From a virus (Duplodnaviria > Caudoviricetes), in the IMG/VR virus record IMGVR_UViG_3300033067_000343, positions 1 to 64,000 of that record: DNA of 64,000 nucleotides. One strand, given 5' to 3'. Positions 1 to 64,000 of the stretch are shown here, in pieces. The notes under the pieces were generated by a model. That model was not told where the DNA came from, searched no databases, and saw only the letters and a list, made by a program, of their open reading frames with translations. Made by a program: the position numbers and the translations under genes. The first letter of the stretch is position 1, and the number at the start of each line of letters is the position of its first letter.

Positions 1-390
1 ACAACCGTAAGAGTTGAAGAAGACCTAGCAAGTGTGCTAGAATATGCAGTAAATACAAACCGACTACCAGTTGTAGTTTATGAACCTGATTTGAGCGAAA
101 AGCTGTTGAGAAAACTGCACGAACTATATCCTGCAGAAGTTATTGAAGCAGTTGGCAATAATAAAAATTACGTGCCGGTTGAGGGTGTTAAATTTATCCA
201 CACCCATAAACCCATGCGTAAGCTGGATCGTATCCCTATGCTAGTTTCTAGTGCAGGAATGATCTTTGGTGGAGATAAACAAATTATGGTACAACGTGCA
301 GAAAAGATCGTATACGTTTCTGCCGATGTATATAACGCAGCCGGTGGTACGGGACAAAAGACCAGGAAGGTAGTGAAGCTTGCAGGCTAA
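1..390 (+). CDS. hypothetical protein, 5' partial
   Basis: Frame is open from base 1 to TAG at 390; overlaps the next gene start. Confidence 0.6.
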   Translation, partial: TTVRVEEDLASVLEYAVNTNRLPVVVYEPDLSEKLLRKLHELYPAEVIEAVGNNKNYVPVEGVKFIHTHKPMRKLDRIPMLVSSAGMIFGGDKQIMVQRAEKIVYVSADVYNAAGGTGQKTRKVVKLAG

Positions 391-1840
391 ATTAATTATT
401 AAAGATGAAGTAAACGTTAAAGTCGAGGGAATAGAATTAGGAACTCGCAAAAAGTTAGTAGATAGATTTAAGTTTGAAATACCGGGCGCACGATACTTAC
501 CGGCGGTGCGTTTAGGAAGATGGGATGGAAAACAAGCCTTCTTCCAATTAGGTGGCAGTACATATATTAACTTATTACCTGACGTTATTCCCATATTGGA
601 TGCTGAAGGCTACGATATAGAAGTCGAAGACCTTCGTGATTACAGCACCAAGATTGAATTTGAAACTTTCAAGGAAGATACTTTTGCTGCACACTTGTGG
701 CCAGAAGGGCATCCTGCAGCAGGGCAACCTGTTATGTTCCGTGACTATCAAGTTGAGATTATAAACAACTTCTTGCAGAACCCGCAGAGCATTCAGGAGA
801 TTGCTACAGGTGCGGGCAAGACCATTATGACTGCGGCACTTTCATTGTGTGCAGAAAAGTATGGTCGCAGTATTGTTATTGTTCCAAACAAAAGTCTAGT
901 TACCCAAACAGAAGCAGACTACATTAACCTAGGGTTAGATGTTGGTGTGTACTTTGGCGACAGAAAAGAGTTCGGCAGGACACATACCATCTGCACTTGG
1001 CAAAGTTTAAACAACTTGCTCAAGCTAACTCAAGCTGGCGAAGCTGAGTGTACTATTCAAGAGTTTATTGAAGATGTTGCACTAGTAATGGTCGACGAAG
1101 TACACATGGCTAAAGCAGATGCTCTTAAGACTTTGCTTACCAGCGTGTTTGCCAAGATTCCATTGCGTTGGGGTCTAACTGGCACTGTGCCTAAAGAAGA
1201 GTTTGCTCAGATCAGCATCTTCTGTAGCCTTGGTCCGGTTGTTGGTAAACTAGCAGCTAGCGAGCTACAAGACGCCGGACACCTTGCACAATGTCACGTT
1301 AACATTGTACAGTTAATTGATCACGTAGAATACAAAGACTACCAAAGTGAGTTGAAATATTTAACAACCACCGAGTCAAGAATTGAATATATAAGCAAGT
1401 TAGTCACAAAAGTTAACGGCACTGGTAACACACTTGTCCTAGTAGACAGAATCGAAACTGGCAAAATGCTAGTAGAGTTCTTAGGAGACAAGGCTGTGTT
1501 TGTATCGGGCGCCACCAAAGCTAAAGACAGAAAGAACGAGTATGACGAAGTTGCGAATAGCGATGACAAGATTATTGTGGCGACTTACGGTGTGGCCGCT
1601 GTTGGTATTAATATCCCTCGTATTTTTAATCTGGTTATGGTGGAGTCCGGAAAGAGCTTTACTCGAGTTATCCAAAGTATTGGACGAGGTATTAGAAAAG
1701 CGGAAGACAAAGACCATGTCGAAATCTGGGACGTAACATCAACTTGCAAATTTGCCAAGCGACACCTTACTAAGCGAAAAGTCTTCTACAAAGAAGCAAA
1801 CTACCCATTTACGGTAGAAAAAATAGATTGGATTAATTAA
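380..1840 (+). CDS. uvsW: SF2 DNA helicase, UvsW-like
   Basis: Q-motif DYQ, Walker A GAGKT, DEVH, GLTGT, motif VI QSIGRGIR; TTG start. Confidence 0.85.
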   Translation: MQAKLIIKDEVNVKVEGIELGTRKKLVDRFKFEIPGARYLPAVRLGRWDGKQAFFQLGGSTYINLLPDVIPILDAEGYDIEVEDLRDYSTKIEFETFKEDTFAAHLWPEGHPAAGQPVMFRDYQVEIINNFLQNPQSIQEIATGAGKTIMTAALSLCAEKYGRSIVIVPNKSLVTQTEADYINLGLDVGVYFGDRKEFGRTHTICTWQSLNNLLKLTQAGEAECTIQEFIEDVALVMVDEVHMAKADALKTLLTSVFAKIPLRWGLTGTVPKEEFAQISIFCSLGPVVGKLAASELQDAGHLAQCHVNIVQLIDHVEYKDYQSELKYLTTTESRIEYISKLVTKVNGTGNTLVLVDRIETGKMLVEFLGDKAVFVSGATKAKDRKNEYDEVANSDDKIIVATYGVAAVGINIPRIFNLVMVESGKSFTRVIQSIGRGIRKAEDKDHVEIWDVTSTCKFAKRHLTKRKVFYKEANYPFTVEKIDWIN

Positions 1841-1845
1841 CCACA

Positions 1846-2349
1846 ATGAGAATACTAACACTAGACAACACAGCCTATGAGCTAAATGAAATCCCAGATG
1901 AAGTTGAGGATTTACGCTTTGCTGTATTAGACAACAGTGACCCTAAGAACCCAGACTACTTTTACATTCCGTTAATCTTCTTAGAATCATTTAACGCACC
2001 AGCTTTGGTATTACGTATTGGTAATAATGTTATTAAAATGCCAGTTGATTGGCAATTGCTAATTGGTGAACCGGATCTAGGCGATCTTGAAGTTGTGCCG
2101 TTAACAAGTATCAATGACAGGGGCTTTAGCGTGTACTGTTTCAACCCCTTAAGCAGCTTTAAACCCGAGTTTAAGCCCGTTGAAATTGTGGACATATACC
2201 AAGATGTCAAATGGTACTTTCCAAAGCTAAAACCCGGGCAGATGCTTGCAGTACCTTTGGAGAGCGGAACAAGCGAACCCTTGTGTGCGTATTTTGTAAA
2301 AGATATCTCGCGTCAAAGTGAGGTAGTTGATTATTCTAAGTGTTGGTGA
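1846..2349 (+). CDS. hypothetical phage protein
   Basis: 167-aa ORF directly after the helicase in the same operon. Confidence 0.7.
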   Translation: MRILTLDNTAYELNEIPDEVEDLRFAVLDNSDPKNPDYFYIPLIFLESFNAPALVLRIGNNVIKMPVDWQLLIGEPDLGDLEVVPLTSINDRGFSVYCFNPLSSFKPEFKPVEIVDIYQDVKWYFPKLKPGQMLAVPLESGTSEPLCAYFVKDISRQSEVVDYSKCW

Positions 2350-2350
2350 T

Positions 2351-2500
2351 ATGGGAAATTATACAGAACCTCAAATTTTTGAAACCATTAATAGACTCGC
2401 AAGAATCTATTTGGAAAGTTATCCCGACGATAAGGAAGGTCTAGAGCGTTTCTTACGTTGGGCACATGCTCAATACGGATACACCTATGGGGCAACTTAA
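2351..2500 (+). CDS. small hypothetical protein (49 aa, below ORF-track cutoff)
   Basis: MGNYTEPQIF...YGAT*; fills the gap between operon genes exactly. Confidence 0.6.
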   Translation: MGNYTEPQIFETINRLARIYLESYPDDKEGLERFLRWAHAQYGYTYGAT

Positions 2501-2744
2501 GCCTGGGGCAACTTACATATATGAGAGAGTTGGTGATGCAGTATATGCTAGAGAAGCAGGCACCACTGATCGTTCGCTAGTTGGCGAGAGCCACACGGCC
2601 CGAAGTAAAATGGATCAAATCCTTGAAGATAAACTTTGGGGAGAGATTCGCCGCAAAGCAAAGACCCATCCTGGCTTGGCATCAGAGCTAGAACGTGTTA
2701 TAATATTTTACAAACTATTAGAAGATAATGGCAACCAAACTTGA
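2487..2744 (+). CDS. hypothetical protein
   Basis: ATG 2487 is in frame with the track ORF; overlaps both neighbours. Confidence 0.6.
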   Translation: MGQLKPGATYIYERVGDAVYAREAGTTDRSLVGESHTARSKMDQILEDKLWGEIRRKAKTHPGLASELERVIIFYKLLEDNGNQT

Positions 2745-3195
2745 AATTGGCAGGGTGCTTGGAGCACTAGACCTCAAAGATAGAAACTTCTTGGATAACT
2801 TATCCGAAGAGGAAGCAAAGCAACTTAGCCCCTACATGATGATTCGTTGGGGTGCCGCTGTCGATGGTTCCCCCGACTTGCAAGCCTATTACTTGATGAG
2901 TGCCAATGAACGGTTAAACAAACACTTCTTTGACATTAGTACAAGTGAGCACAAGAAGTTACAGTGGCTTCTATCAACAACAATTAGTCCGGGCATGGGC
3001 AAACAACGACATAACTGGCTTGCTGGCAAGAAAAAATCAAACAACAGCAAAGCAGAAAAGTTTCTAAGAAGCCTATACCCGCATTACAAAGAAGACGAAA
3101 TTGAATTACTCGGAAGACTCAACACTACGGACGATCTTAAGCAGTTGGCAAGAGAGCACGGCTGGGATGAAAAAAGAATCAAAGCCGAACTATAA
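2728..3195 (+). CDS. putative clamp-loader small subunit (T4 gp62-like)
   Basis: SPYMMIRW, ANERLN, LQWLL and W-x-x-x-KKK pattern resembles the gp62 family; replication-cluster context. Confidence 0.5.
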   Translation: MATKLEIGRVLGALDLKDRNFLDNLSEEEAKQLSPYMMIRWGAAVDGSPDLQAYYLMSANERLNKHFFDISTSEHKKLQWLLSTTISPGMGKQRHNWLAGKKKSNNSKAEKFLRSLYPHYKEDEIELLGRLNTTDDLKQLAREHGWDEKRIKAEL

Positions 3196-3868
3196 ATGCC
3201 AATACTGTGGTAAAGGGTATGCAAAGGAAAGTACATTAGTTGCACACCTTTGCGAACAAAAACGTAGGCATCAACAACAAGGCGAAACTGGCGTACAGTT
3301 TGGCCTACGTGCCTATTTGTTGTTCTACCAAATGACACAAGGGTCATCTAAGACCAAATCGTATGAGGACTTTGCAGCAAGTCCGTATTACCAAGCGTTT
3401 GTTAAGTTTGGTAGATACTGTGTTAGTATTCGCTGCCTTAACTTCGCCAACTTCACTGAATGGCTATTAAAGAACAATAAGAAATTAGACTACTGGTGCA
3501 AAGACGCATTGTATGTTGAGTGGATGAATCCCTACATGCAAAAAGAAGCAGTGCAGGATGCACTGGAGCGAGCACTAAAGGAAATGCAAAACTATGCAGA
3601 CGATCATCCAGAACTTAAAAACGGCTTTACAGACTATTTTCGATACGGCAATGGTAATCGTATTTGCCATCATATTACTACCGGTAGGATTAGCCCTTGG
3701 GTTATATACAATTGTGCCAGCGGCGTTGACTTTCTTGATCAACTCACTCAAGACCAAACGGCGATGATTTGGGATTATATCGATCCCGAGTTCTGGCAAC
3801 GAAAGTTTAAGGACTACCCTGATGATGTTGAGTGGGTTAAACATATTCTAAAGCAGGCAGGATTGTGA
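3167..3868 (+). CDS. Zn-finger-containing hypothetical protein
   Basis: N-terminal CQYC...HLC motif; ATG 3167 preferred over the track start. Confidence 0.65.
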   Translation: MKKESKPNYKCQYCGKGYAKESTLVAHLCEQKRRHQQQGETGVQFGLRAYLLFYQMTQGSSKTKSYEDFAASPYYQAFVKFGRYCVSIRCLNFANFTEWLLKNNKKLDYWCKDALYVEWMNPYMQKEAVQDALERALKEMQNYADDHPELKNGFTDYFRYGNGNRICHHITTGRISPWVIYNCASGVDFLDQLTQDQTAMIWDYIDPEFWQRKFKDYPDDVEWVKHILKQAGL

Positions 3869-4086
3869 TTAGAGTTGAAGTTCCATGGTCAGACAAGCGT
3901 GAAGGCGCTAACTTCTCTGTGGAACTCAGCCACTGGTGTGCGGATCAAGGACTGATCAATAGGGTAGACTATACATGGCATTACATTCCTGACCAGCGTG
4001 TAACTATATTCAACTTTGATGACAGGGTAGAAAGCTATGCTACCCTGTTTGCACTAAGATGGGCAGGAGCCAAACATGAAATTTAA
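3865..4086 (+). CDS. hypothetical protein
   Basis: GTGA overlap with the upstream stop; overlaps the downstream gene. Confidence 0.6.
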   Translation: MIRVEVPWSDKREGANFSVELSHWCADQGLINRVDYTWHYIPDQRVTIFNFDDRVESYATLFALRWAGAKHEI

Positions 4087-4654
4087 AAGCGACATTGACA
4101 TTGACTTTGGTAACAGAGACCGAGCACTTGACTTACTGCCCCACGTGAGTGCAGGGATCATGCGTGACGGCAAGATTATCAAACACAACACTGGCGTATA
4201 TCCCACACAGATACCATACGATCCTTTTACAGGTGTTGCAACAATTGATCACAAAGTTGCAGAAGATCGTGGCTATGCTAAACTAGACTTCTTGAATGTT
4301 TCTTTATATACGCAGATAAAGAGTGAACAACATTTACAAGAACTAATGGCCCGCGAGCCCGAGTGGGATCGGCTGTACGACCAAGAGTTTTGCAGCCAAA
4401 TGATTCACATTGGCAATCATTACGACACACTGATTAAGATGCCAGAAGCTGTTAACAGCATTCCACGCATGGCAATGTTTCTGGCCATAATCAGACCAGC
4501 TAAACGGCACCTAATTGGGGAAACTTGGAAAGAAGTATCCAAGACAGTATGGGAAAAACCTGAAGATGACAGTTATTACTTCAAACGCAGTCACGCAGTC
4601 GCCTACGCACACCTTGTAGCAGTTAACATGAACCTAGCTCAAGCGTCGAACTAG
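4076..4654 (+). CDS. minimal DNA polymerase III alpha (DnaE)-like catalytic core
   Basis: SDIDIDF, KHNTGVY, KLDFL, FKRSHAVAYA match DnaE palm/finger motifs; only 192 aa. Confidence 0.75.
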   Translation: MKFKSDIDIDFGNRDRALDLLPHVSAGIMRDGKIIKHNTGVYPTQIPYDPFTGVATIDHKVAEDRGYAKLDFLNVSLYTQIKSEQHLQELMAREPEWDRLYDQEFCSQMIHIGNHYDTLIKMPEAVNSIPRMAMFLAIIRPAKRHLIGETWKEVSKTVWEKPEDDSYYFKRSHAVAYAHLVAVNMNLAQASN

Positions 4655-5008
4655 TGTAATACTGCGTCTTTTGCTACGCTTGTTGGCCATTTCTCTTAGG
4701 CTAACTTGCGGGCCAAACTTGATTTCCACGTCTTTGCTGTTCATAGTCTTTAAACAGCCGCGAAATCCTGCCCATTCTGTTTTCAAAAACACATTGATGG
4801 GTATAAGTCTATTGCTTTCCCACCACCATTGCTCTCCTAGTTCTAGGAATGCACTGCGTTCTTCTAGCGTCCGTATTGCACCATAATCGTAGATGGTGGT
4901 AATAATGTCATCGACGTTTTGCACGATGCCTATGTATTCGTTTCCCCCGTAAACTAAGAAAGTTAAAAATGGGTACTTATCGATGAGTTGTTGCTGTCCC
5001 TGATCCAC
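4634..5008 (-). CDS. hypothetical protein
   Basis: 124-aa ORF fills the gap; convergent overlap with the DnaE-like gene. Confidence 0.7.
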   Translation of the reverse strand: MDQGQQQLIDKYPFLTFLVYGGNEYIGIVQNVDDIITTIYDYGAIRTLEERSAFLELGEQWWWESNRLIPINVFLKTEWAGFRGCLKTMNSKDVEIKFGPQVSLREMANKRSKRRSITLVRRLS

Positions 5009-5043
5009 TGTGTTTTTGGTAAATATGTTAAAGATAATCCCAA

Positions 5044-5538
5044 ATGCAGACTATCAAAACATATTTATATGACAACACAGTGGAGGTCCAAATTTTGGAT
5101 ACCTCTATTTTCACAGTAAGGAATCGCAAAGTGTACAGCAGATCTGTAACCGTATACCAGGGAATTGACAATCCTATCCAAGTTATTGTCAAAAATCAAG
5201 ATCAAAAGAAAGTTGATCTTACAGGATATGCTATGCAAGCCGATATCCAGGACCCAACAAACAAAATAACCGTAATGAGTTATGCAGTTACATGGGCAAA
5301 CATTGCACAGGGCTTGGGCCAATTCACAATTGACTCTACGACTGTTAACAGTCTTGAGCAACGCTTTTACAAATTAACATTTAGAACAATAAAAACATCA
5401 GACAACTCACAAAAGCCAGCATACATCGATGACAATTATGGCGTGCCATTGGATCTACAAGTCCTACCAGCATACTATGAGAACACAGAAGGTTTGCCAG
5501 ATGAACAAGAGTATGTAATTGATGGTGGAGCAATATAA
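5044..5538 (+). CDS. virion structural protein (BppU-N/baseplate-like beta domain)
   Basis: VYQGIDNPIQVIVKNQDQKKVDLTG pattern; TAAATA at 5020-5025; precedes a fibre gene. Confidence 0.5.
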   Translation: MQTIKTYLYDNTVEVQILDTSIFTVRNRKVYSRSVTVYQGIDNPIQVIVKNQDQKKVDLTGYAMQADIQDPTNKITVMSYAVTWANIAQGLGQFTIDSTTVNSLEQRFYKLTFRTIKTSDNSQKPAYIDDNYGVPLDLQVLPAYYENTEGLPDEQEYVIDGGAI

Positions 5539-8531
5539 TGACAGTAGCGAACGTAGTTATCAGACAAGTATTATTAAAGCGTGGCAACACTGCTACCATG
5601 AGTGCCTACACTGGCCCAATTGGCGAAGTTACTGTTGATACAGATTTAGACACTTTGCGAGTACAAGACGGCATTAATGCCGGCGGAACCCTTTTAGCAA
5701 CGCAGGATTACGTAGATAGTGCTGTAACCACTGTAAGTGGTGTAACAGACCTAACACCAATCTATGCCAACATTGCAGCAATCAACGCAAACATTGTTAC
5801 TTTGTATGCCAATGCATCAACACAAAGTAACAGCATTACATCTTTAACTTCAAATGCCGCTGTTCAAAACGCGGCAATCATTGCATTGCAAGCTGCGGAT
5901 CTAGTATTACAAGGTGAAATTGACACAACCAATGCACAATGGATTGCGAACGTTGCTAGCTTACAAGCCAATATCATTGCTGCCAATGCAGCCATTGCAG
6001 CTTTAGGTGGCGGAGTTGATTCTGCCGAACTAGATGCTCTACGTGCAAACATTGAAGCAGCCAACGTTAACATTGCAGCTTTGCAAAGTGTAACGAGCTC
6101 ACAAGGTGCAGACATTGTTACCTTGTTTGCTAACGCAGCAGTACAAAGCGGCAACATCGCAGCCCTTACTACTACAGTAAACACCAACACAGGCGACATT
6201 GCTACCTTATTTGCAAACGCAGCATACCAATCAGGTTGGTTTAGTGGATTGCAGTCTAATGCAGCTATCCAAGATGCTGCTATTGCTAGCCTGCAATCAA
6301 ATGCAGGTGTACAAGATGCTGCAATTACTTCATTACGCAGTGACTTAAACACAAACGTTGCCACTATCACTGGGCAATTGTCCACACACGATACAGCCAT
6401 TAGTACCCTAACTGCAAACGCAGCAGGTCAGGCACAGTTATTGTATCTATTGGATGCTAACGCCGCTACCCAAAACGATTACCTAAATGGATTGCTTGCT
6501 AACGCAGCAGCACAAGCAGGTGACATTGTTACGTTGTATGCCAATGCCGCAGCTCAAGCTGGCACATTAGTTACCTTAACAGCGAACGCAGCCACACAAG
6601 CAGATGCATTAACTGTTTTGACTGCCAATGCCGCGACCCAGAGTGCAAGCATTGCTGACCTTTATGCAAACGCAGCCACTCAAAATACAGAGCTAACCAC
6701 ATTAACAGCCAACGCAGCTTACCAAGCAGACTGGTTAACATCGTTGACAGCTAACGCCGGTGTCCAAAGTGACGCATTGGTAGTATTGACTGCTAACGCA
6801 GCAGCACAGGCAGCAACGCTTACAACACTGACAGCAAACGCAGCAACTCAATCGGCTGCACTTGATGTAATTACAGCTAACTTGGCTGTACAAACTGCAA
6901 ACGCAGCAGCACAAAACTCTGCGTTAACTGTATTAACTGCAAACGCCGCAGGGCAAAGTGACTACCTTGATGGATTACTTGCTAACGCAGCGGCACAGGC
7001 AGCAAGTCTAACAACATTGTTTGGTAATGCATCTACTCAAGCAGGTATCCTAACAACAATTAACTCTAATGTAGCCGCTGCAAACGCAGCTATCTCTGCA
7101 TTGCAGTCAACCGTTGGCACAAACTCTGCTGATATTGTTACATTGTTTGCCAATGCAGCAACCCAAAACTCTGCATTAAACACTTTAACCGCTAACGCAG
7201 CGTACCAAGCAGACTGGATAGCATCATTGCAGTCTATCACAACAGCCAATGCAGCAACACAATCTGATCAAATTGACCTAATCAACAGTAATGTAAGCAC
7301 GTTAACCACAACAGTTAACGGAATCATTGTTGGTAGTGGATTTGTTACTCCGGCAGACCTTGCAGCTAACATGGCCATTGCTAACTCAGCAATTGTGTCG
7401 GCGACTACTGGAAACATCACGTTGTCTGGTGCAATTACTACGTCTAACGTTATTCTTGAAGCAGGTGGCGTGTTCTGGGCCAACGGTGCTCGTGTAACTT
7501 CGTATGGTAACATTGCAGTTAGCAACTACATCCAAAGCTTCAACGGTGTAATCACTTCTAACATCTTAACAGTTACAGAACAACTCAAGAGCGACACATA
7601 CCAATTTGCAAACGGAGTTTCGATCTTTACCACAATAACTCCAACGGTGCTTGGTAACCTTAGAGTTAGCAATCAACAAATTACTGGACTTAACGTAGTA
7701 GATCCGATTATTTTAGGTAACGCTGCGGTGTCAACTCAGGTAGTTCAAGTTAATTCTCAGCTTGTGGCAAACTCTGCAATACCGAGTACTAATCACACCA
7801 CTGGGGCATTGATTATCCCTAACGGTGGGCTTGGTGTTGCTGGCAACGTTTACTTAAGTGGTCACCCAGATACACGCTTCCAAGTTGGCGAAGGCGGTCA
7901 GTTCTTACCAAACGTGTTAGCACAGTTTACTAGCAACGTTGATTCGTATGTTCAAATTAACATGCAGAACTTGAGTAGCGGCCCACTTGCTAGCTCGGAC
8001 TTTGTTGCCACAGCAGACAACGGCAATGATACTCAAAACTTTATTGACATGGGTATTGCAAGTAGCACCTACTTGTTCCCAGGTTACACTGCTATTAAAC
8101 CAAACGACGGTTACTTGTTAACTAACGGTGGCAACTTATTGTTGGCAACAACAACCATTGGCACATCGGTTAATTTCTATGCAGGCGGAGCTGAGGACGC
8201 TAACCAAGTTGGTAAATGGGACGCTGGCAATTTAACTATTAGTACTCATATTCTTCCATCTTCACCATCTACATTTACCTTAGGTAATGTTGGCGCAGAA
8301 TTTGGCAACGCATATCTTTCAAGCACACACATATCGGGCGACCTTATGTTCATGGGTAGCCCTGCTGGTGCTATCGTTGGGGCATCGTCAATCTCAACAG
8401 TAAATCTAACAGCAACAGGTAATATCTCATTTACTATGGCCAACGCCACACATTGGACAACTCCAGTCTCAAGTGTTGCGGCAGCATTAAATCAACTTGC
8501 TGCTAGAATCTGGGCAATAGAGAACCCCTAA
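5538..8531 (+). CDS. long tail fibre/adhesin with Mtd-N-like N-terminus and coiled-coil stalk
   Basis: LKRG...TGPIGEVTVDTDLDTLRVQDG N-terminal motif; about two dozen NA(A/G/S)xQ repeats; beta-rich C-terminus. Confidence 0.75.
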   Translation: MTVANVVIRQVLLKRGNTATMSAYTGPIGEVTVDTDLDTLRVQDGINAGGTLLATQDYVDSAVTTVSGVTDLTPIYANIAAINANIVTLYANASTQSNSITSLTSNAAVQNAAIIALQAADLVLQGEIDTTNAQWIANVASLQANIIAANAAIAALGGGVDSAELDALRANIEAANVNIAALQSVTSSQGADIVTLFANAAVQSGNIAALTTTVNTNTGDIATLFANAAYQSGWFSGLQSNAAIQDAAIASLQSNAGVQDAAITSLRSDLNTNVATITGQLSTHDTAISTLTANAAGQAQLLYLLDANAATQNDYLNGLLANAAAQAGDIVTLYANAAAQAGTLVTLTANAATQADALTVLTANAATQSASIADLYANAATQNTELTTLTANAAYQADWLTSLTANAGVQSDALVVLTANAAAQAATLTTLTANAATQSAALDVITANLAVQTANAAAQNSALTVLTANAAGQSDYLDGLLANAAAQAASLTTLFGNASTQAGILTTINSNVAAANAAISALQSTVGTNSADIVTLFANAATQNSALNTLTANAAYQADWIASLQSITTANAATQSDQIDLINSNVSTLTTTVNGIIVGSGFVTPADLAANMAIANSAIVSATTGNITLSGAITTSNVILEAGGVFWANGARVTSYGNIAVSNYIQSFNGVITSNILTVTEQLKSDTYQFANGVSIFTTITPTVLGNLRVSNQQITGLNVVDPIILGNAAVSTQVVQVNSQLVANSAIPSTNHTTGALIIPNGGLGVAGNVYLSGHPDTRFQVGEGGQFLPNVLAQFTSNVDSYVQINMQNLSSGPLASSDFVATADNGNDTQNFIDMGIASSTYLFPGYTAIKPNDGYLLTNGGNLLLATTTIGTSVNFYAGGAEDANQVGKWDAGNLTISTHILPSSPSTFTLGNVGAEFGNAYLSSTHISGDLMFMGSPAGAIVGASSISTVNLTATGNISFTMANATHWTTPVSSVAAALNQLAARIWAIENP
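5805..7262 (+). repeat. coding tandem repeat, mostly 14-aa (42-bp) ANAAxQ units
   Basis: LTANAATQ/LFANAAYQ/LLANAAAQ recur with 14-residue spacing. Confidence 0.85.
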
Positions 8532-8542
8532 AAGTTTGAGTT

Positions 8543-8577
8543 TTAGCATCACACACTATATAATTGTGTGATGCTAA
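8543..8577 (+). promoter_or_regulatory. 13-bp perfect hairpin with TATAAT in the loop and the primase start codon in the 3' arm
   Basis: TTAGCATCACACA (8543-8555) / TGTGTGATGCTAA (8565-8577); TATAAT 8559-8564; ATG 8571. Confidence 0.8.
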
Positions 8578-9629
8578 CAACAATTCAAGACTCGGTAAAA
8601 CAATACCTACCTGCTAAACGTAAGACCAGTTCTAATGGCTGGACTTCGTTTAACGCTGTCTGTTGTGAGCACAACGGTGAGAGCCGAGACAATCGGGGGC
8701 GTGGCGGCGTAATTTCTAATGCCGACGGATCCATATCATACTCTTGTTTCAACTGTAACTTCAAAGCCAACTACACACCAGGACGCCATCTAAACTTTAA
8801 GTTTAGAAAGCTACTGAGTTGGTTAGGAGCCGATGAAAACTCCATCAAGCGTTTGGTAATAGATGCGATCCGTGTTAAAGATCTAATCAGTCCAGAACAA
8901 GTAAAACAAATAGCTGATGAAGAGATTACGTTTAAGCCACGCCCGTTACCCGAGAATACTGTGAGCTTTCAGCAATGGCGAACATTCCTAATGCTGCAAG
9001 ACCCAGACGAGCCCGTTCACCCACAGTTTGTAAAAGCATTTAACTATATCCACGATCGTAAGGTTGATTGGAATCGTTACGAATTATGCACCACAGAAAG
9101 TGAAGCATACAATCTACACAAACGTGTAGTTATTCCATTTAAATGGAAAGGTGAAGTAATTGGATACACAGCAAGAACCTGGGAAGACACAGTCAAGCCC
9201 AAATACCACAACAGTTATGAGCCTAATTTTGTTTTCAATGTGGATAATCAGACTCCTGATAGGAAGTTTGTTCTTGCGATGGAAGGTCCGTTTGATGCGA
9301 TGGCAGTTGACGGTGTTGCTATTTTATCTAACGAGTGCAGTGAAGTTCAAGCTGATATTATTGATAGTCTTGGACGGGACGTCATTGTGGTCCCAGACTT
9401 TGACGTTAAAGAAGTTAAGGGTCGAATGGTATGGGCAGGTGAGCGACTTGTCACACAGGCGCTTGAGTATGGTTGGTCGGTTAGCTTCCCTGTTTGGCGA
9501 GAAGAATGCAAAGACGTAGCAGCCGCAGTACAAAAATACGGTAAATTATTTACGATGAGGGCCATATTAGACGGCCGCGAATCGAGCCGTTTAAAAATAG
9601 AGTTAATGCGTAAACGCATACATAGTTAA
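8568..9629 (+). CDS. DNA primase (gp61-like, Zn-binding + TOPRIM)
   Basis: CCEH...CFNC Zn site; EGPFDA and DFD TOPRIM motifs; adjacent to the helicase; likely start ATG 8571. Confidence 0.85.
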   Translation: MMLTTIQDSVKQYLPAKRKTSSNGWTSFNAVCCEHNGESRDNRGRGGVISNADGSISYSCFNCNFKANYTPGRHLNFKFRKLLSWLGADENSIKRLVIDAIRVKDLISPEQVKQIADEEITFKPRPLPENTVSFQQWRTFLMLQDPDEPVHPQFVKAFNYIHDRKVDWNRYELCTTESEAYNLHKRVVIPFKWKGEVIGYTARTWEDTVKPKYHNSYEPNFVFNVDNQTPDRKFVLAMEGPFDAMAVDGVAILSNECSEVQADIIDSLGRDVIVVPDFDVKEVKGRMVWAGERLVTQALEYGWSVSFPVWREECKDVAAAVQKYGKLFTMRAILDGRESSRLKIELMRKRIHS

Positions 9630-9631
9630 CA

Positions 9632-11074
9632 ATGAATAAAGAATATAACGCAGAAATCCAAAAACTATTTTTAGAGATGATGCTGCAAGACGCCCAAAAT
9701 TTTGTGCGTGTGCAGAACATTTACAACCCAGAAAACTTTGATCGCAGTCTAAGAGAGACTGCAAAGTTTGTTACTGAGTACAGCGACAAATATAAAACGC
9801 TACCGACACCTGAGCAAATTAAGGCAACCACAAGTGTAGAATTAAATCCTGCACCTGAGATGCAAGACCACACTGAGTGGTTCATTAACGAGTTCGAAAA
9901 CTTTACCAAGCGACAAGAACTAGAACGTGCTATTCTAAAGTCGGCCGACATGATTGAGCAGGGAGACTTCTCCCCAATTGAGAAGCTGATCAAGGATGCT
10001 GTACAAATTAGTCTAACAAAAGATCTTGGTACTGACTACTTTGCAAACCCTGCTGAACGTATTAACAAATACTTTAACAGTGGTGGACAAGTTAGCACAG
10101 GGTGGCCGCAGATGGATAGGCTACTATACGGCGGGTTCAGTCGAGGTGAACTAAACATCTTTGCAGGTGGATCGGGTTCGGGTAAGTCACTTGTTATGAT
10201 GAACATTGCACTCAGCTGGTTGCAAATGGGCCTGAGCGGTGTTTACATTACACTTGAACTTTCAGAAGAGTTGTGTTCGTTGCGTACAGACGCTATGTTA
10301 ACCAGCACAGGCACAAAAGACATTCGCAAGGACATTGAGACCACTGAACTTAAAGTTAAGATGGTCGGTAAGAAGTCCGGTAAGTATCGGATCAAAGGTT
10401 TACCTGCACAAAGCAACGTAAACGACATCCGTAGCTTTATTAAAGAGTATCAGATCCAAACAGGTAATACCGTTGACTTTGTTATGGTTGACTATTTGGA
10501 CTTGATTATGCCTGTGAGTGCAAAGGTTAGCCCCAACGACTTGTTTGTTAAGGACAAGTATGTGTCAGAAGAATTACGTAACCTTGCAAAAGAACTAGGA
10601 GTACTATTTGTTACAGCGTCACAGTTGAACCGTAGTGCTGTTGAGGAAGTTGAATTTGACCACTCACACATTTCGGGCGGTATTTCAAAGATTAACACTG
10701 CCGACAACGTGTTTGGTATCTTTACAAGTCGTGCTATGAAAGAGCGTGGCAAGTATCAGATTCAGTGTATGAAGTCACGTAGTTCAACTGGTGTTGGGCA
10801 AAAGATTGACCTTGAGTACAACATCGAAACCATGCGTATTAGTGACCCAGGTATTCCTGAGAACAATGGTGGCGGACCACCTTTAGTTAACAGCATCATG
10901 AATCGCATTAAGAGTACCCCTGCCCCTGCCCCTGCGGCAAGCGACGACGAAGGACCTAGTTCATTCCAACGTGCAACAGGTACACCAGCGTGGGAACAAG
11001 GCCCCAAGGTAACAGCGGATGTGCAAAGCACTAAGCTCAAAAGTATGTTAGCGGGAATTAAAAAAGGAGATTAA
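9632..11074 (+). CDS. replicative DNA helicase (DnaB/gp41-like)
   Basis: GGSGSGKS Walker A, VDYLDL, TASQLNR, ADNV, KSR motifs. Confidence 0.9.
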   Translation: MNKEYNAEIQKLFLEMMLQDAQNFVRVQNIYNPENFDRSLRETAKFVTEYSDKYKTLPTPEQIKATTSVELNPAPEMQDHTEWFINEFENFTKRQELERAILKSADMIEQGDFSPIEKLIKDAVQISLTKDLGTDYFANPAERINKYFNSGGQVSTGWPQMDRLLYGGFSRGELNIFAGGSGSGKSLVMMNIALSWLQMGLSGVYITLELSEELCSLRTDAMLTSTGTKDIRKDIETTELKVKMVGKKSGKYRIKGLPAQSNVNDIRSFIKEYQIQTGNTVDFVMVDYLDLIMPVSAKVSPNDLFVKDKYVSEELRNLAKELGVLFVTASQLNRSAVEEVEFDHSHISGGISKINTADNVFGIFTSRAMKERGKYQIQCMKSRSSTGVGQKIDLEYNIETMRISDPGIPENNGGGPPLVNSIMNRIKSTPAPAPAASDDEGPSSFQRATGTPAWEQGPKVTADVQSTKLKSMLAGIKKGD

Positions 11075-11655
11075 TGAGTTTAGATTTTTCATTAATTGAA
11101 GAAGCTACTCAGTACTCTTTAGCCAAACTATCCTCCTTAGGTATGGCACAAGAAAAGCTGTATCTAGTTGAGGATTTTTTGCACCCTACGTTAATAGACA
11201 AGCTAGTCAAATACGCAGAGACTCGTACAGACTGGGTTGCAGCACAAGGGTACAAAGACATATGCCGTTACCAAGTTAATTGGGAACCCGACTCGGCACT
11301 TGAAGAAACTCACATAGTATTTGAGTACTTAACCGGGTATCTTTCTGTTATGTTTAACCGCACGGTATACTTTCACGGGATTAACTTATGGAAAGATGTT
11401 GAAGGCTACTCAATTAGCAGACACACTGATAATCCTGTTATAGATCTAGCTATACAGCTTTACCTAACATCGGGTCCTGCAGAGCTAGGTACAACGTTTG
11501 AACACAACGGAAAAACACAGGCAAAATACCAACAGAATTGCGGGTATATTGCAGACAACAGTCAAGGACTGTACCACAGTTTAGACACTAAAGTTCCGGC
11601 AGATCATGTGCGATATTCTGTATATGCCATTTGGTCACAAGAACCTAAGAAGTAG
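11074..11655 (+). CDS. 2OG-Fe(II) oxygenase-like protein
   Basis: RHTD...IQLYL...YHS facial-triad pattern. Confidence 0.6.
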   Translation: MSLDFSLIEEATQYSLAKLSSLGMAQEKLYLVEDFLHPTLIDKLVKYAETRTDWVAAQGYKDICRYQVNWEPDSALEETHIVFEYLTGYLSVMFNRTVYFHGINLWKDVEGYSISRHTDNPVIDLAIQLYLTSGPAELGTTFEHNGKTQAKYQQNCGYIADNSQGLYHSLDTKVPADHVRYSVYAIWSQEPKK

Positions 11656-11699
11656 CAAGTTATTGCTAAACCATAAATATAACTAATTGGAGTGATATC

Positions 11700-11951
11700 T
11701 TGCAGAAGCGTACTCGTAGCATTTTAGACGAACTTGCTAGCATGCCTGTTGCTAAGGACCAGGCTAGCTTAGTCGAAAGTCGTGCAACCCATGTAATTCA
11801 AGGTGCTATCAACTTGATAAATTTTATCAAGGAAAATTACGATGCCGAAACAAGTGCTGAACTAGAGCGCCGCCTCTTAAACAGCATTAGGGCACAAGAT
11901 CCTGCTAAATTCACTCGAGGAATTAGGAGACAACGTAGTAATGAAAATTAA
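11700..11951 (+). CDS. hypothetical late protein
   Basis: TAAATA 11674-11679, SD GGAG, TTG start. Confidence 0.65.
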   Translation: MQKRTRSILDELASMPVAKDQASLVESRATHVIQGAINLINFIKENYDAETSAELERRLLNSIRAQDPAKFTRGIRRQRSNEN

Positions 11952-12540
11952 TGATGTTATATCGGAAGCGGGCTTCTGGAGTGGAGTTGCAAAAGGCTTA
12001 GGTTCACCACAGCTTGCAAAGGCAATTGATTCTGCAAACGCAACTAGCACAGGCACAACCCCTGTTGACCCAGAACAGCCCCCAGCAGAACAACCGGCTG
12101 CAACACCGCCAGTTAACTACGATATTCCGGCGTATAAGCGCCAAGGTAAAACTATCCCTGGTGTAACTCCGCCTGCACCTGCGGCACCACAGGTACCAAC
12201 AGTTGCCGATCAACAAAGCAAAGTGGGAGTTGGTCAGATTAATAAAATTATTCCCACTCTTAGAACCCGAGATTTAAACAGTGTTAAAAAGACCGTCGAT
12301 GCTACTTTGGCTAAGAAAGCACAATCATCACCGGCCCCAACAGTAGCACCTGCTGCGGCCCCTACTACCGCGTCAGCACCGGCGCAACCTGTTTCGGGCG
12401 AACCCGTTAGGATTGGTGGCCAAAAGTTGGATCCAAATAATCCAGCTGATGCTAAAATATTGCAAAAGATACAAAGTCAACAAGTAGCCGAAGGAATCGA
12501 TTTAGCTGAAGTCCTATGGCGCAAAATGAAATCTAAGTGA
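11941..12540 (+). CDS. Pro/Ala-rich putative head-internal protein
   Basis: MKINDVISE N-terminus; low complexity. Confidence 0.6.
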   Translation: MKINDVISEAGFWSGVAKGLGSPQLAKAIDSANATSTGTTPVDPEQPPAEQPAATPPVNYDIPAYKRQGKTIPGVTPPAPAAPQVPTVADQQSKVGVGQINKIIPTLRTRDLNSVKKTVDATLAKKAQSSPAPTVAPAAAPTTASAPAQPVSGEPVRIGGQKLDPNNPADAKILQKIQSQQVAEGIDLAEVLWRKMKSK

Positions 12541-14417
12541 TGAGCCAAACAAGCACAGGAAATGGCGCAATTGAGAATGCAACACCGATAGCACGAAACT
12601 GTGTACCCGGTGTTGTTTCTACGATCAAAAATGCTTTGCCTAGCGAACTGCTAGCCAATTTGCAAGCAGACATTGGTAGTGCCGGATACAAAGATGAATC
12701 TGGGGACATTGACTTAATGATCGACTCCGCGGATGTAATTGAGTATTTCCAAACTGTTGATGCACAATCTGCAAAGAAGAAGCTGCAACAGTATCTTGAG
12801 CAACGTGGTTACAAAGCAGTAACCAAAGGACGTAACGTTCATGTTGGCGTTCCTTACAAAGATCAAAGCGGCGACCCAAAACTAGCACAAGTTGACATTA
12901 TGGTCATTGATGATGCTGCCGCGGTTGCTCCATGGCACCAACATGGTCGTCGTGGCATGTATGATCAAGAGGGATTTAAAGGCAGCAGCAACTTTATTCT
13001 AATGAGCAGCATTGCAAAGCACATGGGACTAAAGTTTGATGCATTCGGTGGCAAGCTAATTGATCGCAATACAGATGAAGTTGTGGGCAAGACTCGCAGA
13101 CAAGTTGCTAAGATCCTACTGGGACCTAAAGCAAAAGAAAAGGATCTAGATAGTGTTAGCTCAATGATGGCTAGACTAGTAGATGATCCAGATCGCGAAG
13201 GCAAACTAGCACAAGCTAGACAAGATGCAGCAGCAGGCAACATTGAACTTCCAGAAGACGTTTATCCAGGCACACAAACTTGGCTAGATCAAATGGAAGA
13301 AAGCCCTAAGTTCTCTTTTGTGAAGTCCCTAAAAGAAAACCACGATACTACAGGACGCACTCCGCACCCTGAAGACAGTATCTTTGATGGTAGTAATGCA
13401 GCGGCTATGGCCGTACGTTCGTTGGGTGGCGTAATTGCTAATCCAACTAAAGTAACAGTTAAGTGGGACGGATTTCCTGCACTTATCTTTGGACGTACAC
13501 CAGAAGGCAAGCTAGCCATTATGGACAAGTACATGTTTGATAAGCGTATCCTTGCAACTAGTCCAGAAGACTGGCAACGCTACGATTCGCAAAAGCCAAC
13601 AGGCACAATGCGTCCTGACTTGTACACTAAGCTAGCGGCAATTTGGGCAGGACTAGATGCAGTGACTAAAGGTGAAGGATTCTTCTGGGGCGACTTGCTT
13701 TGGGCAGGACCACTAAATCCTGTTAAAGGCAACTACGTGTTTAAGCCTAACACTGTAGAGTATGCTGTTCCTGTGCAAAGTGGCATTGGGCAAACAATTA
13801 AAGGCAGCAGTGGCGGTATTGTTGTGCATCAACACTTTGGCGAGCTAGGCGGCACAGCATCAGAATGGGACGGAAAAGGTCTTGTTACTGTACAGGGCGG
13901 CGTAACTATTATCAAGCCCGGGCTAGGCATTCGTTTTAGCCTACGTGATCCAGTATCCTTAAGCAAAGCAGCGGCCGCAGCAGTAGAACGTTACGGCTCA
14001 GCAGTAGACGATTTGTTTGTTAACATTCCATCTAGCACAAAAGCTCTAATCAAGACTTACTTCAACAAGAAGATTACTTGCCAAACGGACCAGGATCTGC
14101 ATGATTGGATGAAGGGTAATGTTAGCAATAAACAGTACTCAGCTCTTGTTGGAGACGATTATTCGGGCTCTTTGTTCACTACAGACGGCGAAGGGCAAGT
14201 ACACGAAAGCCAAGGTTACGCAGGATTAAAAGCTATTTGGAACGCGATATATGCGTACAAATTGAATCTTGCACAGCAGCTTGAACAGCAAGTACAAGGT
14301 GTGCAGCAGTCCGTTAATGGACAAGCAGGTGGCGAAGGTTTTGTATTCCCCGGGCCGGATGGGTTAATTAAGCTGGTTAACAGAGGGCAGTTTAGTCGAG
14401 CTCTTTTTAACAAGTAA
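12537..14417 (+). CDS. fusion of a pol-beta-type nucleotidyltransferase domain and an ATP-dependent ligase-like domain
   Basis: IGSAG...SGDIDL and QVDIM (NTase); TVKWDG, WGDLL, EGFV, IKLVNR (ligase motifs I, III, IV, V). Confidence 0.65.
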   Translation: MMSQTSTGNGAIENATPIARNCVPGVVSTIKNALPSELLANLQADIGSAGYKDESGDIDLMIDSADVIEYFQTVDAQSAKKKLQQYLEQRGYKAVTKGRNVHVGVPYKDQSGDPKLAQVDIMVIDDAAAVAPWHQHGRRGMYDQEGFKGSSNFILMSSIAKHMGLKFDAFGGKLIDRNTDEVVGKTRRQVAKILLGPKAKEKDLDSVSSMMARLVDDPDREGKLAQARQDAAAGNIELPEDVYPGTQTWLDQMEESPKFSFVKSLKENHDTTGRTPHPEDSIFDGSNAAAMAVRSLGGVIANPTKVTVKWDGFPALIFGRTPEGKLAIMDKYMFDKRILATSPEDWQRYDSQKPTGTMRPDLYTKLAAIWAGLDAVTKGEGFFWGDLLWAGPLNPVKGNYVFKPNTVEYAVPVQSGIGQTIKGSSGGIVVHQHFGELGGTASEWDGKGLVTVQGGVTIIKPGLGIRFSLRDPVSLSKAAAAAVERYGSAVDDLFVNIPSSTKALIKTYFNKKITCQTDQDLHDWMKGNVSNKQYSALVGDDYSGSLFTTDGEGQVHESQGYAGLKAIWNAIYAYKLNLAQQLEQQVQGVQQSVNGQAGGEGFVFPGPDGLIKLVNRGQFSRALFNK

Positions 14418-14489
14418 TTAACACCTTTTTTATCAAAAAGATAAATATTTACATGAGGCGATAAGCCCATTAATATTAGGAGAAATAAA

Positions 14490-14852
14490 ATGGCATTAGG
14501 ACAATTACGTGTAAACGGCACAACTCAAGCAGGTAGCTTCTACGGTTACCAACCACTATTCTTGTTGATCACTGGTACCAACGTTGGTACAGCAGATACA
14601 CAACCAGGCGGCGGTGTAGCAATTACTGAAGGTAACTTCACTAAAGCTATCCGTGCTATCGAAACTATCGGTAGCATTGTTATCATCGGTGCTCGTGCAG
14701 ACAACGGTTTCGTTGTTGCTCTAGACGGTGCTACAGCATCTGACAACGGCGAAGCTAGCGTTGCTGCTCGTGTTGATACAGTTGTTACAGCAGCTACTGG
14801 TGTTTCTACAACAGTTGCAGTTAAGACATTGACATTGACTGAGTGGGCTTAA
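14490..14852 (+). CDS. small abundant virion protein (putative)
   Basis: TAAATA 14442-14447, strong SD, own terminator, strongly biased codons. Confidence 0.7.
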   Translation: MALGQLRVNGTTQAGSFYGYQPLFLLITGTNVGTADTQPGGGVAITEGNFTKAIRAIETIGSIVIIGARADNGFVVALDGATASDNGEASVAARVDTVVTAATGVSTTVAVKTLTLTEWA

Positions 14853-14868
14853 TACTTAATTAAGTAAC

Positions 14869-14893
14869 AAAAAGGCTCTTCGGAGCCTTTTTT
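14869..14893 (+). terminator. rho-independent terminator
   Basis: AAAAAGGCTC-TTCG-GAGCCTTTTTT. Confidence 0.9.
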
Positions 14894-14944
14894 GTTGGCC
14901 GTAAAATCAGTAACTAACTAAATACACTATATTGGAGATATAAC

Positions 14945-15388
14945 ATGGCCTTAGGCGCATTAAAAGTAAACGGCGATGCAACCGCAGTAGTTGCAACAGA
15001 CGTAGATGGTAACACAGACGGTTCGGCAAGAACAGCTACAGGCATTATTGCCCCTGGCATGACTGGCCGCATCACGGCATACAAGATTACAGGTGTTGGC
15101 GGATACGCTGCATCTAACTTAACATTGGAAAGCGGTGTTAACCGTACCAGTGGCAACGTTGGTCTAGTATCACAAATCTTGAACGTCATTCAACAACGTA
15201 ATACCGTTGTAGCATACCAAGTTGAAAGCGGCAGCAGCCAGCTAAGTGCATTGGTAGAACACAGTGCATGGACTGACGCAGACTTGCAAGCATACATTCG
15301 TGCAAACATCACACAACTAGGTGTATATGGTAACAGCACAGTGTCTAGCGTAACAGTTAGCAGCACAGGTGGCTTGAAGTTAGCTTAA
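14945..15388 (+). CDS. small abundant virion protein (putative), N-terminus similar to 14490 gene
   Basis: MALGALKVNG vs MALGQLRVNG; TAAATA 14919-14924; SD GGAG. Confidence 0.7.
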   Translation: MALGALKVNGDATAVVATDVDGNTDGSARTATGIIAPGMTGRITAYKITGVGGYAASNLTLESGVNRTSGNVGLVSQILNVIQQRNTVVAYQVESGSSQLSALVEHSAWTDADLQAYIRANITQLGVYGNSTVSSVTVSSTGGLKLA

Positions 15389-15402
15389 GAGTTAACACTT
15401 AT

Positions 15403-15430
15403 AAGAAGGCAGTTTCGTGCTGCCTTTTTT
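15403..15430 (+). terminator. rho-independent terminator
   Basis: AAGGCAG-TTTCGTG-CTGCCTT followed by a T run. Confidence 0.85.
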
Positions 15431-15449
15431 CTTGGCCATAAATATCTAC

Positions 15450-15896
15450 ATGGATAGAGGCTTGCAATTTTATACAGGTTACACACTAGTAGACATTACC
15501 GCTACTGGTGTAACTCGCTATAGACCTGATCAAGAATTCCAGCGTAACCAACAACGTAATTGGGAAACCGTATTACAAACAATTGGCTTGCGTACCCAAC
15601 CTGTATTAATCAAGGGCCCAGTTTGTACTGAAAGCACTTTAGGCGACGGTTGGGATTTTGGAGAGTATTACCAGGGACGCCACAAGATTTGGATTTGGAC
15701 TTTTGCAGTAGAGACCACTGATGTCTTTTTGCTTAATGACCATCCGCTTGGTGCGTTAGTTCAAGACTTCGAACAGATACCTATTATCCAAGGATTAGAT
15801 GAAACAGCCCGTTTCATGTTACCTATATTTTACCCACACGGTGCAATCAAAAACGTATACTTTAAAAATCGAGCAATCGATTTAAATAACGTTTAG
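15450..15896 (+). CDS. hypothetical late protein
   Basis: TAAATA 15439-15444; ATG 15450 in frame with the track ORF. Confidence 0.65.
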   Translation: MDRGLQFYTGYTLVDITATGVTRYRPDQEFQRNQQRNWETVLQTIGLRTQPVLIKGPVCTESTLGDGWDFGEYYQGRHKIWIWTFAVETTDVFLLNDHPLGALVQDFEQIPIIQGLDETARFMLPIFYPHGAIKNVYFKNRAIDLNNV

Positions 15897-15952
15897 TTGC
15901 CGATGAGGTAGGTTAGTGATGCGGCATTATACTATTAAGGAGTTGAAGCAAA

Positions 15953-16207
15953 ATGGCTTCTTCGGATATTGAAAAGAAAAGTCTTGAAGCACACGTAGAA
16001 TTATGTGCAGAAAGATACAAAAACCTAGATGATCGCTTGTGCAGCTTAGATGACCGCATGGGCAAAATCGAAACACTAATCGTTGAAGTAAAGGCAGCTA
16101 TTGCTTCCGCACCAAACGAATCTAACAAGACGTTTATCGCCATCGGTACAACAGTGCTTGGCGCTCTAATTGGTGTTATTGGAACCTTAGTTATACACGT
16201 CAAATGA
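15953..16207 (+). CDS. coiled-coil protein with C-terminal transmembrane helix
   Basis: Heptad region then FIAIGTTVLGALIGVIGTLVI. Confidence 0.65.
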   Translation: MASSDIEKKSLEAHVELCAERYKNLDDRLCSLDDRMGKIETLIVEVKAAIASAPNESNKTFIAIGTTVLGALIGVIGTLVIHVK

Positions 16208-16413
16208 GAATCGTAGAACTAATCAATCACTTACAAGTACCTATCACAAACGAAGAAGCGGATGTGTTGGGTAAATTCCACGAAGAAGAGATAATTGAAA
16301 AATCTCAGCTAGACTTGCGTGAGCAACACATAGCAAATCAACTAGTCAATAAAGATGTTTTATTGAGAAAAAATCAAGATGGCAAAATCGTCTACAAAAA
16401 GAAAATTCGCTAA
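16204..16413 (+). CDS. hypothetical protein
   Basis: ATGA-coupled; MRIVELI N-terminus. Confidence 0.65.
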   Translation: MRIVELINHLQVPITNEEADVLGKFHEEEIIEKSQLDLREQHIANQLVNKDVLLRKNQDGKIVYKKKIR

Positions 16414-16915
16414 AGCTCCGCCCATCACTGAAGTTATTGCAGCAACAGAAGCCACTAGTTTATACATTGGCGTTTGGGCAAAGCAAGAAGCAGAGCGTTT
16501 ACTTAAAAAAGAACCAGTAATCATTCCACTTAAGAATGGGTTCTACGTAGGTAAGTTTACCGTTAAGAATGTGAATTCTGCGTGGCATGTGTATAATGTG
16601 TTCAACGAATTAGTAAACGCATTTAGCAGTAAACAATCTGCTGTATCCTGGTGTATCTTAGAGCACACTGGCCGCATTAAGCACAGCCAAAAACTCCTGG
16701 AGCAAGATGCGAAGGTAAGTAAGTATACGCAGGATCAAACGAACTATCGGCATACTAGACAGCAAGCCATTAAACGTGGCGACTATTTTGCTGTTGATTT
16801 AAGCGATGCAAGACTCGCAAAGATACAAAGTATGCTAGAAGATGCGTCAGATGATCTTGAAAAAACTTTAAATTCGGCTAAATATTTGAAAGGTATTTGG
16901 GAAAAACCACTATGA
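16379..16915 (+). CDS. hypothetical protein
   Basis: 178-aa ORF within the operon. Confidence 0.65.
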   Translation: MAKSSTKRKFAKAPPITEVIAATEATSLYIGVWAKQEAERLLKKEPVIIPLKNGFYVGKFTVKNVNSAWHVYNVFNELVNAFSSKQSAVSWCILEHTGRIKHSQKLLEQDAKVSKYTQDQTNYRHTRQQAIKRGDYFAVDLSDARLAKIQSMLEDASDDLEKTLNSAKYLKGIWEKPL

Positions 16916-17628
16916 AATTAAACGATATGGCACAAAAGCCTACCACAAAACAAATGAAAAAAGTGATGGAAAGCCGCTTCGGTTTTTCTGTAGATTACGA
17001 AAATCTAACACTTAAGAAGGCTTATAGCATGGCAACGTCCATTACTGAAGCCCTAAACAAGATTAAGAAAACCCACGGTGTTCACGTTGCAGAACGTAAC
17101 GCCAAGTACATGGAAATGTACATGGTCCGTGAAAGCATTCATAGCTGGATGCGTGAAAACCAAAAGAGCTTTATCGCTGAAAGCGAAATGGCTAAGAGCG
17201 AAGCTATCCTAGCTGCAAAAGACATGGTTGACAGTATCCAAGACATGTTGGAAAAGATTGGTAAAATGCAGAACGAACAATTGCCTGCATTGCTAGACAC
17301 AATCCGTGACCAATTGGGCATTGAGCAAGCTGACAGCTTCAAAGGTGCTGTTGCTCCGTTGCTACAAGACTTGGCTTCTACACTACAACAAGGCCGTGAA
17401 ACAGCAGACAATGCTGCTCGTGGTTTAGCTGGTGAGCAAGTTGATCAGCCAATGGGCTTAGGTGGTGGCATGGGCGGTCCAGGAATGGGTGGCATGGGCG
17501 ACCTAGGGGGTGATATGGGTGGCGCTGCCGATTTAGGCGAGCCAAGTGACTTAGACATGGGTGGCGACTTTGCTGCTACTGATGCTGCTGCTGGCGGATC
17601 TGCTGAACTAGGTAGAGAGCGTAGATAA
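16912..17628 (+). CDS. putative head/scaffold-type helical protein with Gly-Met-rich tail
   Basis: ATGA-coupled start at 16912; GGMGG repeats at the C-terminus. Confidence 0.6.
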   Translation: MKLNDMAQKPTTKQMKKVMESRFGFSVDYENLTLKKAYSMATSITEALNKIKKTHGVHVAERNAKYMEMYMVRESIHSWMRENQKSFIAESEMAKSEAILAAKDMVDSIQDMLEKIGKMQNEQLPALLDTIRDQLGIEQADSFKGAVAPLLQDLASTLQQGRETADNAARGLAGEQVDQPMGLGGGMGGPGMGGMGDLGGDMGGAADLGEPSDLDMGGDFAATDAAAGGSAELGRERR

Positions 17629-18071
17629 TGCGTCTAAGCGAATTTGTCACAGAAAGCAGTGGCCTTGGGGGAATGATTGAGGACGAAGCCGAATCTCGCG
17701 GCGATAGCGTTCTTTTAACTGCCCTTGAAGAGTTACGCAATAGAGCACACGGACATTCAGTTCCGCGTGTTCGTGTTGACGCTTTAGTGAACTTGATCAA
17801 GCGTTTGCCAGGTGGCGAAATGTTTAACGCAGAAGCATTGGAAAACGCCCGCAAGAGCAATGAAGCTGTTAAGAATTTAATTGCAGACATTAAAGACGAC
17901 GAAGTACATGATCCTGCCGCAGGCGGTACTTCTATTGTTAAGTACGTATACCTAACTCCATTTGATGATGATCCATTCTCAAATGAAGGCGGCGGCGGCA
18001 CTTCAGCTGGTCAAACTGCACCGGAAAAAACTGTTTCTGGTATGGCTAGCAGAGCACTCGGAAAACGATAA
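17628..18071 (+). CDS. hypothetical protein (putative head-internal)
   Basis: MRLSEFVTE N-terminus; overlaps the upstream stop. Confidence 0.6.
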   Translation: MRLSEFVTESSGLGGMIEDEAESRGDSVLLTALEELRNRAHGHSVPRVRVDALVNLIKRLPGGEMFNAEALENARKSNEAVKNLIADIKDDEVHDPAAGGTSIVKYVYLTPFDDDPFSNEGGGGTSAGQTAPEKTVSGMASRALGKR

Positions 18072-18074
18072 ATT

Positions 18075-18113
18075 ATATCATACTTGTAGTTTAGATAATT
18101 ACAAGTATGATAT
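18075..18113 (+). promoter_or_regulatory. 14-bp perfect hairpin covering the start codon at 18107
   Basis: ATATCATACTTGTA (18075-18088) / TACAAGTATGATAT (18100-18113); GATAAT in the loop. Confidence 0.75.
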
Positions 18114-19189
18114 TAGTTTACAGCGACAGCCAAATCATTGACAATGAATGGCTACCACACATAAATTTCAAAACCCCTTACACACTATCTCACAGCATTG
18201 ATGAGTTTGAAGCAGCAGAAGCCTCGCTAAAGGTTGCGTTCACTACACATCGTTTGCACTGTGACTTTGATACTGCGTACATTGGGTTTGAAGATAAAAT
18301 CAATCGTTTAAGTTACATCAGTGACTTGGTGTTTACTTTTGAAAGTGAACTCCACAACTTCCATTGGCAAATTTGGGAAAAGTGCCACCATGACAATGTG
18401 TACTGGCTATTACCCGGTGCCGTAAATGATCGTGATGACATTAACAGTCACATTATTTGCTGGGGCGATTGGTTTAAAACCACAGCCAACATTTACAAAG
18501 CATTACCGGACAAGGTGTTGAACATTAACCCATATAGCACAAAGCCCAAATACTTTGATGCATTGCTAGGTAGTCCAAAGCCACATAGAGACTTTGTGTT
18601 TAATGCAGTTAATGAAAATGACCTAAACCACAAGATTATTATGACTTACGGTGGCGACTGGAAAGAAGGCGAATTCTACGCCAAGGATTACTTTATCTGG
18701 GAAGAAGGCACAACACCAATTGGACAAACAATCGGCACAGCAGACTGGGCAGACTATTGCGGGCAACGTGTGCATCTAAGCCAAATTATTCCTATTAAAG
18801 TGATGAATGACAGTGCCTATTCTATCATTGCCGAAACAGACTTTGACAACACCCTAAGTTGCTTCACAGAAAAAACAGCAAAGCCAATGATTGCTAGACG
18901 TTTGTTTATTGCATTCACTGGATACAAGTTCTTGCACAATCTACGTGCGTTAGGATTCCAAACATTTGACGGAATCATTGATGAAAGCTACGACTTAGAG
19001 ATCGACGATGCTAAACGCTACGCAATGGCGTTTGAACAAGTTAAGTATTTGTGTGAGCAAGAACAAGATGTGGTCTACCGGAAAATTAAATCCATTGTAG
19101 ACCACAACTATAATTTACTAATGACTCGAGACTGGACGCAATGGCCAGCAAAACAAATCGAAACAGTTATTAACTCTTTATCTGTTTAG
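18107..19189 (+). CDS. glycosyltransferase-like protein, paralog 1
   Basis: AET...TEKTAKP...LGFQTFDGIIDESYD block shared with the 46955 and 53755 genes; ET...TEK resembles GT10-type motif. Confidence 0.5.
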   Translation: MILVYSDSQIIDNEWLPHINFKTPYTLSHSIDEFEAAEASLKVAFTTHRLHCDFDTAYIGFEDKINRLSYISDLVFTFESELHNFHWQIWEKCHHDNVYWLLPGAVNDRDDINSHIICWGDWFKTTANIYKALPDKVLNINPYSTKPKYFDALLGSPKPHRDFVFNAVNENDLNHKIIMTYGGDWKEGEFYAKDYFIWEEGTTPIGQTIGTADWADYCGQRVHLSQIIPIKVMNDSAYSIIAETDFDNTLSCFTEKTAKPMIARRLFIAFTGYKFLHNLRALGFQTFDGIIDESYDLEIDDAKRYAMAFEQVKYLCEQEQDVVYRKIKSIVDHNYNLLMTRDWTQWPAKQIETVINSLSV

Positions 19190-19922
19190 TAACATATTCT
19201 GCCCAGGCTTGGTGTGCTTTGTGTCCTGGGTGGAATCCATCTTCCATAAAATCATTCATGCTCTTGGCCAATTCATAAAGGCCATTACGCTCTGCATCTG
19301 TAAAGATCCACTTGTCTAGTTCGAGCTCTCTGATCATTGAATGTAGTCCGGGCATTGCTGTTACGCCAAAGTCGCCATTGGGACTAACGTTCTTCTTATC
19401 GTTCCAGTAGTTTACGTAACTCATAAACTTGTACTTGATACCTTTCGCTTCCAAGAAGTTTTTGAGCTTAACCATTTCAGTAATGTTAATGGTTGCTAAA
19501 CTGTAGTCACTGGACACTTTGTACATTTCGTAGAACATCTTATGTGCAACAGGGTTCTTAAACCATGTGCCCATTTGACCACCGCTGAAAATATAACCTA
19601 GTTGATTGTCGGGTAGCCTACGATAAAACCCATAACTGTCAAACAATTCGTTCCACGATGGGTCAGTGATGTCAGTTAAGTAATCTAATCGACTCACGCC
19701 ACTCCACATTACTAGAACTTGATCGTACTTGCCCGGATTGTCTAGCACTTCTCTGATAACGCTATCTGCGATGTATTGATTACCTGCCGCTGCTTCTGCG
19801 AGATTGGTAATCTCGTCGGTTGGGTTCATCTCACTAAAGTATCTTGGCCAACATACATTGGGTCCGCCGGGGAAATCGGGCCATTGACTAAAACTGCATC
19901 CGGATATTAGAATTTTCATCAA
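19170..19922 (-). CDS. SGNH/GDSL hydrolase-like protein
   Basis: GCSFS block I, AGN block II, DGFHP block V; minus-strand TAAATA at 19925-19930. Confidence 0.6.
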   Translation of the reverse strand: MMKILISGCSFSQWPDFPGGPNVCWPRYFSEMNPTDEITNLAEAAAGNQYIADSVIREVLDNPGKYDQVLVMWSGVSRLDYLTDITDPSWNELFDSYGFYRRLPDNQLGYIFSGGQMGTWFKNPVAHKMFYEMYKVSSDYSLATINITEMVKLKNFLEAKGIKYKFMSYVNYWNDKKNVSPNGDFGVTAMPGLHSMIRELELDKWIFTDAERNGLYELAKSMNDFMEDGFHPGHKAHQAWAEYVTKQIKS

Positions 19923-19930
19923 AATATTTA

Positions 19931-19959
19931 TTGACTAATCCTTTTGTAACATTTATAAT
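19931..19959 (+). promoter_or_regulatory. sigma70-type promoter, probably giving a leaderless mRNA
   Basis: TTGACT-N17-TATAAT; ATG begins 6 nt after the -10 box. Confidence 0.75.
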
Positions 19960-19964
19960 TACAT

Positions 19965-20675
19965 ATGATCATTCAACGTTACAACTACGAACCACTTAAT
20001 AGAACCACAGTAGAAGGCAAGAGACATTATTGTTTACCAGACGGCAGTAAAGTTCCTAGCGTTACAACTATTCTAGATAAAACAAAAAGCCAGGAATCCA
20101 AAATAGCTCTTGCAAACTGGAAAAAACGAGTTGGTGAACAACAAGCTCAACAAATTGTTACTGAAGCGGCTAACCGCGGAACCAGGATGCATGCATACCT
20201 TGAACAGTATATCCTTCAAGATGACATGAAGCCGTTGCCCGATAATCCTTTTGCCCACCCTAGTTGGTTTATGGCAGCAGAAGTTATTCTTAAAGGACTT
20301 GTAAATGTAGACGAGTTTTGGGGTACAGAAGTTCCTGTTTATTATAGTGGGTTATATGCTGGCACCACAGACTGCTTAGGTGTGTGGAAAGGCAGGCCCG
20401 CAATCATGGACTTTAAGCAAAGTAACAAGGTCAAGAAGCGTGAATACATTTCTGATTACTTTTTGCAATTAGCAGCCTATGCAGCAGCACATAATGAAAC
20501 GTATGGTACCAATATACGTGACGGTGTAATTTTGATGGCTGTGCAGCCAAAACAGCTAGAAGATGGCACCTTTTCGGCGCCAGAATACCTGGAATTTGAA
20601 GTCTCAGGAGACGAGTTTGACCACTGGAGCCAAGAGTGGATGAAACGTGTGGAGCTCTATTATCTAACTAACTAA
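19965..20675 (+). CDS. PD-(D/E)xK exonuclease
   Basis: GTRMH, AGTTDC, IMDFKQS, QLAAY motifs. Confidence 0.8.
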   Translation: MIIQRYNYEPLNRTTVEGKRHYCLPDGSKVPSVTTILDKTKSQESKIALANWKKRVGEQQAQQIVTEAANRGTRMHAYLEQYILQDDMKPLPDNPFAHPSWFMAAEVILKGLVNVDEFWGTEVPVYYSGLYAGTTDCLGVWKGRPAIMDFKQSNKVKKREYISDYFLQLAAYAAAHNETYGTNIRDGVILMAVQPKQLEDGTFSAPEYLEFEVSGDEFDHWSQEWMKRVELYYLTN

Positions 20676-20691
20676 ATACACAATAGTTAGA
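20663..20691 (+). promoter_or_regulatory. hairpin with late-type TAAATA in the loop, partly covering the SD of the 20702 gene
   Basis: TCTAACTA (20663-20670) / TAGTTAGA (20684-20691); TAAATA 20673-20678. Confidence 0.6.
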
Positions 20692-20701
20692 GGATTGACA
20701 C

Positions 20702-22273
20702 ATGGCTGTCGTACAGATTAGTAGAATTCAAGCCCGTAGAGGTTTACAACAAGATTTACCAACCCTAGCAAGTGCCGAACTTGGCTGGAGCGTTGACCAG
20801 CGTAGATTGTTTATTGGTAACGGTACCCTTACTGAAGGCGCCCCTACCGAAGGTGTTACTGAAATTTTAACTCAGTACACAGACTTAACAACAGTATTAC
20901 GTAACTACACATTCCGCGGCAACGCGGGTGGATACACAGCACAAACTGGTCCATCTATGTTGAGTCCGACTGTTCGTAGTTTCCAAGATAAACTTGACGA
21001 TTTTGTTAACGTTAAAGACTTTGGTGCAACCGGTAACGGAGTTACTGATGACACAGCAGCGATTAATAGAGCCATTACACAGATCTATTATGCTCCACAC
21101 CTAAATGATACAAGAGTACGCAGAACCTTGTATTTTCCTGCAGGTACTTACAATGTATCTGGCACAGTGTTGTTAATTCCACCTTATGCACGTTTAGTTG
21201 GCGACGGTATTGAAAGTACCGTTATCCAACAAACAGACGGAACACAACCTTGCTTAATGCAGGTAACTGACAGCTTGTACCAAACTGGTGCTAGCCTAGG
21301 TCAAAACAGTGCAACCCTACCTGGTTATGTAACTATTGAAGAAATGAGTTTAGCAAACACCAACGACAAGGACATTATTATCCTTGACAGTGTGATGCAC
21401 TTTACATTCTTCTCCGTTGAGTTTTTAGGCAGTTTGTCTAACCCAACTACCGCAGGTAGCCAAGCATACGCTGGCGTTAAGGTTAAGTCTTTTGCTCGTA
21501 CCAGTGAAAACGTTAACTTCTGGTCTTGCAACTTTAAGAATACTCGTTACGCTGTGCTAAGTGATGACGCAGGTGCCGATGTTAAATTTAACGGATGCTC
21601 CTTCGTTGGTTTGTATAAAGGCATGAAGTTGGGCCAAAACAGTACGCCCACAACAATGCCATCTAACTACAAGATTATCAACTGCGTATTCTATAGCATT
21701 GCTAACTCCGCAATTGAATGCTATGCAGGTGTAAGCGGGGTATTGAGCTCTGGTAACAACTACCTTGACGTTGGCAATAACTTTGCTGGTGTGGGTAGCC
21801 CTGTAGCTCCTGTGTTGAGCTTTGTGTCTGACGGTAACTACAGCTTGTGCGACACCTTTGCACGTACTGATGCCGACGACCTTGTGCAAAAACGTATCAG
21901 CTACAACGGAAGCAAGTTTGTAAGCATTCAGTCTAACGTGGGCTTGGTATCTGGTAATTATGTAACTGGTATCGGCGGCACTGTGGTGTTAACAAACAAT
22001 ACACCAGTCTATGCGTCCACAGGTATTGTGTTACGTGATGCATGTCAAGTAAACTATACAATCATTCGTGGCATTACGTTAAGACATGGATCCTTTGTTT
22101 ACGCTGGATCTAACTCTCAACAAAACTTTTCCGACAACTACATGATGTCTGGATTAAATACTATCACATTATCAGCAGGCCTAACCCTAGGCGGCGATGC
22201 TGTTATTGTGTATCAGACTACTGATACTGGCGTTGACGCCACAATGAAATACAACATCAACTATTTTGATTAA
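20702..22273 (+). CDS. tail fibre/tailspike with pectate-lyase-3-like beta-helix
   Basis: RIQARRG...AELGW...RRLFIGNG N-terminus; VNVKDFGATGNGVTDDTAAINRA; YFPAGTY. Confidence 0.75.
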   Translation: MAVVQISRIQARRGLQQDLPTLASAELGWSVDQRRLFIGNGTLTEGAPTEGVTEILTQYTDLTTVLRNYTFRGNAGGYTAQTGPSMLSPTVRSFQDKLDDFVNVKDFGATGNGVTDDTAAINRAITQIYYAPHLNDTRVRRTLYFPAGTYNVSGTVLLIPPYARLVGDGIESTVIQQTDGTQPCLMQVTDSLYQTGASLGQNSATLPGYVTIEEMSLANTNDKDIIILDSVMHFTFFSVEFLGSLSNPTTAGSQAYAGVKVKSFARTSENVNFWSCNFKNTRYAVLSDDAGADVKFNGCSFVGLYKGMKLGQNSTPTTMPSNYKIINCVFYSIANSAIECYAGVSGVLSSGNNYLDVGNNFAGVGSPVAPVLSFVSDGNYSLCDTFARTDADDLVQKRISYNGSKFVSIQSNVGLVSGNYVTGIGGTVVLTNNTPVYASTGIVLRDACQVNYTIIRGITLRHGSFVYAGSNSQQNFSDNYMMSGLNTITLSAGLTLGGDAVIVYQTTDTGVDATMKYNINYFD

Positions 22274-22276
22274 TTA

Positions 22277-22714
22277 ATGTTTAAACTAGCAGCTACCGAG
22301 CGTTTGTCTCGGTGGCGTGAATTTCGAAAATCGCTGGACACCTTATCTTTAGAACAAGCCGTAAAGGCCACTGTAGACTTTTGGCACGGGTGTCCTTTCT
22401 CTCCTTACTACCTTGATCCGGCAAAGCCTGAAGAATGGCCAAACCCGTGGACATTAATTGAAGAAAACTACTATTGCGATATTGCAAAAGCACTAGGCAT
22501 GCTGTATACTATTAAGTTCACTGCACACAATCCTAGTGTAGAGCTACGAATATATCTCGATCCAGAAACGCGGTACAGTTATAATTTAGTCTGGATTGAC
22601 GACGGGAAATATGTTATTAATTTGATTGAAGGTGAAGTCGTAAATAAACAACTTGCCGATAATCTAACATTAAAGGTCAAATACGCAGACGAACTAAATT
22701 TGAATAGTTATTAA
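22277..22714 (+). CDS. hypothetical protein
   Basis: 145-aa ORF within the operon. Confidence 0.65.
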   Translation: MFKLAATERLSRWREFRKSLDTLSLEQAVKATVDFWHGCPFSPYYLDPAKPEEWPNPWTLIEENYYCDIAKALGMLYTIKFTAHNPSVELRIYLDPETRYSYNLVWIDDGKYVINLIEGEVVNKQLADNLTLKVKYADELNLNSY

Positions 22715-22723
22715 GAGGAATCA

Positions 22724-25027
22724 ATGAGTCAAATACAAGTAACAAAAAGAGACGGACGTAAAGAGCCGCTAAATCTAGAAAAATTACATAAGGTTGTGTT
22801 TTGGGCAACCGAGGGCATTACAGGAGTTAGTGCTAGCGAAGTAGAAATTAATAGTCATGTGCAGTTTTATAACGGTATCAAAAGCACAGACATCCAAGAA
22901 ACCCTAATCAAGAGTGCAGCAGATTTAATTAGTGAAGAGTCACCCAACTATCAATACGTTGCAGGTAGACTACTAACATATCACATCTACAAACAAGTAT
23001 ACGGCGGCTACACACCTTGGCCTCTACTAAAATTAGTTAAGCGTAACATTGACATTGGTTACTACACTCCTGAGCTGTTGGAAAACTACTCAGAGGATGA
23101 GATCAATCAACTGGATACCTACCTCCACCACCGTCGTGATGAGAACTTCACCTATGTTGCAATGGAACAATGGCGTGGCAAGTACCTAGTACAAAACCGC
23201 GTCACCAATGAGCTATACGAAACTCCACAGTCAGCATACATGATGATTGCTGCCACGTTGTTTATGGCTTATCCTAAAGAAACACGTATGCAATGGGTAA
23301 AGGATTACTATGATGCTATTTCTAACTTTGATATTTCCTTGCCTACTCCTGTTATGGCTGGGGTTCGCACTCCACAAAAACAATTTAGTTCGTGTGTGCT
23401 TATCGAGTCTGGCGATAGTTTGGACAGTATCAATGCTACTGCATCTTCAATCGTTAAATACGTCTCACAAAAAGCTGGAATTGGTATTGGAGCAGGACGA
23501 ATTCGGGCGTTGGGTTCGCCTATCCGCTCCGGCGATGCGTACCACACAGGAGTTACGCCCTTCCTTAAACTATTTCAGGCCGCAACACGCTCTTGTTCGC
23601 AAGGTGGCGTAAGAAACGGTGCAGCAACAATCTACTATCCAATTTGGCACTTAGAAGCCGAAGACCTATTGGTGTTGAAAAACAACAAAGGTACAGAAGA
23701 CAACCGTGTTCGTCAAATGGACTACGGTGTGCAGTTCAACAAACTAATGTATGAGCGTTTGATCACAGGCGGTGACATTACCCTGTTTAGCCCACATGAT
23801 GTTCCTGAGATGTATGAAGCATTCTTTAACGACCAGGACAAGTTCCGTGAGTTGTATGAGAAAGCAGAACGTAACACCAAGCTACGTAAAAAGACTTTCA
23901 AGGCATCAGAACTGTTTAGCAAGTTCATGACTGAGCGTAAAGACACTGGTCGCATTTATTTGATGAACGTGGACCATGCCAATACACATAGCCCATTCAA
24001 AGAAAAGCTACATCCTATCAAGATGAGCAACTTGTGTACAGAGATTGACTTGCCTACTAAGCCATTGAACGACATCAATGACGAACTAGGTCGTATTGCA
24101 TTGTGTACTCTATCTGCACAGAACTGGGGCAACGTTAAGAAGCCGCAAGACTTTGAGCGTATGTGTACTCTAAGCGTTCGCGGTCTAGATGCTTTGTTGA
24201 GCTATCAGAACTATCCTGTTAAGGCAGCAGAACTAGCAACAAAAGAATTCCGTCCAATTGGTAACGGCATTATCAACTTTGCTTACTTCTTGGCCAAGCA
24301 CGATGTTAGCTACAGTGACCCTGCTGCACTTGCACTAGTTGACGAGTATGCAGAAGCATGGTCATACTACTTGATCAAAGCAAGTGCTGACCTAGCTAAA
24401 GAGCAAGGACCTTGCGAGAAGTGGGAAGAACTAAAGTATGCCGATGGTATCTTGCCAATCGACACACGTAAGAAAGAAGTTGACGAACTTGTTGAGCATA
24501 AAGAGCGTATGCCATGGCGTGCTCTGCGTGAACAGATCCTAGACTCCGGCATTCGCAATGCAACACTAATGGCTCTAATGCCAGCAGAAACATCTGCACA
24601 GATCTCTAATGCCACTAACGGTATTGAAGCTCCACGCAGCTATGTTTCTATTAAGCAAAGCAAGCACGGTGTATTGAAACAGGTTGTACCTGAATTTAAG
24701 AAACTTAAGAACAAATACGAATTGTTATGGGACCAACGTAGCCCGGAAGGCTACTTAAAACTTTGTGCAGTATTGCAAAAATGGATTGATCAAGGCATTA
24801 GTGTCAACACTTCGTACAATCCTAAGTTCTACGAAGATGAAAAGATCCCTATGAGTGAGATGCTCCAGCACCTGATCATGTGCTACAAATACGGAACTAA
24901 ACAACTTTACTATTTCAACACCAATGATGGTCAGGGCGAAATTGACGTTGATAAGTTATCAGCTGCATTACAATTGCCAGCAGAAGAACTTATGGACCAA
25001 GAAGATTGCGATTCCTGCGTAATTTAA
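22724..25027 (+). CDS. nrdA: ribonucleoside-diphosphate reductase class Ia alpha subunit
   Basis: ATP cone VTKRDG, QFSSCVL, SNLCTEI, C-terminal CDSC. Confidence 0.97.
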   Translation: MSQIQVTKRDGRKEPLNLEKLHKVVFWATEGITGVSASEVEINSHVQFYNGIKSTDIQETLIKSAADLISEESPNYQYVAGRLLTYHIYKQVYGGYTPWPLLKLVKRNIDIGYYTPELLENYSEDEINQLDTYLHHRRDENFTYVAMEQWRGKYLVQNRVTNELYETPQSAYMMIAATLFMAYPKETRMQWVKDYYDAISNFDISLPTPVMAGVRTPQKQFSSCVLIESGDSLDSINATASSIVKYVSQKAGIGIGAGRIRALGSPIRSGDAYHTGVTPFLKLFQAATRSCSQGGVRNGAATIYYPIWHLEAEDLLVLKNNKGTEDNRVRQMDYGVQFNKLMYERLITGGDITLFSPHDVPEMYEAFFNDQDKFRELYEKAERNTKLRKKTFKASELFSKFMTERKDTGRIYLMNVDHANTHSPFKEKLHPIKMSNLCTEIDLPTKPLNDINDELGRIALCTLSAQNWGNVKKPQDFERMCTLSVRGLDALLSYQNYPVKAAELATKEFRPIGNGIINFAYFLAKHDVSYSDPAALALVDEYAEAWSYYLIKASADLAKEQGPCEKWEELKYADGILPIDTRKKEVDELVEHKERMPWRALREQILDSGIRNATLMALMPAETSAQISNATNGIEAPRSYVSIKQSKHGVLKQVVPEFKKLKNKYELLWDQRSPEGYLKLCAVLQKWIDQGISVNTSYNPKFYEDEKIPMSEMLQHLIMCYKYGTKQLYYFNTNDGQGEIDVDKLSAALQLPAEELMDQEDCDSCVI

Positions 25028-25039
25028 TAAAGAACTAAT

Positions 25040-26167
25040 ATGAGCGTATTCAATTTAAACGACACTAAAAAACACACTGAAAAATTGGCGTTCTTAGATA
25101 ACTCTGGGCCCACAGCGGTCCAGCGTTACGAGACACTAAAGTACAGACAATTCGACAAGCTCACAGACAGACAACTAGGCTTCTTTTGGAGACCAGAAGA
25201 AATCGACGTTATGCGTGACTCCAAAGACTTCAAGGAGTTAACAGACTTTGAACAACACATTTTTACAAGCAATCTTAAGCGACAAATACTTTTGGATAGT
25301 GTGCAAGGCCGTAGCCCTAACCTCGCTTTTCTACCTCTATGCAGTTTGCCTGAGCTGGAGACATGGATCCAAACTTGGGCATTCAATGAAACGATCCACA
25401 GTCGTTCTTACACCCATATTATTCGTAATGTCTATAGCGACCCTGGCCGAGTGTTTGATGAGCTAATGCAAATTGAGCCAATTGTTAACTGTGCAAAAGA
25501 CATCAGCAAGTATTACGATGATGTAATTGAGTACAGCACTTGGCATCGTGCATTGGGCGTGGGCAAGCATTTTGTCAATGGCAAGGAAATTGTCGTTGAC
25601 GAGTATGAACTAAAGAAGCGTCTATGGCTAGCGATTAACAGCGTTAACGCACTTGAAGGCATTCGCTTCTACGTTAGCTTTGCTTGCTCATGGGCATTCG
25701 CAGAGTTGAAGAAGATGGAAGGTAACGCCAAGATCATTAAACTGATCTGCCGCGATGAAAACTTGCACCTAGCGTCTACACAGACACTAATCAAGTTGTT
25801 GCCACAAGATGACCCAGACTTTGCAAAGATTAAAGAAGAGACTAAAGAAGAATGTACGGCCATGTTCTTGAGTGCAGCAGCACAAGAAAAAGACTGGGCA
25901 AAGTACTTGTTCAAGGACGGTTCAATGATTGGACTTAACACACAATTGCTATGCCAGTATGTTGACTGGTTAACATGCAAGCGTATGAACACTGTTGGCT
26001 TAGAGTGTGGCATGAAGCCAGGTTCTAACCCATTGCCTTGGACACAGAAATGGATTGCAGGCAGCGAAGTGCAAGTGGCACCACAGGAAACTGAAATCAC
26101 TACATACGTAGTTGGTGGTACCAAGCAAGACGTTGATGGCAATACTTTTAAAGGCTTTAGTCTCTAA
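25040..26167 (+). CDS. nrdB: ribonucleoside-diphosphate reductase beta subunit
   Basis: FWRPEE, ETIHSRSY, EGIRFY, DENLH. Confidence 0.97.
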   Translation: MSVFNLNDTKKHTEKLAFLDNSGPTAVQRYETLKYRQFDKLTDRQLGFFWRPEEIDVMRDSKDFKELTDFEQHIFTSNLKRQILLDSVQGRSPNLAFLPLCSLPELETWIQTWAFNETIHSRSYTHIIRNVYSDPGRVFDELMQIEPIVNCAKDISKYYDDVIEYSTWHRALGVGKHFVNGKEIVVDEYELKKRLWLAINSVNALEGIRFYVSFACSWAFAELKKMEGNAKIIKLICRDENLHLASTQTLIKLLPQDDPDFAKIKEETKEECTAMFLSAAAQEKDWAKYLFKDGSMIGLNTQLLCQYVDWLTCKRMNTVGLECGMKPGSNPLPWTQKWIAGSEVQVAPQETEITTYVVGGTKQDVDGNTFKGFSL

Positions 26168-26191
26168 GATATATAATACACAAGGAGACAT

Positions 26192-26434
26192 ATGTTAACA
26201 GTTTATTCAAAGAACCATTGCCCCTTTTGCGATCAAGCAAAGGCGCTACTAAAAAGCAAAGACATTCCGTTTGAGGAAGTTAAGATTGACGAAAGCACTG
26301 AAGCCCGTGAGTTTATCATGGCAGAAGGTCATCGCACAGTCCCACAAATTTACAAAGACGGTAAAGTGTTTGTAGAAGGTGGCTTCCAAGGACTACGTAA
26401 ACTAAATGAAGATCAATTAAAGGCAGCTCTATAA
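26192..26434 (+). CDS. glutaredoxin
   Basis: CPFC, TVPQI, GGF motifs; follows nrdAB. Confidence 0.92.
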   Translation: MLTVYSKNHCPFCDQAKALLKSKDIPFEEVKIDESTEAREFIMAEGHRTVPQIYKDGKVFVEGGFQGLRKLNEDQLKAAL

Positions 26435-26751
26435 TGCTAGTTTCAAATTCAAGTAAGTATGAAAAAGATGACGTTGTCACTTTCAAGATGGTCAACGGTG
26501 ACGAGATTGTTGCCAAGATTATTGAAGACGGCGGTATGAGCTTTACTGTGGATCGCCCCTGCACTGTTGTGCCAAGCCACCAAGGCATCGGCCTAACACA
26601 GAGCTTGTTCACTAGTGATGTTCGTAAGCCAATTGTCATTAGCAAGAATCACGTCATGTTCTCTTGCGAAACAATTAAGGAAATGGCCAATCACTATTTC
26701 CAAATCACTACAGGTATTCAACCTGTAACCGCAGGAAGCATTGTAACCTAA
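26434..26751 (+). CDS. hypothetical protein (possibly Sm-like fold)
   Basis: VTFKMVNGDEIVAK pattern. Confidence 0.55.
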   Translation: MLVSNSSKYEKDDVVTFKMVNGDEIVAKIIEDGGMSFTVDRPCTVVPSHQGIGLTQSLFTSDVRKPIVISKNHVMFSCETIKEMANHYFQITTGIQPVTAGSIVT

Positions 26752-27038
26752 TGGCAGGAGCAGCACGCCTTGGAGACCCAGACACTAGTGACGGAACAAT
26801 CATTAGTGGAGTAAGCACGGATGTGATTATCAATGGGCAAGGTGCTGCTATTGTGGGCAGTGTAGACAGCCCACATGCCCCTTACGGTCCACCACACCCA
26901 CCTCATGCGGCTGCTACTATTACTGTTGGCAGCAGTTCTGTTATTGTTAACGGACAAGGTTTGGCGTTTGCGGGCAGTGACTTAAGTTGCGGCCATGCCA
27001 TTAAAAGTGGCAGCGATGACGTCGATATTGCGCCATAA
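26751..27038 (+). CDS. PAAR-repeat tail spike tip protein (gp5.4-like)
   Basis: AARLGD, GS-x-x-V-x-x-NG repeats, PH...H and CGH metal ligands. Confidence 0.85.
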   Translation: MAGAARLGDPDTSDGTIISGVSTDVIINGQGAAIVGSVDSPHAPYGPPHPPHAAATITVGSSSVIVNGQGLAFAGSDLSCGHAIKSGSDDVDIAP

Positions 27039-27059
27039 GTACTATAATAGGATAAAAAT

Positions 27060-28640
27060 ATGTCTGGAATTAGTCCAACAATGCTCATTGCTGCTGATGG
27101 TATCACTAGTGGCAGCGGACTTGGCGTAAGTGCCAATTTAACCGCAACTTTAAGTTCATTTGATTCGTCAGAGTTAGTTCAACTGTACACTGACGTTCGT
27201 GCTGCACTAAACGGTGCAAACGTTGCTATCCCTAGTGTGCCTAGTTACTTAAATGGCAAGGTTGCATCGGATTCTGAGGTAAGTATCACTGCCGCAGTTA
27301 CAACAGCGGCCGCAGCTATTGCACCAAACACTAAAAAGTTTATTGCTAACTTTGCAGCGGCAGACAGCTTTGCACAAACCAGCTTTACTTGGTTAGGTGC
27401 AATGAGCGACATGGGTACCAAGACCTTTGAAAGTTTTGGATTGGGTGTAACTAATTTTAGTGAGATGGTGTCCGGTGGCGCAGGCAAGATCTTTGCAGCA
27501 GCAGATGGAGTAAAAGCAGACCTTAACACATTGTCTAGCTCAATGTCCAAGTTCGGTACTGCATTTGATCCAAGTAACTTACAGAAGATGTTTGAGCCAG
27601 CTGGCTTTATTGCCAACTTAACCAAACAAGGTCTGGGTAACGTAGGTGGATTAACTGATGCACTTGAATCGGCGGGGCTAGATACTGCTAACCTTGACAA
27701 GGCTAACCCAGAAGTTGTTAAGCAGACGTTGGCAACTGTAACCGGTTCCGACTTGGAAAAGATCATTGCTCAAACAAAGATCGCCTTACCAGTTGGACAC
27801 ATGGTCAAGACCGCAGCAGACTTATTGGATGCAAAGAAGATGATGAGTCCCGCAGACTTGGCAGCACTGCCAGGAGGCTCACTAGCCGGCTTAGGTAATG
27901 CGTTAACTAACATGGGTGGTAACTTTAAAAAGGTTACTGACATTGCTAAGAACCTTGCAGCAACAAAGATTCCAACGCTTAAACATTTAGACGCATTGCC
28001 TAACCCATTGCCGTCTGGTGTTATGAGCAGCTTTGCAAGCAAGATGGGCTCCGGGGGCGGCCCATTTGGCAATCCAACTATCATGGACATTATCGGAACT
28101 GCCGCAGGTTACAAGCACACTGATGCTTTCACCACATTGGTAAATGGCCATACTGCTATCCTTGCTTCAAGTCAAGGGCAAGCTCTACAATCTGCTGCTG
28201 ATGCGTTGATTGCTGATCCAACTAACTCATCTAAGCTGAGTGCATTCACTTCTGCCCAGGCTGCAATCACTGGCGCCACTGATGTTAACTTGGCAAAGAT
28301 TGTTAGTGACTGTGCTGCTGCCGTAACAGCAAGTAGCACTCAGTTGGCAACTGAAGCGTCTAATCAAACAAAGGCAGGCCTGGTTCCGTCTGCTGCAACT
28401 ACTCCTGCAACTGCACAACTTTTGGCCTTTGCTGCCAAGTTGCCAGTGTATGGACTTGACAAAACACAAGCAGGATACAACTACATCCTCACCAATATGG
28501 TCACTGATGATCAGTATGGTGAAGCCATTACGGCCAGCTTGTCCGAGGGGGCAAATGCAGCGAAAAATGCTGCCGCAGGCATTGCAAGTACCACCCAAAG
28601 CAGTGCCGCAGATGCTCTGGCTAAGATACAAACTAGCTAA
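27060..28640 (+). CDS. Ala/Gly/Ser-rich putative baseplate/tail-associated protein
   Basis: 526 aa, directly after PAAR. Confidence 0.55.
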   Translation: MSGISPTMLIAADGITSGSGLGVSANLTATLSSFDSSELVQLYTDVRAALNGANVAIPSVPSYLNGKVASDSEVSITAAVTTAAAAIAPNTKKFIANFAAADSFAQTSFTWLGAMSDMGTKTFESFGLGVTNFSEMVSGGAGKIFAAADGVKADLNTLSSSMSKFGTAFDPSNLQKMFEPAGFIANLTKQGLGNVGGLTDALESAGLDTANLDKANPEVVKQTLATVTGSDLEKIIAQTKIALPVGHMVKTAADLLDAKKMMSPADLAALPGGSLAGLGNALTNMGGNFKKVTDIAKNLAATKIPTLKHLDALPNPLPSGVMSSFASKMGSGGGPFGNPTIMDIIGTAAGYKHTDAFTTLVNGHTAILASSQGQALQSAADALIADPTNSSKLSAFTSAQAAITGATDVNLAKIVSDCAAAVTASSTQLATEASNQTKAGLVPSAATTPATAQLLAFAAKLPVYGLDKTQAGYNYILTNMVTDDQYGEAITASLSEGANAAKNAAAGIASTTQSSAADALAKIQTS

Positions 28641-28770
28641 AAAACACCCCACATAACTTGCAAATAACTGAAAAAAGTGCTATAATAGGCGTACTTAACC
28701 AGTTATAGTAGTCTTTATCTACCTGTTTTTATAGGTTATATAAACTACAGAAAGAAACAAAGGAGAAAGT

Positions 28771-29346
28771 ATGACAACAAAAGCGTCAAACGGTAATCCA
28801 AATTTTTGGTTTACTCTTTCTAGAAATGTTATCCAATTTCTAGCATTTATGTTAGTGATGTCACTGTTATGGTCAGTGACACAAACAAAACTAGCAACCC
28901 TTGAAGAAGGTAGCGATGTCTACCGCCAAGGTTTCGTCAGTGCGGAAGACCGCACCAAGCAACTTGATTGCTTGACAAAAAACATTTACAATGAAGCAGC
29001 CACCGAGCCTTTTGAAGGCAAAGTTGCAGTCGCACAAGTTACAATGAACCGCGTGGATAGTGGTAAGTTTGGTAAGGGTGTCTGTGGCGTGGTTTATCAG
29101 AAGAACGTAATCTATGAAAAAGTCATTTGCCAATTTAGTTGGGCATGCATGCCAAGCGTTGCTAAGAAAGCAGTTTACCCTGCTCTCTATAAAGAAAGCG
29201 AAGAAGTCGCTAAGAAGGTTCTACTAGAGAACTTCCGTCTGCCAAGCATGACACAGGCCATGTACTATCACGCAGACTATGTCAACCCAAAGTGGGGCAA
29301 ACCAAAAATCACACAAATTGGTCACCACATTTTCTACAAGGAATAA
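28771..29346 (+). CDS. cell wall hydrolase, SleB/Hydrolase_2 family, N-terminal membrane anchor
   Basis: IYNEA, AVAQVTMNRV, CQFSW, YYHADYV, IGHHIFY. Confidence 0.9.
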   Translation: MTTKASNGNPNFWFTLSRNVIQFLAFMLVMSLLWSVTQTKLATLEEGSDVYRQGFVSAEDRTKQLDCLTKNIYNEAATEPFEGKVAVAQVTMNRVDSGKFGKGVCGVVYQKNVIYEKVICQFSWACMPSVAKKAVYPALYKESEEVAKKVLLENFRLPSMTQAMYYHADYVNPKWGKPKITQIGHHIFYKE

Positions 29347-29347
29347 A

Positions 29348-29662
29348 ATGACTCTCAATCTAGACTTCGTTAAAAACGCTGTACAGAAATTCTTTGAGGA
29401 ACACCTTTTAAAGATTTCCGCAGAGACATTGGAATGGCTCAGCATCATTGTTATTCATTGTGCAACTGTTCCAACACTGTTGGCTATGATGACAGGACTT
29501 AGTGATCGTGCTCCGAGCTTGGACATTGTTATGTTTGTTTGGGGCGCCTTGCTGTTGATGTTTATCCGTGCTATCATTCTCAAGAATAGCCTAAACATCA
29601 TCACTAACGGTTTTGGATTTATTTCCCAAGCTGTTATTATGGCATTTATCTTGTTCCGCTAA
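29348..29662 (+). CDS. small membrane protein (about 3 TM helices)
   Basis: Hydrophobic segments; directly after SleB, holin candidate. Confidence 0.55.
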   Translation: MTLNLDFVKNAVQKFFEEHLLKISAETLEWLSIIVIHCATVPTLLAMMTGLSDRAPSLDIVMFVWGALLLMFIRAIILKNSLNIITNGFGFISQAVIMAFILFR

Positions 29663-30306
29663 TGCACCCTACCGAGCCATACTTAATCTATTTTCTAACT
29701 GCGTACAAACGCATAATGGATCTGAGATTCCGTGTGGCCGGTTGTTCATACACGCCTGCGAAATTCACAGACTTGATTCGCAGACAATTTAATGCAGCAG
29801 CATTTATCGTAAAGACAGACCGTGATCCAGCAGTAGACCCAGACCAGGTTATTGTTGCTGGACTTTATGACTGTCATGACGATTCAGAAATGCTGCCCAG
29901 CATTACTATCACGCTTTGCTACCATCCCTCACAAAACACATACTTTGTTGATCTAATCAATTGGGGACAATTTGCATTTGATCTCGCAGAGTGCATGGGG
30001 CACGAAATGGTGCATATGAACCAATACAAATTTCCTAGAGTGCCTGCACTAAAGGATTACAAGAGTCCAACTGGTGCAGAGCTAACACTGGACCAAGAGT
30101 ATCTCGGCGACGAGAGTGAAATTGAAGCATACGGTTTTAGCATTGCTGCTGAAATGTGCATATTCAAAAAACCCATACAGGATTGCGTAATGTATGGTGT
30201 GTATCAGGAAACGTTTGCATCTGACACACGAGTGGTTCTACAATTAGAACAACAAGTAGAACAATACCATAAGACTTTGGAGCGACTATATGAGCAAATT
30301 AACTAA
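29662..30306 (+). CDS. HExxH-containing hypothetical protein
   Basis: GHEMVH and EIEAY motifs. Confidence 0.55.
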   Translation: MHPTEPYLIYFLTAYKRIMDLRFRVAGCSYTPAKFTDLIRRQFNAAAFIVKTDRDPAVDPDQVIVAGLYDCHDDSEMLPSITITLCYHPSQNTYFVDLINWGQFAFDLAECMGHEMVHMNQYKFPRVPALKDYKSPTGAELTLDQEYLGDESEIEAYGFSIAAEMCIFKKPIQDCVMYGVYQETFASDTRVVLQLEQQVEQYHKTLERLYEQIN

Positions 30307-30523
30307 ACAACAAGAAGAGCAAATCGACGAGCTTGCTGAAATGATGGAAGACACGCTGGCCGATGATGACTACTGCATTATTGTTGGTCCAGACGGAGAA
30401 GTTAAGTCCATTATGTTGCCGGACAATGTGCCATTTGAACTACCGGAAAATGTAAGTAAAATGCTTGCAGTATTTGGTATCACAGACGTAGACAATATTT
30501 CAGGTAACGCTACCTTACATTAA
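30290..30523 (+). CDS. hypothetical acidic protein
   Basis: SD GGAG; overlaps the upstream gene. Confidence 0.6.
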   Translation: MSKLTKQQEEQIDELAEMMEDTLADDDYCIIVGPDGEVKSIMLPDNVPFELPENVSKMLAVFGITDVDNISGNATLH

Positions 30524-30528
30524 TCGTT

Positions 30529-30549
30529 TCATGCTATAATACAGCATGA
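30529..30549 (+). promoter_or_regulatory. 7-bp hairpin with TATAAT in the loop, covering ATG 30546
   Basis: TCATGCT / AGCATGA; extended -10 TGCTATAAT. Confidence 0.6.
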
Positions 30550-30671
30550 CATTTAAAGAATGGCTCCGTTCCTTGGAGCCTGAGCGTAAAGCAACACCTA
30601 GCGAAGATTTTGCAGACACTATAGCCCTAATGGTAATTGTGGGGCTAGTGTACATGATGATCTTTGGCTAA
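30546..30671 (+). CDS. small membrane protein (41 aa, below track cutoff)
   Basis: MTFKEWLRSL...IALMVIVGLVYMMIFG*; ATG 6 nt after TATAAT. Confidence 0.55.
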   Translation: MTFKEWLRSLEPERKATPSEDFADTIALMVIVGLVYMMIFG

Positions 30672-30710
30672 AAGTGTTGTATTTTTACAACAAACCAAAC
30701 AATCCCGAAA

Positions 30711-30747
30711 TTTGTGCTATAATCTAAGCATTGTTAAACAAAACGGA
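30711..30747 (+). repeat. 37-bp early promoter/leader, copy 1
   Basis: TTTGTGCTATAATCTAAGCATTGTTAAACAAAACGGA identical to 59208-59244. Confidence 0.85.
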
Positions 30748-30754
30748 GTTCGAA

Positions 30755-31084
30755 ATGCGTAAAGTTACTACTACCCTTAACACAGATGGTTGCGGCTACT
30801 GGAGTGAAGTTGCCAAGCCAGTTAAGATTGTTGGCATTAATTTGCCCTATGTTAACGACGAAGAAGACTTCGGCGAACTCCTTGTGATGTTTGACAAAAA
30901 GACTTGGGACGTTAACAAGGACGGCCTCATCTACACTGACCGCCAATTTGAAGAAGAACTCAAGGCATTTTTGACCACTATTGGTCTGGCAGGCGAAGAC
31001 ATTACCTACAGCGAGCAAGGTATGCAAGGTGACGACTATGTGTCGTTTGATGTAGGCGAAGCATTCATTCAAAGCTATGCATAA
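30755..31084 (+). CDS. hypothetical early protein
   Basis: SD GGAG after the duplicated promoter. Confidence 0.7.
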   Translation: MRKVTTTLNTDGCGYWSEVAKPVKIVGINLPYVNDEEDFGELLVMFDKKTWDVNKDGLIYTDRQFEEELKAFLTTIGLAGEDITYSEQGMQGDDYVSFDVGEAFIQSYA

Positions 31085-31475
31085 TACACCACCCGATTTT
31101 GATGAGACCAATGTGTTCCTGGTTTACTGGGACTGTTACGGTCTTGAGTCCTGCATAGACATTACAGAAGACATGCGTGAAGCAAATCATCTTGAGTCTG
31201 AGAACTTGTTTGAGCGTCTCAAGAATCCAGAAGACGAACCGCCCAATGCTGCGGTACGTAAAATTACTCATATGATTAACAGTATGAGTATGCGGGCACG
31301 TTTTAATCCGCAGCGTGACTACGAACTGTACTTTATCCATACAGACAAATCCATTACTAAGGATCAATTTGAAACCATGTTTGAGGAGGATCCGCAGGCC
31401 GCTGTAGATTTGATCCGTGAACGTGGACAAAAACTTTTTAGCCACCGCAACTCCGTTGAAAGGGTAATATCATGA
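31077..31475 (+). CDS. hypothetical protein
   Basis: Overlap-coupled ORF. Confidence 0.65.
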   Translation: MHNTPPDFDETNVFLVYWDCYGLESCIDITEDMREANHLESENLFERLKNPEDEPPNAAVRKITHMINSMSMRARFNPQRDYELYFIHTDKSITKDQFETMFEEDPQAAVDLIRERGQKLFSHRNSVERVIS

Positions 31476-31654
31476 ACGACAAGAAAATCCACCTCTACAC
31501 TATTGTGTATCAACTGCCACTGTCCAATGCTCAACTGTTTGGCGAGCTTGAATCGTACATGTCTAACTCTAATCCAGAGCAGCCTGAGCCCGAGATTACA
31601 GAGTTTGCTGAAGCAAACGAAGTTATTGCCCGTTACACATTGGGAAAAAAATGA
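31472..31654 (+). CDS. hypothetical protein
   Basis: ATGA coupling at both ends. Confidence 0.55.
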   Translation: MNDKKIHLYTIVYQLPLSNAQLFGELESYMSNSNPEQPEPEITEFAEANEVIARYTLGKK

Positions 31655-31920
31655 GCCCGTTAACTAAGCTGCTAATTGATGTGCAAAACGGCGAGGTTGA
31701 TCCCAGCGAGTTAACCCTGGAACAGCAAGAAATGGTACTCAAAGGGTACAGGGAACTTGCTGGACGTTTGCTTGATGATCCAACGTTTCTCGAAGCAGGA
31801 GAACAAATCCTCGAAATCATTGACTCAGTTGAAATAAATGACCCGTTTGAAGAAGCCATTGTAGCTGCTGAAACCCGTGGTAGCACTTACTGGGATTTAG
31901 AAACAGACAGCTTGCATTAA
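31651..31920 (+). CDS. hypothetical acidic protein
   Basis: ATGA-coupled ORF. Confidence 0.6.
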   Translation: MSPLTKLLIDVQNGEVDPSELTLEQQEMVLKGYRELAGRLLDDPTFLEAGEQILEIIDSVEINDPFEEAIVAAETRGSTYWDLETDSLH

Positions 31921-31945
31921 ACCCCGTTAGATTTGCATTTTATGG

Positions 31946-31971
31946 ACCCGCCTTTGTGCGGGTTTCCTTTT
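31946..31971 (+). terminator. probable rho-independent terminator
   Basis: ACCCGC-CTTTGT-GCGGGT followed by TTCCTTTT. Confidence 0.6.
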
Positions 31972-31988
31972 GGCCGGCTAAATACACT

Positions 31989-32186
31989 ATGAGCTACTCT
32001 TACCAACAATCGTTTAATGCCACGCTTAACGCCCTTCCTAAAGATCAGCGTAGAGACTACAAACTTGCAAACATTGCAGCAGTTGACCGCCAACAAGTAG
32101 GCACACCTAGTTACAGAGAGTACAACCAATATACCAGCCCGGGAACTGTTGCGCCAGCAGAAGGTCGCCCGTGGACTAAACTATAA
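31989..32186 (+). CDS. hypothetical late protein
   Basis: TAAATA 31979-31984; ATG 31989. Confidence 0.6.
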   Translation: MSYSYQQSFNATLNALPKDQRRDYKLANIAAVDRQQVGTPSYREYNQYTSPGTVAPAEGRPWTKL

Positions 32187-32195
32187 GGATATCCC

Positions 32196-32519
32196 ATGAA
32201 AGCAGCAGAAATACTACGCAGCCTAGCAGACGTTATCGATCGTGCAGAATCAGGCGCAGCACCAGCAGAAGTGCCAACACAAATCCAAAAGCCACAGTTT
32301 CATAAAGTTGCGGTAGCAAACGACGAACAAGGTGATCCATATTCTACAATGACTAGCCCATTGCAGCAAAAACTAGAATTGCTAAAGAAGGCAGCGGGCG
32401 TAGAAAGTGCATACGATGAACAAGACTGCGAAGAAGCAGATCCTTTAGATCAAATGAAAAAGATGGCCGGTCTTCAAACAGTAATGGTGGCTTCCGAAGA
32501 TAACGATATCGAAGGGTAA
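32196..32519 (+). CDS. hypothetical protein
   Basis: SD AAGGA; MKAAEIL N-terminus. Confidence 0.65.
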   Translation: MKAAEILRSLADVIDRAESGAAPAEVPTQIQKPQFHKVAVANDEQGDPYSTMTSPLQQKLELLKKAAGVESAYDEQDCEEADPLDQMKKMAGLQTVMVASEDNDIEG

Positions 32520-32524
32520 TCCCA

Positions 32525-34603
32525 ATGGCTATTAAAAAGTTTCGTGCCGGTAGAGTATCTAGTGCAGATGCTAGTACGTGGATCGGCGAGCCGGGCACAA
32601 TGTTTTATGACGAAGCCACGGGTCAGCTAAAGATAGCTGACGGTGTTACCCCTGGCGGCAGCTACATACCACTAGTTATTGCAACACCCACTGTAGCCGG
32701 TGCTATTAAAGCAGGGCCTGGTGCCAACGTTGCAGTTGACGGAACACTAACTATTGACACAGCCGGCTTGCCACTAAGCATCGGTAACTTGTCTATTATT
32801 GGCGCAAATATCAGCACAGTTGGTACCGATGAAAATTTGAACTTAATTTCAAACGGCTCCGGCGAAATCAACGTTGTAGGCAACTTCCACGTTCACACAG
32901 TTGAACAGGGCCCAAACTCAGCAAGCCCGATCTTCTCAGTGGTCTCTGATGGTCAAGTGCGAATGATTATCCCAAGTGTTGATAGCATTGCAGGCGCAGC
33001 CCAAATCATCGGCAATGCCGACAGTTCGTTCGTTGTTCCCAACAATACCGGCGTGATGTTTCACGTCACCGGCCAACTAAACGATCCCGGACGTATTTAC
33101 AATGACGGGCAAGGAGCATACGCCGCGTACATTGGTAGACGATACAACGGTACAAGTGTAAGCCCAAGCCAAGTTTTAGCTAATCAAATGATCAGCCGTG
33201 TTGGTGCGACTCCGTACACTAATACCGGATGGCCAACTATTTCCACAGCTCGTATTGATTTTGTTGCTAGTCAAAATCAAACCACAACGGCACTAGGCAG
33301 CAGAATCGAATTCTGGGCAACAGCAAATAATTCATCTACTATCACTAAAGTCGCAACAATTGATGCCGACAATGGCGTAACAACCATTGGAAACTTAACT
33401 GTCTCAGGTAGAATCCTGCCAATCGACGGTAACGACATTGGCATATCAACCCACCGCTGGGGTAACATTTGGCTAGGTCCAACTGCTATTCACATGCAGG
33501 ACACTGTGACAATGGATGATGTGGCCTTGCAAGTCACTAACGGCACACTGTATCTAAATGGTGCAGAAAACATTGCACTGGGTAACTTGGTAATCCAAAA
33601 CGCCACGTTAAAAACTATTACTCCTGACTTAGACATTAACATAGGCGAATTGCCTGACACTGGCAACGTAAACGTCTATCGCCCAATATATGTTTACGAT
33701 ACCGGTGGTAATGTGCGTTTCAACACCGACCGTAACGGGTTTGTAACTATCCATGCCCCTACTGTAACCACTACTAATGCAGGTTTAATGATCATCGGCA
33801 GCACAAGTGGCAACATACAACCAGCTGGCGGGACCAGCACAGGGCGAATGGTGCATATCACTGGTAATGACGGTGCAAGTGCTAGATTTACAATGGATGC
33901 ATTTGGCACCGGTGCATTTGCTAGTTATATTGGTCGAGCTGCAAGGGGCACAGCGGATAGCCCAACGGCATTACAAGCCGGTGATGTGATGATGCGTTTT
34001 AGTGCGACCGGATGGGCGGAACCGGGATACAACACAACCAACACAGGCGGACCTCCTACAAGTATCGACTTTGTAGCCACCGACAACTATACTCATAGTG
34101 TCTACGGTAGTGCTATTAAGTTCTACACAAGTCCACAGGGTTCAATTGGTCGTAATCTAAGTCTAACCGTAGATACAACTGGGATAACTGCTAACAGTCT
34201 TACTAGCAATACTGCATCCATTGTGGGCAACGTAACAGCCGGCAACGTTAATGCAAAAGTTTATGGCGAATTACACGGTACACTATTCCGCCCAATTCGC
34301 AACGCCGGTGTAATTGCAGACGGTGGTACCTTAACTATCGACTTCAGCACAGACGCTATTGTTTATTGCACATGGGCTAACGGTATGAATTTGGCATACT
34401 CTAACTATACAGCAGGCCGAATAGTTAAAGTTATGTGTACTAAAGCATCCGGTTCAGGCACTGACAGTATAGGTTTAGATGGTATAACGGCTGCACAAGT
34501 GTCTAGCGGATCAACATCAATTACGGCAGCGGCTGATACTACTACATTTATCGAACTTGTTTGTACAAACGGCACTATTGGTGGCTTGTTTGCTAAAGTG
34601 TAA
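32525..34603 (+). CDS. tail fibre protein with Mtd-N-like N-terminus
   Basis: WIGEPGTMFYDEATGQLKIADGVTPGG; duplicated GRRYNGT...P..V / GRAARGT...PT..L modules. Confidence 0.7.
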   Translation: MAIKKFRAGRVSSADASTWIGEPGTMFYDEATGQLKIADGVTPGGSYIPLVIATPTVAGAIKAGPGANVAVDGTLTIDTAGLPLSIGNLSIIGANISTVGTDENLNLISNGSGEINVVGNFHVHTVEQGPNSASPIFSVVSDGQVRMIIPSVDSIAGAAQIIGNADSSFVVPNNTGVMFHVTGQLNDPGRIYNDGQGAYAAYIGRRYNGTSVSPSQVLANQMISRVGATPYTNTGWPTISTARIDFVASQNQTTTALGSRIEFWATANNSSTITKVATIDADNGVTTIGNLTVSGRILPIDGNDIGISTHRWGNIWLGPTAIHMQDTVTMDDVALQVTNGTLYLNGAENIALGNLVIQNATLKTITPDLDINIGELPDTGNVNVYRPIYVYDTGGNVRFNTDRNGFVTIHAPTVTTTNAGLMIIGSTSGNIQPAGGTSTGRMVHITGNDGASARFTMDAFGTGAFASYIGRAARGTADSPTALQAGDVMMRFSATGWAEPGYNTTNTGGPPTSIDFVATDNYTHSVYGSAIKFYTSPQGSIGRNLSLTVDTTGITANSLTSNTASIVGNVTAGNVNAKVYGELHGTLFRPIRNAGVIADGGTLTIDFSTDAIVYCTWANGMNLAYSNYTAGRIVKVMCTKASGSGTDSIGLDGITAAQVSSGSTSITAAADTTTFIELVCTNGTIGGLFAKV

Positions 34604-34629
34604 TAGCCAGAACTTTTGACTTCGCCCAC

Positions 34630-34678
34630 ATCATAACGTATACTACGGGACTAAAACCCAATAAATATACGTTATGAT
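34630..34678 (+). promoter_or_regulatory. 13-bp perfect hairpin covering ATG 34674, with late-type TAAATA at the loop/3' arm junction
   Basis: ATCATAACGTATA (34630-34642) / TATACGTTATGAT (34666-34678); TAAATA 34662-34667. Confidence 0.8.
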
Positions 34679-36365
34679 ATTCGGATACTTTACCCTTCTT
34701 GTAGCACTAACAATTAGTGCCGTGGCAGAGTTCTACAGCATTGTAGGTCTTACTGCTATTTTCTCCGCGGCCTTTTGGCCCATTGTTATCATGGGTGCCA
34801 GTCTTGGCGTTGGCAAAGTCACTGCCGCAGTTTGGTTAAAGCTAAACTGGGAACGAGCTAGTTGGACCTACAAACTATACCTGGTACCCGCAGTGGCATT
34901 CTTAATGGTGTTAACCAGCATGGGCATCTTTGGTTTTTTAAGTAAAGCACACAGTGATCAAAGTTTGGTATCAGGTGACGGACAAGCCAAGGTAGCAATA
35001 TATGATGAGAAAATCAAGACAGCCAAGGACAATATCGATGCGAACCGAACTGCTCTTAAGCAGATGGATGCAGCCGTTGATCAAGTTATGGGTCGAAGCA
35101 CTGATGAAAAAGGTGCTGACAAAGCAGTTAGTATTCGGAGAAGTCAGGCCAAAGAACGAGCCAGACTATTGGCGGAAATTGCAGCCGAACAGAAAGTTGT
35201 TGCCCAGCTTAGTGAAGAACGGGCACCCTTGGCCGCAGAATTCCGCAAAGTCGAAGCTGAGGTTGGACCAATTAAGTACATTGCCGCACTAGTCTACGGC
35301 GATAACCCTGACGCAAACATTCTCGAAAAAGCAGTACGACTTGTTATTATTCTAATTGTTGCAGTATTTGACCCGCTTGCCTTGGTATTAATCTTGGCAG
35401 CTCAACAAAGTATTCGTTGGGCAAAGGAAGAGAAGGATGAACACACACCTGGCGAGGTGAACAAACATACGCAACCTTCCGGGTTAGAACAAGTTACGCA
35501 AGAATCAACTGTAGAGGAACAAGATGCAGTGGCAACCGCGCCGGCTGCGGACGCTGAGCCCACAGTTCAGGAAGTTACAGCTGAGCCACAAACTACAGTT
35601 GATCCACTTGCGTATCTAAAGCAACCATTTGTACACTTTGAAAACTTACAGCCAATGGTTCACAAACCAGAAGTCATTGAGCAGCCTGAGATTTATGCAG
35701 GCAACCCAGAGGACTTTAAAGAGCCATGGCCCGAAGAAGATAAAGCAAAGCTAGTAGAAGCTATGCAAACCTTCTTTGATCAAAACAAAGAAGAAAAGGC
35801 GAGTGAAGTAAATGAAGTCAAGGCCGAAATCATTGCAGATGACGGAGTAGACGAAGCTGCGTTCTTGGAACGGTTCGATGAGAACCTAGCCAAGAATACC
35901 ATAGACATTCTCACGATGGGCATCGACGAAGTTGAACGCCCAGGTGATTACTTAACTCCACCTGAGCCAGAATACACTGGCCCAATGAAGGAAATTGTAG
36001 AAGAGTACGTTGATCCAAACACACGTATCAAAACCCTAAACCACCGTTGGGTTCCTGACTTATCTGCTACAGCGGATAATGCACCAGACGGTACACAGGC
36101 CAATGCAGACTTTGGTACAACATTCCCAGCTAAAGCCACTAAAGGTGACATGCACGTTCGCGTAGACTTCTTGCCACCACGCTTGTTTAAGTTCAACGGC
36201 GTAAAGTGGATGGAAGTTGACAAGAGCATGACTGACAGTCACTATAGCGACGAGTACATCAAGCACTTAATTGACAAGATCAACAGCGGCGAGTATGCTG
36301 TTGAAGATCTAAGCGAAAGCGAACAAGATCAGATTCGTGAATACCTAAGTAAAAACGACGAATGA
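34674..36365 (+). CDS. membrane-anchored coiled-coil protein
   Basis: Three N-terminal TM helices, coiled coil, fourth TM, acidic linker, C-terminal FGTTFP...GD...R...LFKFNGVKW motif. Confidence 0.7.
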   Translation: MIFGYFTLLVALTISAVAEFYSIVGLTAIFSAAFWPIVIMGASLGVGKVTAAVWLKLNWERASWTYKLYLVPAVAFLMVLTSMGIFGFLSKAHSDQSLVSGDGQAKVAIYDEKIKTAKDNIDANRTALKQMDAAVDQVMGRSTDEKGADKAVSIRRSQAKERARLLAEIAAEQKVVAQLSEERAPLAAEFRKVEAEVGPIKYIAALVYGDNPDANILEKAVRLVIILIVAVFDPLALVLILAAQQSIRWAKEEKDEHTPGEVNKHTQPSGLEQVTQESTVEEQDAVATAPAADAEPTVQEVTAEPQTTVDPLAYLKQPFVHFENLQPMVHKPEVIEQPEIYAGNPEDFKEPWPEEDKAKLVEAMQTFFDQNKEEKASEVNEVKAEIIADDGVDEAAFLERFDENLAKNTIDILTMGIDEVERPGDYLTPPEPEYTGPMKEIVEEYVDPNTRIKTLNHRWVPDLSATADNAPDGTQANADFGTTFPAKATKGDMHVRVDFLPPRLFKFNGVKWMEVDKSMTDSHYSDEYIKHLIDKINSGEYAVEDLSESEQDQIREYLSKNDE

Positions 36366-36745
36366 CAACCAATTTTATAACACCACCGGACTTTGTAGAA
36401 GATCCGAACCATACTATTCTGCTAATTGATGCAGACCCTGTTGATGTAGAAACATTGGCTTACCTGTGTGCAGGACACGAAGAAGCATTTAACGTTTATT
36501 TGTATCGTGAAGATATGGATAACGATCTTTGGCTCAATCAAGTTGCTGACCGTGCTGATACAATTATCGTAAATACTATAGATAACAAACTAAGTATCAT
36601 TAAAGATAATTTTATTGACTTTCAAAAAACTTATTACTATGGACCCAAGCATTTCTTGCATAACACAAGACGATGCGAAACTCTATTAGATTATTTTGTA
36701 ATTCGAGCTAATGACAGAAAACATCAAACTCCAAGTCCATTGTAA
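36362..36745 (+). CDS. hypothetical protein
   Basis: ATGA-coupled ORF. Confidence 0.65.
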   Translation: MTTNFITPPDFVEDPNHTILLIDADPVDVETLAYLCAGHEEAFNVYLYREDMDNDLWLNQVADRADTIIVNTIDNKLSIIKDNFIDFQKTYYYGPKHFLHNTRRCETLLDYFVIRANDRKHQTPSPL

Positions 36746-37919
36746 CTTCTGCGGTAAGAACCGTAATGAAGTAGATAAACTAATTGTTGCAAACGATGCA
36801 GGTATCTGTAACGAGTGCATCAGCTTATGCAGTAACATCATTAACAAAGAGCGTAATGATGAGTTCCGCAAAGACAAAAAGGTCAGTAAAGCACTAGACC
36901 CTATTAAGATTAAGAACCACCTCGACGAGTATGTGATTGGGCAGGATGCTGCTAAGATTGCCCTAAGCGTTGGCGTTGTTAATCACTACAAACGCATCTT
37001 CTTTGAAAGTGCAGTAGAGCTAGAGAAGTCAAACATTCTAGTATTTGGGCCAACAGGATCGGGTAAAACACTGTTAGCCAAAACAATTGCACGTTACCTA
37101 AACGTTCCATTTGTTGTAGCAGATGCAACTACCTTAACTGAAGCAGGATACGTAGGCGACGATGTGGAAAGCATTATTGGTGGACTGCTATCCGCAGCAG
37201 ACAATGACGTTGCACGTTGTGAGCAGGGCATTATCTTCCTAGACGAAGTAGACAAGATTGCCCGAAAAAGCGAAGGCGCAAGTATTACCCGCGACGTAAG
37301 TGGCGAAGGTGTACAGCAAGCTCTACTAAAGCTAGTAGAAGGCACCAAGTGCAAGGTAAGTGTAAACGGTGGCAAGAAGCATCCTGCATTGGATCAAGTG
37401 GAAATTGATACAAGCAAGATTCTGTTTGTTGCAGGTGGTGCATTTCCGGGACTAGAGAAACTAGTGGAACGTAGACAGCGTGGATCTAACATTGGATTTA
37501 ACGGCCCACTATCAACTGAGAATTTAGACAGCACACAAGTTACGCCCGAAGACTTTATCAAGTTTGGAATGATTCCCGAATTCTGCGGACGTTTTCCTAT
37601 TACAGTTCAAATCGATGAGCTAACTGTAGACGACTTTATTCGGATTCTCAAAGAACCTAAAAACAACTTGCTGGCACAAATGAAGTTCTATTTTGAAAGC
37701 GACGAAATAGAATTAACGTTTACAGACGATGCAGTGTTAGCAGTAGCAGAATTGGCGCATGAGCAGCATGTAGGTGCTCGTGGACTAAAAACCATATTAG
37801 AGCGTACTCTAATGCCCTACATGTACACCCTAGCTGAAATTAAAAAGCAGGGGTTTAAAAAGATCGAAATAACTGACAAAGTTGTTAAATATAACGATCC
37901 ACCCAATTTTATAGAATAA
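36711..37919 (+). CDS. clpX: ATP-dependent Clp protease ATP-binding subunit ClpX
   Basis: CNFC...CNEC Zn domain, [12 protein letters not shown] pore loop, [22 protein letters not shown] loop, GARGL. Confidence 0.95.
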
Positions 37920-37927
37920 GGACACAG

Positions 37928-38161
37928 ATGAACGAACGAATCAAATTACACGGCAGCAGCGTACTCGTACAAAACGATAACGTTGAAAAAGCACTTCGCA
38001 AATTTAAAAAGAAAATCATGGAAAGCGGTAAGCTACAAGAGCTACGTGAACGTGAGTTTTATGAGAAGCCAACTACTGCCCGTAAACGTGCAAAAAATCA
38101 AGCCCGCAGACGCTGGCAAAAGAAGCTTGAATCACAAGCTCTACCAAAAAAATTGTATTAA
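37928..38161 (+). CDS. rpsU: 30S ribosomal protein bS21
   Basis: VEKALRKFKKK, REREFYEKPTTARKR. Confidence 0.92.
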   Translation: MNERIKLHGSSVLVQNDNVEKALRKFKKKIMESGKLQELREREFYEKPTTARKRAKNQARRRWQKKLESQALPKKLY

Positions 38162-38180
38162 TACTTTTTTGAAAGTATAA

Positions 38181-38252
38181 TAAATACATGTGCAGTGCCA
38201 ATAATGGGCTGCACACTAAACGTCATAAACTTGCTTATTAAAGGAGAAAAAC
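38181..38252 (+). promoter_or_regulatory. late promoter plus structured 5' UTR with ROSE-like RNA thermometer hairpin
   Basis: TAAATA 38181; stem TGTGCAG/CTGCACA; CUUGCUU-AUUA-AAGGAG pairs the SD with a bulged G. Confidence 0.6.
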
Positions 38253-38699
38253 ATGACACAATTCAACATCCGTACTCTAGACCTACCTTCCCTACATCGT
38301 TCAGCCATTGGCTTTGACCGCATGTTTGAGGAATTGAATCGCACCTTTGCAAACAGCAAACAAGGTAACTATCCTCCACACAATATTGTCCAACAAGACG
38401 ATACCCATTTTGTGGTTGAAGTTGCTGTAGCTGGCTTCGCAGAAAGCGAAATCAATGTAGAACTAGCAGACAATGTTCTTACCGTAACTGGTGAAAAAGT
38501 TCGCAGCGAAGATGAAGTAGCTCCGAATTACCTACACCAAGGCATCAGCAATCGCAATTTCGTTCGCAGCTTTACTCTAGCTGACAACGTTGAAGTTCGC
38601 GAAGCTGTTGTTGAAAACGGTATCCTTTCGGTTAACTTGGAACTGGTTATCCCAGAAGAAAAGAAGCCGAAAACTATTGCATTGACTTTTAAGAAGTAA
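38253..38699 (+). CDS. small heat-shock protein Hsp20 (IbpA/B-like)
   Basis: IGFDRMF, YPPHNI, AVAGF, YLHQGIS.RNF.RSF, NGILSV. Confidence 0.93.
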   Translation: MTQFNIRTLDLPSLHRSAIGFDRMFEELNRTFANSKQGNYPPHNIVQQDDTHFVVEVAVAGFAESEINVELADNVLTVTGEKVRSEDEVAPNYLHQGISNRNFVRSFTLADNVEVREAVVENGILSVNLELVIPEEKKPKTIALTFKK

Positions 38700-38716
38700 T
38701 CAGCTATAATGCAATA

Positions 38717-38742
38717 TACACAGAGCAATCACGCTCTGTGTA
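38717..38742 (+). promoter_or_regulatory. 10-bp hairpin between hsp20 and clpS (terminator or leader structure)
   Basis: TACACAGAGC / GCTCTGTGTA; TATAAT upstream at 38705-38710; U-rich downstream. Confidence 0.55.
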
Positions 38743-38758
38743 CTTCAGTTTTAATTTT

Positions 38759-39079
38759 ATGCCAACATCTACATCAACTAAAACACGTCAACAAATTCGC
38801 ATTCAACCTAAGCTAGACGTTCAGCCACCATCGCAGTTCAATGTTATCTACGTTAACGATAACACCACTACTATGGAATTCGTTGTTGAAACTCTATGCA
38901 CTATTTTCGATCACAGTGATGAAGCTGCGATGGCGTTGACTATGAAAATCCACGAAGATGGCTCTGCTGTTGTGGGCACATACCCATATGAAATTGCAGA
39001 ACAAAAAGGCGTAGAAGTAACTTTGCTTGCACGTAACAACGGTTTCCCTCTAGCTGTTAAGCTAGAAGCAGATCAGTGA
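38759..39079 (+). CDS. clpS: Clp protease adaptor ClpS
   Basis: VIYVND..TTMEFVV, IHEDG.AVVGTY..EIAEQK, GFPL. Confidence 0.88.
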   Translation: MPTSTSTKTRQQIRIQPKLDVQPPSQFNVIYVNDNTTTMEFVVETLCTIFDHSDEAAMALTMKIHEDGSAVVGTYPYEIAEQKGVEVTLLARNNGFPLAVKLEADQ

Positions 39080-39336
39080 TTAAACCTAAAGAGTTTGCAA
39101 CTAGAGAAGAAGCCCGTGCCTTCTTAAAAAGGTGCGGGTTACTTAAGACTACGCGAGTCTTAGAGGGCGAAGAACGTAAACAAGTTGAGACTATGCTGCG
39201 GTTACTTGGACCCGGTGAAGATTCTAACAGCCAAAGATTCTGGACCGAAGAGTGGGTAGTGGGAGACAAAACTTATCAGCACACTGTTGGTGAGGGTGTT
39301 GACGAGTTATCTGAGACTACAGAAGATGACGTCTGA
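39076..39336 (+). CDS. hypothetical protein
   Basis: GTGA-coupled ORF. Confidence 0.6.
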   Translation: MIKPKEFATREEARAFLKRCGLLKTTRVLEGEERKQVETMLRLLGPGEDSNSQRFWTEEWVVGDKTYQHTVGEGVDELSETTEDDV

Positions 39337-39532
39337 AGAAGAAAACACATTCCGAGTCTTAAAGGATGAAGACCCAATTGTAACTAGCAAATGGTGTTTC
39401 TGGGGTCTACACAAGTGGACCAAGTGGGATAATTCTCATCAAAGCAGGGATTATCGAGAGTCGTGGGTAATACAGAAAAAGACTTGTGTTCACTGCAACG
39501 ACTTTAAAGAACGAAAAAAAATTTTAAAATGA
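39326..39532 (+). CDS. small Cys/His-containing hypothetical protein
   Basis: CFWGLHKW...CVHC pattern. Confidence 0.55.
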   Translation: MTSEEENTFRVLKDEDPIVTSKWCFWGLHKWTKWDNSHQSRDYRESWVIQKKTCVHCNDFKERKKILK

Positions 39533-40008
39533 TCTTCAATCACATTAAACAACTTAAAGCAGAAGGCAAAAGGATTGGCATTACCTTTTCAACATTCGAT
39601 ATGCTTCATGCAGGACATGTGGCTATGCTTAGTGAAGCCAAGAATCACTGCGATTACCTTATATGCGGGCTCCAGACAGACCCGACTATCGACCGCCCAG
39701 ACACGAAAAATAAGCCTGTCCAGAGTATTGTTGAACGTCAGATTCAATTGGCTGCTTGTCGTTACGTGGACGAGGTGGTGGTTTATTCTACGGAGCAAGA
39801 CCTTACTGACCTTTTGCTCATCTTACCAGTTGACGTTCGAATCCTTGGAGTAGAATACCAAGACAAAGACTTTACTGGACGCCACGAATGTGCAATGCGT
39901 AGAATTGAATTAGTGTTTAATGGACGCGATCACAGCTTTAGCAGCAGTGGATTAAGAAGCCGTGTTGTTATGGCAGAATCAATGAAGGCTTTATCCACAA
40001 AGGGATAA
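39529..40008 (+). CDS. cytidylyltransferase (TagD/RfaE-like)
   Basis: FSTFDMLHAGH, GLQTD, ACRYVDEV, SSS.LR. Confidence 0.88.
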   Translation: MIFNHIKQLKAEGKRIGITFSTFDMLHAGHVAMLSEAKNHCDYLICGLQTDPTIDRPDTKNKPVQSIVERQIQLAACRYVDEVVVYSTEQDLTDLLLILPVDVRILGVEYQDKDFTGRHECAMRRIELVFNGRDHSFSSSGLRSRVVMAESMKALSTKG

Positions 40009-40009
40009 T

Positions 40010-40540
40010 ATGGATGTAATGCTTGACCTCGAGACACTGGGCACTAGGCCCGAGTGTGTTATTTTAACTTTAGGTGCAGTAAAGTTTGACCCTTTTTCAA
40101 TGAAGGAACCTGGCCCGGGATTGTATGTTCGTCCTAACGTAGACGAGCAAATTGCAAAAGGACGAGAAGTCCAAGAAGATACAATGCTGTGGTGGATGGA
40201 TCAGTCAGAGGACGTTCGAGAAGAAGCACTCGGAGAAGAAGGTCGTATTAGCGTTGAACAAATGTACAAGGAGCTTAACCGGTTCCTTGTTGGTGTGAAT
40301 ACTATTTGGTGTCAAGGACCAGTCTTTGACATTGCCATCTTGGAAAATCTGTATAGACAATACGGTTGGCCAACTCCGTGGCAATTCTGGCAGATTAGCG
40401 ATAGCCGAACAGTATTCAAAATGCACGGTGACCCACGTGTAAAAGGTAAAGTGGGCCTTCACAATGCATTAGAGGATTGTGTAAGCCAAGCAACTGCGGT
40501 TCAGCAAGTGTATAAAAAATTAGGACTAGAAAAACGATGA
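40010..40540 (+). CDS. DEDDh 3'-5' exonuclease (Rv2179c-like)
   Basis: MLDLETLG, GPVFD, DSRT, HNALED. Confidence 0.82.
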   Translation: MDVMLDLETLGTRPECVILTLGAVKFDPFSMKEPGPGLYVRPNVDEQIAKGREVQEDTMLWWMDQSEDVREEALGEEGRISVEQMYKELNRFLVGVNTIWCQGPVFDIAILENLYRQYGWPTPWQFWQISDSRTVFKMHGDPRVKGKVGLHNALEDCVSQATAVQQVYKKLGLEKR

Positions 40541-40989
40541 CTACAATTCTTAAAGAAACTCATGCTCGCACAGTGGCTAAGACCATTAGTTGGCGAGTTC
40601 TACTTACACTTAGCCATGTTATTAACGGGCTTATTGTATCTGGAAGCCTGTTAGTTGGGTTGCAAATTGCAGGCCTGTCGGCGATTATTAACAGCATTTT
40701 GTTCTGGGGCCACGAACGTGCCTGGAATATCTTTCTGTGGAACCGTAAACAAACAGACCAGGACTTTGTCGAAGGACATCCTCGCACATTGAGCAAGATT
40801 ATCACCTGGCGCATTCTTATCACAGGCAGCAACTTCTTAATTCCTTTCATCATGACAGGTAGTTGGGGTGCCGCGGCAGCGTTCCTTGGTATTGCAACCT
40901 TTGTGAACATTGGGTTGTTCTGGGGACACGAACGTGTGTGGAACAAGATCCATTGGGGCAAAAAGGCGGATGTTGCTACAGCAGAATAA
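40537..40989 (+). CDS. membrane protein with two DUF2061-like repeats
   Basis: RT.AK.I.WR...FWGHERxWN occurs twice. Confidence 0.7.
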   Translation: MTTILKETHARTVAKTISWRVLLTLSHVINGLIVSGSLLVGLQIAGLSAIINSILFWGHERAWNIFLWNRKQTDQDFVEGHPRTLSKIITWRILITGSNFLIPFIMTGSWGAAAAFLGIATFVNIGLFWGHERVWNKIHWGKKADVATAE

Positions 40990-42106
40990 GCTAGGTCACT
41001 ATAAGGTCGGTGACCTTATAACCCATAGCAAGTTAGAAGCAATAGATCTACATAGCAAGACAGGCATTCATCCTCATTGGGACTTTAATGAAGCTGCCTT
41101 TTCTTGCTATAACTGGACAGTAGAACCTGCCCAACACATCCTAGAGCTGTATCGTGCAAGGGCACAACAGCTTAGGGACAAATACGATTACATTGTGCTA
41201 TTGTATAGTGGTGGCGCTGATAGCGAAACTGTTCTGCAAAGTTTTATTGACAACGACATTAAGCTAGACGAGATTGCTTCCTACAGCAACTACGATGCTA
41301 CCAGCGACAAGGACAATAACCTAAACTGCGAACTGTTTAAGGTTAGCGGACCACGAGCTGAACAGTTAAAACAAGACTACCCATGGATGCAGCACCGTGT
41401 CATTGACCTAAGTCAAATGACTGTAGACTACTTTAATAAAGTTGGGTTAGATTGGATTGAGGATCTCAACATGTTCTTTACTCCAAACAGTGCAGTACGT
41501 GAAAGCCTTGGATTAAAGATCAAAGAATGGGCAGACATTATTCACAGTGGCAAAAGCTTCTGCTTGCTATGGGGTCACGATAAGCCACGGCTATTGCACA
41601 TCAATGGGCGATACACTATTAGGTTCATGGACTTATTAGACAACGGCCCAACAGTTAAAAGTTTTGCAGGACAATTGCCTTACGCAGACGAACTTTTTTA
41701 CTGGACACCAGACATGCCTGAGATTGTGATCAAGCAAGGGCACATGCTTAAAAACTATCTAAACAGCAATCTAACAACCAGCCCATTTGTAAGCACACAA
41801 AAAAGTGATCTGGCATACAAAGAAGTTAACGGTGTTAAGTACTGGTTAAATAATCATGGAGTTCATAGTGTCATTTATCCTAGATGGAACATTGATACTT
41901 TTAGCCCCGGCAAACCTGCTAGTATTATCTTCAGTCCTAGAGACGAATGGTTCTTTAACTTGAATCAAGAAGACTCAGCTAAACGTATATGGCGTGCAGG
42001 CATCGATAAAGTGTGGGATATGATTCCGGACTATTGGAAAAACGATACACACAATTTAGCAACAGGATTTAAAGCCTGTTGGAGCAAAGATTACTATTTG
42101 GAATAA
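40970..42106 (+). CDS. PP-loop (adenine nucleotide alpha-hydrolase-like) protein
   Basis: LYSGGADS motif; ATG 40970 preferred. Confidence 0.55.
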   Translation: MLLQQNKLGHYKVGDLITHSKLEAIDLHSKTGIHPHWDFNEAAFSCYNWTVEPAQHILELYRARAQQLRDKYDYIVLLYSGGADSETVLQSFIDNDIKLDEIASYSNYDATSDKDNNLNCELFKVSGPRAEQLKQDYPWMQHRVIDLSQMTVDYFNKVGLDWIEDLNMFFTPNSAVRESLGLKIKEWADIIHSGKSFCLLWGHDKPRLLHINGRYTIRFMDLLDNGPTVKSFAGQLPYADELFYWTPDMPEIVIKQGHMLKNYLNSNLTTSPFVSTQKSDLAYKEVNGVKYWLNNHGVHSVIYPRWNIDTFSPGKPASIIFSPRDEWFFNLNQEDSAKRIWRAGIDKVWDMIPDYWKNDTHNLATGFKACWSKDYYLE

Positions 42107-42107
42107 C

Positions 42108-42422
42108 ATGCAATTAATTTTTAATCGAGAAGCCGCAGATCAATTGCGGGAAAGATATACAGTATTAGAGCTTGAAACATTCGACGTTGACGGCAAAGAA
42201 CTTGAGGTATTCTGCGTTGTTCCTGCAGAGAAGATTGCCTTAACAGAAATCACAACAGTAGATCATTCTACTAAGATGCACAATGAATTTGTGGCTGCAT
42301 TAAAGAGCAAAGACTACAAACTTTGCCGAGATTTGTATGTGCATGTTATGGGTCGCTTTGGCGGGGAACTAGACAGTTTCTACGAAGAAATCCTTAAGCG
42401 TATTGATTCTAGCGATACATAA
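42108..42422 (+). CDS. hypothetical protein
   Basis: 104-aa ORF within the operon. Confidence 0.65.
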   Translation: MQLIFNREAADQLRERYTVLELETFDVDGKELEVFCVVPAEKIALTEITTVDHSTKMHNEFVAALKSKDYKLCRDLYVHVMGRFGGELDSFYEEILKRIDSSDT

Positions 42423-42429
42423 TACCCAA

Positions 42430-42456
42430 CTCCTTACTTGTAAATAGAGTAAGGAG
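42430..42456 (+). promoter_or_regulatory. 9-bp perfect anti-SD hairpin with TAAATA in the loop
   Basis: CTCCTTACT (42430-42438) / AGTAAGGAG (42448-42456); TAAATA 42441-42446. Confidence 0.8.
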
Positions 42457-42463
42457 ATCACAT

Positions 42464-42601
42464 ATGAGCTGGTTTAAACGCAGACCTAGGACTCGAGACC
42501 CTATCAAAACGCCACCACGTGACGTTAGTCCATTAACAGAAAAGCTCTTAGAGGAATCTAAGCAAGCAATTCGAACCACAAAACCCAAGAAATATAAGTA
42601 G
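42464..42601 (+). CDS. small basic protein (45 aa, below track cutoff)
   Basis: MSWFKRRPRTRDPIK...KKYK*; strong SD and late promoter. Confidence 0.65.
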   Translation: MSWFKRRPRTRDPIKTPPRDVSPLTEKLLEESKQAIRTTKPKKYK

Positions 42602-42621
42602 CATTTAATCTAGAACAAACT

Positions 42622-42677
42622 CTCTGTAAATAATAATAAGCATTTTTCAACAACAACAAGAAAAATTATTACAGGAG
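42622..42677 (+). promoter_or_regulatory. late promoter overlapping an anti-SD stem; leader loop with (AAC)n
   Basis: CTCTGTAAATAAT pairs ATTATTACAGGAG; inner TTTTTC-AACAACAACAA-GAAAAA. Confidence 0.55.
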
Positions 42678-42684
42678 CTAGAAA

Positions 42685-43170
42685 ATGCAAGGGTTAAAAA
42701 AACTAATAGCAGTAACCGTTGGGGTTATTTTCGCCGCCACAGCCATGGCGCAGAGTGACCCAATTGTGACTCAGTCTACATCAGATAGTAAGACTTACAA
42801 CAAGAGCGACAGTACGACTACCGTTAAGTCGCCACCACCAAGTGCCATTGCACCAGCAGTAACCGTTATCAATAACGATGTTTGTGCAGTAGCAGCGTCA
42901 GGTGCAGTTCAGACCCAAATCTTGGGTATTAGCATGGGTGGAACCACTACAGACTATAACTGTGAACGCATCAAACTATCACGTTCACTATTTGACATGG
43001 GCATGAAGGTTGCGGCGGTTGCAACAATGTGCCAAGATCGTCGCGTGTGGGACGCTATGATGGATGCTGGCACACCTTGTCCAATTGATGGCAAGATTGG
43101 TGCAGAAGCAAAATCAATCTGGGATATTAGCCCGGACCGCAAGCCAGTATTTAAAACTGAGAAGAAATGA
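42685..43170 (+). CDS. secreted Cys-containing hypothetical protein
   Basis: Signal peptide ending ATAMA-Q; C...NCERIK...CQD...GTPCP. Confidence 0.75.
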   Translation: MQGLKKLIAVTVGVIFAATAMAQSDPIVTQSTSDSKTYNKSDSTTTVKSPPPSAIAPAVTVINNDVCAVAASGAVQTQILGISMGGTTTDYNCERIKLSRSLFDMGMKVAAVATMCQDRRVWDAMMDAGTPCPIDGKIGAEAKSIWDISPDRKPVFKTEKK

Positions 43171-45596
43171 AACAACTAATTGCCCTATTTGCGGCGTTAG
43201 TGGTTTCAGTTTCTGGGGCACAAACAGTACAAACCACGCCTAACTTGATTACGTCAGGTACTAACCATACCTGGACGGGTGTAACTACGGGCACGGTTCC
43301 TTCTAACTATATGCCCGGCGGTCCCACACCGTTGTACGACCCAAGCACAAACACTGTTTACTTCAGTTACAATGCCAATGCCTACGTAGGACAAACTATT
43401 GCGATCAACAATGCTCTAGCTAATGTAGGCGCAGGGGTTAAGATCAACGGCTACAATTACGGGTACGAAGTTCGCAACATGAACGGTGACGACCGTCAGC
43501 CTGGCGTTGATACTTTCACAGTGGCAACAGCATTACGTGGAGTTAACAACTCAGTGTTGTTATCATCAAGTCAGTATTACAATACCAAGTTTGATTGGAC
43601 CGCAGTTTCTGGAAACAGAACAGCAGCAACACCAATTGATATAGCAGATGCAACTTATTTGCAAATTGGTATTACTGGTGGAGACAACGGCTACTGGGGC
43701 GGTTACTTTGGACCGCAGGTTCGTAACGTTAGCATGAAGTTAAACTACACAGTGGATCCATGTGTATCTAACCCTGCGTACAGCCCGTCATGTGCAAATT
43801 ACAATACCGTAACCACTAGCAACAACCTTGTACCTAATCCAACCGGATATGCTACATTTGGTAACACAATTAACAACTCATACGCTATTAACCAAGCGTT
43901 GAATCTAAGCGGTGCAGGTGTAATGATCCATGGATTCCAATGGGGTTATCAAGCTAATGCCAATGGCCCGTGGTGTTCTTCGTGGGATATATTTGGTTGC
44001 TGGGGAGCCACAATAACTCCGTCGGTAACAACCAATGTAAACATCACTGATAACAATAATGCAAGTTTGTATAATGTGTCACGTACCTACACAAACAGCT
44101 ACAACACCACAAGCTATCAATACGTATTTCCGTCTAGTAGAAACTTAGGAACACTTGGTAACTTTAACTTTACTGCAAGCACAAACGATGCAGCTTATAT
44201 TGGTGACATGTGGAGCAAGGCTTTGTATACACCTGATCCATGTACAGTTAATCCGTTGAGCTCAACTAGTTGCCCTGGCTACCAACAAGCGTACCAAGAC
44301 CAACAATGCAGTGCAAACCCACTGTATGCAACCGTTTGCCCAGGATATGCCGCAGCATACCTAACACAACAGTGTTCTGCTAATCCGTTGTATAGCCCAA
44401 GTTGCCCTGGGTATGCATCTGCGTATTACTCACAACAATGTTCTATCAACCCACTGTATGCAAGTGATTGTCCGGGATATGCATCTGCGTATAAAGCACA
44501 ACAGTGTTCACTGGATGCGTTGTACGCCACAGATTGTCCTGGGTATGAGCAGGCATATTTTAACCAACAGTGTACAGCCAATCCGTTGTACAACACACAA
44601 TGCCCAGGCTACGGTGTTGCTTACCACGACCAGCAATGTCGCCTTAACCCACTTTTTGCAAGTGACTGTACTGGATATCAGCAAGCGTACTTAACACAGC
44701 AATGTAACATTAACCAATTGTATAGCAGCCAATGCCCTGGGTATGCGGAAGCCTACAAGACACAACAATGTTCAATGAATGCGTTGTATGCAACTGATTG
44801 CCCGGGTTACGCCGCTGCATATAAATCACAACAGTGTACCATTAATCCATTGTATGCAACAGACTGCCCTGGCTACGACCAAGCGTACCTAAATGCACAA
44901 TGTATTAGAGACAGCTTGTATAGCAAATTGTGTGAAGGATACAAAACAGCCTACGCCATTAAGTATCTGGCACCACTTGATTCGGCAGTAACTACAGCAG
45001 TTAACCAACAGCTAACAACCACAGTTGAAGTAGCCAAGGCAGATCCTGCTAACGTAGTATCCGCCACAGGTAGCAGCACAACTGACTCAGTATTAGCAAC
45101 ACCTAGCACAACCAGCGCCACAAGTGTTACAAGCGTGACTAGCGTTATTGCACCCCCTCCGCCTGCAACAGGACCAGCTGGTGCAGCACCACCTCCACCA
45201 CCTCCACCTCCTCCTGCACAACAGCAAGAACGTGCAGCAGAAGGCAAGAAGACCGACACAGCGGTGGCAAGTGTTGAAAAGAAGGCAGGTGGTAACCAAG
45301 CCGCAGCGAAAGCCGCAGCCACAGAACGTGCCAAAGAACTTGCCAACGAAGCTGGTAAAGCAGCAACGTTAGAAGCTCAAGCAGCAACACAAGGTTTAGT
45401 AGTGGGATTAATGGGGTATGTTCCAGGTTTTACAGCATACCAAAATTCAATTGTTCCTGATACAATGGCAAATGCAGTAGCCCGCCAGTATCATAAACCC
45501 ACAATCGATAATCGCAATGCCCAGAGACGACTAAGCGGCGCGAGTGAAACACGATGGCAAGAAATAGTCGACAGCCAATATAACTTAGGAAAATAA
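43167..45596 (+). CDS. large secreted protein with tandem Cys-rich repeats
   Basis: Signal peptide, two beta-rich domains, 11 tandem 22-aa repeats, poly-Pro linker, helical C-terminus. Confidence 0.8.
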   Translation: MKQLIALFAALVVSVSGAQTVQTTPNLITSGTNHTWTGVTTGTVPSNYMPGGPTPLYDPSTNTVYFSYNANAYVGQTIAINNALANVGAGVKINGYNYGYEVRNMNGDDRQPGVDTFTVATALRGVNNSVLLSSSQYYNTKFDWTAVSGNRTAATPIDIADATYLQIGITGGDNGYWGGYFGPQVRNVSMKLNYTVDPCVSNPAYSPSCANYNTVTTSNNLVPNPTGYATFGNTINNSYAINQALNLSGAGVMIHGFQWGYQANANGPWCSSWDIFGCWGATITPSVTTNVNITDNNNASLYNVSRTYTNSYNTTSYQYVFPSSRNLGTLGNFNFTASTNDAAYIGDMWSKALYTPDPCTVNPLSSTSCPGYQQAYQDQQCSANPLYATVCPGYAAAYLTQQCSANPLYSPSCPGYASAYYSQQCSINPLYASDCPGYASAYKAQQCSLDALYATDCPGYEQAYFNQQCTANPLYNTQCPGYGVAYHDQQCRLNPLFASDCTGYQQAYLTQQCNINQLYSSQCPGYAEAYKTQQCSMNALYATDCPGYAAAYKSQQCTINPLYATDCPGYDQAYLNAQCIRDSLYSKLCEGYKTAYAIKYLAPLDSAVTTAVNQQLTTTVEVAKADPANVVSATGSSTTDSVLATPSTTSATSVTSVTSVIAPPPPATGPAGAAPPPPPPPPPAQQQERAAEGKKTDTAVASVEKKAGGNQAAAKAAATERAKELANEAGKAATLEAQAATQGLVVGLMGYVPGFTAYQNSIVPDTMANAVARQYHKPTIDNRNAQRRLSGASETRWQEIVDSQYNLGK
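44241..44954 (+). repeat. 11 tandem 22-aa (66-bp) repeats CxxNPLYxxxCPGYxxAYxxQQ
   Basis: Counted in the translation; one more isolated copy upstream (CVSNPAYSPSC). Confidence 0.9.
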
Positions 45597-45597
45597 A

Positions 45598-46131
45598 ATG
45601 GCAGAAGAAATTAAAGACGTCAACGCAAAGATTGACGAAGCAGAAGCAGCAGTAAAAAAGTATGCTAGCAAAGACACTGTAATTAGCATTGGCGGATATG
45701 AATTTACTCCGGCTAAGCTAATGGTTGCATTCACATTAGCATCATCGTTGTTAGGTGGTCTATATGGGTGTTTCGAAGTGTACAAAGACTACATGAGCAT
45801 GAAGAAGCGTATTGCTGAATACGTTGCTCCAGACTTATCAGTGTTCGACAAGCGTTTAGCTGTAATTGAAGAGAACAGCCAAAAGGCAACAGATTACACT
45901 CGCGACATTAAGAACGACTTGAAGCAGGACGTTCGTCGTCTTGAAGGTGTTGTTGAAGGTGTTGAGCGTAGTGTTAAGCAAAGTGCCCGCGAAAGCGATT
46001 TAGCAGTTCGTGAAGTTCAAGGTGAACTACGCAAGAACACTAAAGAGATGGACCAAACAGTTAAGCAACTACAACGCGAAGTTGATCACAAGATCAAGCA
46101 AGCACTTGACAATCCTTTAGCAGGTAAGTAA
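45598..46131 (+). CDS. single-TM coiled-coil protein
   Basis: TM LMVAFTLASSLLGGLYG then a long heptad region. Confidence 0.75.
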   Translation: MAEEIKDVNAKIDEAEAAVKKYASKDTVISIGGYEFTPAKLMVAFTLASSLLGGLYGCFEVYKDYMSMKKRIAEYVAPDLSVFDKRLAVIEENSQKATDYTRDIKNDLKQDVRRLEGVVEGVERSVKQSARESDLAVREVQGELRKNTKEMDQTVKQLQREVDHKIKQALDNPLAGK

Positions 46132-46138
46132 AATATAC

Positions 46139-46161
46139 ATGCACCCCCTCGTGGGGTGCAT
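46139..46161. terminator. 9-bp GC-rich hairpin after the cassette (no U-tract)
   Basis: ATGCACCCC-CTCGT-GGGGTGCAT. Confidence 0.5.
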
Positions 46162-46202
46162 AGTAATCACATTATGAATTACTACACAAATTATTTAGAT
46201 CA

Positions 46203-46958
46203 ATGTATCGCTTTATTCTTATTTTGGCATTACTTGCCAACAGCAATAGTTGGGCAAAACCTGCCGCAACTATTGACGACACTAACGACCTTACAGCAAA
46301 AACGTGGCTAGTCGCTGACGCCGACAATCGAATCCTTGCTAGCAAAGATATCGAAACTATTCGTCCAATGGCCAGCATTACTAAGGTAATGACAGTGTTA
46401 ACAGTAATGGATGCTAAACAGGATTTGGGTCAGTACATTAGATACAACAAGACCCTAATGTTAACTAGGGCAGAGTTAATTGAGTTAGCAATGGTTAAGA
46501 GCGATAACCATGCAGCAGACTTACTGTGTAGAAATTACATAGGCGGGTATGGTAATTGTATCGGGGACATGAATGCCAACGCTGTTAAGTACGGGATGAA
46601 GCACACAAACTATGTTGATGCAACCGGACTGTTACCAGACAATACAAGTACTGCCGAAGACCTGTTGCTGTTGTTAGTTGTAGCAGAAAAGAATTACTTA
46701 ATCAATCACGCTGCCACAAAGACCAAAGTGGAAATACAGCACAAGAAGAAGTGGTTAATATTTAAACAAACCAATCCCTTAATCGGTCACAAGCACAAGT
46801 TTATTGTTAGCAAAACTGGCACAACTAATGCAGCAGGTGGTTGCATTATCCTAACAGTTGAAACAGAACGCGGCCTTCGCCGCGTTATTGTGTTAGGTAG
46901 TAAAAACGGTAGAACCCGTATTCCTGAAGCAGAGTTTATCTACAAACAAGTAGATTAA
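46203..46958 (+). CDS. D-Ala-D-Ala peptidase S11 (PBP7/PbpG-like)
   Basis: Signal peptide; SxxK ASITK, SDN, KTG triad; KTGTTNAAG. Confidence 0.88.
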   Translation: MYRFILILALLANSNSWAKPAATIDDTNDLTAKTWLVADADNRILASKDIETIRPMASITKVMTVLTVMDAKQDLGQYIRYNKTLMLTRAELIELAMVKSDNHAADLLCRNYIGGYGNCIGDMNANAVKYGMKHTNYVDATGLLPDNTSTAEDLLLLLVVAEKNYLINHAATKTKVEIQHKKKWLIFKQTNPLIGHKHKFIVSKTGTTNAAGGCIILTVETERGLRRVIVLGSKNGRTRIPEAEFIYKQVD

Positions 46959-48067
46959 TAAGTTAGGATCGTTCCCAATTCCCTCATGTCATCTGGGTTA
47001 TACTGAATCTCTGCTTGATCCAATGCAGACCCTAAATTAGTAATCAGCTCATCAACAACTGTGGTACGCATTGTCTTAAAGAAGGTATTAAAGTTGTGGT
47101 CCAATATGTGTTGCATATCTCGCTTCATTTCAACAAGCTCGTGGTGCGGTGTGTTACATAGCTTCTCTAGAATGGTTAGCACAGCATCGAAGCGATCAAC
47201 ATTGTTTGTCATGCTGTCATAACTCTCATCCCAATAGTCCCCAAATGTTTTAAATCCGTACGACCTTAGATATGCAAGATTACCGGCACCAGCTAACAGC
47301 AAAAACGGAGTTCGGGCAACAATAGGTTTGAATATCTTTTCAGTTAAGTGAACCTTGTCTTCGTAGAAGATTGTTTCGGTTACAAGATTAACAAACGCAG
47401 ATTGCATGTCACCGATGTTAATTTCTGCACTTAGCCCACCGTGTGCATTTTTAGTGTCAATGGTTCTTTTTTGATTTAAGAGTTCTAGGTTGTTCTCTAT
47501 TAGAGATTTGTGTGCAGCCGGCAGTAGTTTGTAATTTGCCAACGATTCGATGATGTGAGAGTAATGATCGTTGTTGTAGCTCACATACCCGTGATCCATT
47601 AGACCTCTATTAGACAGTTCAGAGATTAGTGCAGCACGGTACAAACGTTTATTGGCAATCAAATTGTTATAAGTAATATATACGCGATCGAAATTTACGT
47701 TGGCTTGCACAGTATACCAATAGTTTCTGTACCATTCGTGGCACAGAAGAGCATGGTAAAAATAATGACACGGTATGAGTGAATAGTCTCTACACAATAG
47801 GTCTTGCTCTGTGCTATACTCACTGGATATTAAAATTTTTTTATTGCTGAGTTGAATGCTGCCGTTACGGTATATGCGTGTATAGAAAATAGATAAATCA
47901 ATCGGTTCTTGATCATAAAAGATAACAGTATTTTTACTGTTTATATTCTCTTTATACTCTGTAAAATTTAAAGCAACATTGGTCAAGAGCGGACATATAG
48001 ATCGTAGTCCTGCATCAGTTAGCAGTCGATCTTGAAACACTTTATAAAAGAAATCATAAGGAATCAT
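46955..48067 (-). CDS. glycosyltransferase-like protein, paralog 2
   Basis: VTET...LTEKIFKP...GFKTF...DESYD; likely start MIPYDFF at 48067. Confidence 0.5.
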   Translation of the reverse strand: MIPYDFFYKVFQDRLLTDAGLRSICPLLTNVALNFTEYKENINSKNTVIFYDQEPIDLSIFYTRIYRNGSIQLSNKKILISSEYSTEQDLLCRDYSLIPCHYFYHALLCHEWYRNYWYTVQANVNFDRVYITYNNLIANKRLYRAALISELSNRGLMDHGYVSYNNDHYSHIIESLANYKLLPAAHKSLIENNLELLNQKRTIDTKNAHGGLSAEINIGDMQSAFVNLVTETIFYEDKVHLTEKIFKPIVARTPFLLLAGAGNLAYLRSYGFKTFGDYWDESYDSMTNNVDRFDAVLTILEKLCNTPHHELVEMKRDMQHILDHNFNTFFKTMRTTVVDELITNLGSALDQAEIQYNPDDMRELGTILTY

Positions 48068-48070
48068 AGT

Positions 48071-49306
48071 ATGAATAAACAGGTAGGTTTTATTGGGATT
48101 GGCAAACTCGGTATGGCGTGCGCCGAAGTAATGGGTGAGAAGTATGATGTCACTGGATATGATATTTACCCCAAAACCAGTACCAAGATCAAAATTGCAT
48201 CTACTCTCAAGGATGCAGTGCTTGGTAAAGATATTGTGTTTATTGCAGTACAAACACCACACGACCCAAAGTACGATGGGTCCGGTCCTATTGCACAATT
48301 ACCTAACGTAGACTTTGACTACACCATAGTCGAAAATGTATTAAAGCAGGTTAACTGTTGGGCAAGACCTAATCAGCTAATTGTACTTATCAGTACAGTA
48401 TTACCTGGCACTGTGCGGGGTACGCTTAAGCAGCATATCACAAATGGACGTTTCATTTACAACCCTTACCTAATTGCTATGGGTAGTGTTGAATGGGACA
48501 TGGTTAACCCAGAGATGGTTATTATCGGAACAGAGGACGGAAGTCTTACAGGAGATGCTCAAGAACTAATCGATTTCTACAAGACCTTAATGCAAAACGA
48601 ACCACGATACGAAGTGGGCACATGGGATGAAGCGGAATGTATCAAGGTGTTTTACAATACGTTTATTAGCGCCAAGATTGGATTAGCAAACATGATCCAA
48701 GACGTTGCTATTAAACAAGGTAACATCGACGTAGACGTTGTTACCAACGCATTAGCTAAATCCAGCATGCGGATTATGGGGCCTAAGTATATGACAGCGG
48801 GGATGGGCGATGCTGGTCCCTGCCACCCACGTGACAACATTGCATTAAGGTATCTTGCAGAACGATTAGATCTTGGCTACGATTTGTTTGATGCTATCAT
48901 GAATGCCCGTGAGATTCAAGCTCGTAACCTTGCTAAGTTTATTGCAGATGAAGCCAACAATGCATTGCTACCAGTATACATTCACGGTAAAGCATACAAG
49001 CCAGATGTTGCTTACTTAGAAGGTAGTTATAGTTTGCTAGTTGGACATTTCCTTGAAAAGGAGTTTGGCATTGTACCGCAGTACATCGATCCATTAACCG
49101 AGGAATTGAATCCCAAGTCTATCAAAGGTGTAATGCTATTGGCGCACAATAGAAAGATCACCTATGGTTATGCAGGCGAAGAAAACGAGCAGGAGCTTTA
49201 TTGTAAGATTAACCAGGGCAGCATTATCATCGATCCGTGGAGACAATATACAACCTCTGCACCGGGCGTTAAGGTAATCCACTATGGCAATACACGTTCA
49301 CAGTAA
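48071..49306 (+). CDS. NDP-sugar 6-dehydrogenase (UDP-glucose/GDP-mannose dehydrogenase family)
   Basis: GIGKLG Rossmann, STVLPGT, AECIK, GPCHPRD with catalytic Cys, GKAYKP. Confidence 0.85.
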   Translation: MNKQVGFIGIGKLGMACAEVMGEKYDVTGYDIYPKTSTKIKIASTLKDAVLGKDIVFIAVQTPHDPKYDGSGPIAQLPNVDFDYTIVENVLKQVNCWARPNQLIVLISTVLPGTVRGTLKQHITNGRFIYNPYLIAMGSVEWDMVNPEMVIIGTEDGSLTGDAQELIDFYKTLMQNEPRYEVGTWDEAECIKVFYNTFISAKIGLANMIQDVAIKQGNIDVDVVTNALAKSSMRIMGPKYMTAGMGDAGPCHPRDNIALRYLAERLDLGYDLFDAIMNAREIQARNLAKFIADEANNALLPVYIHGKAYKPDVAYLEGSYSLLVGHFLEKEFGIVPQYIDPLTEELNPKSIKGVMLLAHNRKITYGYAGEENEQELYCKINQGSIIIDPWRQYTTSAPGVKVIHYGNTRSQ

Positions 49307-49802
49307 GTACAAGATTCCAAAGTTCTGGGATATTGAATTTAAGCTGTTAGACTACGAACAGGAAGAATTTAATGATGCAGAAAGTCTCCGAGTATGGAGA
49401 CACCAAGGTTATACTGGGCCATTTACTGGGCACATGTGCGACATGCGTAAGACACAACCATCATGGAATGACCAGTTTGTAAAGATCTACAAAGAGCTAG
49501 GGTGGAAGGACATTGGCACCAGTTACTACAGAATGGACACTGGTACAGTCTTACCAACTCACAGCGATTTATATACACGCTATGTTAAACTACACAACTT
49601 GCAAGGCAAGGAGCAACGCATTCGCAGGGCTGTAGTTTTCCTAGAAGATTGGAAGCCAGGTCACTACAGTGAGATTAATGGCATAGGACTAGTTAACTGG
49701 GAAGCTGGCACAGTTCTAGAATGGGATTACGATACGCCACACGCAGCAGCAAACATTGGCATTGAGCCACGCTACACATTACAAATCACAGGTTGGGTAT
49801 GA
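49284..49802 (+). CDS. 2OG-Fe(II)/cupin-type oxygenase-like protein
   Basis: PTHSD...TPHAAANIG...RYTLQITG. Confidence 0.6.
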   Translation: MAIHVHSKYKIPKFWDIEFKLLDYEQEEFNDAESLRVWRHQGYTGPFTGHMCDMRKTQPSWNDQFVKIYKELGWKDIGTSYYRMDTGTVLPTHSDLYTRYVKLHNLQGKEQRIRRAVVFLEDWKPGHYSEINGIGLVNWEAGTVLEWDYDTPHAAANIGIEPRYTLQITGWV

Positions 49803-50713
49803 TATCAAGTTACAATGAGTGGGACAAACTCAAGAGGGTAGTAGTAGGATCTGCAACACATGCTAATTGGCCAGTGTTAGACAAAGTTTTTCGCAATGAA
49901 GCAAAGAACAGTTTATGGACAGAGACTCCGGCCCCTTCGGGACCTGTCCCACAATGGATCATTGATGAAACAGAAGAAGATTTGCATTCTCTTTGTTCTA
50001 CACTGAGCCAATTGGGTGTGGAAGTATTACGCCCTGATCCGTTGAACTTCCAAGTACACGATGGCCTGTATAACTATTGCCCACGTGATCGTTTACTTGT
50101 ATACGGTGATACTATTGTTGATCCTGCAATGATGTATCCTTGCCGCGATATGGAATATCAGTGTTACATTGATGTTCTAGAAGAAGCGAAGCAAATTATC
50201 TCTATGCCACGTGATAAAGGTATGGTGCTAGATGCAGCAAACATTCTACGCCTTAACGATAAGATGTTGATGCTGGAAAGTGCAAGTGGTAATCGTGCCT
50301 CATACGATTGGATGTGCCATCACTTTCCTAACGTAGAGATTGAATTGTGTAACTTTTATGCAGGTGTACATATTGATAGCACTGTTGTGCCACTAAAGGA
50401 AGGATTGGTATTATTAAATGGATCAAGAGTCAATGAATCAAACTGTCCCAAAGTCTTCCGCGATTGGGAGAAGATTTATGTGGATGATGTTGTGCCTCAA
50501 GATTTTTATCAGTATCCGTATGCAAGTAAATGGATCGCCCTTAACATGCTTGTTGTGGACCCGCAAACAGTTATATGTGATGCTCAACAAACAGCCTTAC
50601 GCAGTTTGTTGGAGAAGAGAGGCTTTACAGTCATCCCCCTGGTTCTTCGGCATAGTCGCACACTGGGTGGAGGCTTCCACTGTGTAACCTTGGATTTACA
50701 TCGCGGCGAATAA
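49799..50713 (+). CDS. amidinotransferase (pentein family; AGAT/StrB1-like)
   Basis: SYNEWDKLKRVVVG, CPRD, DAAN, HID, GGGFHCVTLD. Confidence 0.85.
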   Translation: MISSYNEWDKLKRVVVGSATHANWPVLDKVFRNEAKNSLWTETPAPSGPVPQWIIDETEEDLHSLCSTLSQLGVEVLRPDPLNFQVHDGLYNYCPRDRLLVYGDTIVDPAMMYPCRDMEYQCYIDVLEEAKQIISMPRDKGMVLDAANILRLNDKMLMLESASGNRASYDWMCHHFPNVEIELCNFYAGVHIDSTVVPLKEGLVLLNGSRVNESNCPKVFRDWEKIYVDDVVPQDFYQYPYASKWIALNMLVVDPQTVICDAQQTALRSLLEKRGFTVIPLVLRHSRTLGGGFHCVTLDLHRGE

Positions 50714-50740
50714 ATACTCTTATATAACTATAACTATAAC

Positions 50741-51508
50741 ATGGATTTTATAAGATACTCGGACGCACTATTATCGGCAATCGAACACACAAGTAAGGAA
50801 CAAGAGATTGTAACCAAGAAGCAAGAAATCTTGGATAGTATTTACAACTTTCATAACTTTACTCCAAGTACAACATTGTTCATGGGCTTTAGTCCGGCCC
50901 TGCTAAGTCGACGCAATGGCAAGATTTTTGTTACTAGCGTAAGCGATGCTGTATTAGCATACCTAGACGCAAACAAAGTTGACTATACTTACGTTAGCGA
51001 AACCGACCTTATTACTAAGGCCCAAACGTTTGACGTTGTAGTTGCAATGGACGAATTCTTTACGTATTCGTCTACCGACTTAGATCAACAAAATCTTGTA
51101 AAGCAAATTTGTAACCTAGCCCAAGAAATTGTGGTAAGTACATTACGTGATTACAAAAATCAAGATTTTAAAGATCGTGAGTTTAGTGTTCCTGCTGTAG
51201 TACGTTCTGGAAAGACTAATCGAATTTTTAACGAATTCCATGATTGGGACTTAACAAATCGCAACAGTTGGAATACCACAGTGTACGAAGTTTCTAACCC
51301 AGATCATGAGTTAACCACTTATGGTCCGTTTGCTAGACGAACCATGTTCTTCAAACAGTTGGCAAAGTTTAGTATTGATGCAGGTGCAAGCGACTTCACT
51401 GTCCACAAGAATCTCATGTATAAGAGCCTTATAAAGAAAAATTATGAGCATGTAATCAGTATTAGATTCGAAGATAAATGGACACATCAAAAACCATCCA
51501 ACAACTAA
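50741..51508 (+). CDS. degenerate class I SAM methyltransferase-like protein
   Basis: FDVVVAMD motif; glycine-rich motif I poorly conserved; TAAATA 50711-50716. Confidence 0.35.
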   Translation: MDFIRYSDALLSAIEHTSKEQEIVTKKQEILDSIYNFHNFTPSTTLFMGFSPALLSRRNGKIFVTSVSDAVLAYLDANKVDYTYVSETDLITKAQTFDVVVAMDEFFTYSSTDLDQQNLVKQICNLAQEIVVSTLRDYKNQDFKDREFSVPAVVRSGKTNRIFNEFHDWDLTNRNSWNTTVYEVSNPDHELTTYGPFARRTMFFKQLAKFSIDAGASDFTVHKNLMYKSLIKKNYEHVISIRFEDKWTHQKPSNN

Positions 51509-52533
51509 CCGAAGCGTTAGTAACTGAACTAGCAACTAATCTTGAACAAGAAGCTGTTGCTAAGTTTGAACAAGACATCAAAGACAGACTAGCCAAGGTA
51601 GACTTTAACGCAGTAATTCAAACTGCAATTAGAAGCTACCTTGACATCAAACTAAAAGAGTTTGAGTTTCCTGCAGATAGCATCCCTGTAACAGCAATCC
51701 AGACCGCCAACCTTAAGTTAAGCGGTGATCAAATCAGCAACGGAATTATTAAAGGGTTTGGTAGCACCGGCATTGATGATCGTGCTACAGGATGTGTGGT
51801 AACCATTTTAGATTCTGCTGTGGTTGTGGAAAACAATCTGGTGACCATGGACCTAACCGTTCAAGGTAACCTAGATGTTAAAGGCACAGTCCCTGAGACC
51901 AGCGAGTTTTACAAGCAACTAACTACAGCCGTTACAAACAGTGTACAAAGCGGGCTGGACACCACACTGTTTACTGGCTTCAGTGATGTGATCTTTAACA
52001 AGATCAAAACAGACGGCATTGACTTATCCAAGATTACAGTTGATGGCAAGGAAGTTGTGGCAGGTAATCGTATTGGTTACAACATTACCGAAAGTAACCT
52101 ACAGAAGCTAGGTTTACTAAAAGAGTTGCAAGTACAAGGTGAAACTCAGCTTTCGGATACACTGTACGTAGGCAGCAAACGTGTAGGCGTAAACACAGTT
52201 GAACCAAGTGCAGCATTAGCAGTTTGGGACGAAGACATTGAAATTACAGCAAGCAAGTTCAAAGACGGTGTAGGCAAGATCTCTACACCACGTAGTCAAG
52301 CTCTAGTATTGGGCAGCAACAAAAACAATAACATAACCTTACACACAGATGGCTCCACAGAAATTGCAGAGCTAAAGGTTGGATCTTCTAAAGTAAGCAG
52401 CAGCGATGCCCCGCCACGCTTTACTAGCACAAAGGGTCACATTGTGTTTAACGCTAATCCGAGCCCTGGCGGCCCTATGGGTTGGGTATGTTTAGGTGCT
52501 GCAAATTGGGCAAACTTTGGTATTATAGACTAA
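51478..52533 (+). CDS. hypothetical, probably virion structural protein
   Basis: Beta-rich; C-terminal fibre-like KGHIVFN..P..GGPMGWVC motif. Confidence 0.55.
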   Translation: MDTSKTIQQLTEALVTELATNLEQEAVAKFEQDIKDRLAKVDFNAVIQTAIRSYLDIKLKEFEFPADSIPVTAIQTANLKLSGDQISNGIIKGFGSTGIDDRATGCVVTILDSAVVVENNLVTMDLTVQGNLDVKGTVPETSEFYKQLTTAVTNSVQSGLDTTLFTGFSDVIFNKIKTDGIDLSKITVDGKEVVAGNRIGYNITESNLQKLGLLKELQVQGETQLSDTLYVGSKRVGVNTVEPSAALAVWDEDIEITASKFKDGVGKISTPRSQALVLGSNKNNNITLHTDGSTEIAELKVGSSKVSSSDAPPRFTSTKGHIVFNANPSPGGPMGWVCLGAANWANFGIID

Positions 52534-52543
52534 TAAACCCAAA

Positions 52544-52564
52544 ACATGCTATAATGCAGCATGT
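52544..52564 (+). promoter_or_regulatory. 7-bp hairpin with TATAAT in the loop, covering ATG 52561
   Basis: ACATGCT / AGCATGT; TGCTATAAT. Confidence 0.6.
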
Positions 52565-52782
52565 CACGAAAACAGCAAGCTGAACGCAGAGCAGAAATCA
52601 AACGAATTCTGGGCTTTCTGGACGACCGAAATCATCTAGTGTTCATGCGTATGTACTCCCACACTGATCTTGAAAAAGATATTAATGAAGTGGTAGACAA
52701 CATGCCCGCAAGACAGTTACAATGGGCACTTCATCAAGTAACAGCCAGTTATCACAGCATCTTTAGGATTTTAAAACAATGA
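52561..52782 (+). CDS. hypothetical early protein
   Basis: ATG 6 nt after TATAAT; coupled to uvsE. Confidence 0.65.
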   Translation: MSRKQQAERRAEIKRILGFLDDRNHLVFMRMYSHTDLEKDINEVVDNMPARQLQWALHQVTASYHSIFRILKQ

Positions 52783-53825
52783 CAGCACGAATAGGTTTCG
52801 CTTGCAAGTACAGTGAACTGGACAACAAAGGTCAAGTGATCTCTGTGCCCGAGTTAAATACTCGTAGCACAACCGGCGCATGGCTCCGTCGCCAAAGTGA
52901 ACATATCGCAGAGGAACGTCTCTGGGATATTATGAAACACAACATCGAATCAGCTAAACAGCTGGTAGCAAAGGTAGGATCTCTTGAACAACATCTCCGA
53001 ATGGTTCGACTTAGTAGCGACCTTCTTCCTCTATATACCGAGCCTACTTGGCGTTATTTTTGGCGTCTCAGTGACGTTAGGGCTTATTGCGAGAAACACT
53101 TTGCGGAAGTGGGTGCTATTGCTCGTAGCCGCGATGTGCGTCTTAGTTTTCACCCAGGTCAATTCTGCGTTCTCGCAAGTGATAATGGAGATGTTGTTGA
53201 ACGTTCAATCGACGAATTCGAATACCACACTGATATGACACGTATGATGGGTTTTGGTCGCGAGTTCCAAGACTTTAAGATCAACGTACACATCAGTGGT
53301 CGCAAAGGCACACAAGGTATCCGTGACGTATACGGACGCCTTAGCCCCGAAGCACGTAACTGCTTAACCCTTGAGAATGAAGAGTATACACATGGCGTAT
53401 TGGATTGTTTGGAGTTGCGTGATCTTGTACCTACTGTGCTCGATATACATCATCACTGGATCCGAGAAGGTGAGTACATTGATGTTGGCGGCGATACTGT
53501 TAAGGCAGTTATTGATAGCTGGCGCGGCGTGCGTCCTACTCTTCACTACTCTATTAGCCGAGAAGACGTCCTCGTCGGACACTGCACAGCAACAGAGCCC
53601 GATCACAAGACGCTTTTAGAGTCTGGTCATAAAAAGGCAAAGCTACGTGCCCACAGTGACTATTACTGGAATCACGAGGTGAATGCGTGGGCTGCTCAAT
53701 TCCTGCAAAACTTTGATATCATGTGCGAGAGCAAAGCCAAGAACTTGGCCAGCTTTAAGTTTGCGGAAGAATTCCATCAACCGCAGACTCCAGAGAGTCA
53801 ACGTAATCCTGCATCCACCCCTTAG
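52779..53825 (+). CDS. uvsE: UV damage endonuclease UvsE/UvdE
   Basis: RIGFACK, RLSSDL, SFHPGQF, LENEE, LDIHHH, HSDY. Confidence 0.9.
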   Translation: MTARIGFACKYSELDNKGQVISVPELNTRSTTGAWLRRQSEHIAEERLWDIMKHNIESAKQLVAKVGSLEQHLRMVRLSSDLLPLYTEPTWRYFWRLSDVRAYCEKHFAEVGAIARSRDVRLSFHPGQFCVLASDNGDVVERSIDEFEYHTDMTRMMGFGREFQDFKINVHISGRKGTQGIRDVYGRLSPEARNCLTLENEEYTHGVLDCLELRDLVPTVLDIHHHWIREGEYIDVGGDTVKAVIDSWRGVRPTLHYSISREDVLVGHCTATEPDHKTLLESGHKKAKLRAHSDYYWNHEVNAWAAQFLQNFDIMCESKAKNLASFKFAEEFHQPQTPESQRNPASTP

Positions 53826-54843
53826 ACATCATAACCGCAAAGTTGTGATCCACTAGGGGTTTTATTTTGTCTAAAATTTCTGCAGGGTTTTGGGTAGATA
53901 GCCAACGCAGTTGTTCGCATGCCATTGCCCAACGTGTGCGGCCGTCTTCTATAGTATCGTAACTTTCGTCAATGATTCCGTCAAATGTTCGGAACCCTAA
54001 CGCACGAAGGTTACGCAAGTAATGCTGGCCTGCAAACATAACAAACAAGCGTCGAGCAATAATAGGTTTGGCGGTCTTTTCGGTGTAGAAGCTGTATTCG
54101 TTGCTAAAGTTTGTTTCTGCAATTACAGTGTAATTGGTACGATTATAAATGTCTATGGGAATCACTTGGCTCAAGCTCATGTGGTGCCCAAAGTAATCGA
54201 CCATGTCAACGGTCCATTGTGGGGTATTAATAAATCTGAGACCAGGTTGCTGCCATGACCATAAATCGTGTTCGCTTGCAAAATCAATCTGATGCTCGTT
54301 AAAGTACGTCATCATGTATTGTTCTACACGCAAGTTTGATCTTGCAAAATTGTGTATGAAATCTCTATGCTGTTTCTTTCTTCCCAGCAGTATGTCGAAG
54401 TGAGATTCCTTTGGGCCATCTTTTAATCTAGACAATATCTCTGGCAAATGTTCTTTGTAGAAATGCCGACTGGTTTCAAACCAATCTAAGTATTCGTGTA
54501 CTTGTGCATTTTGCAAAGAGAAATTTAACTTGCCACAGATAAAGAACGTGATATTTGCGTGATCGTTGTCACGAATGAATTGTGTAGTTACATCGTGTAA
54601 CTCACTGCCCACAACAAATACATGATTGCTAAACTCTCTTAGCTGATCTAGTTTACTTTGTGTGTCGCGGGTAAAGGGATAGGGTAAGTGGACAAACGCT
54701 ATGTTAACAGGATGGCCACTATTCAAAAAATGACCTAGATCACTGTAAACTGCCCACTCGTTAGGAGTGTGTGTTTTAAAATGATCTAGGTGATATCGTA
54801 TAGTTTCGGAATCTCTAAAGACCCCGATATTACGAAAAAACAT
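53755..54843 (-). CDS. glycosyltransferase-like protein, paralog 3
   Basis: IAETNF...YTEKTAKPIIARRLF...LGFRTFDGIIDESYD; FDILLG...HRDF shared with the 18107 gene. Confidence 0.5.
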   Translation of the reverse strand: MFFRNIGVFRDSETIRYHLDHFKTHTPNEWAVYSDLGHFLNSGHPVNIAFVHLPYPFTRDTQSKLDQLREFSNHVFVVGSELHDVTTQFIRDNDHANITFFICGKLNFSLQNAQVHEYLDWFETSRHFYKEHLPEILSRLKDGPKESHFDILLGRKKQHRDFIHNFARSNLRVEQYMMTYFNEHQIDFASEHDLWSWQQPGLRFINTPQWTVDMVDYFGHHMSLSQVIPIDIYNRTNYTVIAETNFSNEYSFYTEKTAKPIIARRLFVMFAGQHYLRNLRALGFRTFDGIIDESYDTIEDGRTRWAMACEQLRWLSTQNPAEILDKIKPLVDHNFAVMMSKGWMQDYVDSLESAVDGILPQT

Positions 54844-55175
54844 TACTTGGTCTTTTTAGCAGGTGGCTTTTTGCCTGGTTGCTTTTTGTCACCAGCTTTA
54901 GCCAATGTCTTCTTAGCAGGTGCTTTAGCAGGTGCTTTAGCTTTTGGTGCCGCTGCCTTCTTAGCAGGTGCTTTAGCTTTTGGCTTGGCTTTAGTTGCAG
55001 TAACAACGCCGGCGCCTTCTACAACCAACGCCGCGGGTTGCGGGGCAACGTCACCTGCTGGTACAGGTGCTTCAACTTTGTAAGGTGCTGCATTAACTGC
55101 TTCTACTTTAGTGTCTTCAACTTTTGGTGCAGGTGTTTCTTTACCGAAGAAGAATTCTTTGATTGATTTGAACAT
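54843..55175 (-). CDS. histone H1-like Lys/Ala/Pro-rich protein
   Basis: KAPAKK repeats; SD GGAG and minus-strand TAAATA 55207-55212. Confidence 0.7.
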   Translation of the reverse strand: MFKSIKEFFFGKETPAPKVEDTKVEAVNAAPYKVEAPVPAGDVAPQPAALVVEGAGVVTATKAKPKAKAPAKKAAAPKAKAPAKAPAKKTLAKAGDKKQPGKKPPAKKTK

Positions 55176-55250
55176 TTTTACTCCTTTGAATGTTTCAATG
55201 TATATGTATTTAATTAGTGATCGCTCACTAGGAAAATTTCGTGAAACCGC

Positions 55251-55342
55251 TTGACTCTTAGTATAAATACTAATACAATAGAACATATAAGATGCTGCAT
55301 AGGGCGGGTCTTATAGTAAACTTTCGTCTAAAGGAGAAAAAC
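55251..55342 (+). promoter_or_regulatory. nested sigma70 and late promoters plus structured leader
   Basis: TTGACT-N17-TACAAT (55251-55279) with TATAAATA 55262-55269; TATAAGA/TCTTATA stem; ends TAAAGGAGAAAAAC like the hsp20 leader. Confidence 0.65.
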
Positions 55343-55612
55343 ATGTTTACACTTGATACTACAATCGACGCCATCCAAACTGGCAAAAAGAATTTCGTTA
55401 ACACCGTATTTGCACAGAACAAAACTGTTGCCGATGCATTGAATCAATTTGTTGACGCCCAAACTGCATACACCAAATCTGCTGTTAAAGCAGGTACTGA
55501 TGTTGCAACAACTTTGGCTAGCGAAGGTGTTAAAACTGCTCAAGAAGCTGCTAAAGTGGACTTCAGCAAAGTGACTGAAACTTTCACAAAGGCTTTCCAA
55601 GCTAAAAAGTAA
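55343..55612 (+). CDS. small amphipathic helical protein, phasin-like
   Basis: Ala/Thr/Lys-rich amphipathic helices; strong SD; own terminator; biased codons. Confidence 0.55.
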   Translation: MFTLDTTIDAIQTGKKNFVNTVFAQNKTVADALNQFVDAQTAYTKSAVKAGTDVATTLASEGVKTAQEAAKVDFSKVTETFTKAFQAKK

Positions 55613-55633
55613 TACTAAGGTATTGCTTACTTT

Positions 55634-55656
55634 AAACCCGCTTCGGCGGGTTTTTT
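55634..55656 (+). terminator. rho-independent terminator
   Basis: AAACCCGC-TTCG-GCGGGTTTTTT. Confidence 0.9.
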
Positions 55657-55682
55657 AATGGCCAAACGTGCTACAATTAGGC

Positions 55683-56015
55683 ATGACAAAATACTTAGGC
55701 GAAACTCCTGTAGACATTGCAACCCACCCTGAGTACAGTAAGTACACCGCAAAGGATTGGGCTATGCTGTGCATTTACTTATATGGTGCAATTGATGGTG
55801 CCCATCACAAACAATGGGTCATTGATCGAGTTACACGAGTTCTCAACGGCGTTGTTCCCACTGTTACACTTGCGGCATGGTCCAATGGTGCAGAAGATTA
55901 TCGATATAACTTTGACGGCACTAGCCCCGAGTACGAAGCGTTTGTGCTTAAATGCACAGACCCAGATAAAGACGGCGAACCACAGTACGATTACGATGAA
56001 GGAATTGCACCATGA
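55683..56015 (+). CDS. hypothetical early protein
   Basis: TGCTACAAT ends 55677; ATG 55683; DGAHHKQW motif. Confidence 0.65.
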   Translation: MTKYLGETPVDIATHPEYSKYTAKDWAMLCIYLYGAIDGAHHKQWVIDRVTRVLNGVVPTVTLAAWSNGAEDYRYNFDGTSPEYEAFVLKCTDPDKDGEPQYDYDEGIAP

Positions 56016-56317
56016 AAAAACTTATCGCCCTTGCTATTGTTATGGCTATTTCTGCAACTGCACACGCTAAAGGTGGTGGCGGCGGTGGCCACGCTAGCTC
56101 GGGTGGGCATAGTAGCTCTAGTGGCGGACACACTTCCACAGCACCAGCTAAAGGATCTAGCACAAGCACAGCAGGCAAAAGCTCGTCAGCTGAAAGTACT
56201 GGATCTAAATCCACTAGCTCAAGCAGCTCTAGTTGGTTCCCATTCTGGGGTGGCTCACACGGTGGCACAAGCTCTAAAACCTGCGATCCCGGCAAAGATA
56301 AAGACTGCAAGCGTTAA
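56012..56317 (+). CDS. secreted Gly/Ser-rich protein
   Basis: Signal peptide ATAHA-K; low complexity; terminal C...C pair. Confidence 0.65.
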   Translation: MKKLIALAIVMAISATAHAKGGGGGGHASSGGHSSSSGGHTSTAPAKGSSTSTAGKSSSAESTGSKSTSSSSSSWFPFWGGSHGGTSSKTCDPGKDKDCKR

Positions 56318-56436
56318 AGTGTTGTAAAAATGCCACACTTGAAAATATTTTTCAAGTTTTTTACTCTTTTTGGTTAAATTGCCCATTTTGGTGTTATACT
56401 AATGACATAGCAACAAACATTAACCAGGAGTTAAAA

Positions 56437-56847
56437 ATGGCATACATGAACCAGCAACGTAAAGCAGAAATCGCACCAGTGGTGAAAGCAATCTGCAAAA
56501 AGTACGGCATCAAGGCAACAATGGCTGTACGTCATCATAGCACACTGGTTCTCAACATCAAGTCGGGCAAGATTGATTTTGTTGAAAACTACATCAATGG
56601 CAACCCACACAAGATGACCGAAGAAGCTGCTAACCGCGTTCGCAACAGTGGCAGCATTGACGTTAATCCTTACTGGTATCAAGAACACTTTACTGGTACT
56701 GCACTGAAGTTCATGAAGGAAGTGTTTGCGGCAATGAACAATGGCAACCATGATCACAGCGACATCCAAACTGACTACTTTAATGTGGGCTGGTATGTTG
56801 ATGTTAACATTGGCGCTTGGAACAAACCTTACCAATTGGTGGCTTAA
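56437..56847 (+). CDS. hypothetical early protein
   Basis: TGTTATACT promoter, SD AGGAG. Confidence 0.75.
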   Translation: MAYMNQQRKAEIAPVVKAICKKYGIKATMAVRHHSTLVLNIKSGKIDFVENYINGNPHKMTEEAANRVRNSGSIDVNPYWYQEHFTGTALKFMKEVFAAMNNGNHDHSDIQTDYFNVGWYVDVNIGAWNKPYQLVA

Positions 56848-56848
56848 T

Positions 56849-57058
56849 ATGCGTAAATTCATTCTAACCCAACAACACTACGACATGGCACCAGGCACCG
56901 AACTGGACTATGTAAAGCAGAGCATGCCTGAGCAAAATTGTATCGGGTACTCGATGCTGATTGGTCGTCATGCAGATGGCTCATTGCGTGAAGTACCAGC
57001 TCACAAGACTGTGCCACACAAAGACAACACCGAGTTTCCTACACTGGATGCACAATGA
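56849..57058 (+). CDS. hypothetical protein
   Basis: ATG directly after the upstream stop. Confidence 0.55.
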   Translation: MRKFILTQQHYDMAPGTELDYVKQSMPEQNCIGYSMLIGRHADGSLREVPAHKTVPHKDNTEFPTLDAQ

Positions 57059-57240
57059 CACCTTATACCATTACACTTGTGTTTGCGGACGTAGACGACA
57101 ACTACTACACAAAAGGTCAGGCCACAATGTCGTTTCCGATTAAAGCCGACGATGATCACACAGCACAGAATCTAGGCCAACGCCTACAATCAAAATTCGG
57201 TGCCGATCATCTAATTGTCAAGAATGGAGTTGAAGAATGA
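57055..57240 (+). CDS. hypothetical protein
   Basis: ATGA-coupled. Confidence 0.55.
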   Translation: MTPYTITLVFADVDDNYYTKGQATMSFPIKADDDHTAQNLGQRLQSKFGADHLIVKNGVEE

Positions 57241-57488
57241 ACGAACGAATTGTTAAACTTTTTATGGAATCAGTAGATTCCAATTATATTCCTGTGCCCA
57301 TAGAAGATCATATTCCGTCGTGGACAGAAAAGTTCGCCGAGTTGATTGTTCGGGAATGTATCAAAGTTTGTGAGCCAGTTTTTTTAGACGAGTCGTATGA
57401 GGATATGAGTGAGTTTGGTAAAGGATTGGTTGAAGGACAAGATGTTGCAGTAGAAAAGATTAAAGAACATTTCGGAGTTGAAGAATGA
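57237..57488 (+). CDS. hypothetical protein
   Basis: MNERI...EKFAELIVREC...IKEHFGVEE pattern; ATGA-coupled. Confidence 0.7.
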   Translation: MNERIVKLFMESVDSNYIPVPIEDHIPSWTEKFAELIVRECIKVCEPVFLDESYEDMSEFGKGLVEGQDVAVEKIKEHFGVEE

Positions 57489-57676
57489 AACTAGAAGACA
57501 TGACCCATGATCAATTGGTCGCTGCATTACGGGAAGAACGTGCTGCCCATTACGATACACTTTCCCGACTTGAACGAATGGAAGATCGTTACAAGATGGC
57601 AAACAAGATGACCAAGTGTTATATCGACGAGTTTGAGGCTCGTGGCTTGATGTACATTCCAAAGGTTGAAAAATGA
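57485..57676 (+). CDS. hypothetical protein
   Basis: ATGA-coupled. Confidence 0.55.
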   Translation: MKLEDMTHDQLVAALREERAAHYDTLSRLERMEDRYKMANKMTKCYIDEFEARGLMYIPKVEK

Positions 57677-57798
57677 TTCAAAAACTTGCTGATTATTTGT
57701 TTGCTGATGCAATCCGAAAAGGTGTTGAGCAGTATAATTATGCTGTAGAAACTTTTAACTTGAAAGCACGAGATGGAACTAAACGGACACGAGATTAA
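57673..57798 (+). CDS. small hypothetical protein (41 aa)
   Basis: ATGA-coupled; fills the gap. Confidence 0.45.
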   Translation: MIQKLADYLFADAIRKGVEQYNYAVETFNLKARDGTKRTRD

Positions 57799-57982
57799 AT
57801 TTAGTAGCTTAGAAGTCGACGGTGTTGATAGCAGAGACTACCCTGACTTTTGCGATGCTTATTTCTGTTATGGTGAATACACTAATGGTATCGAACTCAC
57901 TGACGACGAGCTGGAACAACTAACCGACATGTACGGCGATGTGGTCAACGAGCTCGCCTACGACTCACTTGTTACTTGCTAA
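57773..57982 (+). CDS. hypothetical acidic protein
   Basis: DGVDSRDYPDFCDAY motif. Confidence 0.7.
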   Translation: MELNGHEIKFSSLEVDGVDSRDYPDFCDAYFCYGEYTNGIELTDDELEQLTDMYGDVVNELAYDSLVTC

Positions 57983-57990
57983 GGAAATAT

Positions 57991-58194
57991 ATGACTGACC
58001 GTTTTGATCTTGAACAGCAAATTCTAGACTGCTGGAAAGCAACTGATGACATTAAACTGTTGTCTAAGCGTGATGCTAAACCCGAAGACTTTGAAGCACT
58101 GGCTAAGGTCTACGAGTTTAAGTTTAATCAACTGTGGGACACCTTTGAAAAGATGTGTGCTGAACGTCAATTTGTAAACCCAAACAAGGATTAA
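57991..58194 (+). CDS. hypothetical protein
   Basis: SD AAGGA; DRFDLEQQILDCW. Confidence 0.65.
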   Translation: MTDRFDLEQQILDCWKATDDIKLLSKRDAKPEDFEALAKVYEFKFNQLWDTFEKMCAERQFVNPNKD

Positions 58195-58196
58195 CT

Positions 58197-59165
58197 ATGG
58201 GATGCTGGAATCAAACTTGTGGACTTTCTCAACTGCACATTCGTCATGGACAAGACGTGATGGTGGTTGCTCTTGTAAAGAACAACGGATACGATAGCCT
58301 TTGCTACACTACACCGTTTTGGGCTCCTGTGATGATGCCGTTCTACGCCAAGTACAACGACTACGGCGGTGGCGAAGACTGTACTGGCGTTGGCCTCAAC
58401 ATTGTGATGAACGCGATTAAAGAAGAATTGATTGAGCTGCCACAAGGTGCAAATCAATTCCATGACATCGCTGTTAAGAAGGAAGGATTTGACGACGAAG
58501 TGTTCTTTGAAGCTGTGCATGAAGGTCGCTTGTTTGTTAAAGGGCTCCATGAGCGCCAACGTCAACATGTGGAATTCGTTATGCTCCACATGGGTGTTGT
58601 TAATCACATTCTTGAGAACCGCAAGATCGAACGTTACGTTGGAGCAAACAATGGCACCACTGGCTGGGACAATGCCTATGTTGAATACTCATTCAAAGAT
58701 GTGTTAGCTGACTTGCCAGCATGTGTTGCTCAAATGTTTGAGCAATACGCAGATGAAAGCAACCCATTGCGATACTACGAACCTCTTCGTTCTCTGCGCC
58801 GCATGAATGATCGCGAAGGCAACCAAGTTAACCACGCTGCCAGCTTGCTCAGTATGGACGAGTATCGTTTCAGCGGGTTGGTTCGTGTTAACTTTTTGGT
58901 AGATGACTACCTTAAGTCCAACGATCGTGCAGGGCTTACTGAGCTGTTAGCAGAGAATCTCAAAGCACTGTGGATTGATAGCTTTATGCTTTCTACTCGC
59001 AAGTTTTGGAGTCCGCAGGCAGGTGCAGGTAGCCAACAGCAAGAACCCGAAGGTTACGAGCTGCTCATTGGCGCCATGCAGAATGTACTTGCTGCTGAAA
59101 AGCGTGAGTATGACGAAGAAAACGACGAAGTAGAGCCAGAAGTAGAGCTAGAAGCTACTACTTAA
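58197..59165 (+). CDS. hypothetical protein
   Basis: 322-aa ORF; MGCWNQTCGLS N-terminus. Confidence 0.75.
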   Translation: MGCWNQTCGLSQLHIRHGQDVMVVALVKNNGYDSLCYTTPFWAPVMMPFYAKYNDYGGGEDCTGVGLNIVMNAIKEELIELPQGANQFHDIAVKKEGFDDEVFFEAVHEGRLFVKGLHERQRQHVEFVMLHMGVVNHILENRKIERYVGANNGTTGWDNAYVEYSFKDVLADLPACVAQMFEQYADESNPLRYYEPLRSLRRMNDREGNQVNHAASLLSMDEYRFSGLVRVNFLVDDYLKSNDRAGLTELLAENLKALWIDSFMLSTRKFWSPQAGAGSQQQEPEGYELLIGAMQNVLAAEKREYDEENDEVEPEVELEATT

Positions 59166-59207
59166 GTATTACAAAATTTTTGTAATTTTTGGTTGCAGAT
59201 AATCCGT

Positions 59208-59244
59208 TTTGTGCTATAATCTAAGCATTGTTAAACAAAACGGA
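59208..59244 (+). repeat. 37-bp early promoter/leader, copy 2
   Basis: Identical to 30711-30747. Confidence 0.85.
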
Positions 59245-59252
59245 TCTGCAAA

Positions 59253-59516
59253 ATGGCTAAACCCAATCACTACATTGCAACAGTTGAGTTCACCCTAGGT
59301 GGTATTCCTTGCCAAATTGGCGTAATCAGTTATGATTGCGTTGAGGGTTCTTACTCGTACAATGCGGCCAGCGATTGGGATTACCATGGCTACACCGATC
59401 TGGAATATGATATTCTGGACCGCAAAGGCTATCGTGCAAAGTGGCTTGATTACAAGCTCGACAGTGATGCCGAAGCTGAGATTGAAGAAGCAGTAGCAAA
59501 TTATTTCAAGGATTAA
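59253..59516 (+). CDS. hypothetical early protein
   Basis: Follows the duplicated promoter. Confidence 0.7.
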   Translation: MAKPNHYIATVEFTLGGIPCQIGVISYDCVEGSYSYNAASDWDYHGYTDLEYDILDRKGYRAKWLDYKLDSDAEAEIEEAVANYFKD

Positions 59517-59552
59517 CACTGTTTCGAAATTCGAGATAGTGTATAATACGGT

Positions 59553-59711
59553 ATGAAAAAGCAGAATCCGATTAGAATTGAAGCACCCAAACGCCGTTCG
59601 CATCGGGCACTGTTTGATCCGACACTACCGTTCCGCCCCAAGGTGGAGAAAAGTGTCAAAGCCTATGTTCGTAAACCCAAGCATCCTAAAGGAGATCCTG
59701 ATGCAACTTAA
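59553..59711 (+). CDS. ArfA-like alternative ribosome rescue factor (52 aa, below track cutoff)
   Basis: ALFDPTLPFRPKVEKSVKAYVRKPKH resembles the ArfA core; TATAAT 59542-59547 just upstream. Confidence 0.55.
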   Translation: MKKQNPIRIEAPKRRSHRALFDPTLPFRPKVEKSVKAYVRKPKHPKGDPDAT

Positions 59712-59883
59712 CCAAGCTGAACGCTTCGCAAATGAAGCAGTGTTTGTTCTTCAATTTAACAGCCGCGATGCTGTACGCTATATTCAGCGTAACGCAGGCG
59801 TGGAGAAGAAGGATGCAGAAGCAGCCTTCAAGCGTGTGGTAACGTTCCACAAGCCAGCAAAATGTCAGCCCGTTGCTGCCTAA
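59701..59883 (+). CDS. hypothetical protein
   Basis: SD AAGGAG; ATG 59701 in frame with the track ORF. Confidence 0.6.
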   Translation: MQLNQAERFANEAVFVLQFNSRDAVRYIQRNAGVEKKDAEAAFKRVVTFHKPAKCQPVAA

Positions 59884-60098
59884 TACTTGCTTTGTTGCTA
59901 GCGGGGTGTGCAACACAGCATCGCCCCAGCTACGACAAAACAGTAACAGACTTGGTGCCTGACTGCGCCAATAAAGATGCTCAGATCCGCTACCTTACAA
60001 AACTTAAACGTTTTCCTGCTAAGTTAGAAGACGACGAGCTGTTGTATAATCAAACAATTAACATTCAAATCCAACGTTTACAATGGTACTGCCGATGA
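59862..60098 (+). CDS. small lipoprotein
   Basis: Lipobox LLAGC. Confidence 0.7.
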   Translation: MSARCCLILALLLAGCATQHRPSYDKTVTDLVPDCANKDAQIRYLTKLKRFPAKLEDDELLYNQTINIQIQRLQWYCR

Positions 60099-60538
60099 AA
60101 TTGTTATTTGTTTTCGCTGCTGTATTGCTTGCAGGATGCACAACACCATCCCGCATGAATGTACAGGACCTCAATCACTATCAAATTGATTGCAGTCGCC
60201 GCGAAGAACAGTTAGCATTTTTACAAGGCTTTTTCCCAACCCCAAATGAACGTATTGTTAATGGTTTACGTATCACAAGCCCGCTAGGTATTGTGGACAC
60301 CACAGCAGATGGGACATACTATGAAGAACGTGCAATGTACGACCGCCGGCAAGAATCTGCTGCCCGTGTTATCATTCATCAAATCCATTCGTATTGCCCT
60401 GCGCCGCGACCACAGCCACAAGGTTGTGTACACATCAATGAAACTTTCCCGGCTGGAAGCAGTCAAGGAGCCCGTTGCTATCAAAAATCTAATCCAAAAC
60501 CTGTGGTAAATCGCTGGGAAGTGGTTAGTCCGAAATGA
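60095..60538 (+). CDS. lipoprotein
   Basis: MKLLFVFAAVLLAGC lipobox. Confidence 0.72.
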   Translation: MKLLFVFAAVLLAGCTTPSRMNVQDLNHYQIDCSRREEQLAFLQGFFPTPNERIVNGLRITSPLGIVDTTADGTYYEERAMYDRRQESAARVIIHQIHSYCPAPRPQPQGCVHINETFPAGSSQGARCYQKSNPKPVVNRWEVVSPK

Positions 60539-60584
60539 TAGTTGTGTTATAATTTGTATATCTTAACAACCGAAAGGTAAAATC

Positions 60585-61286
60585 ATGAAACGTATCGCAT
60601 CAATCGCCGCAGTGCTCGCTCTCGCAGCTTGTTCAACTGCTCAACCTGTAGCACAAGCCCCTGCCCCAAAGCCCGTTTACGCAAACGCAGGCGAAGCAGC
60701 GGCACAGAATGTCATTGACAATGTGCCTGAGTGGTTTGTGGATGTTCCTAAAAAGGACAATGTGATTTACGCAGTTGGCGATGGCGTGAGTGGTAGCCTT
60801 TCGGGTGCCATTGGCAATGCTCGTGCTAACGCATTTGAAGGCATTTGCCAAGCAGCAGGTGGTAAGGTTCGCAGCCAAACTAAAGTGTATCGCCAAGATA
60901 CCGAAGCTTCAAGCACTAGCGTTACAACTACTGCGATCCGCAACATTTGCCCGGACGTGGATGTAACTGGTGCAAACGTTGAAAAACGCCATGTAATCCG
61001 TGATGGCAATCGTTTCCGTGCATACGTGCTAGTTGGGTTACCGGTAGGCGAAGCCAATAAGCTGGCTCGCACCAAGCAAATGGACAAACTGCAAGAACGT
61101 GCAATGGCTAACCGCGAACGTGAGTTCAAAGAGCTGGATAACATTGTGGACGGCAAAGCAGCAGAGCCTGCAAGCAAAGTTGAAGGTATTACACTGATGC
61201 CTGTGGACAATGAAGAATACAAGCGTAAGCGTGATGCTGCACTGCAAAAAGAAGGCGCTGTAATCGGGCAAACTGTAGTTCGTTAA
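60585..61286 (+). CDS. lipoprotein, LPP20-like
   Basis: LALAAC lipobox; VPEWF, YAVGDG motifs. Confidence 0.72.
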   Translation: MKRIASIAAVLALAACSTAQPVAQAPAPKPVYANAGEAAAQNVIDNVPEWFVDVPKKDNVIYAVGDGVSGSLSGAIGNARANAFEGICQAAGGKVRSQTKVYRQDTEASSTSVTTTAIRNICPDVDVTGANVEKRHVIRDGNRFRAYVLVGLPVGEANKLARTKQMDKLQERAMANREREFKELDNIVDGKAAEPASKVEGITLMPVDNEEYKRKRDAALQKEGAVIGQTVVR

Positions 61287-61296
61287 ACGCTAGTAT

Positions 61297-61341
61297 AAAA
61301 AGCTCTCCTGCGGTAGTTAAATACCGTAGCGAGGGCTTTTT
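61297..61341 (+). promoter_or_regulatory. 19-bp hairpin (terminator-like) with TAAATA at the loop and the SD of the next gene in the 3' arm
   Basis: AAAAAGCTCTCCTGCGGTA / TACCGTAGCGAGGGCTTTTT (two G-U pairs, one bulge); TAAATA 61318-61323; GAGG 61331-61334. Confidence 0.75.
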
Positions 61342-61342
61342 C

Positions 61343-61840
61343 ATGGCTAGACCGAATCCTATACGCAGTATAATGGCGCAAGCGTTACCCAGCATAACGT
61401 ACCAACGCCGCAAGAGTTTCCGACCCACAAACGCAGATGTAACGTATGCTTACAACATCATTAACAGATATGTTTTTGATGGCGTTTTAACCAAGCCCAC
61501 AATACAGCAAGGACGCATTCCTAAGTGTTGGGGAACATGCTATTGGCTAGAACAAGAACAAAACACTGGATCCTGGTGCCGCATTAAGCTAGTGGATAAA
61601 TGGTTCTGCGAGCAGTGGTTCATGAACACACTTGCACACGAAATGGTACATCAATACCAATGGGACATAGACCGTTGGGAACACATTGATTACTATGGCA
61701 GGGACATACACCAAAACAGTGGCGGGCATGGGCCTAGCTTCTATGAATGGCGTGAACGTTTTACCCACTATGGACTTAACCTAAAGATATCGTTTGGACA
61801 AAAACGCTGGTTCAAACACCAAGATTTCACTAAGTGCTAA
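61343..61840 (+). CDS. SprT-like zinc metalloprotease domain protein
   Basis: LAHEMVHQ, HGPSF motifs. Confidence 0.75.
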   Translation: MARPNPIRSIMAQALPSITYQRRKSFRPTNADVTYAYNIINRYVFDGVLTKPTIQQGRIPKCWGTCYWLEQEQNTGSWCRIKLVDKWFCEQWFMNTLAHEMVHQYQWDIDRWEHIDYYGRDIHQNSGGHGPSFYEWRERFTHYGLNLKISFGQKRWFKHQDFTKC

Positions 61841-61846
61841 TTCAAA

Positions 61847-61883
61847 TCCTGTTATAATAGTGGTTCAATAACTACTAACAGGA
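61847..61883 (+). promoter_or_regulatory. anti-SD hairpin overlapping the clpP TATAAT promoter
   Basis: TCCTGTTA (61847-61854) / TAACAGGA (61876-61883), inner TAGT/ACTA; TATAAT 61853-61858. Confidence 0.7.
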
Positions 61884-61887
61884 CACT

Positions 61888-62511
61888 ATGCCTAACTTTG
61901 TACCTACCGTACTCGAAAAAACCGCTAACGGCGAACGTGCCTACGACATCTACAGTCGTTTGCTCAAAGATCGCATTGTTATGTTGGACACAGACGTAAG
62001 CGAGCATTCTGCTAGCTTGGTCGTTGCTCAAATGCTTTTCCTTGAAAGTGAGAATCCCGATGCCGATATCCTCTTCTACATCAATTCACCCGGTGGCCTC
62101 GTCACTGCTGGCTTGGCAATCTATGATACTATGCAGTTCATTAAGCCTGATGTTTCTACCATTGTACTTGGCCAAGCCTGCTCTATGGGAAGTTTCCTTG
62201 CCCAAGCAGGAGCCCCAGGCAAACGACTAGTATTGCCCGAAAGCCGCACAATGATTCACCGTGTTAGCTCAGGTACTCCTAGCACACGTGGTTCTGTGCA
62301 TGTGCAAGAACTGCAATTTGAAGATGCAAAACGCAGCTTCGAAGAAAGCCAACGCTTGAATCAGCGACTGACTGAACTGTATGTTAAGCACAACACCAAG
62401 GGCAAAACATACGACGAAATGTTTGGCACCATGAAGTTTGACACATTCCTTTCTGCCCAAGAAGCAGTGGACATGGGTCTTGCTGATGAAGTGGTATCTA
62501 AGCGCCCATAA
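61888..62511 (+). CDS. clpP: ATP-dependent Clp protease proteolytic subunit
   Basis: [24 protein letters not shown] (Ser), MIH (His), DTFLSA (Asp). Confidence 0.95.
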
Positions 62512-62822
62512 TGGCTGTTTTTGACATAACCCCCAACATACTCAAGGCCCACGGCGTTTACGATCCGTATAACCGTGACCCAATTACTCTACGATCTGCT
62601 ATGAGCAGCATTCGCGAGTGGTTAGAGGACAATGTTGGGGAATGTTACGGCCCCGGGGATGATCACGTTGTGACTATTGGGGCAGGGTGGGAGATATTTA
62701 GGATGTACGATGGCAAGCCTAGGCTCCCGCGGGGAGATCAAGATACTTCAATTACGTGGCACGTAGACATTACCGACGAGCAAAAGGCCGTGATGTTTGC
62801 ACTTAGATGGACCACTAAGTAG
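62511..62822 (+). CDS. hypothetical protein
   Basis: TAATG-coupled; C-terminal MFALRW. Confidence 0.6.
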   Translation: MAVFDITPNILKAHGVYDPYNRDPITLRSAMSSIREWLEDNVGECYGPGDDHVVTIGAGWEIFRMYDGKPRLPRGDQDTSITWHVDITDEQKAVMFALRWTTK

Positions 62823-62855
62823 AAACCATGAGAGGATGTTGCATCGCAGCATAAA

Positions 62856-62875
62856 TATTAGTACAAATACTAATA
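62856..62875 (+). promoter_or_regulatory. 8-bp hairpin overlapping the late promoter, adjacent to the SD
   Basis: TATTAGTA-CAAA-TACTAATA; TAAATA 62852-62857; AAGGA follows. Confidence 0.5.
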
Positions 62876-62886
62876 AGGAAACTGAG

Positions 62887-63039
62887 ATGCAACTACTTAA
62901 ATGGATCAAAAGTCTATTTGCAGCACCGTCTTACCAAGATGAACTCGAGGTTTACGTAAGCAGCAAAAGCCCAACAACTACCGCAGAGGTAGAACACTGG
63001 ATTCGCCAGTACGACAGCCGCAAGGGGTGGTCACTATGA
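62887..63039 (+). CDS. small hypothetical protein (50 aa)
   Basis: SD AAGGA; ATG 62887. Confidence 0.65.
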   Translation: MQLLKWIKSLFAAPSYQDELEVYVSSKSPTTTAEVEHWIRQYDSRKGWSL

Positions 63040-63131
63040 AAACCCTTCACAAAGCTGTATGGGACTTTTTTATCGCTTGGGGCGAATACCGTTATAAACT
63101 GGCCAAGAAAAATGGCCACATGATCTACTGA
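63036..63131 (+). CDS. small hypothetical protein (31 aa)
   Basis: ATGA-coupled; ends 1 nt before the GNAT gene. Confidence 0.5.
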   Translation: MKTLHKAVWDFFIAWGEYRYKLAKKNGHMIY

Positions 63132-63132
63132 T

Positions 63133-63696
63133 ATGATTACCTACAGAGTTCTTTTTGACCAAGAGTTGCCCAAGTACGCTGTGTTCTTGAAACAACGCTC
63201 AATGGGCTCGTTAAGCATCTATTTCGGACATGCTGTTACCAACGAAAACATTGAAATGTTAGTTGATGACATGGTTGCTAAACCGGCTATGCATCACATT
63301 GTGGTGGCAGAAGATGTAGATGGGGAAATTGTAGGAACTGTGCATATTGCACAAATCAACAATCACGAAGTTGAGTTTGGTGTAATGGTTGCTGAAGGTT
63401 ATCGCCAGCAGGGCATTGCAAGCGGTCTAATGGACTATGCAATGACTTGGTCACGTAACAGAGGCTACACAGACCTTTACATGCACTGCTTAAGCTATAA
63501 CGCACCTATTAAGCACCTTGTAACCAAGCACGGACTAGCAATTAGCCGTGACGGAATCGAAAGCGATGCCCGTGTTACTATGCCCCCTACTAATATCTTT
63601 AGTATCGGGCACGAAATTGCATTGCGACAGAAGAACGTAGTTAACGCTACAATGAATCACACAATTCAAAGTTTCCGCAAGGCGCTAGCGTTATAA
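63133..63696 (+). CDS. GNAT family acetyltransferase
   Basis: VAEGYRQQGIASGLM acetyl-CoA motif; EFGVMV; YNAPI. Confidence 0.82.
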   Translation: MITYRVLFDQELPKYAVFLKQRSMGSLSIYFGHAVTNENIEMLVDDMVAKPAMHHIVVAEDVDGEIVGTVHIAQINNHEVEFGVMVAEGYRQQGIASGLMDYAMTWSRNRGYTDLYMHCLSYNAPIKHLVTKHGLAISRDGIESDARVTMPPTNIFSIGHEIALRQKNVVNATMNHTIQSFRKALAL

Positions 63697-63999
63697 CGTT
63701 TTCTTTTTGAGCATACCAGGAACCCACTCAGCACCAGTGGGTTTTTCTTTTCTAGAAACTGCAACCGTACCATTATTGTACCATTTATTGCCATCAGTAG
63801 TCGGTTTTTGATTTAATCTACCTAATACCCAACCATTGGGGCATTCGGGCAAAAATGCAGTTTCGGTGTCGTTATTATACCATTTTCGTAAGCTGTTGGT
63901 CTTTGCCCTACGAATGCTTGATTCCAGTTTTACCTTATCGCTATGTTTCTTCCCAAACATACCATTTTTATCTCCGGGCTTAGAATATTTTTGTCTAAC
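63691..63999 (-). mobile_element. C-terminal part of a NUMOD3-containing homing endonuclease-like ORF (5' partial)
   Basis: GDKNGMFGKKHS motif; two KWYNNG-like repeats, GWVLGR/WVPG; frame open to the window edge. Confidence 0.6.
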
Positions 64000-64000
64000 A

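Follow-up and report, generated by a model that had tools for sequence, protein, structure and literature searches.

The window, a 64,000-nucleotide stretch of an 81-kb contig, comes from a jumbo phage that has not been cultured. By the CheckV estimate, the contig is 23% complete, and relatives have genomes of 240-374 kb. Among isolates, the nearest are Pseudomonas phage PA5oct, the closest one by DnaB (46% amino acid identity), and phages of the Rak2/Atu_ph07 type. Both promoters of the host sigma70 type (TTGACA-17-TATAAT) and T4-like late promoters (TAAATA) appear to be in use in this phage, and complete relatives encode a T4 gp55-like sigma factor, a weak match (E about 5e-6). A canonical terminator of this phage consists of a GC-rich stem, a TTCG loop, and a T-run. 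The initial annotation had pointed to 11 inverted repeats at gene starts, all of which we recovered with the geometry proposed for them, i.e., a 3′ arm that contains the start codon or Shine-Dalgarno sequence (SD), and a promoter box located in the other arm or the loop. Table 1 lists these sites along with further ones that had been passed over.

Table 1. Promoter boxes, stems and start codons in the window; z-scores are biased upward, as the scored stretches were chosen for being palindromes.
Feature	Positions	Strand	Anatomy	Folding and test results
Primase promoter-hairpin	8536-8577	+	-35 TTGAGT 8536-8541, 17-nt spacer, -10 TATAAT 8559-8564, 6 nt, ATG 8571; 13-bp perfect stem, 8543-8555 with 8565-8577, AUG within 3′ arm	8543-8577: -17.4 kcal/mol, z -7.3
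14-bp perfect stem	18075-18113	+	-10-like GATAAT 18094-18099 in loop; ATG 18107 in 3′ arm, 7 nt past box	17 pairs in fold, z -7.3
Tandem promoters	34616-34678	+	TTGACT 34616-34621, 17 nt, TATACT 34639-34644, late box TAAATA 34662-34667, 6 nt, ATG 34674; 13-bp perfect stem, 34630-34642 with 34666-34678	z -5.9
7-bp stem around TGCTATAAT	30529-30549	+	box 30535-30540; ATG 30546, 5 nt after box; 41-aa ORF	P paired 1.0, p=0.02
Cassette almost identical to that at 30529	52544-52564	+	box 52550-52555; ATG 52561; 73-aa ORF	box-enclosing stem p=0.004; start pairing P 0.98; z only -1.8
9-10 bp stem	42430-42456	+	TAAATA 42441-42446 in loop; SD AAGGAG 42451-42456 in 3′ arm; ATG 42464, 45-aa ORF	z -4.5; box-enclosing stem p=0.002
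8-bp stem	20663-20691	+	TAAATA 20673-20678 in loop; 3′ arm into SD GAGGA; ATG 20702, tail-fibre-like gene	box-enclosing stem p=0.004; start/SD pairing p=0.02
Claimed long-range stem	42622-42677	+	5′ of ATG 42685	p=0.47; -5.4 kcal/mol; 12/200 shuffles fold as well
Intrinsic terminator	61297-61341	+	19-bp GC-rich stem, 2 G.U, then TTTTT; TAAATA 61318-61323 in loop; SD GAGGG in 3′ arm; ATG 61343	-26.8 kcal/mol; sense fold exceeds antisense in stability by 9.5 kcal/mol
Two-tier stem before clpP	61847-61883	+	TATAAT 61853-61858 in 5′ side and loop; SD AGGA in 3′ arm; ATG 61888 (ClpP)	start/SD pairing p=0.01
Outer helix	62838-62893	+	about 62838-62850 with 62880-62893; buries AUG 62887; encloses TAAATA 62852-62857 and inner stem 62856-62875	MFE -21.9 vs null -8.0, p=0.005
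11-bp stem enclosing GTGCTATAAT	59202-59245	+	ATG 59253, 8 nt after	box-enclosing stem p=0.002; z -6.2
Double stem	38675-38742	+	stem 1 encloses TTGACT-17-TATAAT (box 38705-38710); 10-bp stem 2 from about the predicted transcription start	-24.6 kcal/mol, z -5.2
Leaderless late start, no hairpin (predicted)	15439-15452	+	terminator, TAAATA, 5 nt, ATG 15450	
Divergent leaderless pair (predicted)	19919-19967	.	minus: TAAATA, 5 nt, ATG 19919; plus: TTGACT-17-TATAAT (box 19954-19959), 5 nt, ATG 19965	
Leaderless late start behind terminator (predicted)	31979-31991	+	TAAATA, 4 nt, ATG 31989	
Leaderless start behind terminator (predicted)	55672-55685	+	gTGcTACAAT, 5 nt, ATG 55683; small G.U-containing stem over AUG	AUG pairing P 0.98
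Leaderless start, 52-aa ORF (predicted)	59542-59555	+	TATAAT, 5 nt, ATG 59553	

What appears to be the main design had escaped the initial annotation: At all five sites that it described as having a buried start codon, the promoter box (a TATAAT-type -10 or a T4-like late TAAATA) ends 5-7 nt before the ATG, and there is no SD. Calling a gene leaderless where a -10 or late box lies 4-7 nt 5′ of the ATG without an SD, we predict 17 leaderless genes among about 125 in the 81-kb contig (about one in eight; about 10-13%), the other genes being predicted to use an SD. Since the gap is this short and an SD is missing, transcripts from these local promoters should be leaderless, beginning on or beside the AUG. 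A -10-like box about 10 nt 5′ of the start codon is an accepted in silico signature of leaderless genes (PMC3160421).

The histogram of box-to-ATG distances in the contig displayed a sharp peak, with 18 cases at a gap of 5-6 nt versus about 3.4 expected by our own estimate. The peak was also seen in the loci of 115 relatives after leaving out the query genes, and the complete 354-kb genome of a relative (G001) contains 18 cases of TATAAT at 6 nt and 25 of TAAATA at 4-5 nt. At the hairpin-free late start at 15439, TAAATATCTACATG is invariant across relatives with 79-97% amino acid identity. Overall, the spacing is kept across hundreds of related jumbo-phage contigs and PA5oct, and we read it as the deeply conserved feature, to which the hairpins are an optional added layer.

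The hairpins themselves are sporadic, present at about 10 of 45 promoters (about a fifth), and the proposal of genome-wide gating goes too far: In the complete relative G001, hairpins that bury the AUG showed no enrichment (6/34, p=0.16). Within the contig, in contrast, counts against shuffled controls revealed a clear excess, with stems enclosing 10 of 45 promoter boxes at p<=0.05 (2.3 expected) and 7 of 45 at p<=0.01 (0.45 expected), and with start/SD pairing at p<=0.05 in 9 of the 55 gene starts that have a spacer of at least 20 nt (2.8 expected). The AUG pairing probability was at least 0.95 in 7/17 predicted leaderless genes, versus 9% in the null (p=4e-4). Perfect stems of at least 13 bp occurred three times, versus about 0.06 expected in 81 kb (our estimate). 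About six sites besides these three long stems are above chance; 42430-42456, 20663-20691, 61847-61883, 61297-61341, and 62856-62875 were non-random. Most of the 11 sites are thus above chance, 42622-42677 is at chance level, and 61297-61341 is a plain terminator. At 62856-62875, listed among the sites with a buried or adjacent SD, the inner stem is weak and AT-only, but the outer helix around it buries the start codon. We also found that, in a post hoc test on the 17 genes, the AUG of leaderless genes located directly behind a gene of the same orientation, without a terminator in between, was paired with P 0.64-1.0, compared to a median of 0.41 behind a terminator or a divergent gene (p=0.003), a contrast that was not reproduced in G001.

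Evidence that the pairing itself is retained came from the primase orthologs, which keep the -35, the 17-nt spacer, the -10, and a gap of 6-7 nt to the ATG, the start codon of all 49 unique sequences. At least 10 distinct arm sequences pair across this AUG, and the 3′ arm abuts or covers it in about 43/49 orthologs. Across the 49 unique upstream regions, the mean best stem was 5.84 bp versus 4.51 ± 0.15 bp in half-swapped chimeras, and the mean MFE was -8.76 versus -4.79 ± 0.32 kcal/mol; the real values were reached in 0/300 swaps. The arms of an ortholog are thus complementary to each other, and this complementarity is lost in chimeras. At 4-6 AT-rich base pairs, many of the ortholog stems are weak, whatever function one has in mind.

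Other loci display a similar mixture of retention and loss. The 18075 hairpin has identical arms in five close relatives, with a loop that varies and gains a 3-nt insertion, and it is missing where gene 18107 is coupled to the upstream ORF. Orthologs of gene 34674 (38-77% amino acid identity) keep TAAATA-N5-7-ATG, and the strong stem is confined to the closest clade (the window, L101, and L106). The hairpin is absent from most of the distant orthologs of both genes, and three loci from distant clades (L133, L135, and L137) have AUG-pairing arms of their own that evolved independently. In one relative (L091), the 20663 stem is retained via an A-to-G change that yields a G.U pair.

We propose that the hairpins at this subset of promoters act as insulators against read-through RNA, a reading that we consider evenly balanced. 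The inverted repeat brackets the box such that the 5′ arm would lie upstream of the predicted transcription start site, and the 3′ arm over the AUG, or over the SD in leadered genes. The hairpin could then form solely in read-through RNA coming from the gene upstream, if such RNA is made. These long transcripts would have a buried start site and would lack the 5′-terminal AUG that leaderless initiation needs, and the gene would be expressed from its own promoter alone, in its own time class, with translation presumably the step that is silenced. Against this reading, internal AUGs that lack an SD are poorly used in any case, which makes it doubtful what a hairpin would add. The lack of enrichment in G001, the weakness of many ortholog stems, and the reported terminator activity of comparable phage stem-loops would likewise count against it.

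Those stem-loops, the promoter-early stem-loops (PeSLs) of the T4-type phages RB49 and phi1, are intergenic cassettes in which a strong sigma70-like promoter is joined to a stem-loop that may cover the -35 or -10 or sit between them; they recur in the genome 5′ of small ORFs and are presumed to give insulation from upstream transcription (Arbiol et al. 2010, PMC2839356). For the sigma70-type promoters of the window, they are a nearer precedent than T4. Because PeSL stem-loops were shown to behave as terminators, one of them cutting lacZ like a strong terminator (PMC2839356), the silencing may be transcriptional instead of translational. This makes for a serious rival, albeit one that we hold to be rather doubtful: A promoter-overlapping stem-loop would act on transcription or RNA 3′ ends, by attenuating or terminating incoming polymerase or by shielding the upstream message at its 3′ end, with the start-codon overlap a by-product of tight packing and the repeated cassettes possibly recombination joints. 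The window indeed shares repeated promoter and stem-loop cassettes 5′ of small ORFs (an exact 37-bp repeat, 30711-30747 = 59208-59244; 30529 is almost identical to 52544), its hairpins occupy the spacer directly behind the upstream stop codon, and the stem at 61297-61341, whose loop contains a late box, is a genuine terminator. Leaderless genes with a canonical terminator are mostly without a hairpin, a pattern that suits an insulator equally. However, the stems of PeSLs, which were assayed as terminators, are often polyG/polyC and lie 5′ of an SD and a start codon, whereas the three long stems of the window are AT-rich, are followed by CAACAATTC, TAGTTTACA, and ATTCGGATA with no T-run, unlike the canonical terminators of this phage, and place the 3′ arm over the AUG of genes predicted to be leaderless. 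The AT-rich ortholog stems of 4-6 pairs cannot terminate transcription, and the position of the primase 3′ arm on or beside the AUG in most orthologs also speaks against this rival. No late promoters are described for PeSLs, and the late-box sites fit the design of T4 gene e better.

It is improbable that the repeats act as DNA palindromes, either as operators of dimeric regulators or through cruciform or hairpin extrusion that alters promoter melting. In favor of this reading, the stems are centered on the -10 box and, in the window, lack strand asymmetry, and promoter symmetry can make palindromes, as shown by a 12-bp one in G001 that is built from two divergent TAAATA boxes. In the window, sense and antisense folds of the stems did not differ (p=0.52), because most stems are perfect Watson-Crick palindromes, and the strand evidence therefore comes from one ortholog set, that of the primase. 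There, the sense RNA surpassed the antisense in stability by 1.3 kcal/mol (p=0.017), and a modest sense-strand bias was seen among internal mismatches (12 G.U versus 3 A.C), both of which favor RNA. Arm sequences are wholly different between sites and orthologs, with loops of 7-23 nt, and so no single binding protein fits; moreover, extrusion from duplex DNA is not possible for short stems. Least probable of all is that the repeats lack a dedicated function, the weaker ones being chance in AT-rich spacers or duplicated cassettes with only the spacing selected, which would suit the 42622-42677 site, the low z of 52544 taken alone, the result in G001, and the hairpin loss in most of the distant orthologs of 18107 and 34674, but not the three perfect 13-14 bp stems, the seven boxes at p<=0.01, the primase swaps, or the arms that evolved anew in L133, L135, and L137.

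The insulator reading can be set against known systems. In T4, hairpins sequester the SD and/or AUG of genes e, soc, 49, and I-TevI in transcripts started upstream, and the late promoter TATAAATA lies inside the structure, such that late transcripts, in which the 5′ arm is missing, are translated (PMC3014915); the precedent invoked in the initial annotation is thus real. The sites at 34630, 42430, 20663, and 62838-62893 share this geometry with TAAATA boxes. T4 late messages, however, have a leader and an SD, whereas several window sites have none, with the box 4-7 nt from the ATG, and the window design also occurs with sigma70-type boxes. Leaderless transcription units are found in the Thermus phages phiYS40 and Lalka27a (bioRxiv 10.64898/2026.04.20.719267), which, like bacterial leaderless genes (PMC3160421), share with the window a -10 at a fixed short distance from the initiator codon, which puts the RNA 5′ end (in the window, the predicted one) at the start codon. 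In those phages, most transcripts are leaderless and the host phylum is rich in leaderless genes, whereas the window has about 10-13% predicted leaderless genes with SDs in the rest and also uses a T4-like late box. For PA5oct, TATAATA and TTGAC promoter motifs were reported, with no mention of leaderless mRNAs or promoter hairpins (PMC7318152). In its primase gene, a consensus TTGACA-17-TATAAT precedes the annotated start by 6 nt, and a 6-bp stem surrounds the -10; that start is a GTG, however, and TATAAT-N5-6-ATG is only about 1.8-fold over control genome-wide. The combination of a leaderless start with a start-burying hairpin would be a new twist on T4-type tricks.

At every site where the initial annotation had placed a start codon inside a hairpin, we found no Shine-Dalgarno (SD) sequence and a distance of 5 to 7 nt between the end of the promoter box and the ATG. 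When all TATAAT (sigma70-type -10) and TAAATA (T4-like late promoter) boxes of the source contig were listed and the distance to the next ATG was plotted, this distance peaked sharply at 5-6 nt, a spacing found for 10 of the 31 TATAAT and 6 of the 35 TAAATA boxes on the plus strand and for 2 boxes on the minus strand, with ~3.4 expected overall. A sigma70 -10 box lies at -12 to -7 and the T4 late box at -13 to -6, and this established geometry, taken together with the box-to-ATG spacing, puts the predicted +1 on the A of the ATG. In computational work, the accepted mark of a leaderless gene is a -10-like signal ~10 nt upstream of its start codon (PMC3160421). The pattern is present in 17 of 125 genes of the contig (crude gene calls; see the table), where the calls required an ATG and hence are not an independent test of AUG use; an SD is present in about 60 other genes. 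Longest-ORF calling selected GTG codons at 8568, 15417, and 31956 and a TTG at contig position 77145, all inside terminators or promoters, and the true starts are likely the conserved ATGs at 8571, 15450, 31989, and 77235 rather than these upstream codons. In annotation, leaderless starts will thus be put in the wrong place by gene callers that look for an SD.

The spacing is retained in relatives of the phage. The IMG/VR virus contig, of which the window forms the first 64 kb (81,246 bp; CheckV completeness 23%; GC 42-46%, almost every gene on the plus strand), encodes a UvsW-like helicase, a primase, DnaB, the large subunit of ribonucleotide reductase, and a tail-fibre-like protein, in addition to the proteins listed in the table, and the isolates closest to it in DnaB are Pseudomonas phage PA5oct (46% amino acid identity), Atu_ph07, and Rak2-like jumbo phages, all distant. 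Relatives recovered via three of the encoded proteins include contigs of 240-374 kb; phage-database searches gave no match for a 997-aa protein or for 15 kb of DNA, an Rfam search of the window gave none either, and the ClpX-like protein, with about 50% identity to many Clostridia and one gammaproteobacterium, was uninformative on the host. Weak matches to the T4 sigma factor gp55 in two complete relatives (E = 3.5e-6 and 7e-6) are consistent with TAAATA being a late promoter; a gp55-type sigma was found neither in a third relative nor in the 23%-complete contig fragment.

Among some 50 orthologs of the primase (gene 8571; genes are named by their start-codon position), at 58-89% amino acid identity, the upstream order TTGAnn, ~17 nt, TATAAT/TATACT/TAAAAT, 6-7 nt, ATG is kept, as is the N-terminus (MLTT/MLNT). 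One clade differs in that this ATG overlaps an upstream stop codon (TAATG), which pins it down as the true start. ATG is the start codon in all 49 unique orthologs that have the promoter. Among the orthologs of gene 18107, three that are located within an operon begin with TTG. Orthologs of gene 34674 retain TAAATA-N5-7-ATG down to 38% amino acid identity, often with a sigma70 promoter ~20 nt farther upstream, and the cassette that precedes gene 15450, a terminator followed by TAAATATCTACATG, is invariant in relatives at 79-97% amino acid identity. The distance peak was still seen in 115 loci of relatives with the query genes left out, and also in a complete 354-kb relative, G001. In PA5oct, the annotated start of the primase gene gp261 (locus L264, 2418-2449) lies 6 nt past a consensus extended -10 sigma70 promoter (TTGACA-17-TATAAT) whose -10 box is surrounded by a 6-bp stem with one G.U pair; this start is a GTG, an exception to the AUG rule. 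The paper on PA5oct reported TATAATA and TTGAC motifs and leaves leaderless mRNAs and hairpins unmentioned (PMC7318152). The minus strand of G001 carries at least eight near-identical early cassettes, TTGACC.AAATGG...TGCTATAATACA..CATG, each placed 5-6 nt ahead of a small gene's ATG and together constituting a repeated leaderless promoter cassette family.

Leaderless calls, recurrent cassettes, further hairpin sites, and selected genes
Feature	Coordinates	Strand	Match
Leaderless calls (start codons)	8571, 15450, 18107, 19919, 19965, 30546, 31989, 34674, 52561	minus for 19919
Leaderless calls, continued	55683, 59553, 69454, 72678, 75908, 76099, 77235, 80070	minus for 75908
Terminator-TTGGCC/TGGCC/TTGGC-box sites	window 14866-14896, 15420-15445, 31960-31985, 55634-55672; contig 71643-71684
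G001 early cassettes	25555, 25855, 131117, 133362, 134997, 158605, 161493, 202848	minus
Same-design hairpin sites absent from the initial annotation	59202-59245, 38675-38742
Ribosomal protein bS21	window 37928-38161		Pfam E 4e-17
ClpX-like ATPase	window 36711-37919
ClpP	window 61888-62511		E 8e-61

Several further arrangements of boxes and starts were observed. Mini-ORF ATGs lie 5-6 nt past promoter boxes at window 14442-14464 (three codons, ATG AGG CGA TAA, before the SD-led gene 14490), at contig 71233-71301 (18 codons, overlapping the SD and start of gene 71294), and at window 38176-38190, past the S21 gene; these may be leaderless upstream mini-ORFs or chance ATGs that open ordinary 5' leaders. 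At window 19069-19123, the 3' end of gene 18107-19189 contains a 10-bp perfect stem and, after it, TATAAT, 6 nt, and an in-frame ATG at 19121, with a convergent gene on the opposite strand. This arrangement is kept in close relatives (L084, L087, and L088) and could be an internal leaderless start, yielding a C-terminal peptide of 22 aa, or a promoter with some other role. TTGGCC, TGGCC, or TTGGC occurs within a few bases of intrinsic terminators (often with TTCG loops) and is followed by TAAATA or a -10 box, in relatives likewise; it may extend the late promoter or belong to a fixed cassette of terminator and promoter.

As for the hairpins, all 11 inverted repeats to which the initial annotation had assigned a gating role lie at the positions it gave, although one is at chance level, another is a terminator, and the genome-wide scope claimed for them did not hold. 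The contig contains 64 perfect stems of at least 8 bp with loops of 3-30 nt, and only three of 13-14 bp (8543-8577, 18075-18113, and 34630-34678), with ~0.06 estimated by chance. Dinucleotide-shuffle folding gave z-scores, inflated by the stretches having been picked as palindromes, of -5.9 to -7.3 for these three, -4 to -4.7 for 42430-42456, 20663-20691, 61847-61883, and 62856-62875, -6.8 for 61297-61341, -3.5 for 30529-30549, -1.8 for 52544-52564, and -2.0 for 42622-42677. Because of this inflation, all 45 intergenic TATAAT-like or TAAATA boxes were tested, and a box-enclosing stem was found at p ≤ 0.05 in 10 (2.3 expected) and at p ≤ 0.01 in 7 (0.45 expected). Pairing of the start codon or SD exceeded that of shuffled-upstream controls (p ≤ 0.05) in 9 of the 55 gene starts with a spacer of at least 20 nt (2.8 expected). 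The AUG pairing probability was at least 0.98 at 8571, 18107, 30546, 34674, 52561, 55683, and 69454, and the SD was paired at 42464, 20702, and 61888.

The repeat at 42622-42677 is at chance level (p = 0.47), and that at 61297-61341 is an intrinsic terminator, a GC-rich 19-bp stem followed by TTTTT, with TAAATA in its loop by happenstance; a simple promoter and terminator scan of 59000-63200 stayed at shuffle level and missed this terminator. For the gene at 62887, the inner stem first proposed is weak, and an outer helix buries the AUG. A separate 10-bp stem at 38717-38742 begins at about the predicted transcription start of a TTGACT-17-TATAAT promoter (box 38705-38710) and would give the local transcript a 5'-terminal hairpin, possibly stabilising it; downstream lies a GTG (38738) or ATG (38759) start without SD.

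Within the contig, the AUG of 7 of the 17 leaderless genes is paired with a probability of at least 0.95, against a null of 9% (p = 4e-4). Leaderless genes that directly follow a co-oriented gene without a terminator showed AUG pairing of 0.64-1.0, versus a median of 0.41 for those behind a canonical terminator or divergent gene (p = 0.003, a post hoc contrast on n = 17 genes). In G001, AUG pairing was found for 6 of 34 leaderless candidates (null 11%, p = 0.16), i.e., without enrichment, and the contrast between exposed and protected genes was absent under a crude classification of upstream context; a few long stems that enclose a promoter in this way do occur there. Since enrichment and contrast both failed in G001, the hairpin is a recurrent but sporadic add-on, and the conserved rule is the leaderless spacing. 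Also in G001, a 12-bp perfect palindrome at 5177-5213 has TAAATA in each arm and an ATG 8-9 nt past either end on opposite strands, and looks like symmetric divergent late promoters.

Possible selection on the hairpins was examined upstream of the primase. Over -30 to +9 in the 49 unique orthologs, the best perfect stem averaged 5.84 bp and the MFE -8.76 kcal/mol, compared to 4.51 ± 0.15 bp and -4.79 ± 0.32 kcal/mol in chimeras built from the 5' and 3' halves of different orthologs, the real values being reached in 0 of 300 permutations. The arms vary by clade and shift register by 1-2 nt from ortholog to ortholog, but their pairing at or beside the ATG is retained (TTAGCATCACACA/TGTGTGATGCTAA, AGCATCT/AGATGCT, ACATTCCT/AGGAATGT, TAGAACAA/TTGTTCTA, and GTTAAC/GTTAAC). 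On average, the sense RNA exceeds the antisense in stability by 1.3 kcal/mol (p = 0.017), and single mismatches within the helices are G.U in 12 cases versus A.C in 3, both of which favor structure in the coding-strand RNA. These swap and strand tests give modest evidence, as the relatedness of the sequences was only partly controlled. The window's own stems are perfect palindromes without asymmetry between sense and antisense. Roles at the DNA level are improbable in our estimation. The strong stems of genes 18107 and 34674 are restricted to the closest clade, where arms are fixed and loops vary, and a few distant clades evolved other AUG-pairing arms; at 20663, one relative retains the stem via an A-to-G change that creates a G.U pair. 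In ClpP orthologs, where anti-SD arms shared between sequences limit the comparison, SD pairing showed no excess over half-swap chimeras (0.409 versus 0.433 for all sequences and 0.556 versus 0.517 ± 0.031 for those with the box), and only the overall MFE was lower than in chimeras (0 of 200 swaps reached the real value). That the hairpins have no function at all seems a shade more improbable still.

With its 5' arm ahead of the predicted transcription start, the hairpin would form only in RNA arriving from upstream, and such read-through RNA would also lack the 5'-terminal AUG known to be needed for leaderless initiation (Brock et al. 2008, as cited in PMC5312081). The leading reading, which we hold at about even confidence, is that the hairpin insulates against read-through by hiding the AUG or SD. 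A matching design is known from phage T4 (genes e, soc, 49, and I-TevI), in which a late promoter within the structure yields translatable RNAs (PMC3014915). The T4-type features recur at the window sites: the start codon and/or SD lies within the 3' arm of a stable hairpin, and the gene's own promoter is by motif position inside the structure, with boxes in the loop or 5' arm. No terminator separates the upstream gene from the hairpin at 8543, 18075, 30529, 34630, and 52544. The initial annotation had the promoter-in-hairpin geometry right and overlooked that the buried start codons have no SD and are predicted to be leaderless.

The main rival, which we judge unlikely but worth keeping in view, is that the sites are cassettes of the type of the promoter-early stem-loops (PeSLs) of phages RB49 and phi1, whose stem-loops would terminate or attenuate transcription, rather than translational insulators. 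A PeSL consists of a sigma70 promoter and a stem-loop, which can extend over the -35 or -10 box, and one such stem-loop lowered reporter expression like a strong terminator (PMC2839356). Here, too, a sigma70-like promoter with a stem-loop recurs as an intergenic cassette: 30529 is near-identical to 52544, an exact 37-bp repeat links 30711-30747 to 59208-59244, and G001 carries the leaderless cassette family described above. The 37-bp repeat holds the GTGCTATAAT promoter and the beginning of the 5' leader before two unrelated small genes, and has the look of a mobile regulatory cassette of the PeSL kind. The long stems, however, are rich in AT and lack a T-run, which argues against canonical intrinsic terminators, the phage's own terminators having GC-rich stems, TTCG loops, and T-runs. 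The long stems also cover the ATG, whereas PeSLs end in an SD: at 8571, 18107, 30546, 34674, and 52561 the ATG is inside the stem and no SD precedes it, while 61888 has the PeSL-type ending of an SD and then a start codon. A more speculative proposal, to which we assign little probability, is two-channel translation, in which the leaderless set, under early and late promoters, would be read preferentially by phage-remodelled ribosomes (bS21 being among the phage translation genes), with hairpins enforcing 5'-AUG dependence or processing read-through RNA into leaderless mRNA. The occurrence of a phage S21 gene together with many leaderless genes raises the question of altered ribosomal start-site selection. 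We rejected a single operator protein (the hairpin arms are unrelated between sites), N4-type hairpin promoters (the -35/-10 boxes are clear, and none of the listed ORFs has the size that an N4-type virion RNA polymerase needs), and promoters for a phiKZ-type phage RNA polymerase (no RNA polymerase match among the large proteins; PA5oct is reported to depend on the host enzyme, PMC7318152).

Overall, the sites are best described as T4-type and PeSL-type promoter-in-hairpin insulators joined to leaderless units, under both sigma70-type and T4-like late promoters, where the RNA ends and translation effects are all ones that we infer from sequence. In this design, whether an RNA is translatable or silent would be set simply by the position of its 5' end, and leaderless initiation would be brought together with the known insulation by T4 translational gating and by PeSL cassettes; the literature that we searched held no description of leaderless starts from T4-type late promoters. 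The phage belongs to a very large, widespread family of uncultured jumbo phages that spans hundreds of IMG/VR contigs and has a culturable relative in PA5oct, and if transcripts truly start on the AUG, about a tenth of the genes in this family would be expressed from leaderless mRNAs.

Follow-up and report, generated by a model that had tools for sequence, protein, structure and literature searches.

The gene at positions 12537..14417 (+ strand) of the window, the 64,000-nucleotide stretch of giant-phage DNA analysed here, encodes a minimal DNA-polymerase-X-like nucleotide adder fused to a previously unrecognised ligase-like enzyme, DUF6267. We give slight preference to a reading in which the fusion is a two-enzyme nucleic-acid end-repair protein that is made late, packed into the head, cut by a protease and ejected with the DNA. 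This reading builds on what was seen directly in this analysis, namely the folds of the models, the invariant catalytic residues, the modular fusions, the synteny and the promoter boxes.

The sequence-only reading had described this gene as a Pol-beta nucleotidyltransferase joined to an RNA-ligase-like domain and proposed an RNA repair enzyme delivered with the virion. Its observation on the ORF is confirmed, and its interpretation is partly supported. The ORF, on the + strand, encodes 626 aa when read from GTG 12537; the likelier start is ATG 12540, which overlaps the upstream stop as TGATG and yields 625 aa. All motifs named in that reading lie at the expected sites: GSAG at aa 47-50, SGDIDL at 55-60, QVDIM at 118-122, SLKE at 264-267, KWDG at 309-312, WGDL at 384-387, EGFV at 600-603 and IKL at 611-613. 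They are not a chance occurrence, as shown by invariant residues among the relatives and by confident AlphaFold models. There are hundreds of relatives overall, and the full-length ones among those listed are 40-91% identical.

The N-terminal PolX-like module (aa 1-250; 12537..13286, +) consists of a palm, a thumb and extra C-terminal helices. It carries the Pol-beta superfamily signature hG[GS]...[DE]h[DE]h followed by a third carboxylate. The hG[GS] motif with the first two catalytic Asp (G47, S48, D57, D59; 12675..12716, +) and the third catalytic Asp, D120 of QVDIM, together with H134 and H136 of HQHG (12888..12947, +), are invariant in 19 relatives, as are A49 and G50. In the AlphaFold model (pLDDT 88.4) a thumb of PolX topology is contiguous with the palm. 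A Foldseek search of the PDB produced 245 matches at E<=1e-3, and all among the matches listed are family-X polymerases, with Pol lambda and Pol mu at E about 1e-6. The best VIA-align match is ASFV Pol X (Z 10.1, rmsd 3.1, 157/176 residues aligned), and all 8 matches with Z>=8 belong to family X (Z 9.1-10.1 over 157-183 residues), whereas nucleotidyltransferases outside PolX match the palm only (~95 residues, Z 6-7.7). Thus the fold and the invariant motifs bear out the assignment to the Pol-beta nucleotidyltransferases. The module is closest to minimal family-X DNA polymerases, over both palm and thumb, and not to the CCA-adding or MNT enzymes that the sequence-only reading had named for comparison.

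The module shares with ASFV Pol X, Pol beta, lambda and mu, TdT and Thermus PolX a palm with hG[GS], DxD and a third Asp, followed by the thumb; as in ASFV Pol X, there is no 8-kDa domain and no fingers domain. It differs from family X in its low identity (only 13-20%), ~45 extra C-terminal helical residues, the fusion to a ligase-like domain, and HQHG in place of the YFTG-type motif. HQHG lies 14 residues after D120, which we take to be the position where PolX enzymes carry that motif. No PolX Pfam family matched the N-terminal domain at E<=1. Because of this, and because HQHG stands at the spacing of the YFTG(S) motif, we call the domain PolX-like and not a member of PolX. The thumb HQHG is not conserved in the homolog from phage PA5oct, and we counted this against the preferred reading. 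A tblastn search of 50,697 isolated phage genomes found no match to the N-terminal domain.

The C-terminal module (aa 272-626; 13350..14414, +) belongs to the Pfam family DUF6267 (PF19782; 95.2 bits with a gathering cut-off of 27, E 7.1e-27, aa 277-625) and contains an all-helical insert at about aa 473-583. In 39 relatives of this domain, with 27-69% identity, the residues H277, K309, D311, G312, K331, D386, Y409, H431, K575, E600, G601 and K612 are invariant. Motif I, KWDG (13461..13472, +), fits the KxDG pattern, and K309 is the predicted nucleotidyl-accepting lysine. Motif IV (E600-G601) and motif V (K612, R616) occupy the last beta-hairpin (14334..14384, +) and are invariant or near-invariant. 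In the model, D386, Y409, E600-G601 and K612 would represent motifs III, IIIa, IV and V in the canonical order and on predicted strands. K612 falls where T4 Rnl2 and T7 ligase have their motif V lysines, a placement that is approximate since it derives from alignment end points.

The AlphaFold model of this half (pLDDT 93.3, pTM 0.90) has the covalent-nucleotidyltransferase fold. In a structural search of 48,161 chains, the top 18 matches are all ATP-dependent RNA or DNA ligases with Z 5.4-7.2. The absolute Z is modest, and the tool warns that values of 5-7.2 can be common, which was counted against the preferred reading. The best of them are Naegleria Rnl5 (Z 7.2) and T4 Rnl2 (Z 6.5). In the viral structure library BFVD, viral RNA ligases are the first annotated matches that do not belong to the family itself. 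A Foldseek search of the PDB gave no match below E 0.1, and its list of weak matches is rich in ligases. Together, the fold matches and the residues of KWDG, WGDL, EGFV and IKL bear out the earlier description of this half as ligase-like.

The same structural list bears on the possibility that DUF6267 is not a ligase, and instead caps or nucleotidylates the end of an RNA, DNA or protein, or uses NAD+, the partner nucleotidyltransferases making or recycling the donor. The superfamily does include capping enzymes; they occur further down the list (Z 4.3-4.8), whereas the top 18 matches are all ligases, with no capping enzymes among them. An invariant N-terminal HPED motif without a counterpart in the classical ligase motifs and the recurrent fusion or adjacency to a cytidylyltransferase-like domain (below) would suit such a role. 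On the other hand, the motif order and the fusions to HAD phosphatases suit end-joining, and we regard a non-ligase function as very improbable.

No similarity to ligases was found at the sequence level. Pfam at E<=10 assigned no ligase family to any of the 39 members of the C-terminal domain. Comparison of DUF6267 with six gp30-type ligases by hhalign gave a probability of 0.15%; the sole alignment pairs KWDG with their KLDG and is likewise not significant. The whole protein has no significant link to known named families in Pfam, NCBIfam or PHROGs, and phmmer and profile searches of PDB sequences yielded nothing significant. The absence of a sequence-profile link to any ligase or PolX family was counted against the preferred reading.

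Compared with T4 Rnl2 and Naegleria NgrRnl (Rnl5), DUF6267 has the same nucleotidyltransferase fold (Z 6.5-7.2), with KxDG and then III, IIIa, IV and V in order, and neither has an OB domain of the DNA-ligase type. Indeed, the protein ends 10 residues past motif V, an OB domain with motif VI is absent, and the only extra module is the all-helical insert. This insert of ~110 aa, located between motifs IIIa and IV, places motifs IV and V at the extreme C-terminus. DUF6267 differs from Rnl2 and Rnl5 in this insert, in HPED, in D for E in motif III and, as from the wider ligase/capping superfamily, in the lack of sequence-level similarity. If it is a ligase, it would form a structurally distinct branch of the ligase/capping superfamily, with the helical insert and HPED and without an OB domain.

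Across the relatives, the PolX-like and DUF6267 modules are separate, adjacent or fused, with ~30 of the best 150 representative clusters spanning both domains. Some fusions include yet another domain: in P0158 a HAD phosphatase resembling 5'(3')-nucleotidases, in P0164 a different HAD-like domain, and in P0203 and P0207 a cytidylyltransferase-like domain. These additions fit a role in end healing and sealing. The C-terminal extensions of the long relatives P0215 and P0123 have no match among PDB sequences. As a separate observation, a cytidylyltransferase-like domain of the HIGH type is recurrently fused or adjacent to DUF6267.

The arrangement resembles LigD (polymerase, phosphoesterase, ligase) in uniting nucleotide-adding and sealing domains in one polypeptide, and the phosphatase domain in some DUF6267 fusions is a further parallel. 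LigD differs in that its polymerase belongs with the archaeo-eukaryotic primases, not with the Pol-beta enzymes, and in that its ligase has an OB domain. The PolX-like fusion, and the phosphatase in relatives, suggest that phages assemble single-chain enzymes for end healing and sealing, in parallel with LigD and tRNA ligase.

The fusion gene is the final cistron in a conserved unit that is probably transcribed late. The order of the unit is a TAAATA box, a gene of 83 aa, module A, the PolX-like module, DUF6267 and a T-run. In the window, an ATAAATA box resembling T4 late promoters (11673..11679, +) lies 27 nt before the first gene (11700..11951, +), which is conserved in giant phages of the RaK2/PA5oct type and was found by tblastn in 50 giant-phage records. 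Its product matches phrog_11854 'virion structural protein' (E 4.8e-17), and the ortholog in phage CBB, CBB_292, is annotated 'structural protein'. A TAAATA box 20-27 nt upstream of this gene of 82-83 aa is present in the window and in 9 of the 10 relatives examined, PA5oct included. Module A (11941..12540, +; 199 aa) starts with a leader ending in I-S-E, continues as a Pro/Ala-rich low-complexity sequence, and its stop overlaps the start of the fusion. Its equivalents are fused N-terminally to PolX-like modules in P0128, P0134 and a 742-aa ORF of L036, and in PA5oct the protein at the corresponding position, EST35_0226, was identified as structural by MS. The stop of the fusion gene is followed by a T-run and then by a TAAATA box (14441-14447) that opens the unit of the next gene (14418..14447 in all, +); this arrangement follows DUF6267 in 9/9 loci.

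Six of the eight TAAATA copies on the + strand of the window lie just upstream of gene starts, five of them intergenic and one, at 15438, ahead of a start that was deduced by comparison with relatives. The exact T4 late promoter, TATAAATA, shows no enrichment, and the shorter TAAATA core alone is conserved by position. A gp55-like sigma factor is present in relatives. The earlier suggestion of a late operon of head-internal proteins thus stands in part: the unit is distinct and conserved, has virion-linked members and is marked by TAAATA boxes. However, its flanks are replication genes. Primase and DnaB helicase genes always come before the unit and ribonucleotide reductase (RNR) genes after it, and this location was counted against the preferred reading.

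The location bears on a second alternative, in which the fusion is a DNA replication or repair enzyme: a gap-filling polymerase and a nick-sealing DNA ligase would act on replicating phage DNA, as do ASFV Pol X and its ligase in base-excision repair or LigD, and the cyanophage DUF6267 would be the missing DNA ligase. This agrees with the place of the unit between primase/DnaB helicase and RNR genes, and with the best fold match of the N-terminal domain, ASFV Pol X bound to 1-nt-gap DNA. However, the 8-kDa and fingers domains are absent from the N-terminal module and the OB domain from DUF6267; to our knowledge, every known ATP-dependent DNA ligase has one. Moreover, the giant-phage relatives already possess a DNA ligase, as a canonical gp30-type ATP DNA ligase is encoded in the complete relatives G001 and G002. 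For this reason we rejected DUF6267 as the replicative ligase of this phage; NAD-dependent LigA was also looked for, and none was found.

DUF6267 was found in at least 585 viral contigs and, among isolated phages, in 353 genomes, nearly all from marine cyanophages of the T4-like kind; the literature searched does not mention the family. Its members include Syn9 gp183 (Pfam DUF6267, E 1e-98). In Syn9 and S-PM2, DUF6267 follows the gp41 helicase, and neither genome contains a PF01068 or PF09414 ligase, in agreement with a report that gp30 homologs were not found in cyanomyoviruses and that lists the ligase as absent (PMC2984593). If DUF6267 is a ligase, it is a candidate for the cyanomyovirus enzyme that reviews list as absent (PMC2984593). 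On the other hand, the S-PM2 copy is split in the GenBank record. Overall, we consider a role of the fusion in DNA replication or repair quite unlikely.

Part of the case for the preferred reading, that of a head-packed end-repair protein, comes from the junction between the two modules. The earlier claim that SLKE in the linker is an L-x-E site of the kind cut by prohead proteases holds as far as conservation can tell. The junction peptide (aa 258-267, ending in L-K-E; 13308..13337, +) corresponds in alignments to the N-terminal 10-12 residues of DUF6267 proteins that stand alone, so that it appears to be a retained DUF6267 leader and a candidate cleavage site. E267 is near-invariant in the 39 relatives of the C-terminal domain, and the leader is kept while the rest of the protein falls to about 28% identity. 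In the model the segment is disordered (pLDDT below 50). Leaders ending in [L/I/V]-x-E occur on stand-alone DUF6267 proteins, on stand-alone PolX-like proteins, on module A proteins and, in this fusion, at the junction. At its N-terminus the fusion has lost the leader retained by nucleotidyltransferase modules that stand alone, and the DUF6267 proteins of cyanophages have no leader; both were counted against the preferred reading.

The T4 capsid-targeting sequence has 10 residues and is cut after Glu by gp21 (PMC8442874, PMC5694885), and the leader resembles it. A prohead protease of the gp21 type (Peptidase_S77) is encoded in both complete relatives (G001, E 6.5e-26; G002, E 8.8e-28); a search of the 81-kb fragment containing the window, a fragment that covers only 23% of a genome, found none. 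Similarity to the T4 internal proteins IPI-III and Alt consists in a short leader rich in Glu and hydrophobic residues and ending in [L/I]-x-E, a gp21-type protease in relatives and a late-type promoter. The differences are that the fusion has no homology to these proteins, that its leader is internal, and that its packaging and cleavage are candidate events.

The leader pattern occurs in 3/98 ORFs of the window, all three within a 7-kb cluster around the fusion gene. It is not enriched window-wide (3.1% of ORF N-termini, with a background of 1.9% in internal Met windows). In CBB, the orthologs in the syntenic cluster carry the annotation of structural proteins, but they lack the leader. Both were counted against the preferred reading. 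Therefore, the notion that the neighbours are head-internal proteins with the same leader was only partly true and was rejected in that form. In PA5oct, EST35_0231 is a distant homolog of the nucleotidyltransferase module (hhalign 91%, E 1e-6) and bears the annotation 'structural protein, ESI-MS/MS', which most neighbouring proteins share. The ligase-like EST35_0228 of the same phage carries no virion-associated flag, which was counted against the preferred reading, and the PA5oct MS list also includes enzymes unrelated to the virion (PMC7318152).

A third alternative retains RNA repair and removes the virion: in the cytoplasm, the nucleotidyltransferase would restore 3' nucleotides of tRNAs and DUF6267 would reseal them after a cut by a host anticodon nuclease or toxin, as in RlaP systems. 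Here the lack of an OB domain becomes a supporting feature, as do the closest structural matches, which are RNA ligases of the nick-sealing kind, and the lead from the ESM Atlas for DUF6267, a cluster of RNA_ligase. The complete relatives G001 and G002 have the ATP DNA ligase and no ligase of the Rnl1 or Rnl2 family, so DUF6267 would fill the RNA-ligase niche. That giant phages pair a Pol-beta nucleotidyltransferase with an RNA ligase is well established (PMC7824862), and RlaP adds 1-2 NMP to damaged RNA (bioRxiv 10.64898/2025.12.29.696909); the HAD phosphatase fusions suit end healing. The linkage of a Pol-beta nucleotidyltransferase to a ligase is thus shared with the systems of RlaP (PF10127) and an RNA ligase, as is the predicted logic of 3'-end restoration followed by sealing (PMC7824862; bioRxiv 10.64898/2025.12.29.696909). 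However, the fusion protein, its N-terminal domain included, does not match PF10127 in Pfam at E<=1. This domain has a PolX-type thumb and resembles DNA polymerases X over palm and thumb, whereas RNA-specific nucleotidyltransferases match it in the palm only. The ligase is DUF6267 and not Rnl1, Rnl2 or RtcB; nucleotidyltransferase and ligase are physically fused and may be linked to the virion. Within the unit, no polynucleotide kinase was recognised, and the late-type boxes, the leaders and the virion detection in PA5oct favour packaging. We regard a purely cytoplasmic role in RNA repair as unlikely.

Under the preferred reading, in which the enzyme activities, late timing, packaging and cleavage are inferred, the following scheme can be proposed. 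The T4-like [L/I/V]-x-E leaders of its modules suggest that the proteins of the unit are probably built into the prohead, where a gp21-type protease would cut after LKE267 and free two enzymes. Both would leave the head together with the DNA and go to work right at the onset of infection. The N-terminal domain, with D57, D59 and D120, would add one or a few nucleotides to a 3'-OH or fill a short gap. DUF6267, as a very divergent member of the covalent nucleotidyltransferase (polynucleotide ligase) superfamily, would be nucleotidylated at K309, pass the NMP to a 5'-phosphate end, and seal the 3'-OH made by the N-terminal domain. As to the substrate, RNA ends are the likeliest choice, with rather less than an even chance; DNA nicks, gaps or breaks, possibly with ribonucleotide patches, come somewhat behind, and something else is least likely. 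If carried in the head, a pair of repair enzymes delivered with the genome would be a new kind of counter-defence cargo, and compact end-repair enzymes could serve as reagents.

A broader proposal, which we regard as doubtful, is that DUF6267 proteins are unrecognised polynucleotide ligases with two roles. In giant phages of the RaK2/PA5oct type they would be head cargo with a PolX-type partner, packed by the leader, separated by the protease and injected, and within seconds of the start of infection they would repair either the phage DNA or RNA cut by the host. In T4-like cyanophages, they would be, beside the gp41 helicase, the ligase whose absence has been noted ever since the earliest genomes of these phages.

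Finally, proteins of phage Paride were compared with those of PA5oct. No relationship was found by BLAST or hhalign for Paride_0023 and Paride_0024. The same comparison related Paride_0028 to EST35_0231, and the relationship of Paride_0025 to EST35_0228, weak by sequence, was later supported by structure.

The fusion gene (12537-14417, plus strand) has 626 open codons counted from a GTG, and every motif named for it in the sequence-only reading is present and in place. Codon 2, the ATG at 12540, overlaps the stop codon of the upstream 199-aa gene (TGATG) and is the start used in the closest relatives, which suggests that the two genes are translationally coupled. The only Pfam family found in the whole protein is DUF6267 (PF19782; aa 277-625, E 7e-27). 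The PHROGs match is a family of unknown function, no match was found in NCBIfam or in PDB sequences, and no paper naming DUF6267 was found in the searched literature. The window covers the initial 64 kb of an 81-kb IMG/VR record estimated to be 23% complete, which implies a giant phage with a genome of about 350 kb.

A word-indexed search yielded 408 proteins related to the fusion protein, and an exhaustive search yielded 980 representative clusters. The N-half (aa 1-250) and the C-half (aa 272-626) are independent modules. Stand-alone relatives of the C-half are 360-385 aa long and 55-69% identical to it; those of the N-half have 229-263 aa. The N-half is also found downstream of another, different N-terminal extension. 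Both halves are spanned in about 30 of the 150 best clusters.

The model of the N-half (pLDDT 88.4) has 245 Foldseek matches in PDB at E<=1e-3, to family X polymerases with Pol lambda and Pol mu at the top. A search independent of Foldseek ranks ASFV Pol X first (Z 10.1, rmsd 3.1, with 157 of the 176 residues in that chain aligned); TdT, Pol beta, Thermus PolX, Pol lambda and Leishmania Pol beta come next. Terminal uridylyltransferases, MenT, CD-NTases and the CCA-adding enzyme align over no more than about 95 palm residues, with Z of at most 7.7. Since PolX chains lead the ranking and the other nucleotidyltransferases cover the palm only, the N-half is, as modelled, a minimal PolX-like enzyme consisting of palm and thumb, and not of the CCA/MNT type. 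Residues G47, S48, A49, G50, D57, D59, D120, H134 and H136 are invariant in 19 relatives. We do not file the N-half as a PolX member, because it does not match the PolX sequence profile and has HQHG at what we take to be the position of the YFTG-type motif. The predicted PolX-like fold would be a point in favour of a DNA substrate.

The C-half model (pLDDT 93.3, pTM 0.90) has no significant Foldseek match in PDB, and the list of weak matches is rich in ligases. When 48,161 chains were searched exhaustively by structure, the 18 best matches were without exception ATP-dependent polynucleotide ligases, among them Naegleria Rnl5 (Z 7.2), T4 Rnl2 (6.5), Sulfolobus DNA ligase (6.3), Trl1, T4 Rnl1, LigIV and T4 DNA ligase, in agreement with the ligase-like domain proposed from motifs. 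In 39 relatives (27-69% identity), H277, K309, D311, G312, K331, D386, Y409, H431, K575, E600, G601 and K612 are invariant; the invariant residues fall in motifs I, III, IIIa, IV and V in the right order and on predicted strands. Although Z values of 5-7 are modest, the uniform match list and the ordered motifs make the ligase-like assignment of this model reasonably safe. NTase plus ligase repair modules are already known; the present one is a variant built on a ligase-like family to which no function had been assigned.

The modelled C-half contains an all-helical insert at about aa 473-583, has motifs IV and V at its extreme C-terminal end, and has no OB domain. This predicted architecture resembles RNA ligases more closely than DNA ligases. 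The missing OB domain, together with Rnl5 and Rnl2 as the nearest folds, speaks for an RNA substrate. In a library of viral structures, RNA ligases are the first annotated matches outside the family. A protein-language-model search also points to RNA ligases, as a lead only.

Some relatives carry additional domains. A cytidylyltransferase-like domain was found in two longer proteins, P0203 and P0207. In metagenomic proteins DUF6267 is fused to a HAD phosphatase similar to NT5C 5'(3')-nucleotidases plus DUF5661 (P0158, 1308 aa), or to HAD-type DUF2608 (P0164, 1144 aa). It is typical of enzymes that heal and seal ends, for example LigD, Pnkp and tRNA ligase, to combine a ligase with phosphatase and nucleotide-adding domains. 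In T4-like cyanophages DUF6267 is encoded shortly downstream of the gp41 helicase and MazG genes. Next comes a cytidylyltransferase-like (PF01467) domain in Syn9 (gp183-gp184, L092:4929-7041), and in S-PM2 (p138-p139, L093:3902-5681) DUF6267 is fused to one. The S-PM2 gene is broken into two ORFs in the GenBank record; a 591-aa UniProt entry for S-PM2 is the unsplit fusion. No PF01068 or PF09414 ligase was found in these two phages, and their lack of any known ligase (our searches; PMC2984593) is a point for a DNA substrate. On the other hand, the giant-phage relatives have a gp30-type DNA ligase and no Rnl1 or Rnl2, which would favour RNA; this absence is weak evidence, because Rnl1 went undetected in the control genomes as well. 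The known repair theme of RlaP with an RNA ligase (PMC7824862; bioRxiv 10.64898/2025.12.29.696909) is a further point for RNA.

Eight relatives, of which two are complete genomes (374 and 352 kb), share the gene order primase, DnaB, 82-aa gene, module A (the 199-aa gene of the window, 11941-12540), PolX-like module, DUF6267, small conserved genes, with a second NTase paralog sometimes beside the PolX-like module. Module A is fused to the PolX-like module in L036, and the latter to DUF6267 in the window, L021 and L030. In L017 (6928-7971) and L065 (6778-7941), the second, paralogous Pol-beta-type NTase (347-387 aa; motifs GSS, DIDL and QVDFM) lies between the PolX-like gene and DUF6267, and these two copies are 64% identical to each other. 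The flanking genes belong to replication and nucleotide metabolism (UvsW-like helicase, primase, DnaB, PD-(D/E)XK nuclease, RNR), and this location beside replisome genes is a point for DNA.

In the window and nine relatives, a TAAATA box lies 20-27 nt upstream of the 82-aa gene, and a T-run and a second TAAATA box follow DUF6267 in 9 of 9 loci. Thus the genes form a single conserved transcription unit. T4 late promoters have TAAATA as their core, and gp55-like proteins were found in the two complete genomes and, as a weak match, in PA5oct. In the window, ATAAATA boxes on the plus strand at 11673, 14441, 15438, 34661, 38180 and 50710, mostly intergenic and 13-73 nt upstream of gene starts, look like late-type promoters of the phage. 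Three of the eight plus-strand copies are clustered at 11.6-15.5 kb. Downstream of the fusion gene are two paralogous small genes with MALG starts (14490-14852, preceded by its own TAAATA box, and 14945-15388), and a gene of this type follows DUF6267 in every relative examined.

At the N-terminus, stand-alone DUF6267 proteins share a conserved leader 11-13 residues long, in which Met is followed by a basic or hydrophobic residue and then Asp/Glu-Phe, and which ends in L/I/V-x-E. This leader is kept even where the rest of the protein is only about 28% identical, and it is disordered in the C-half model. The equivalent peptide is retained in the fusion at aa 258-267, ending in LKE. Thus the L-x-E site noticed in the linker is conserved, and is more than a tripeptide that happens to match. 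Stand-alone PolX-like modules start with L-x-E and then GGN; the starts of module A proteins are similar. In sequence, these leaders are similar to the capsid-targeting sequence of T4, ten residues that the prohead protease cuts off after Glu (PMC8442874, PMC10229621, PMC5694885). Genes for a gp21-type protease are present in both complete relatives. The leader pattern occurs in three of 98 window ORFs, all within this 7-kb cluster, at an overall rate not above background.

The PHROG of the 83-aa first gene of the unit bears the name 'virion structural protein', and in CBB the ortholog of this gene and several syntenic genes are annotated as structural. In the syntenic cluster of PA5oct, EST35_0231 is distantly homologous to the PolX-like module (hhalign 91%, E 1e-6) and is annotated 'structural protein, ESI-MS/MS', an annotation shared by 0226, 0227, 0230 and 0232-0235. 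The 446-aa 'hypothetical protein' EST35_0228 (L094:9119-10459) matches the DUF6267 model (Foldseek E 8.9e-5) and has, by eye, KIDG (KxDG), SREGK (SRxGK), EGYVIR and KIVDK. Apparently a ligase-like gene of this model giant phage has gone unannotated here; its product carries no virion flag. However, several observations count against packaging: the fusion protein has no N-terminal leader of its own, the cyanophage DUF6267 copies lack the leader, and the PA5oct MS list includes some non-virion enzymes (PMC7318152). It is fair to read the gene as coding for a nucleotide-adding and end-sealing pair, joined at a real L-x-E site and encoded in an operon that is probably late and virion-linked. To this extent the sequence-only reading stands; RNA repair by the fusion protein and its delivery in the virion are hypotheses.

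Short megablast matches (74-85% identity) link 17888-17965 and 19549-19811 to DNA annotated as RNR in Proteus, Xanthomonas and Erwinia phages. No RNR domain is present in the window ORFs at these two places, and the true RNR gene lies at 22724-25027; the matching DNA could be a mobile insert within genes of those phages. Tail-fibre-like Mtd_N genes (5538-8531 and 20702-22273, the latter also with a pectate-lyase-like domain) are interspersed among the replication genes.
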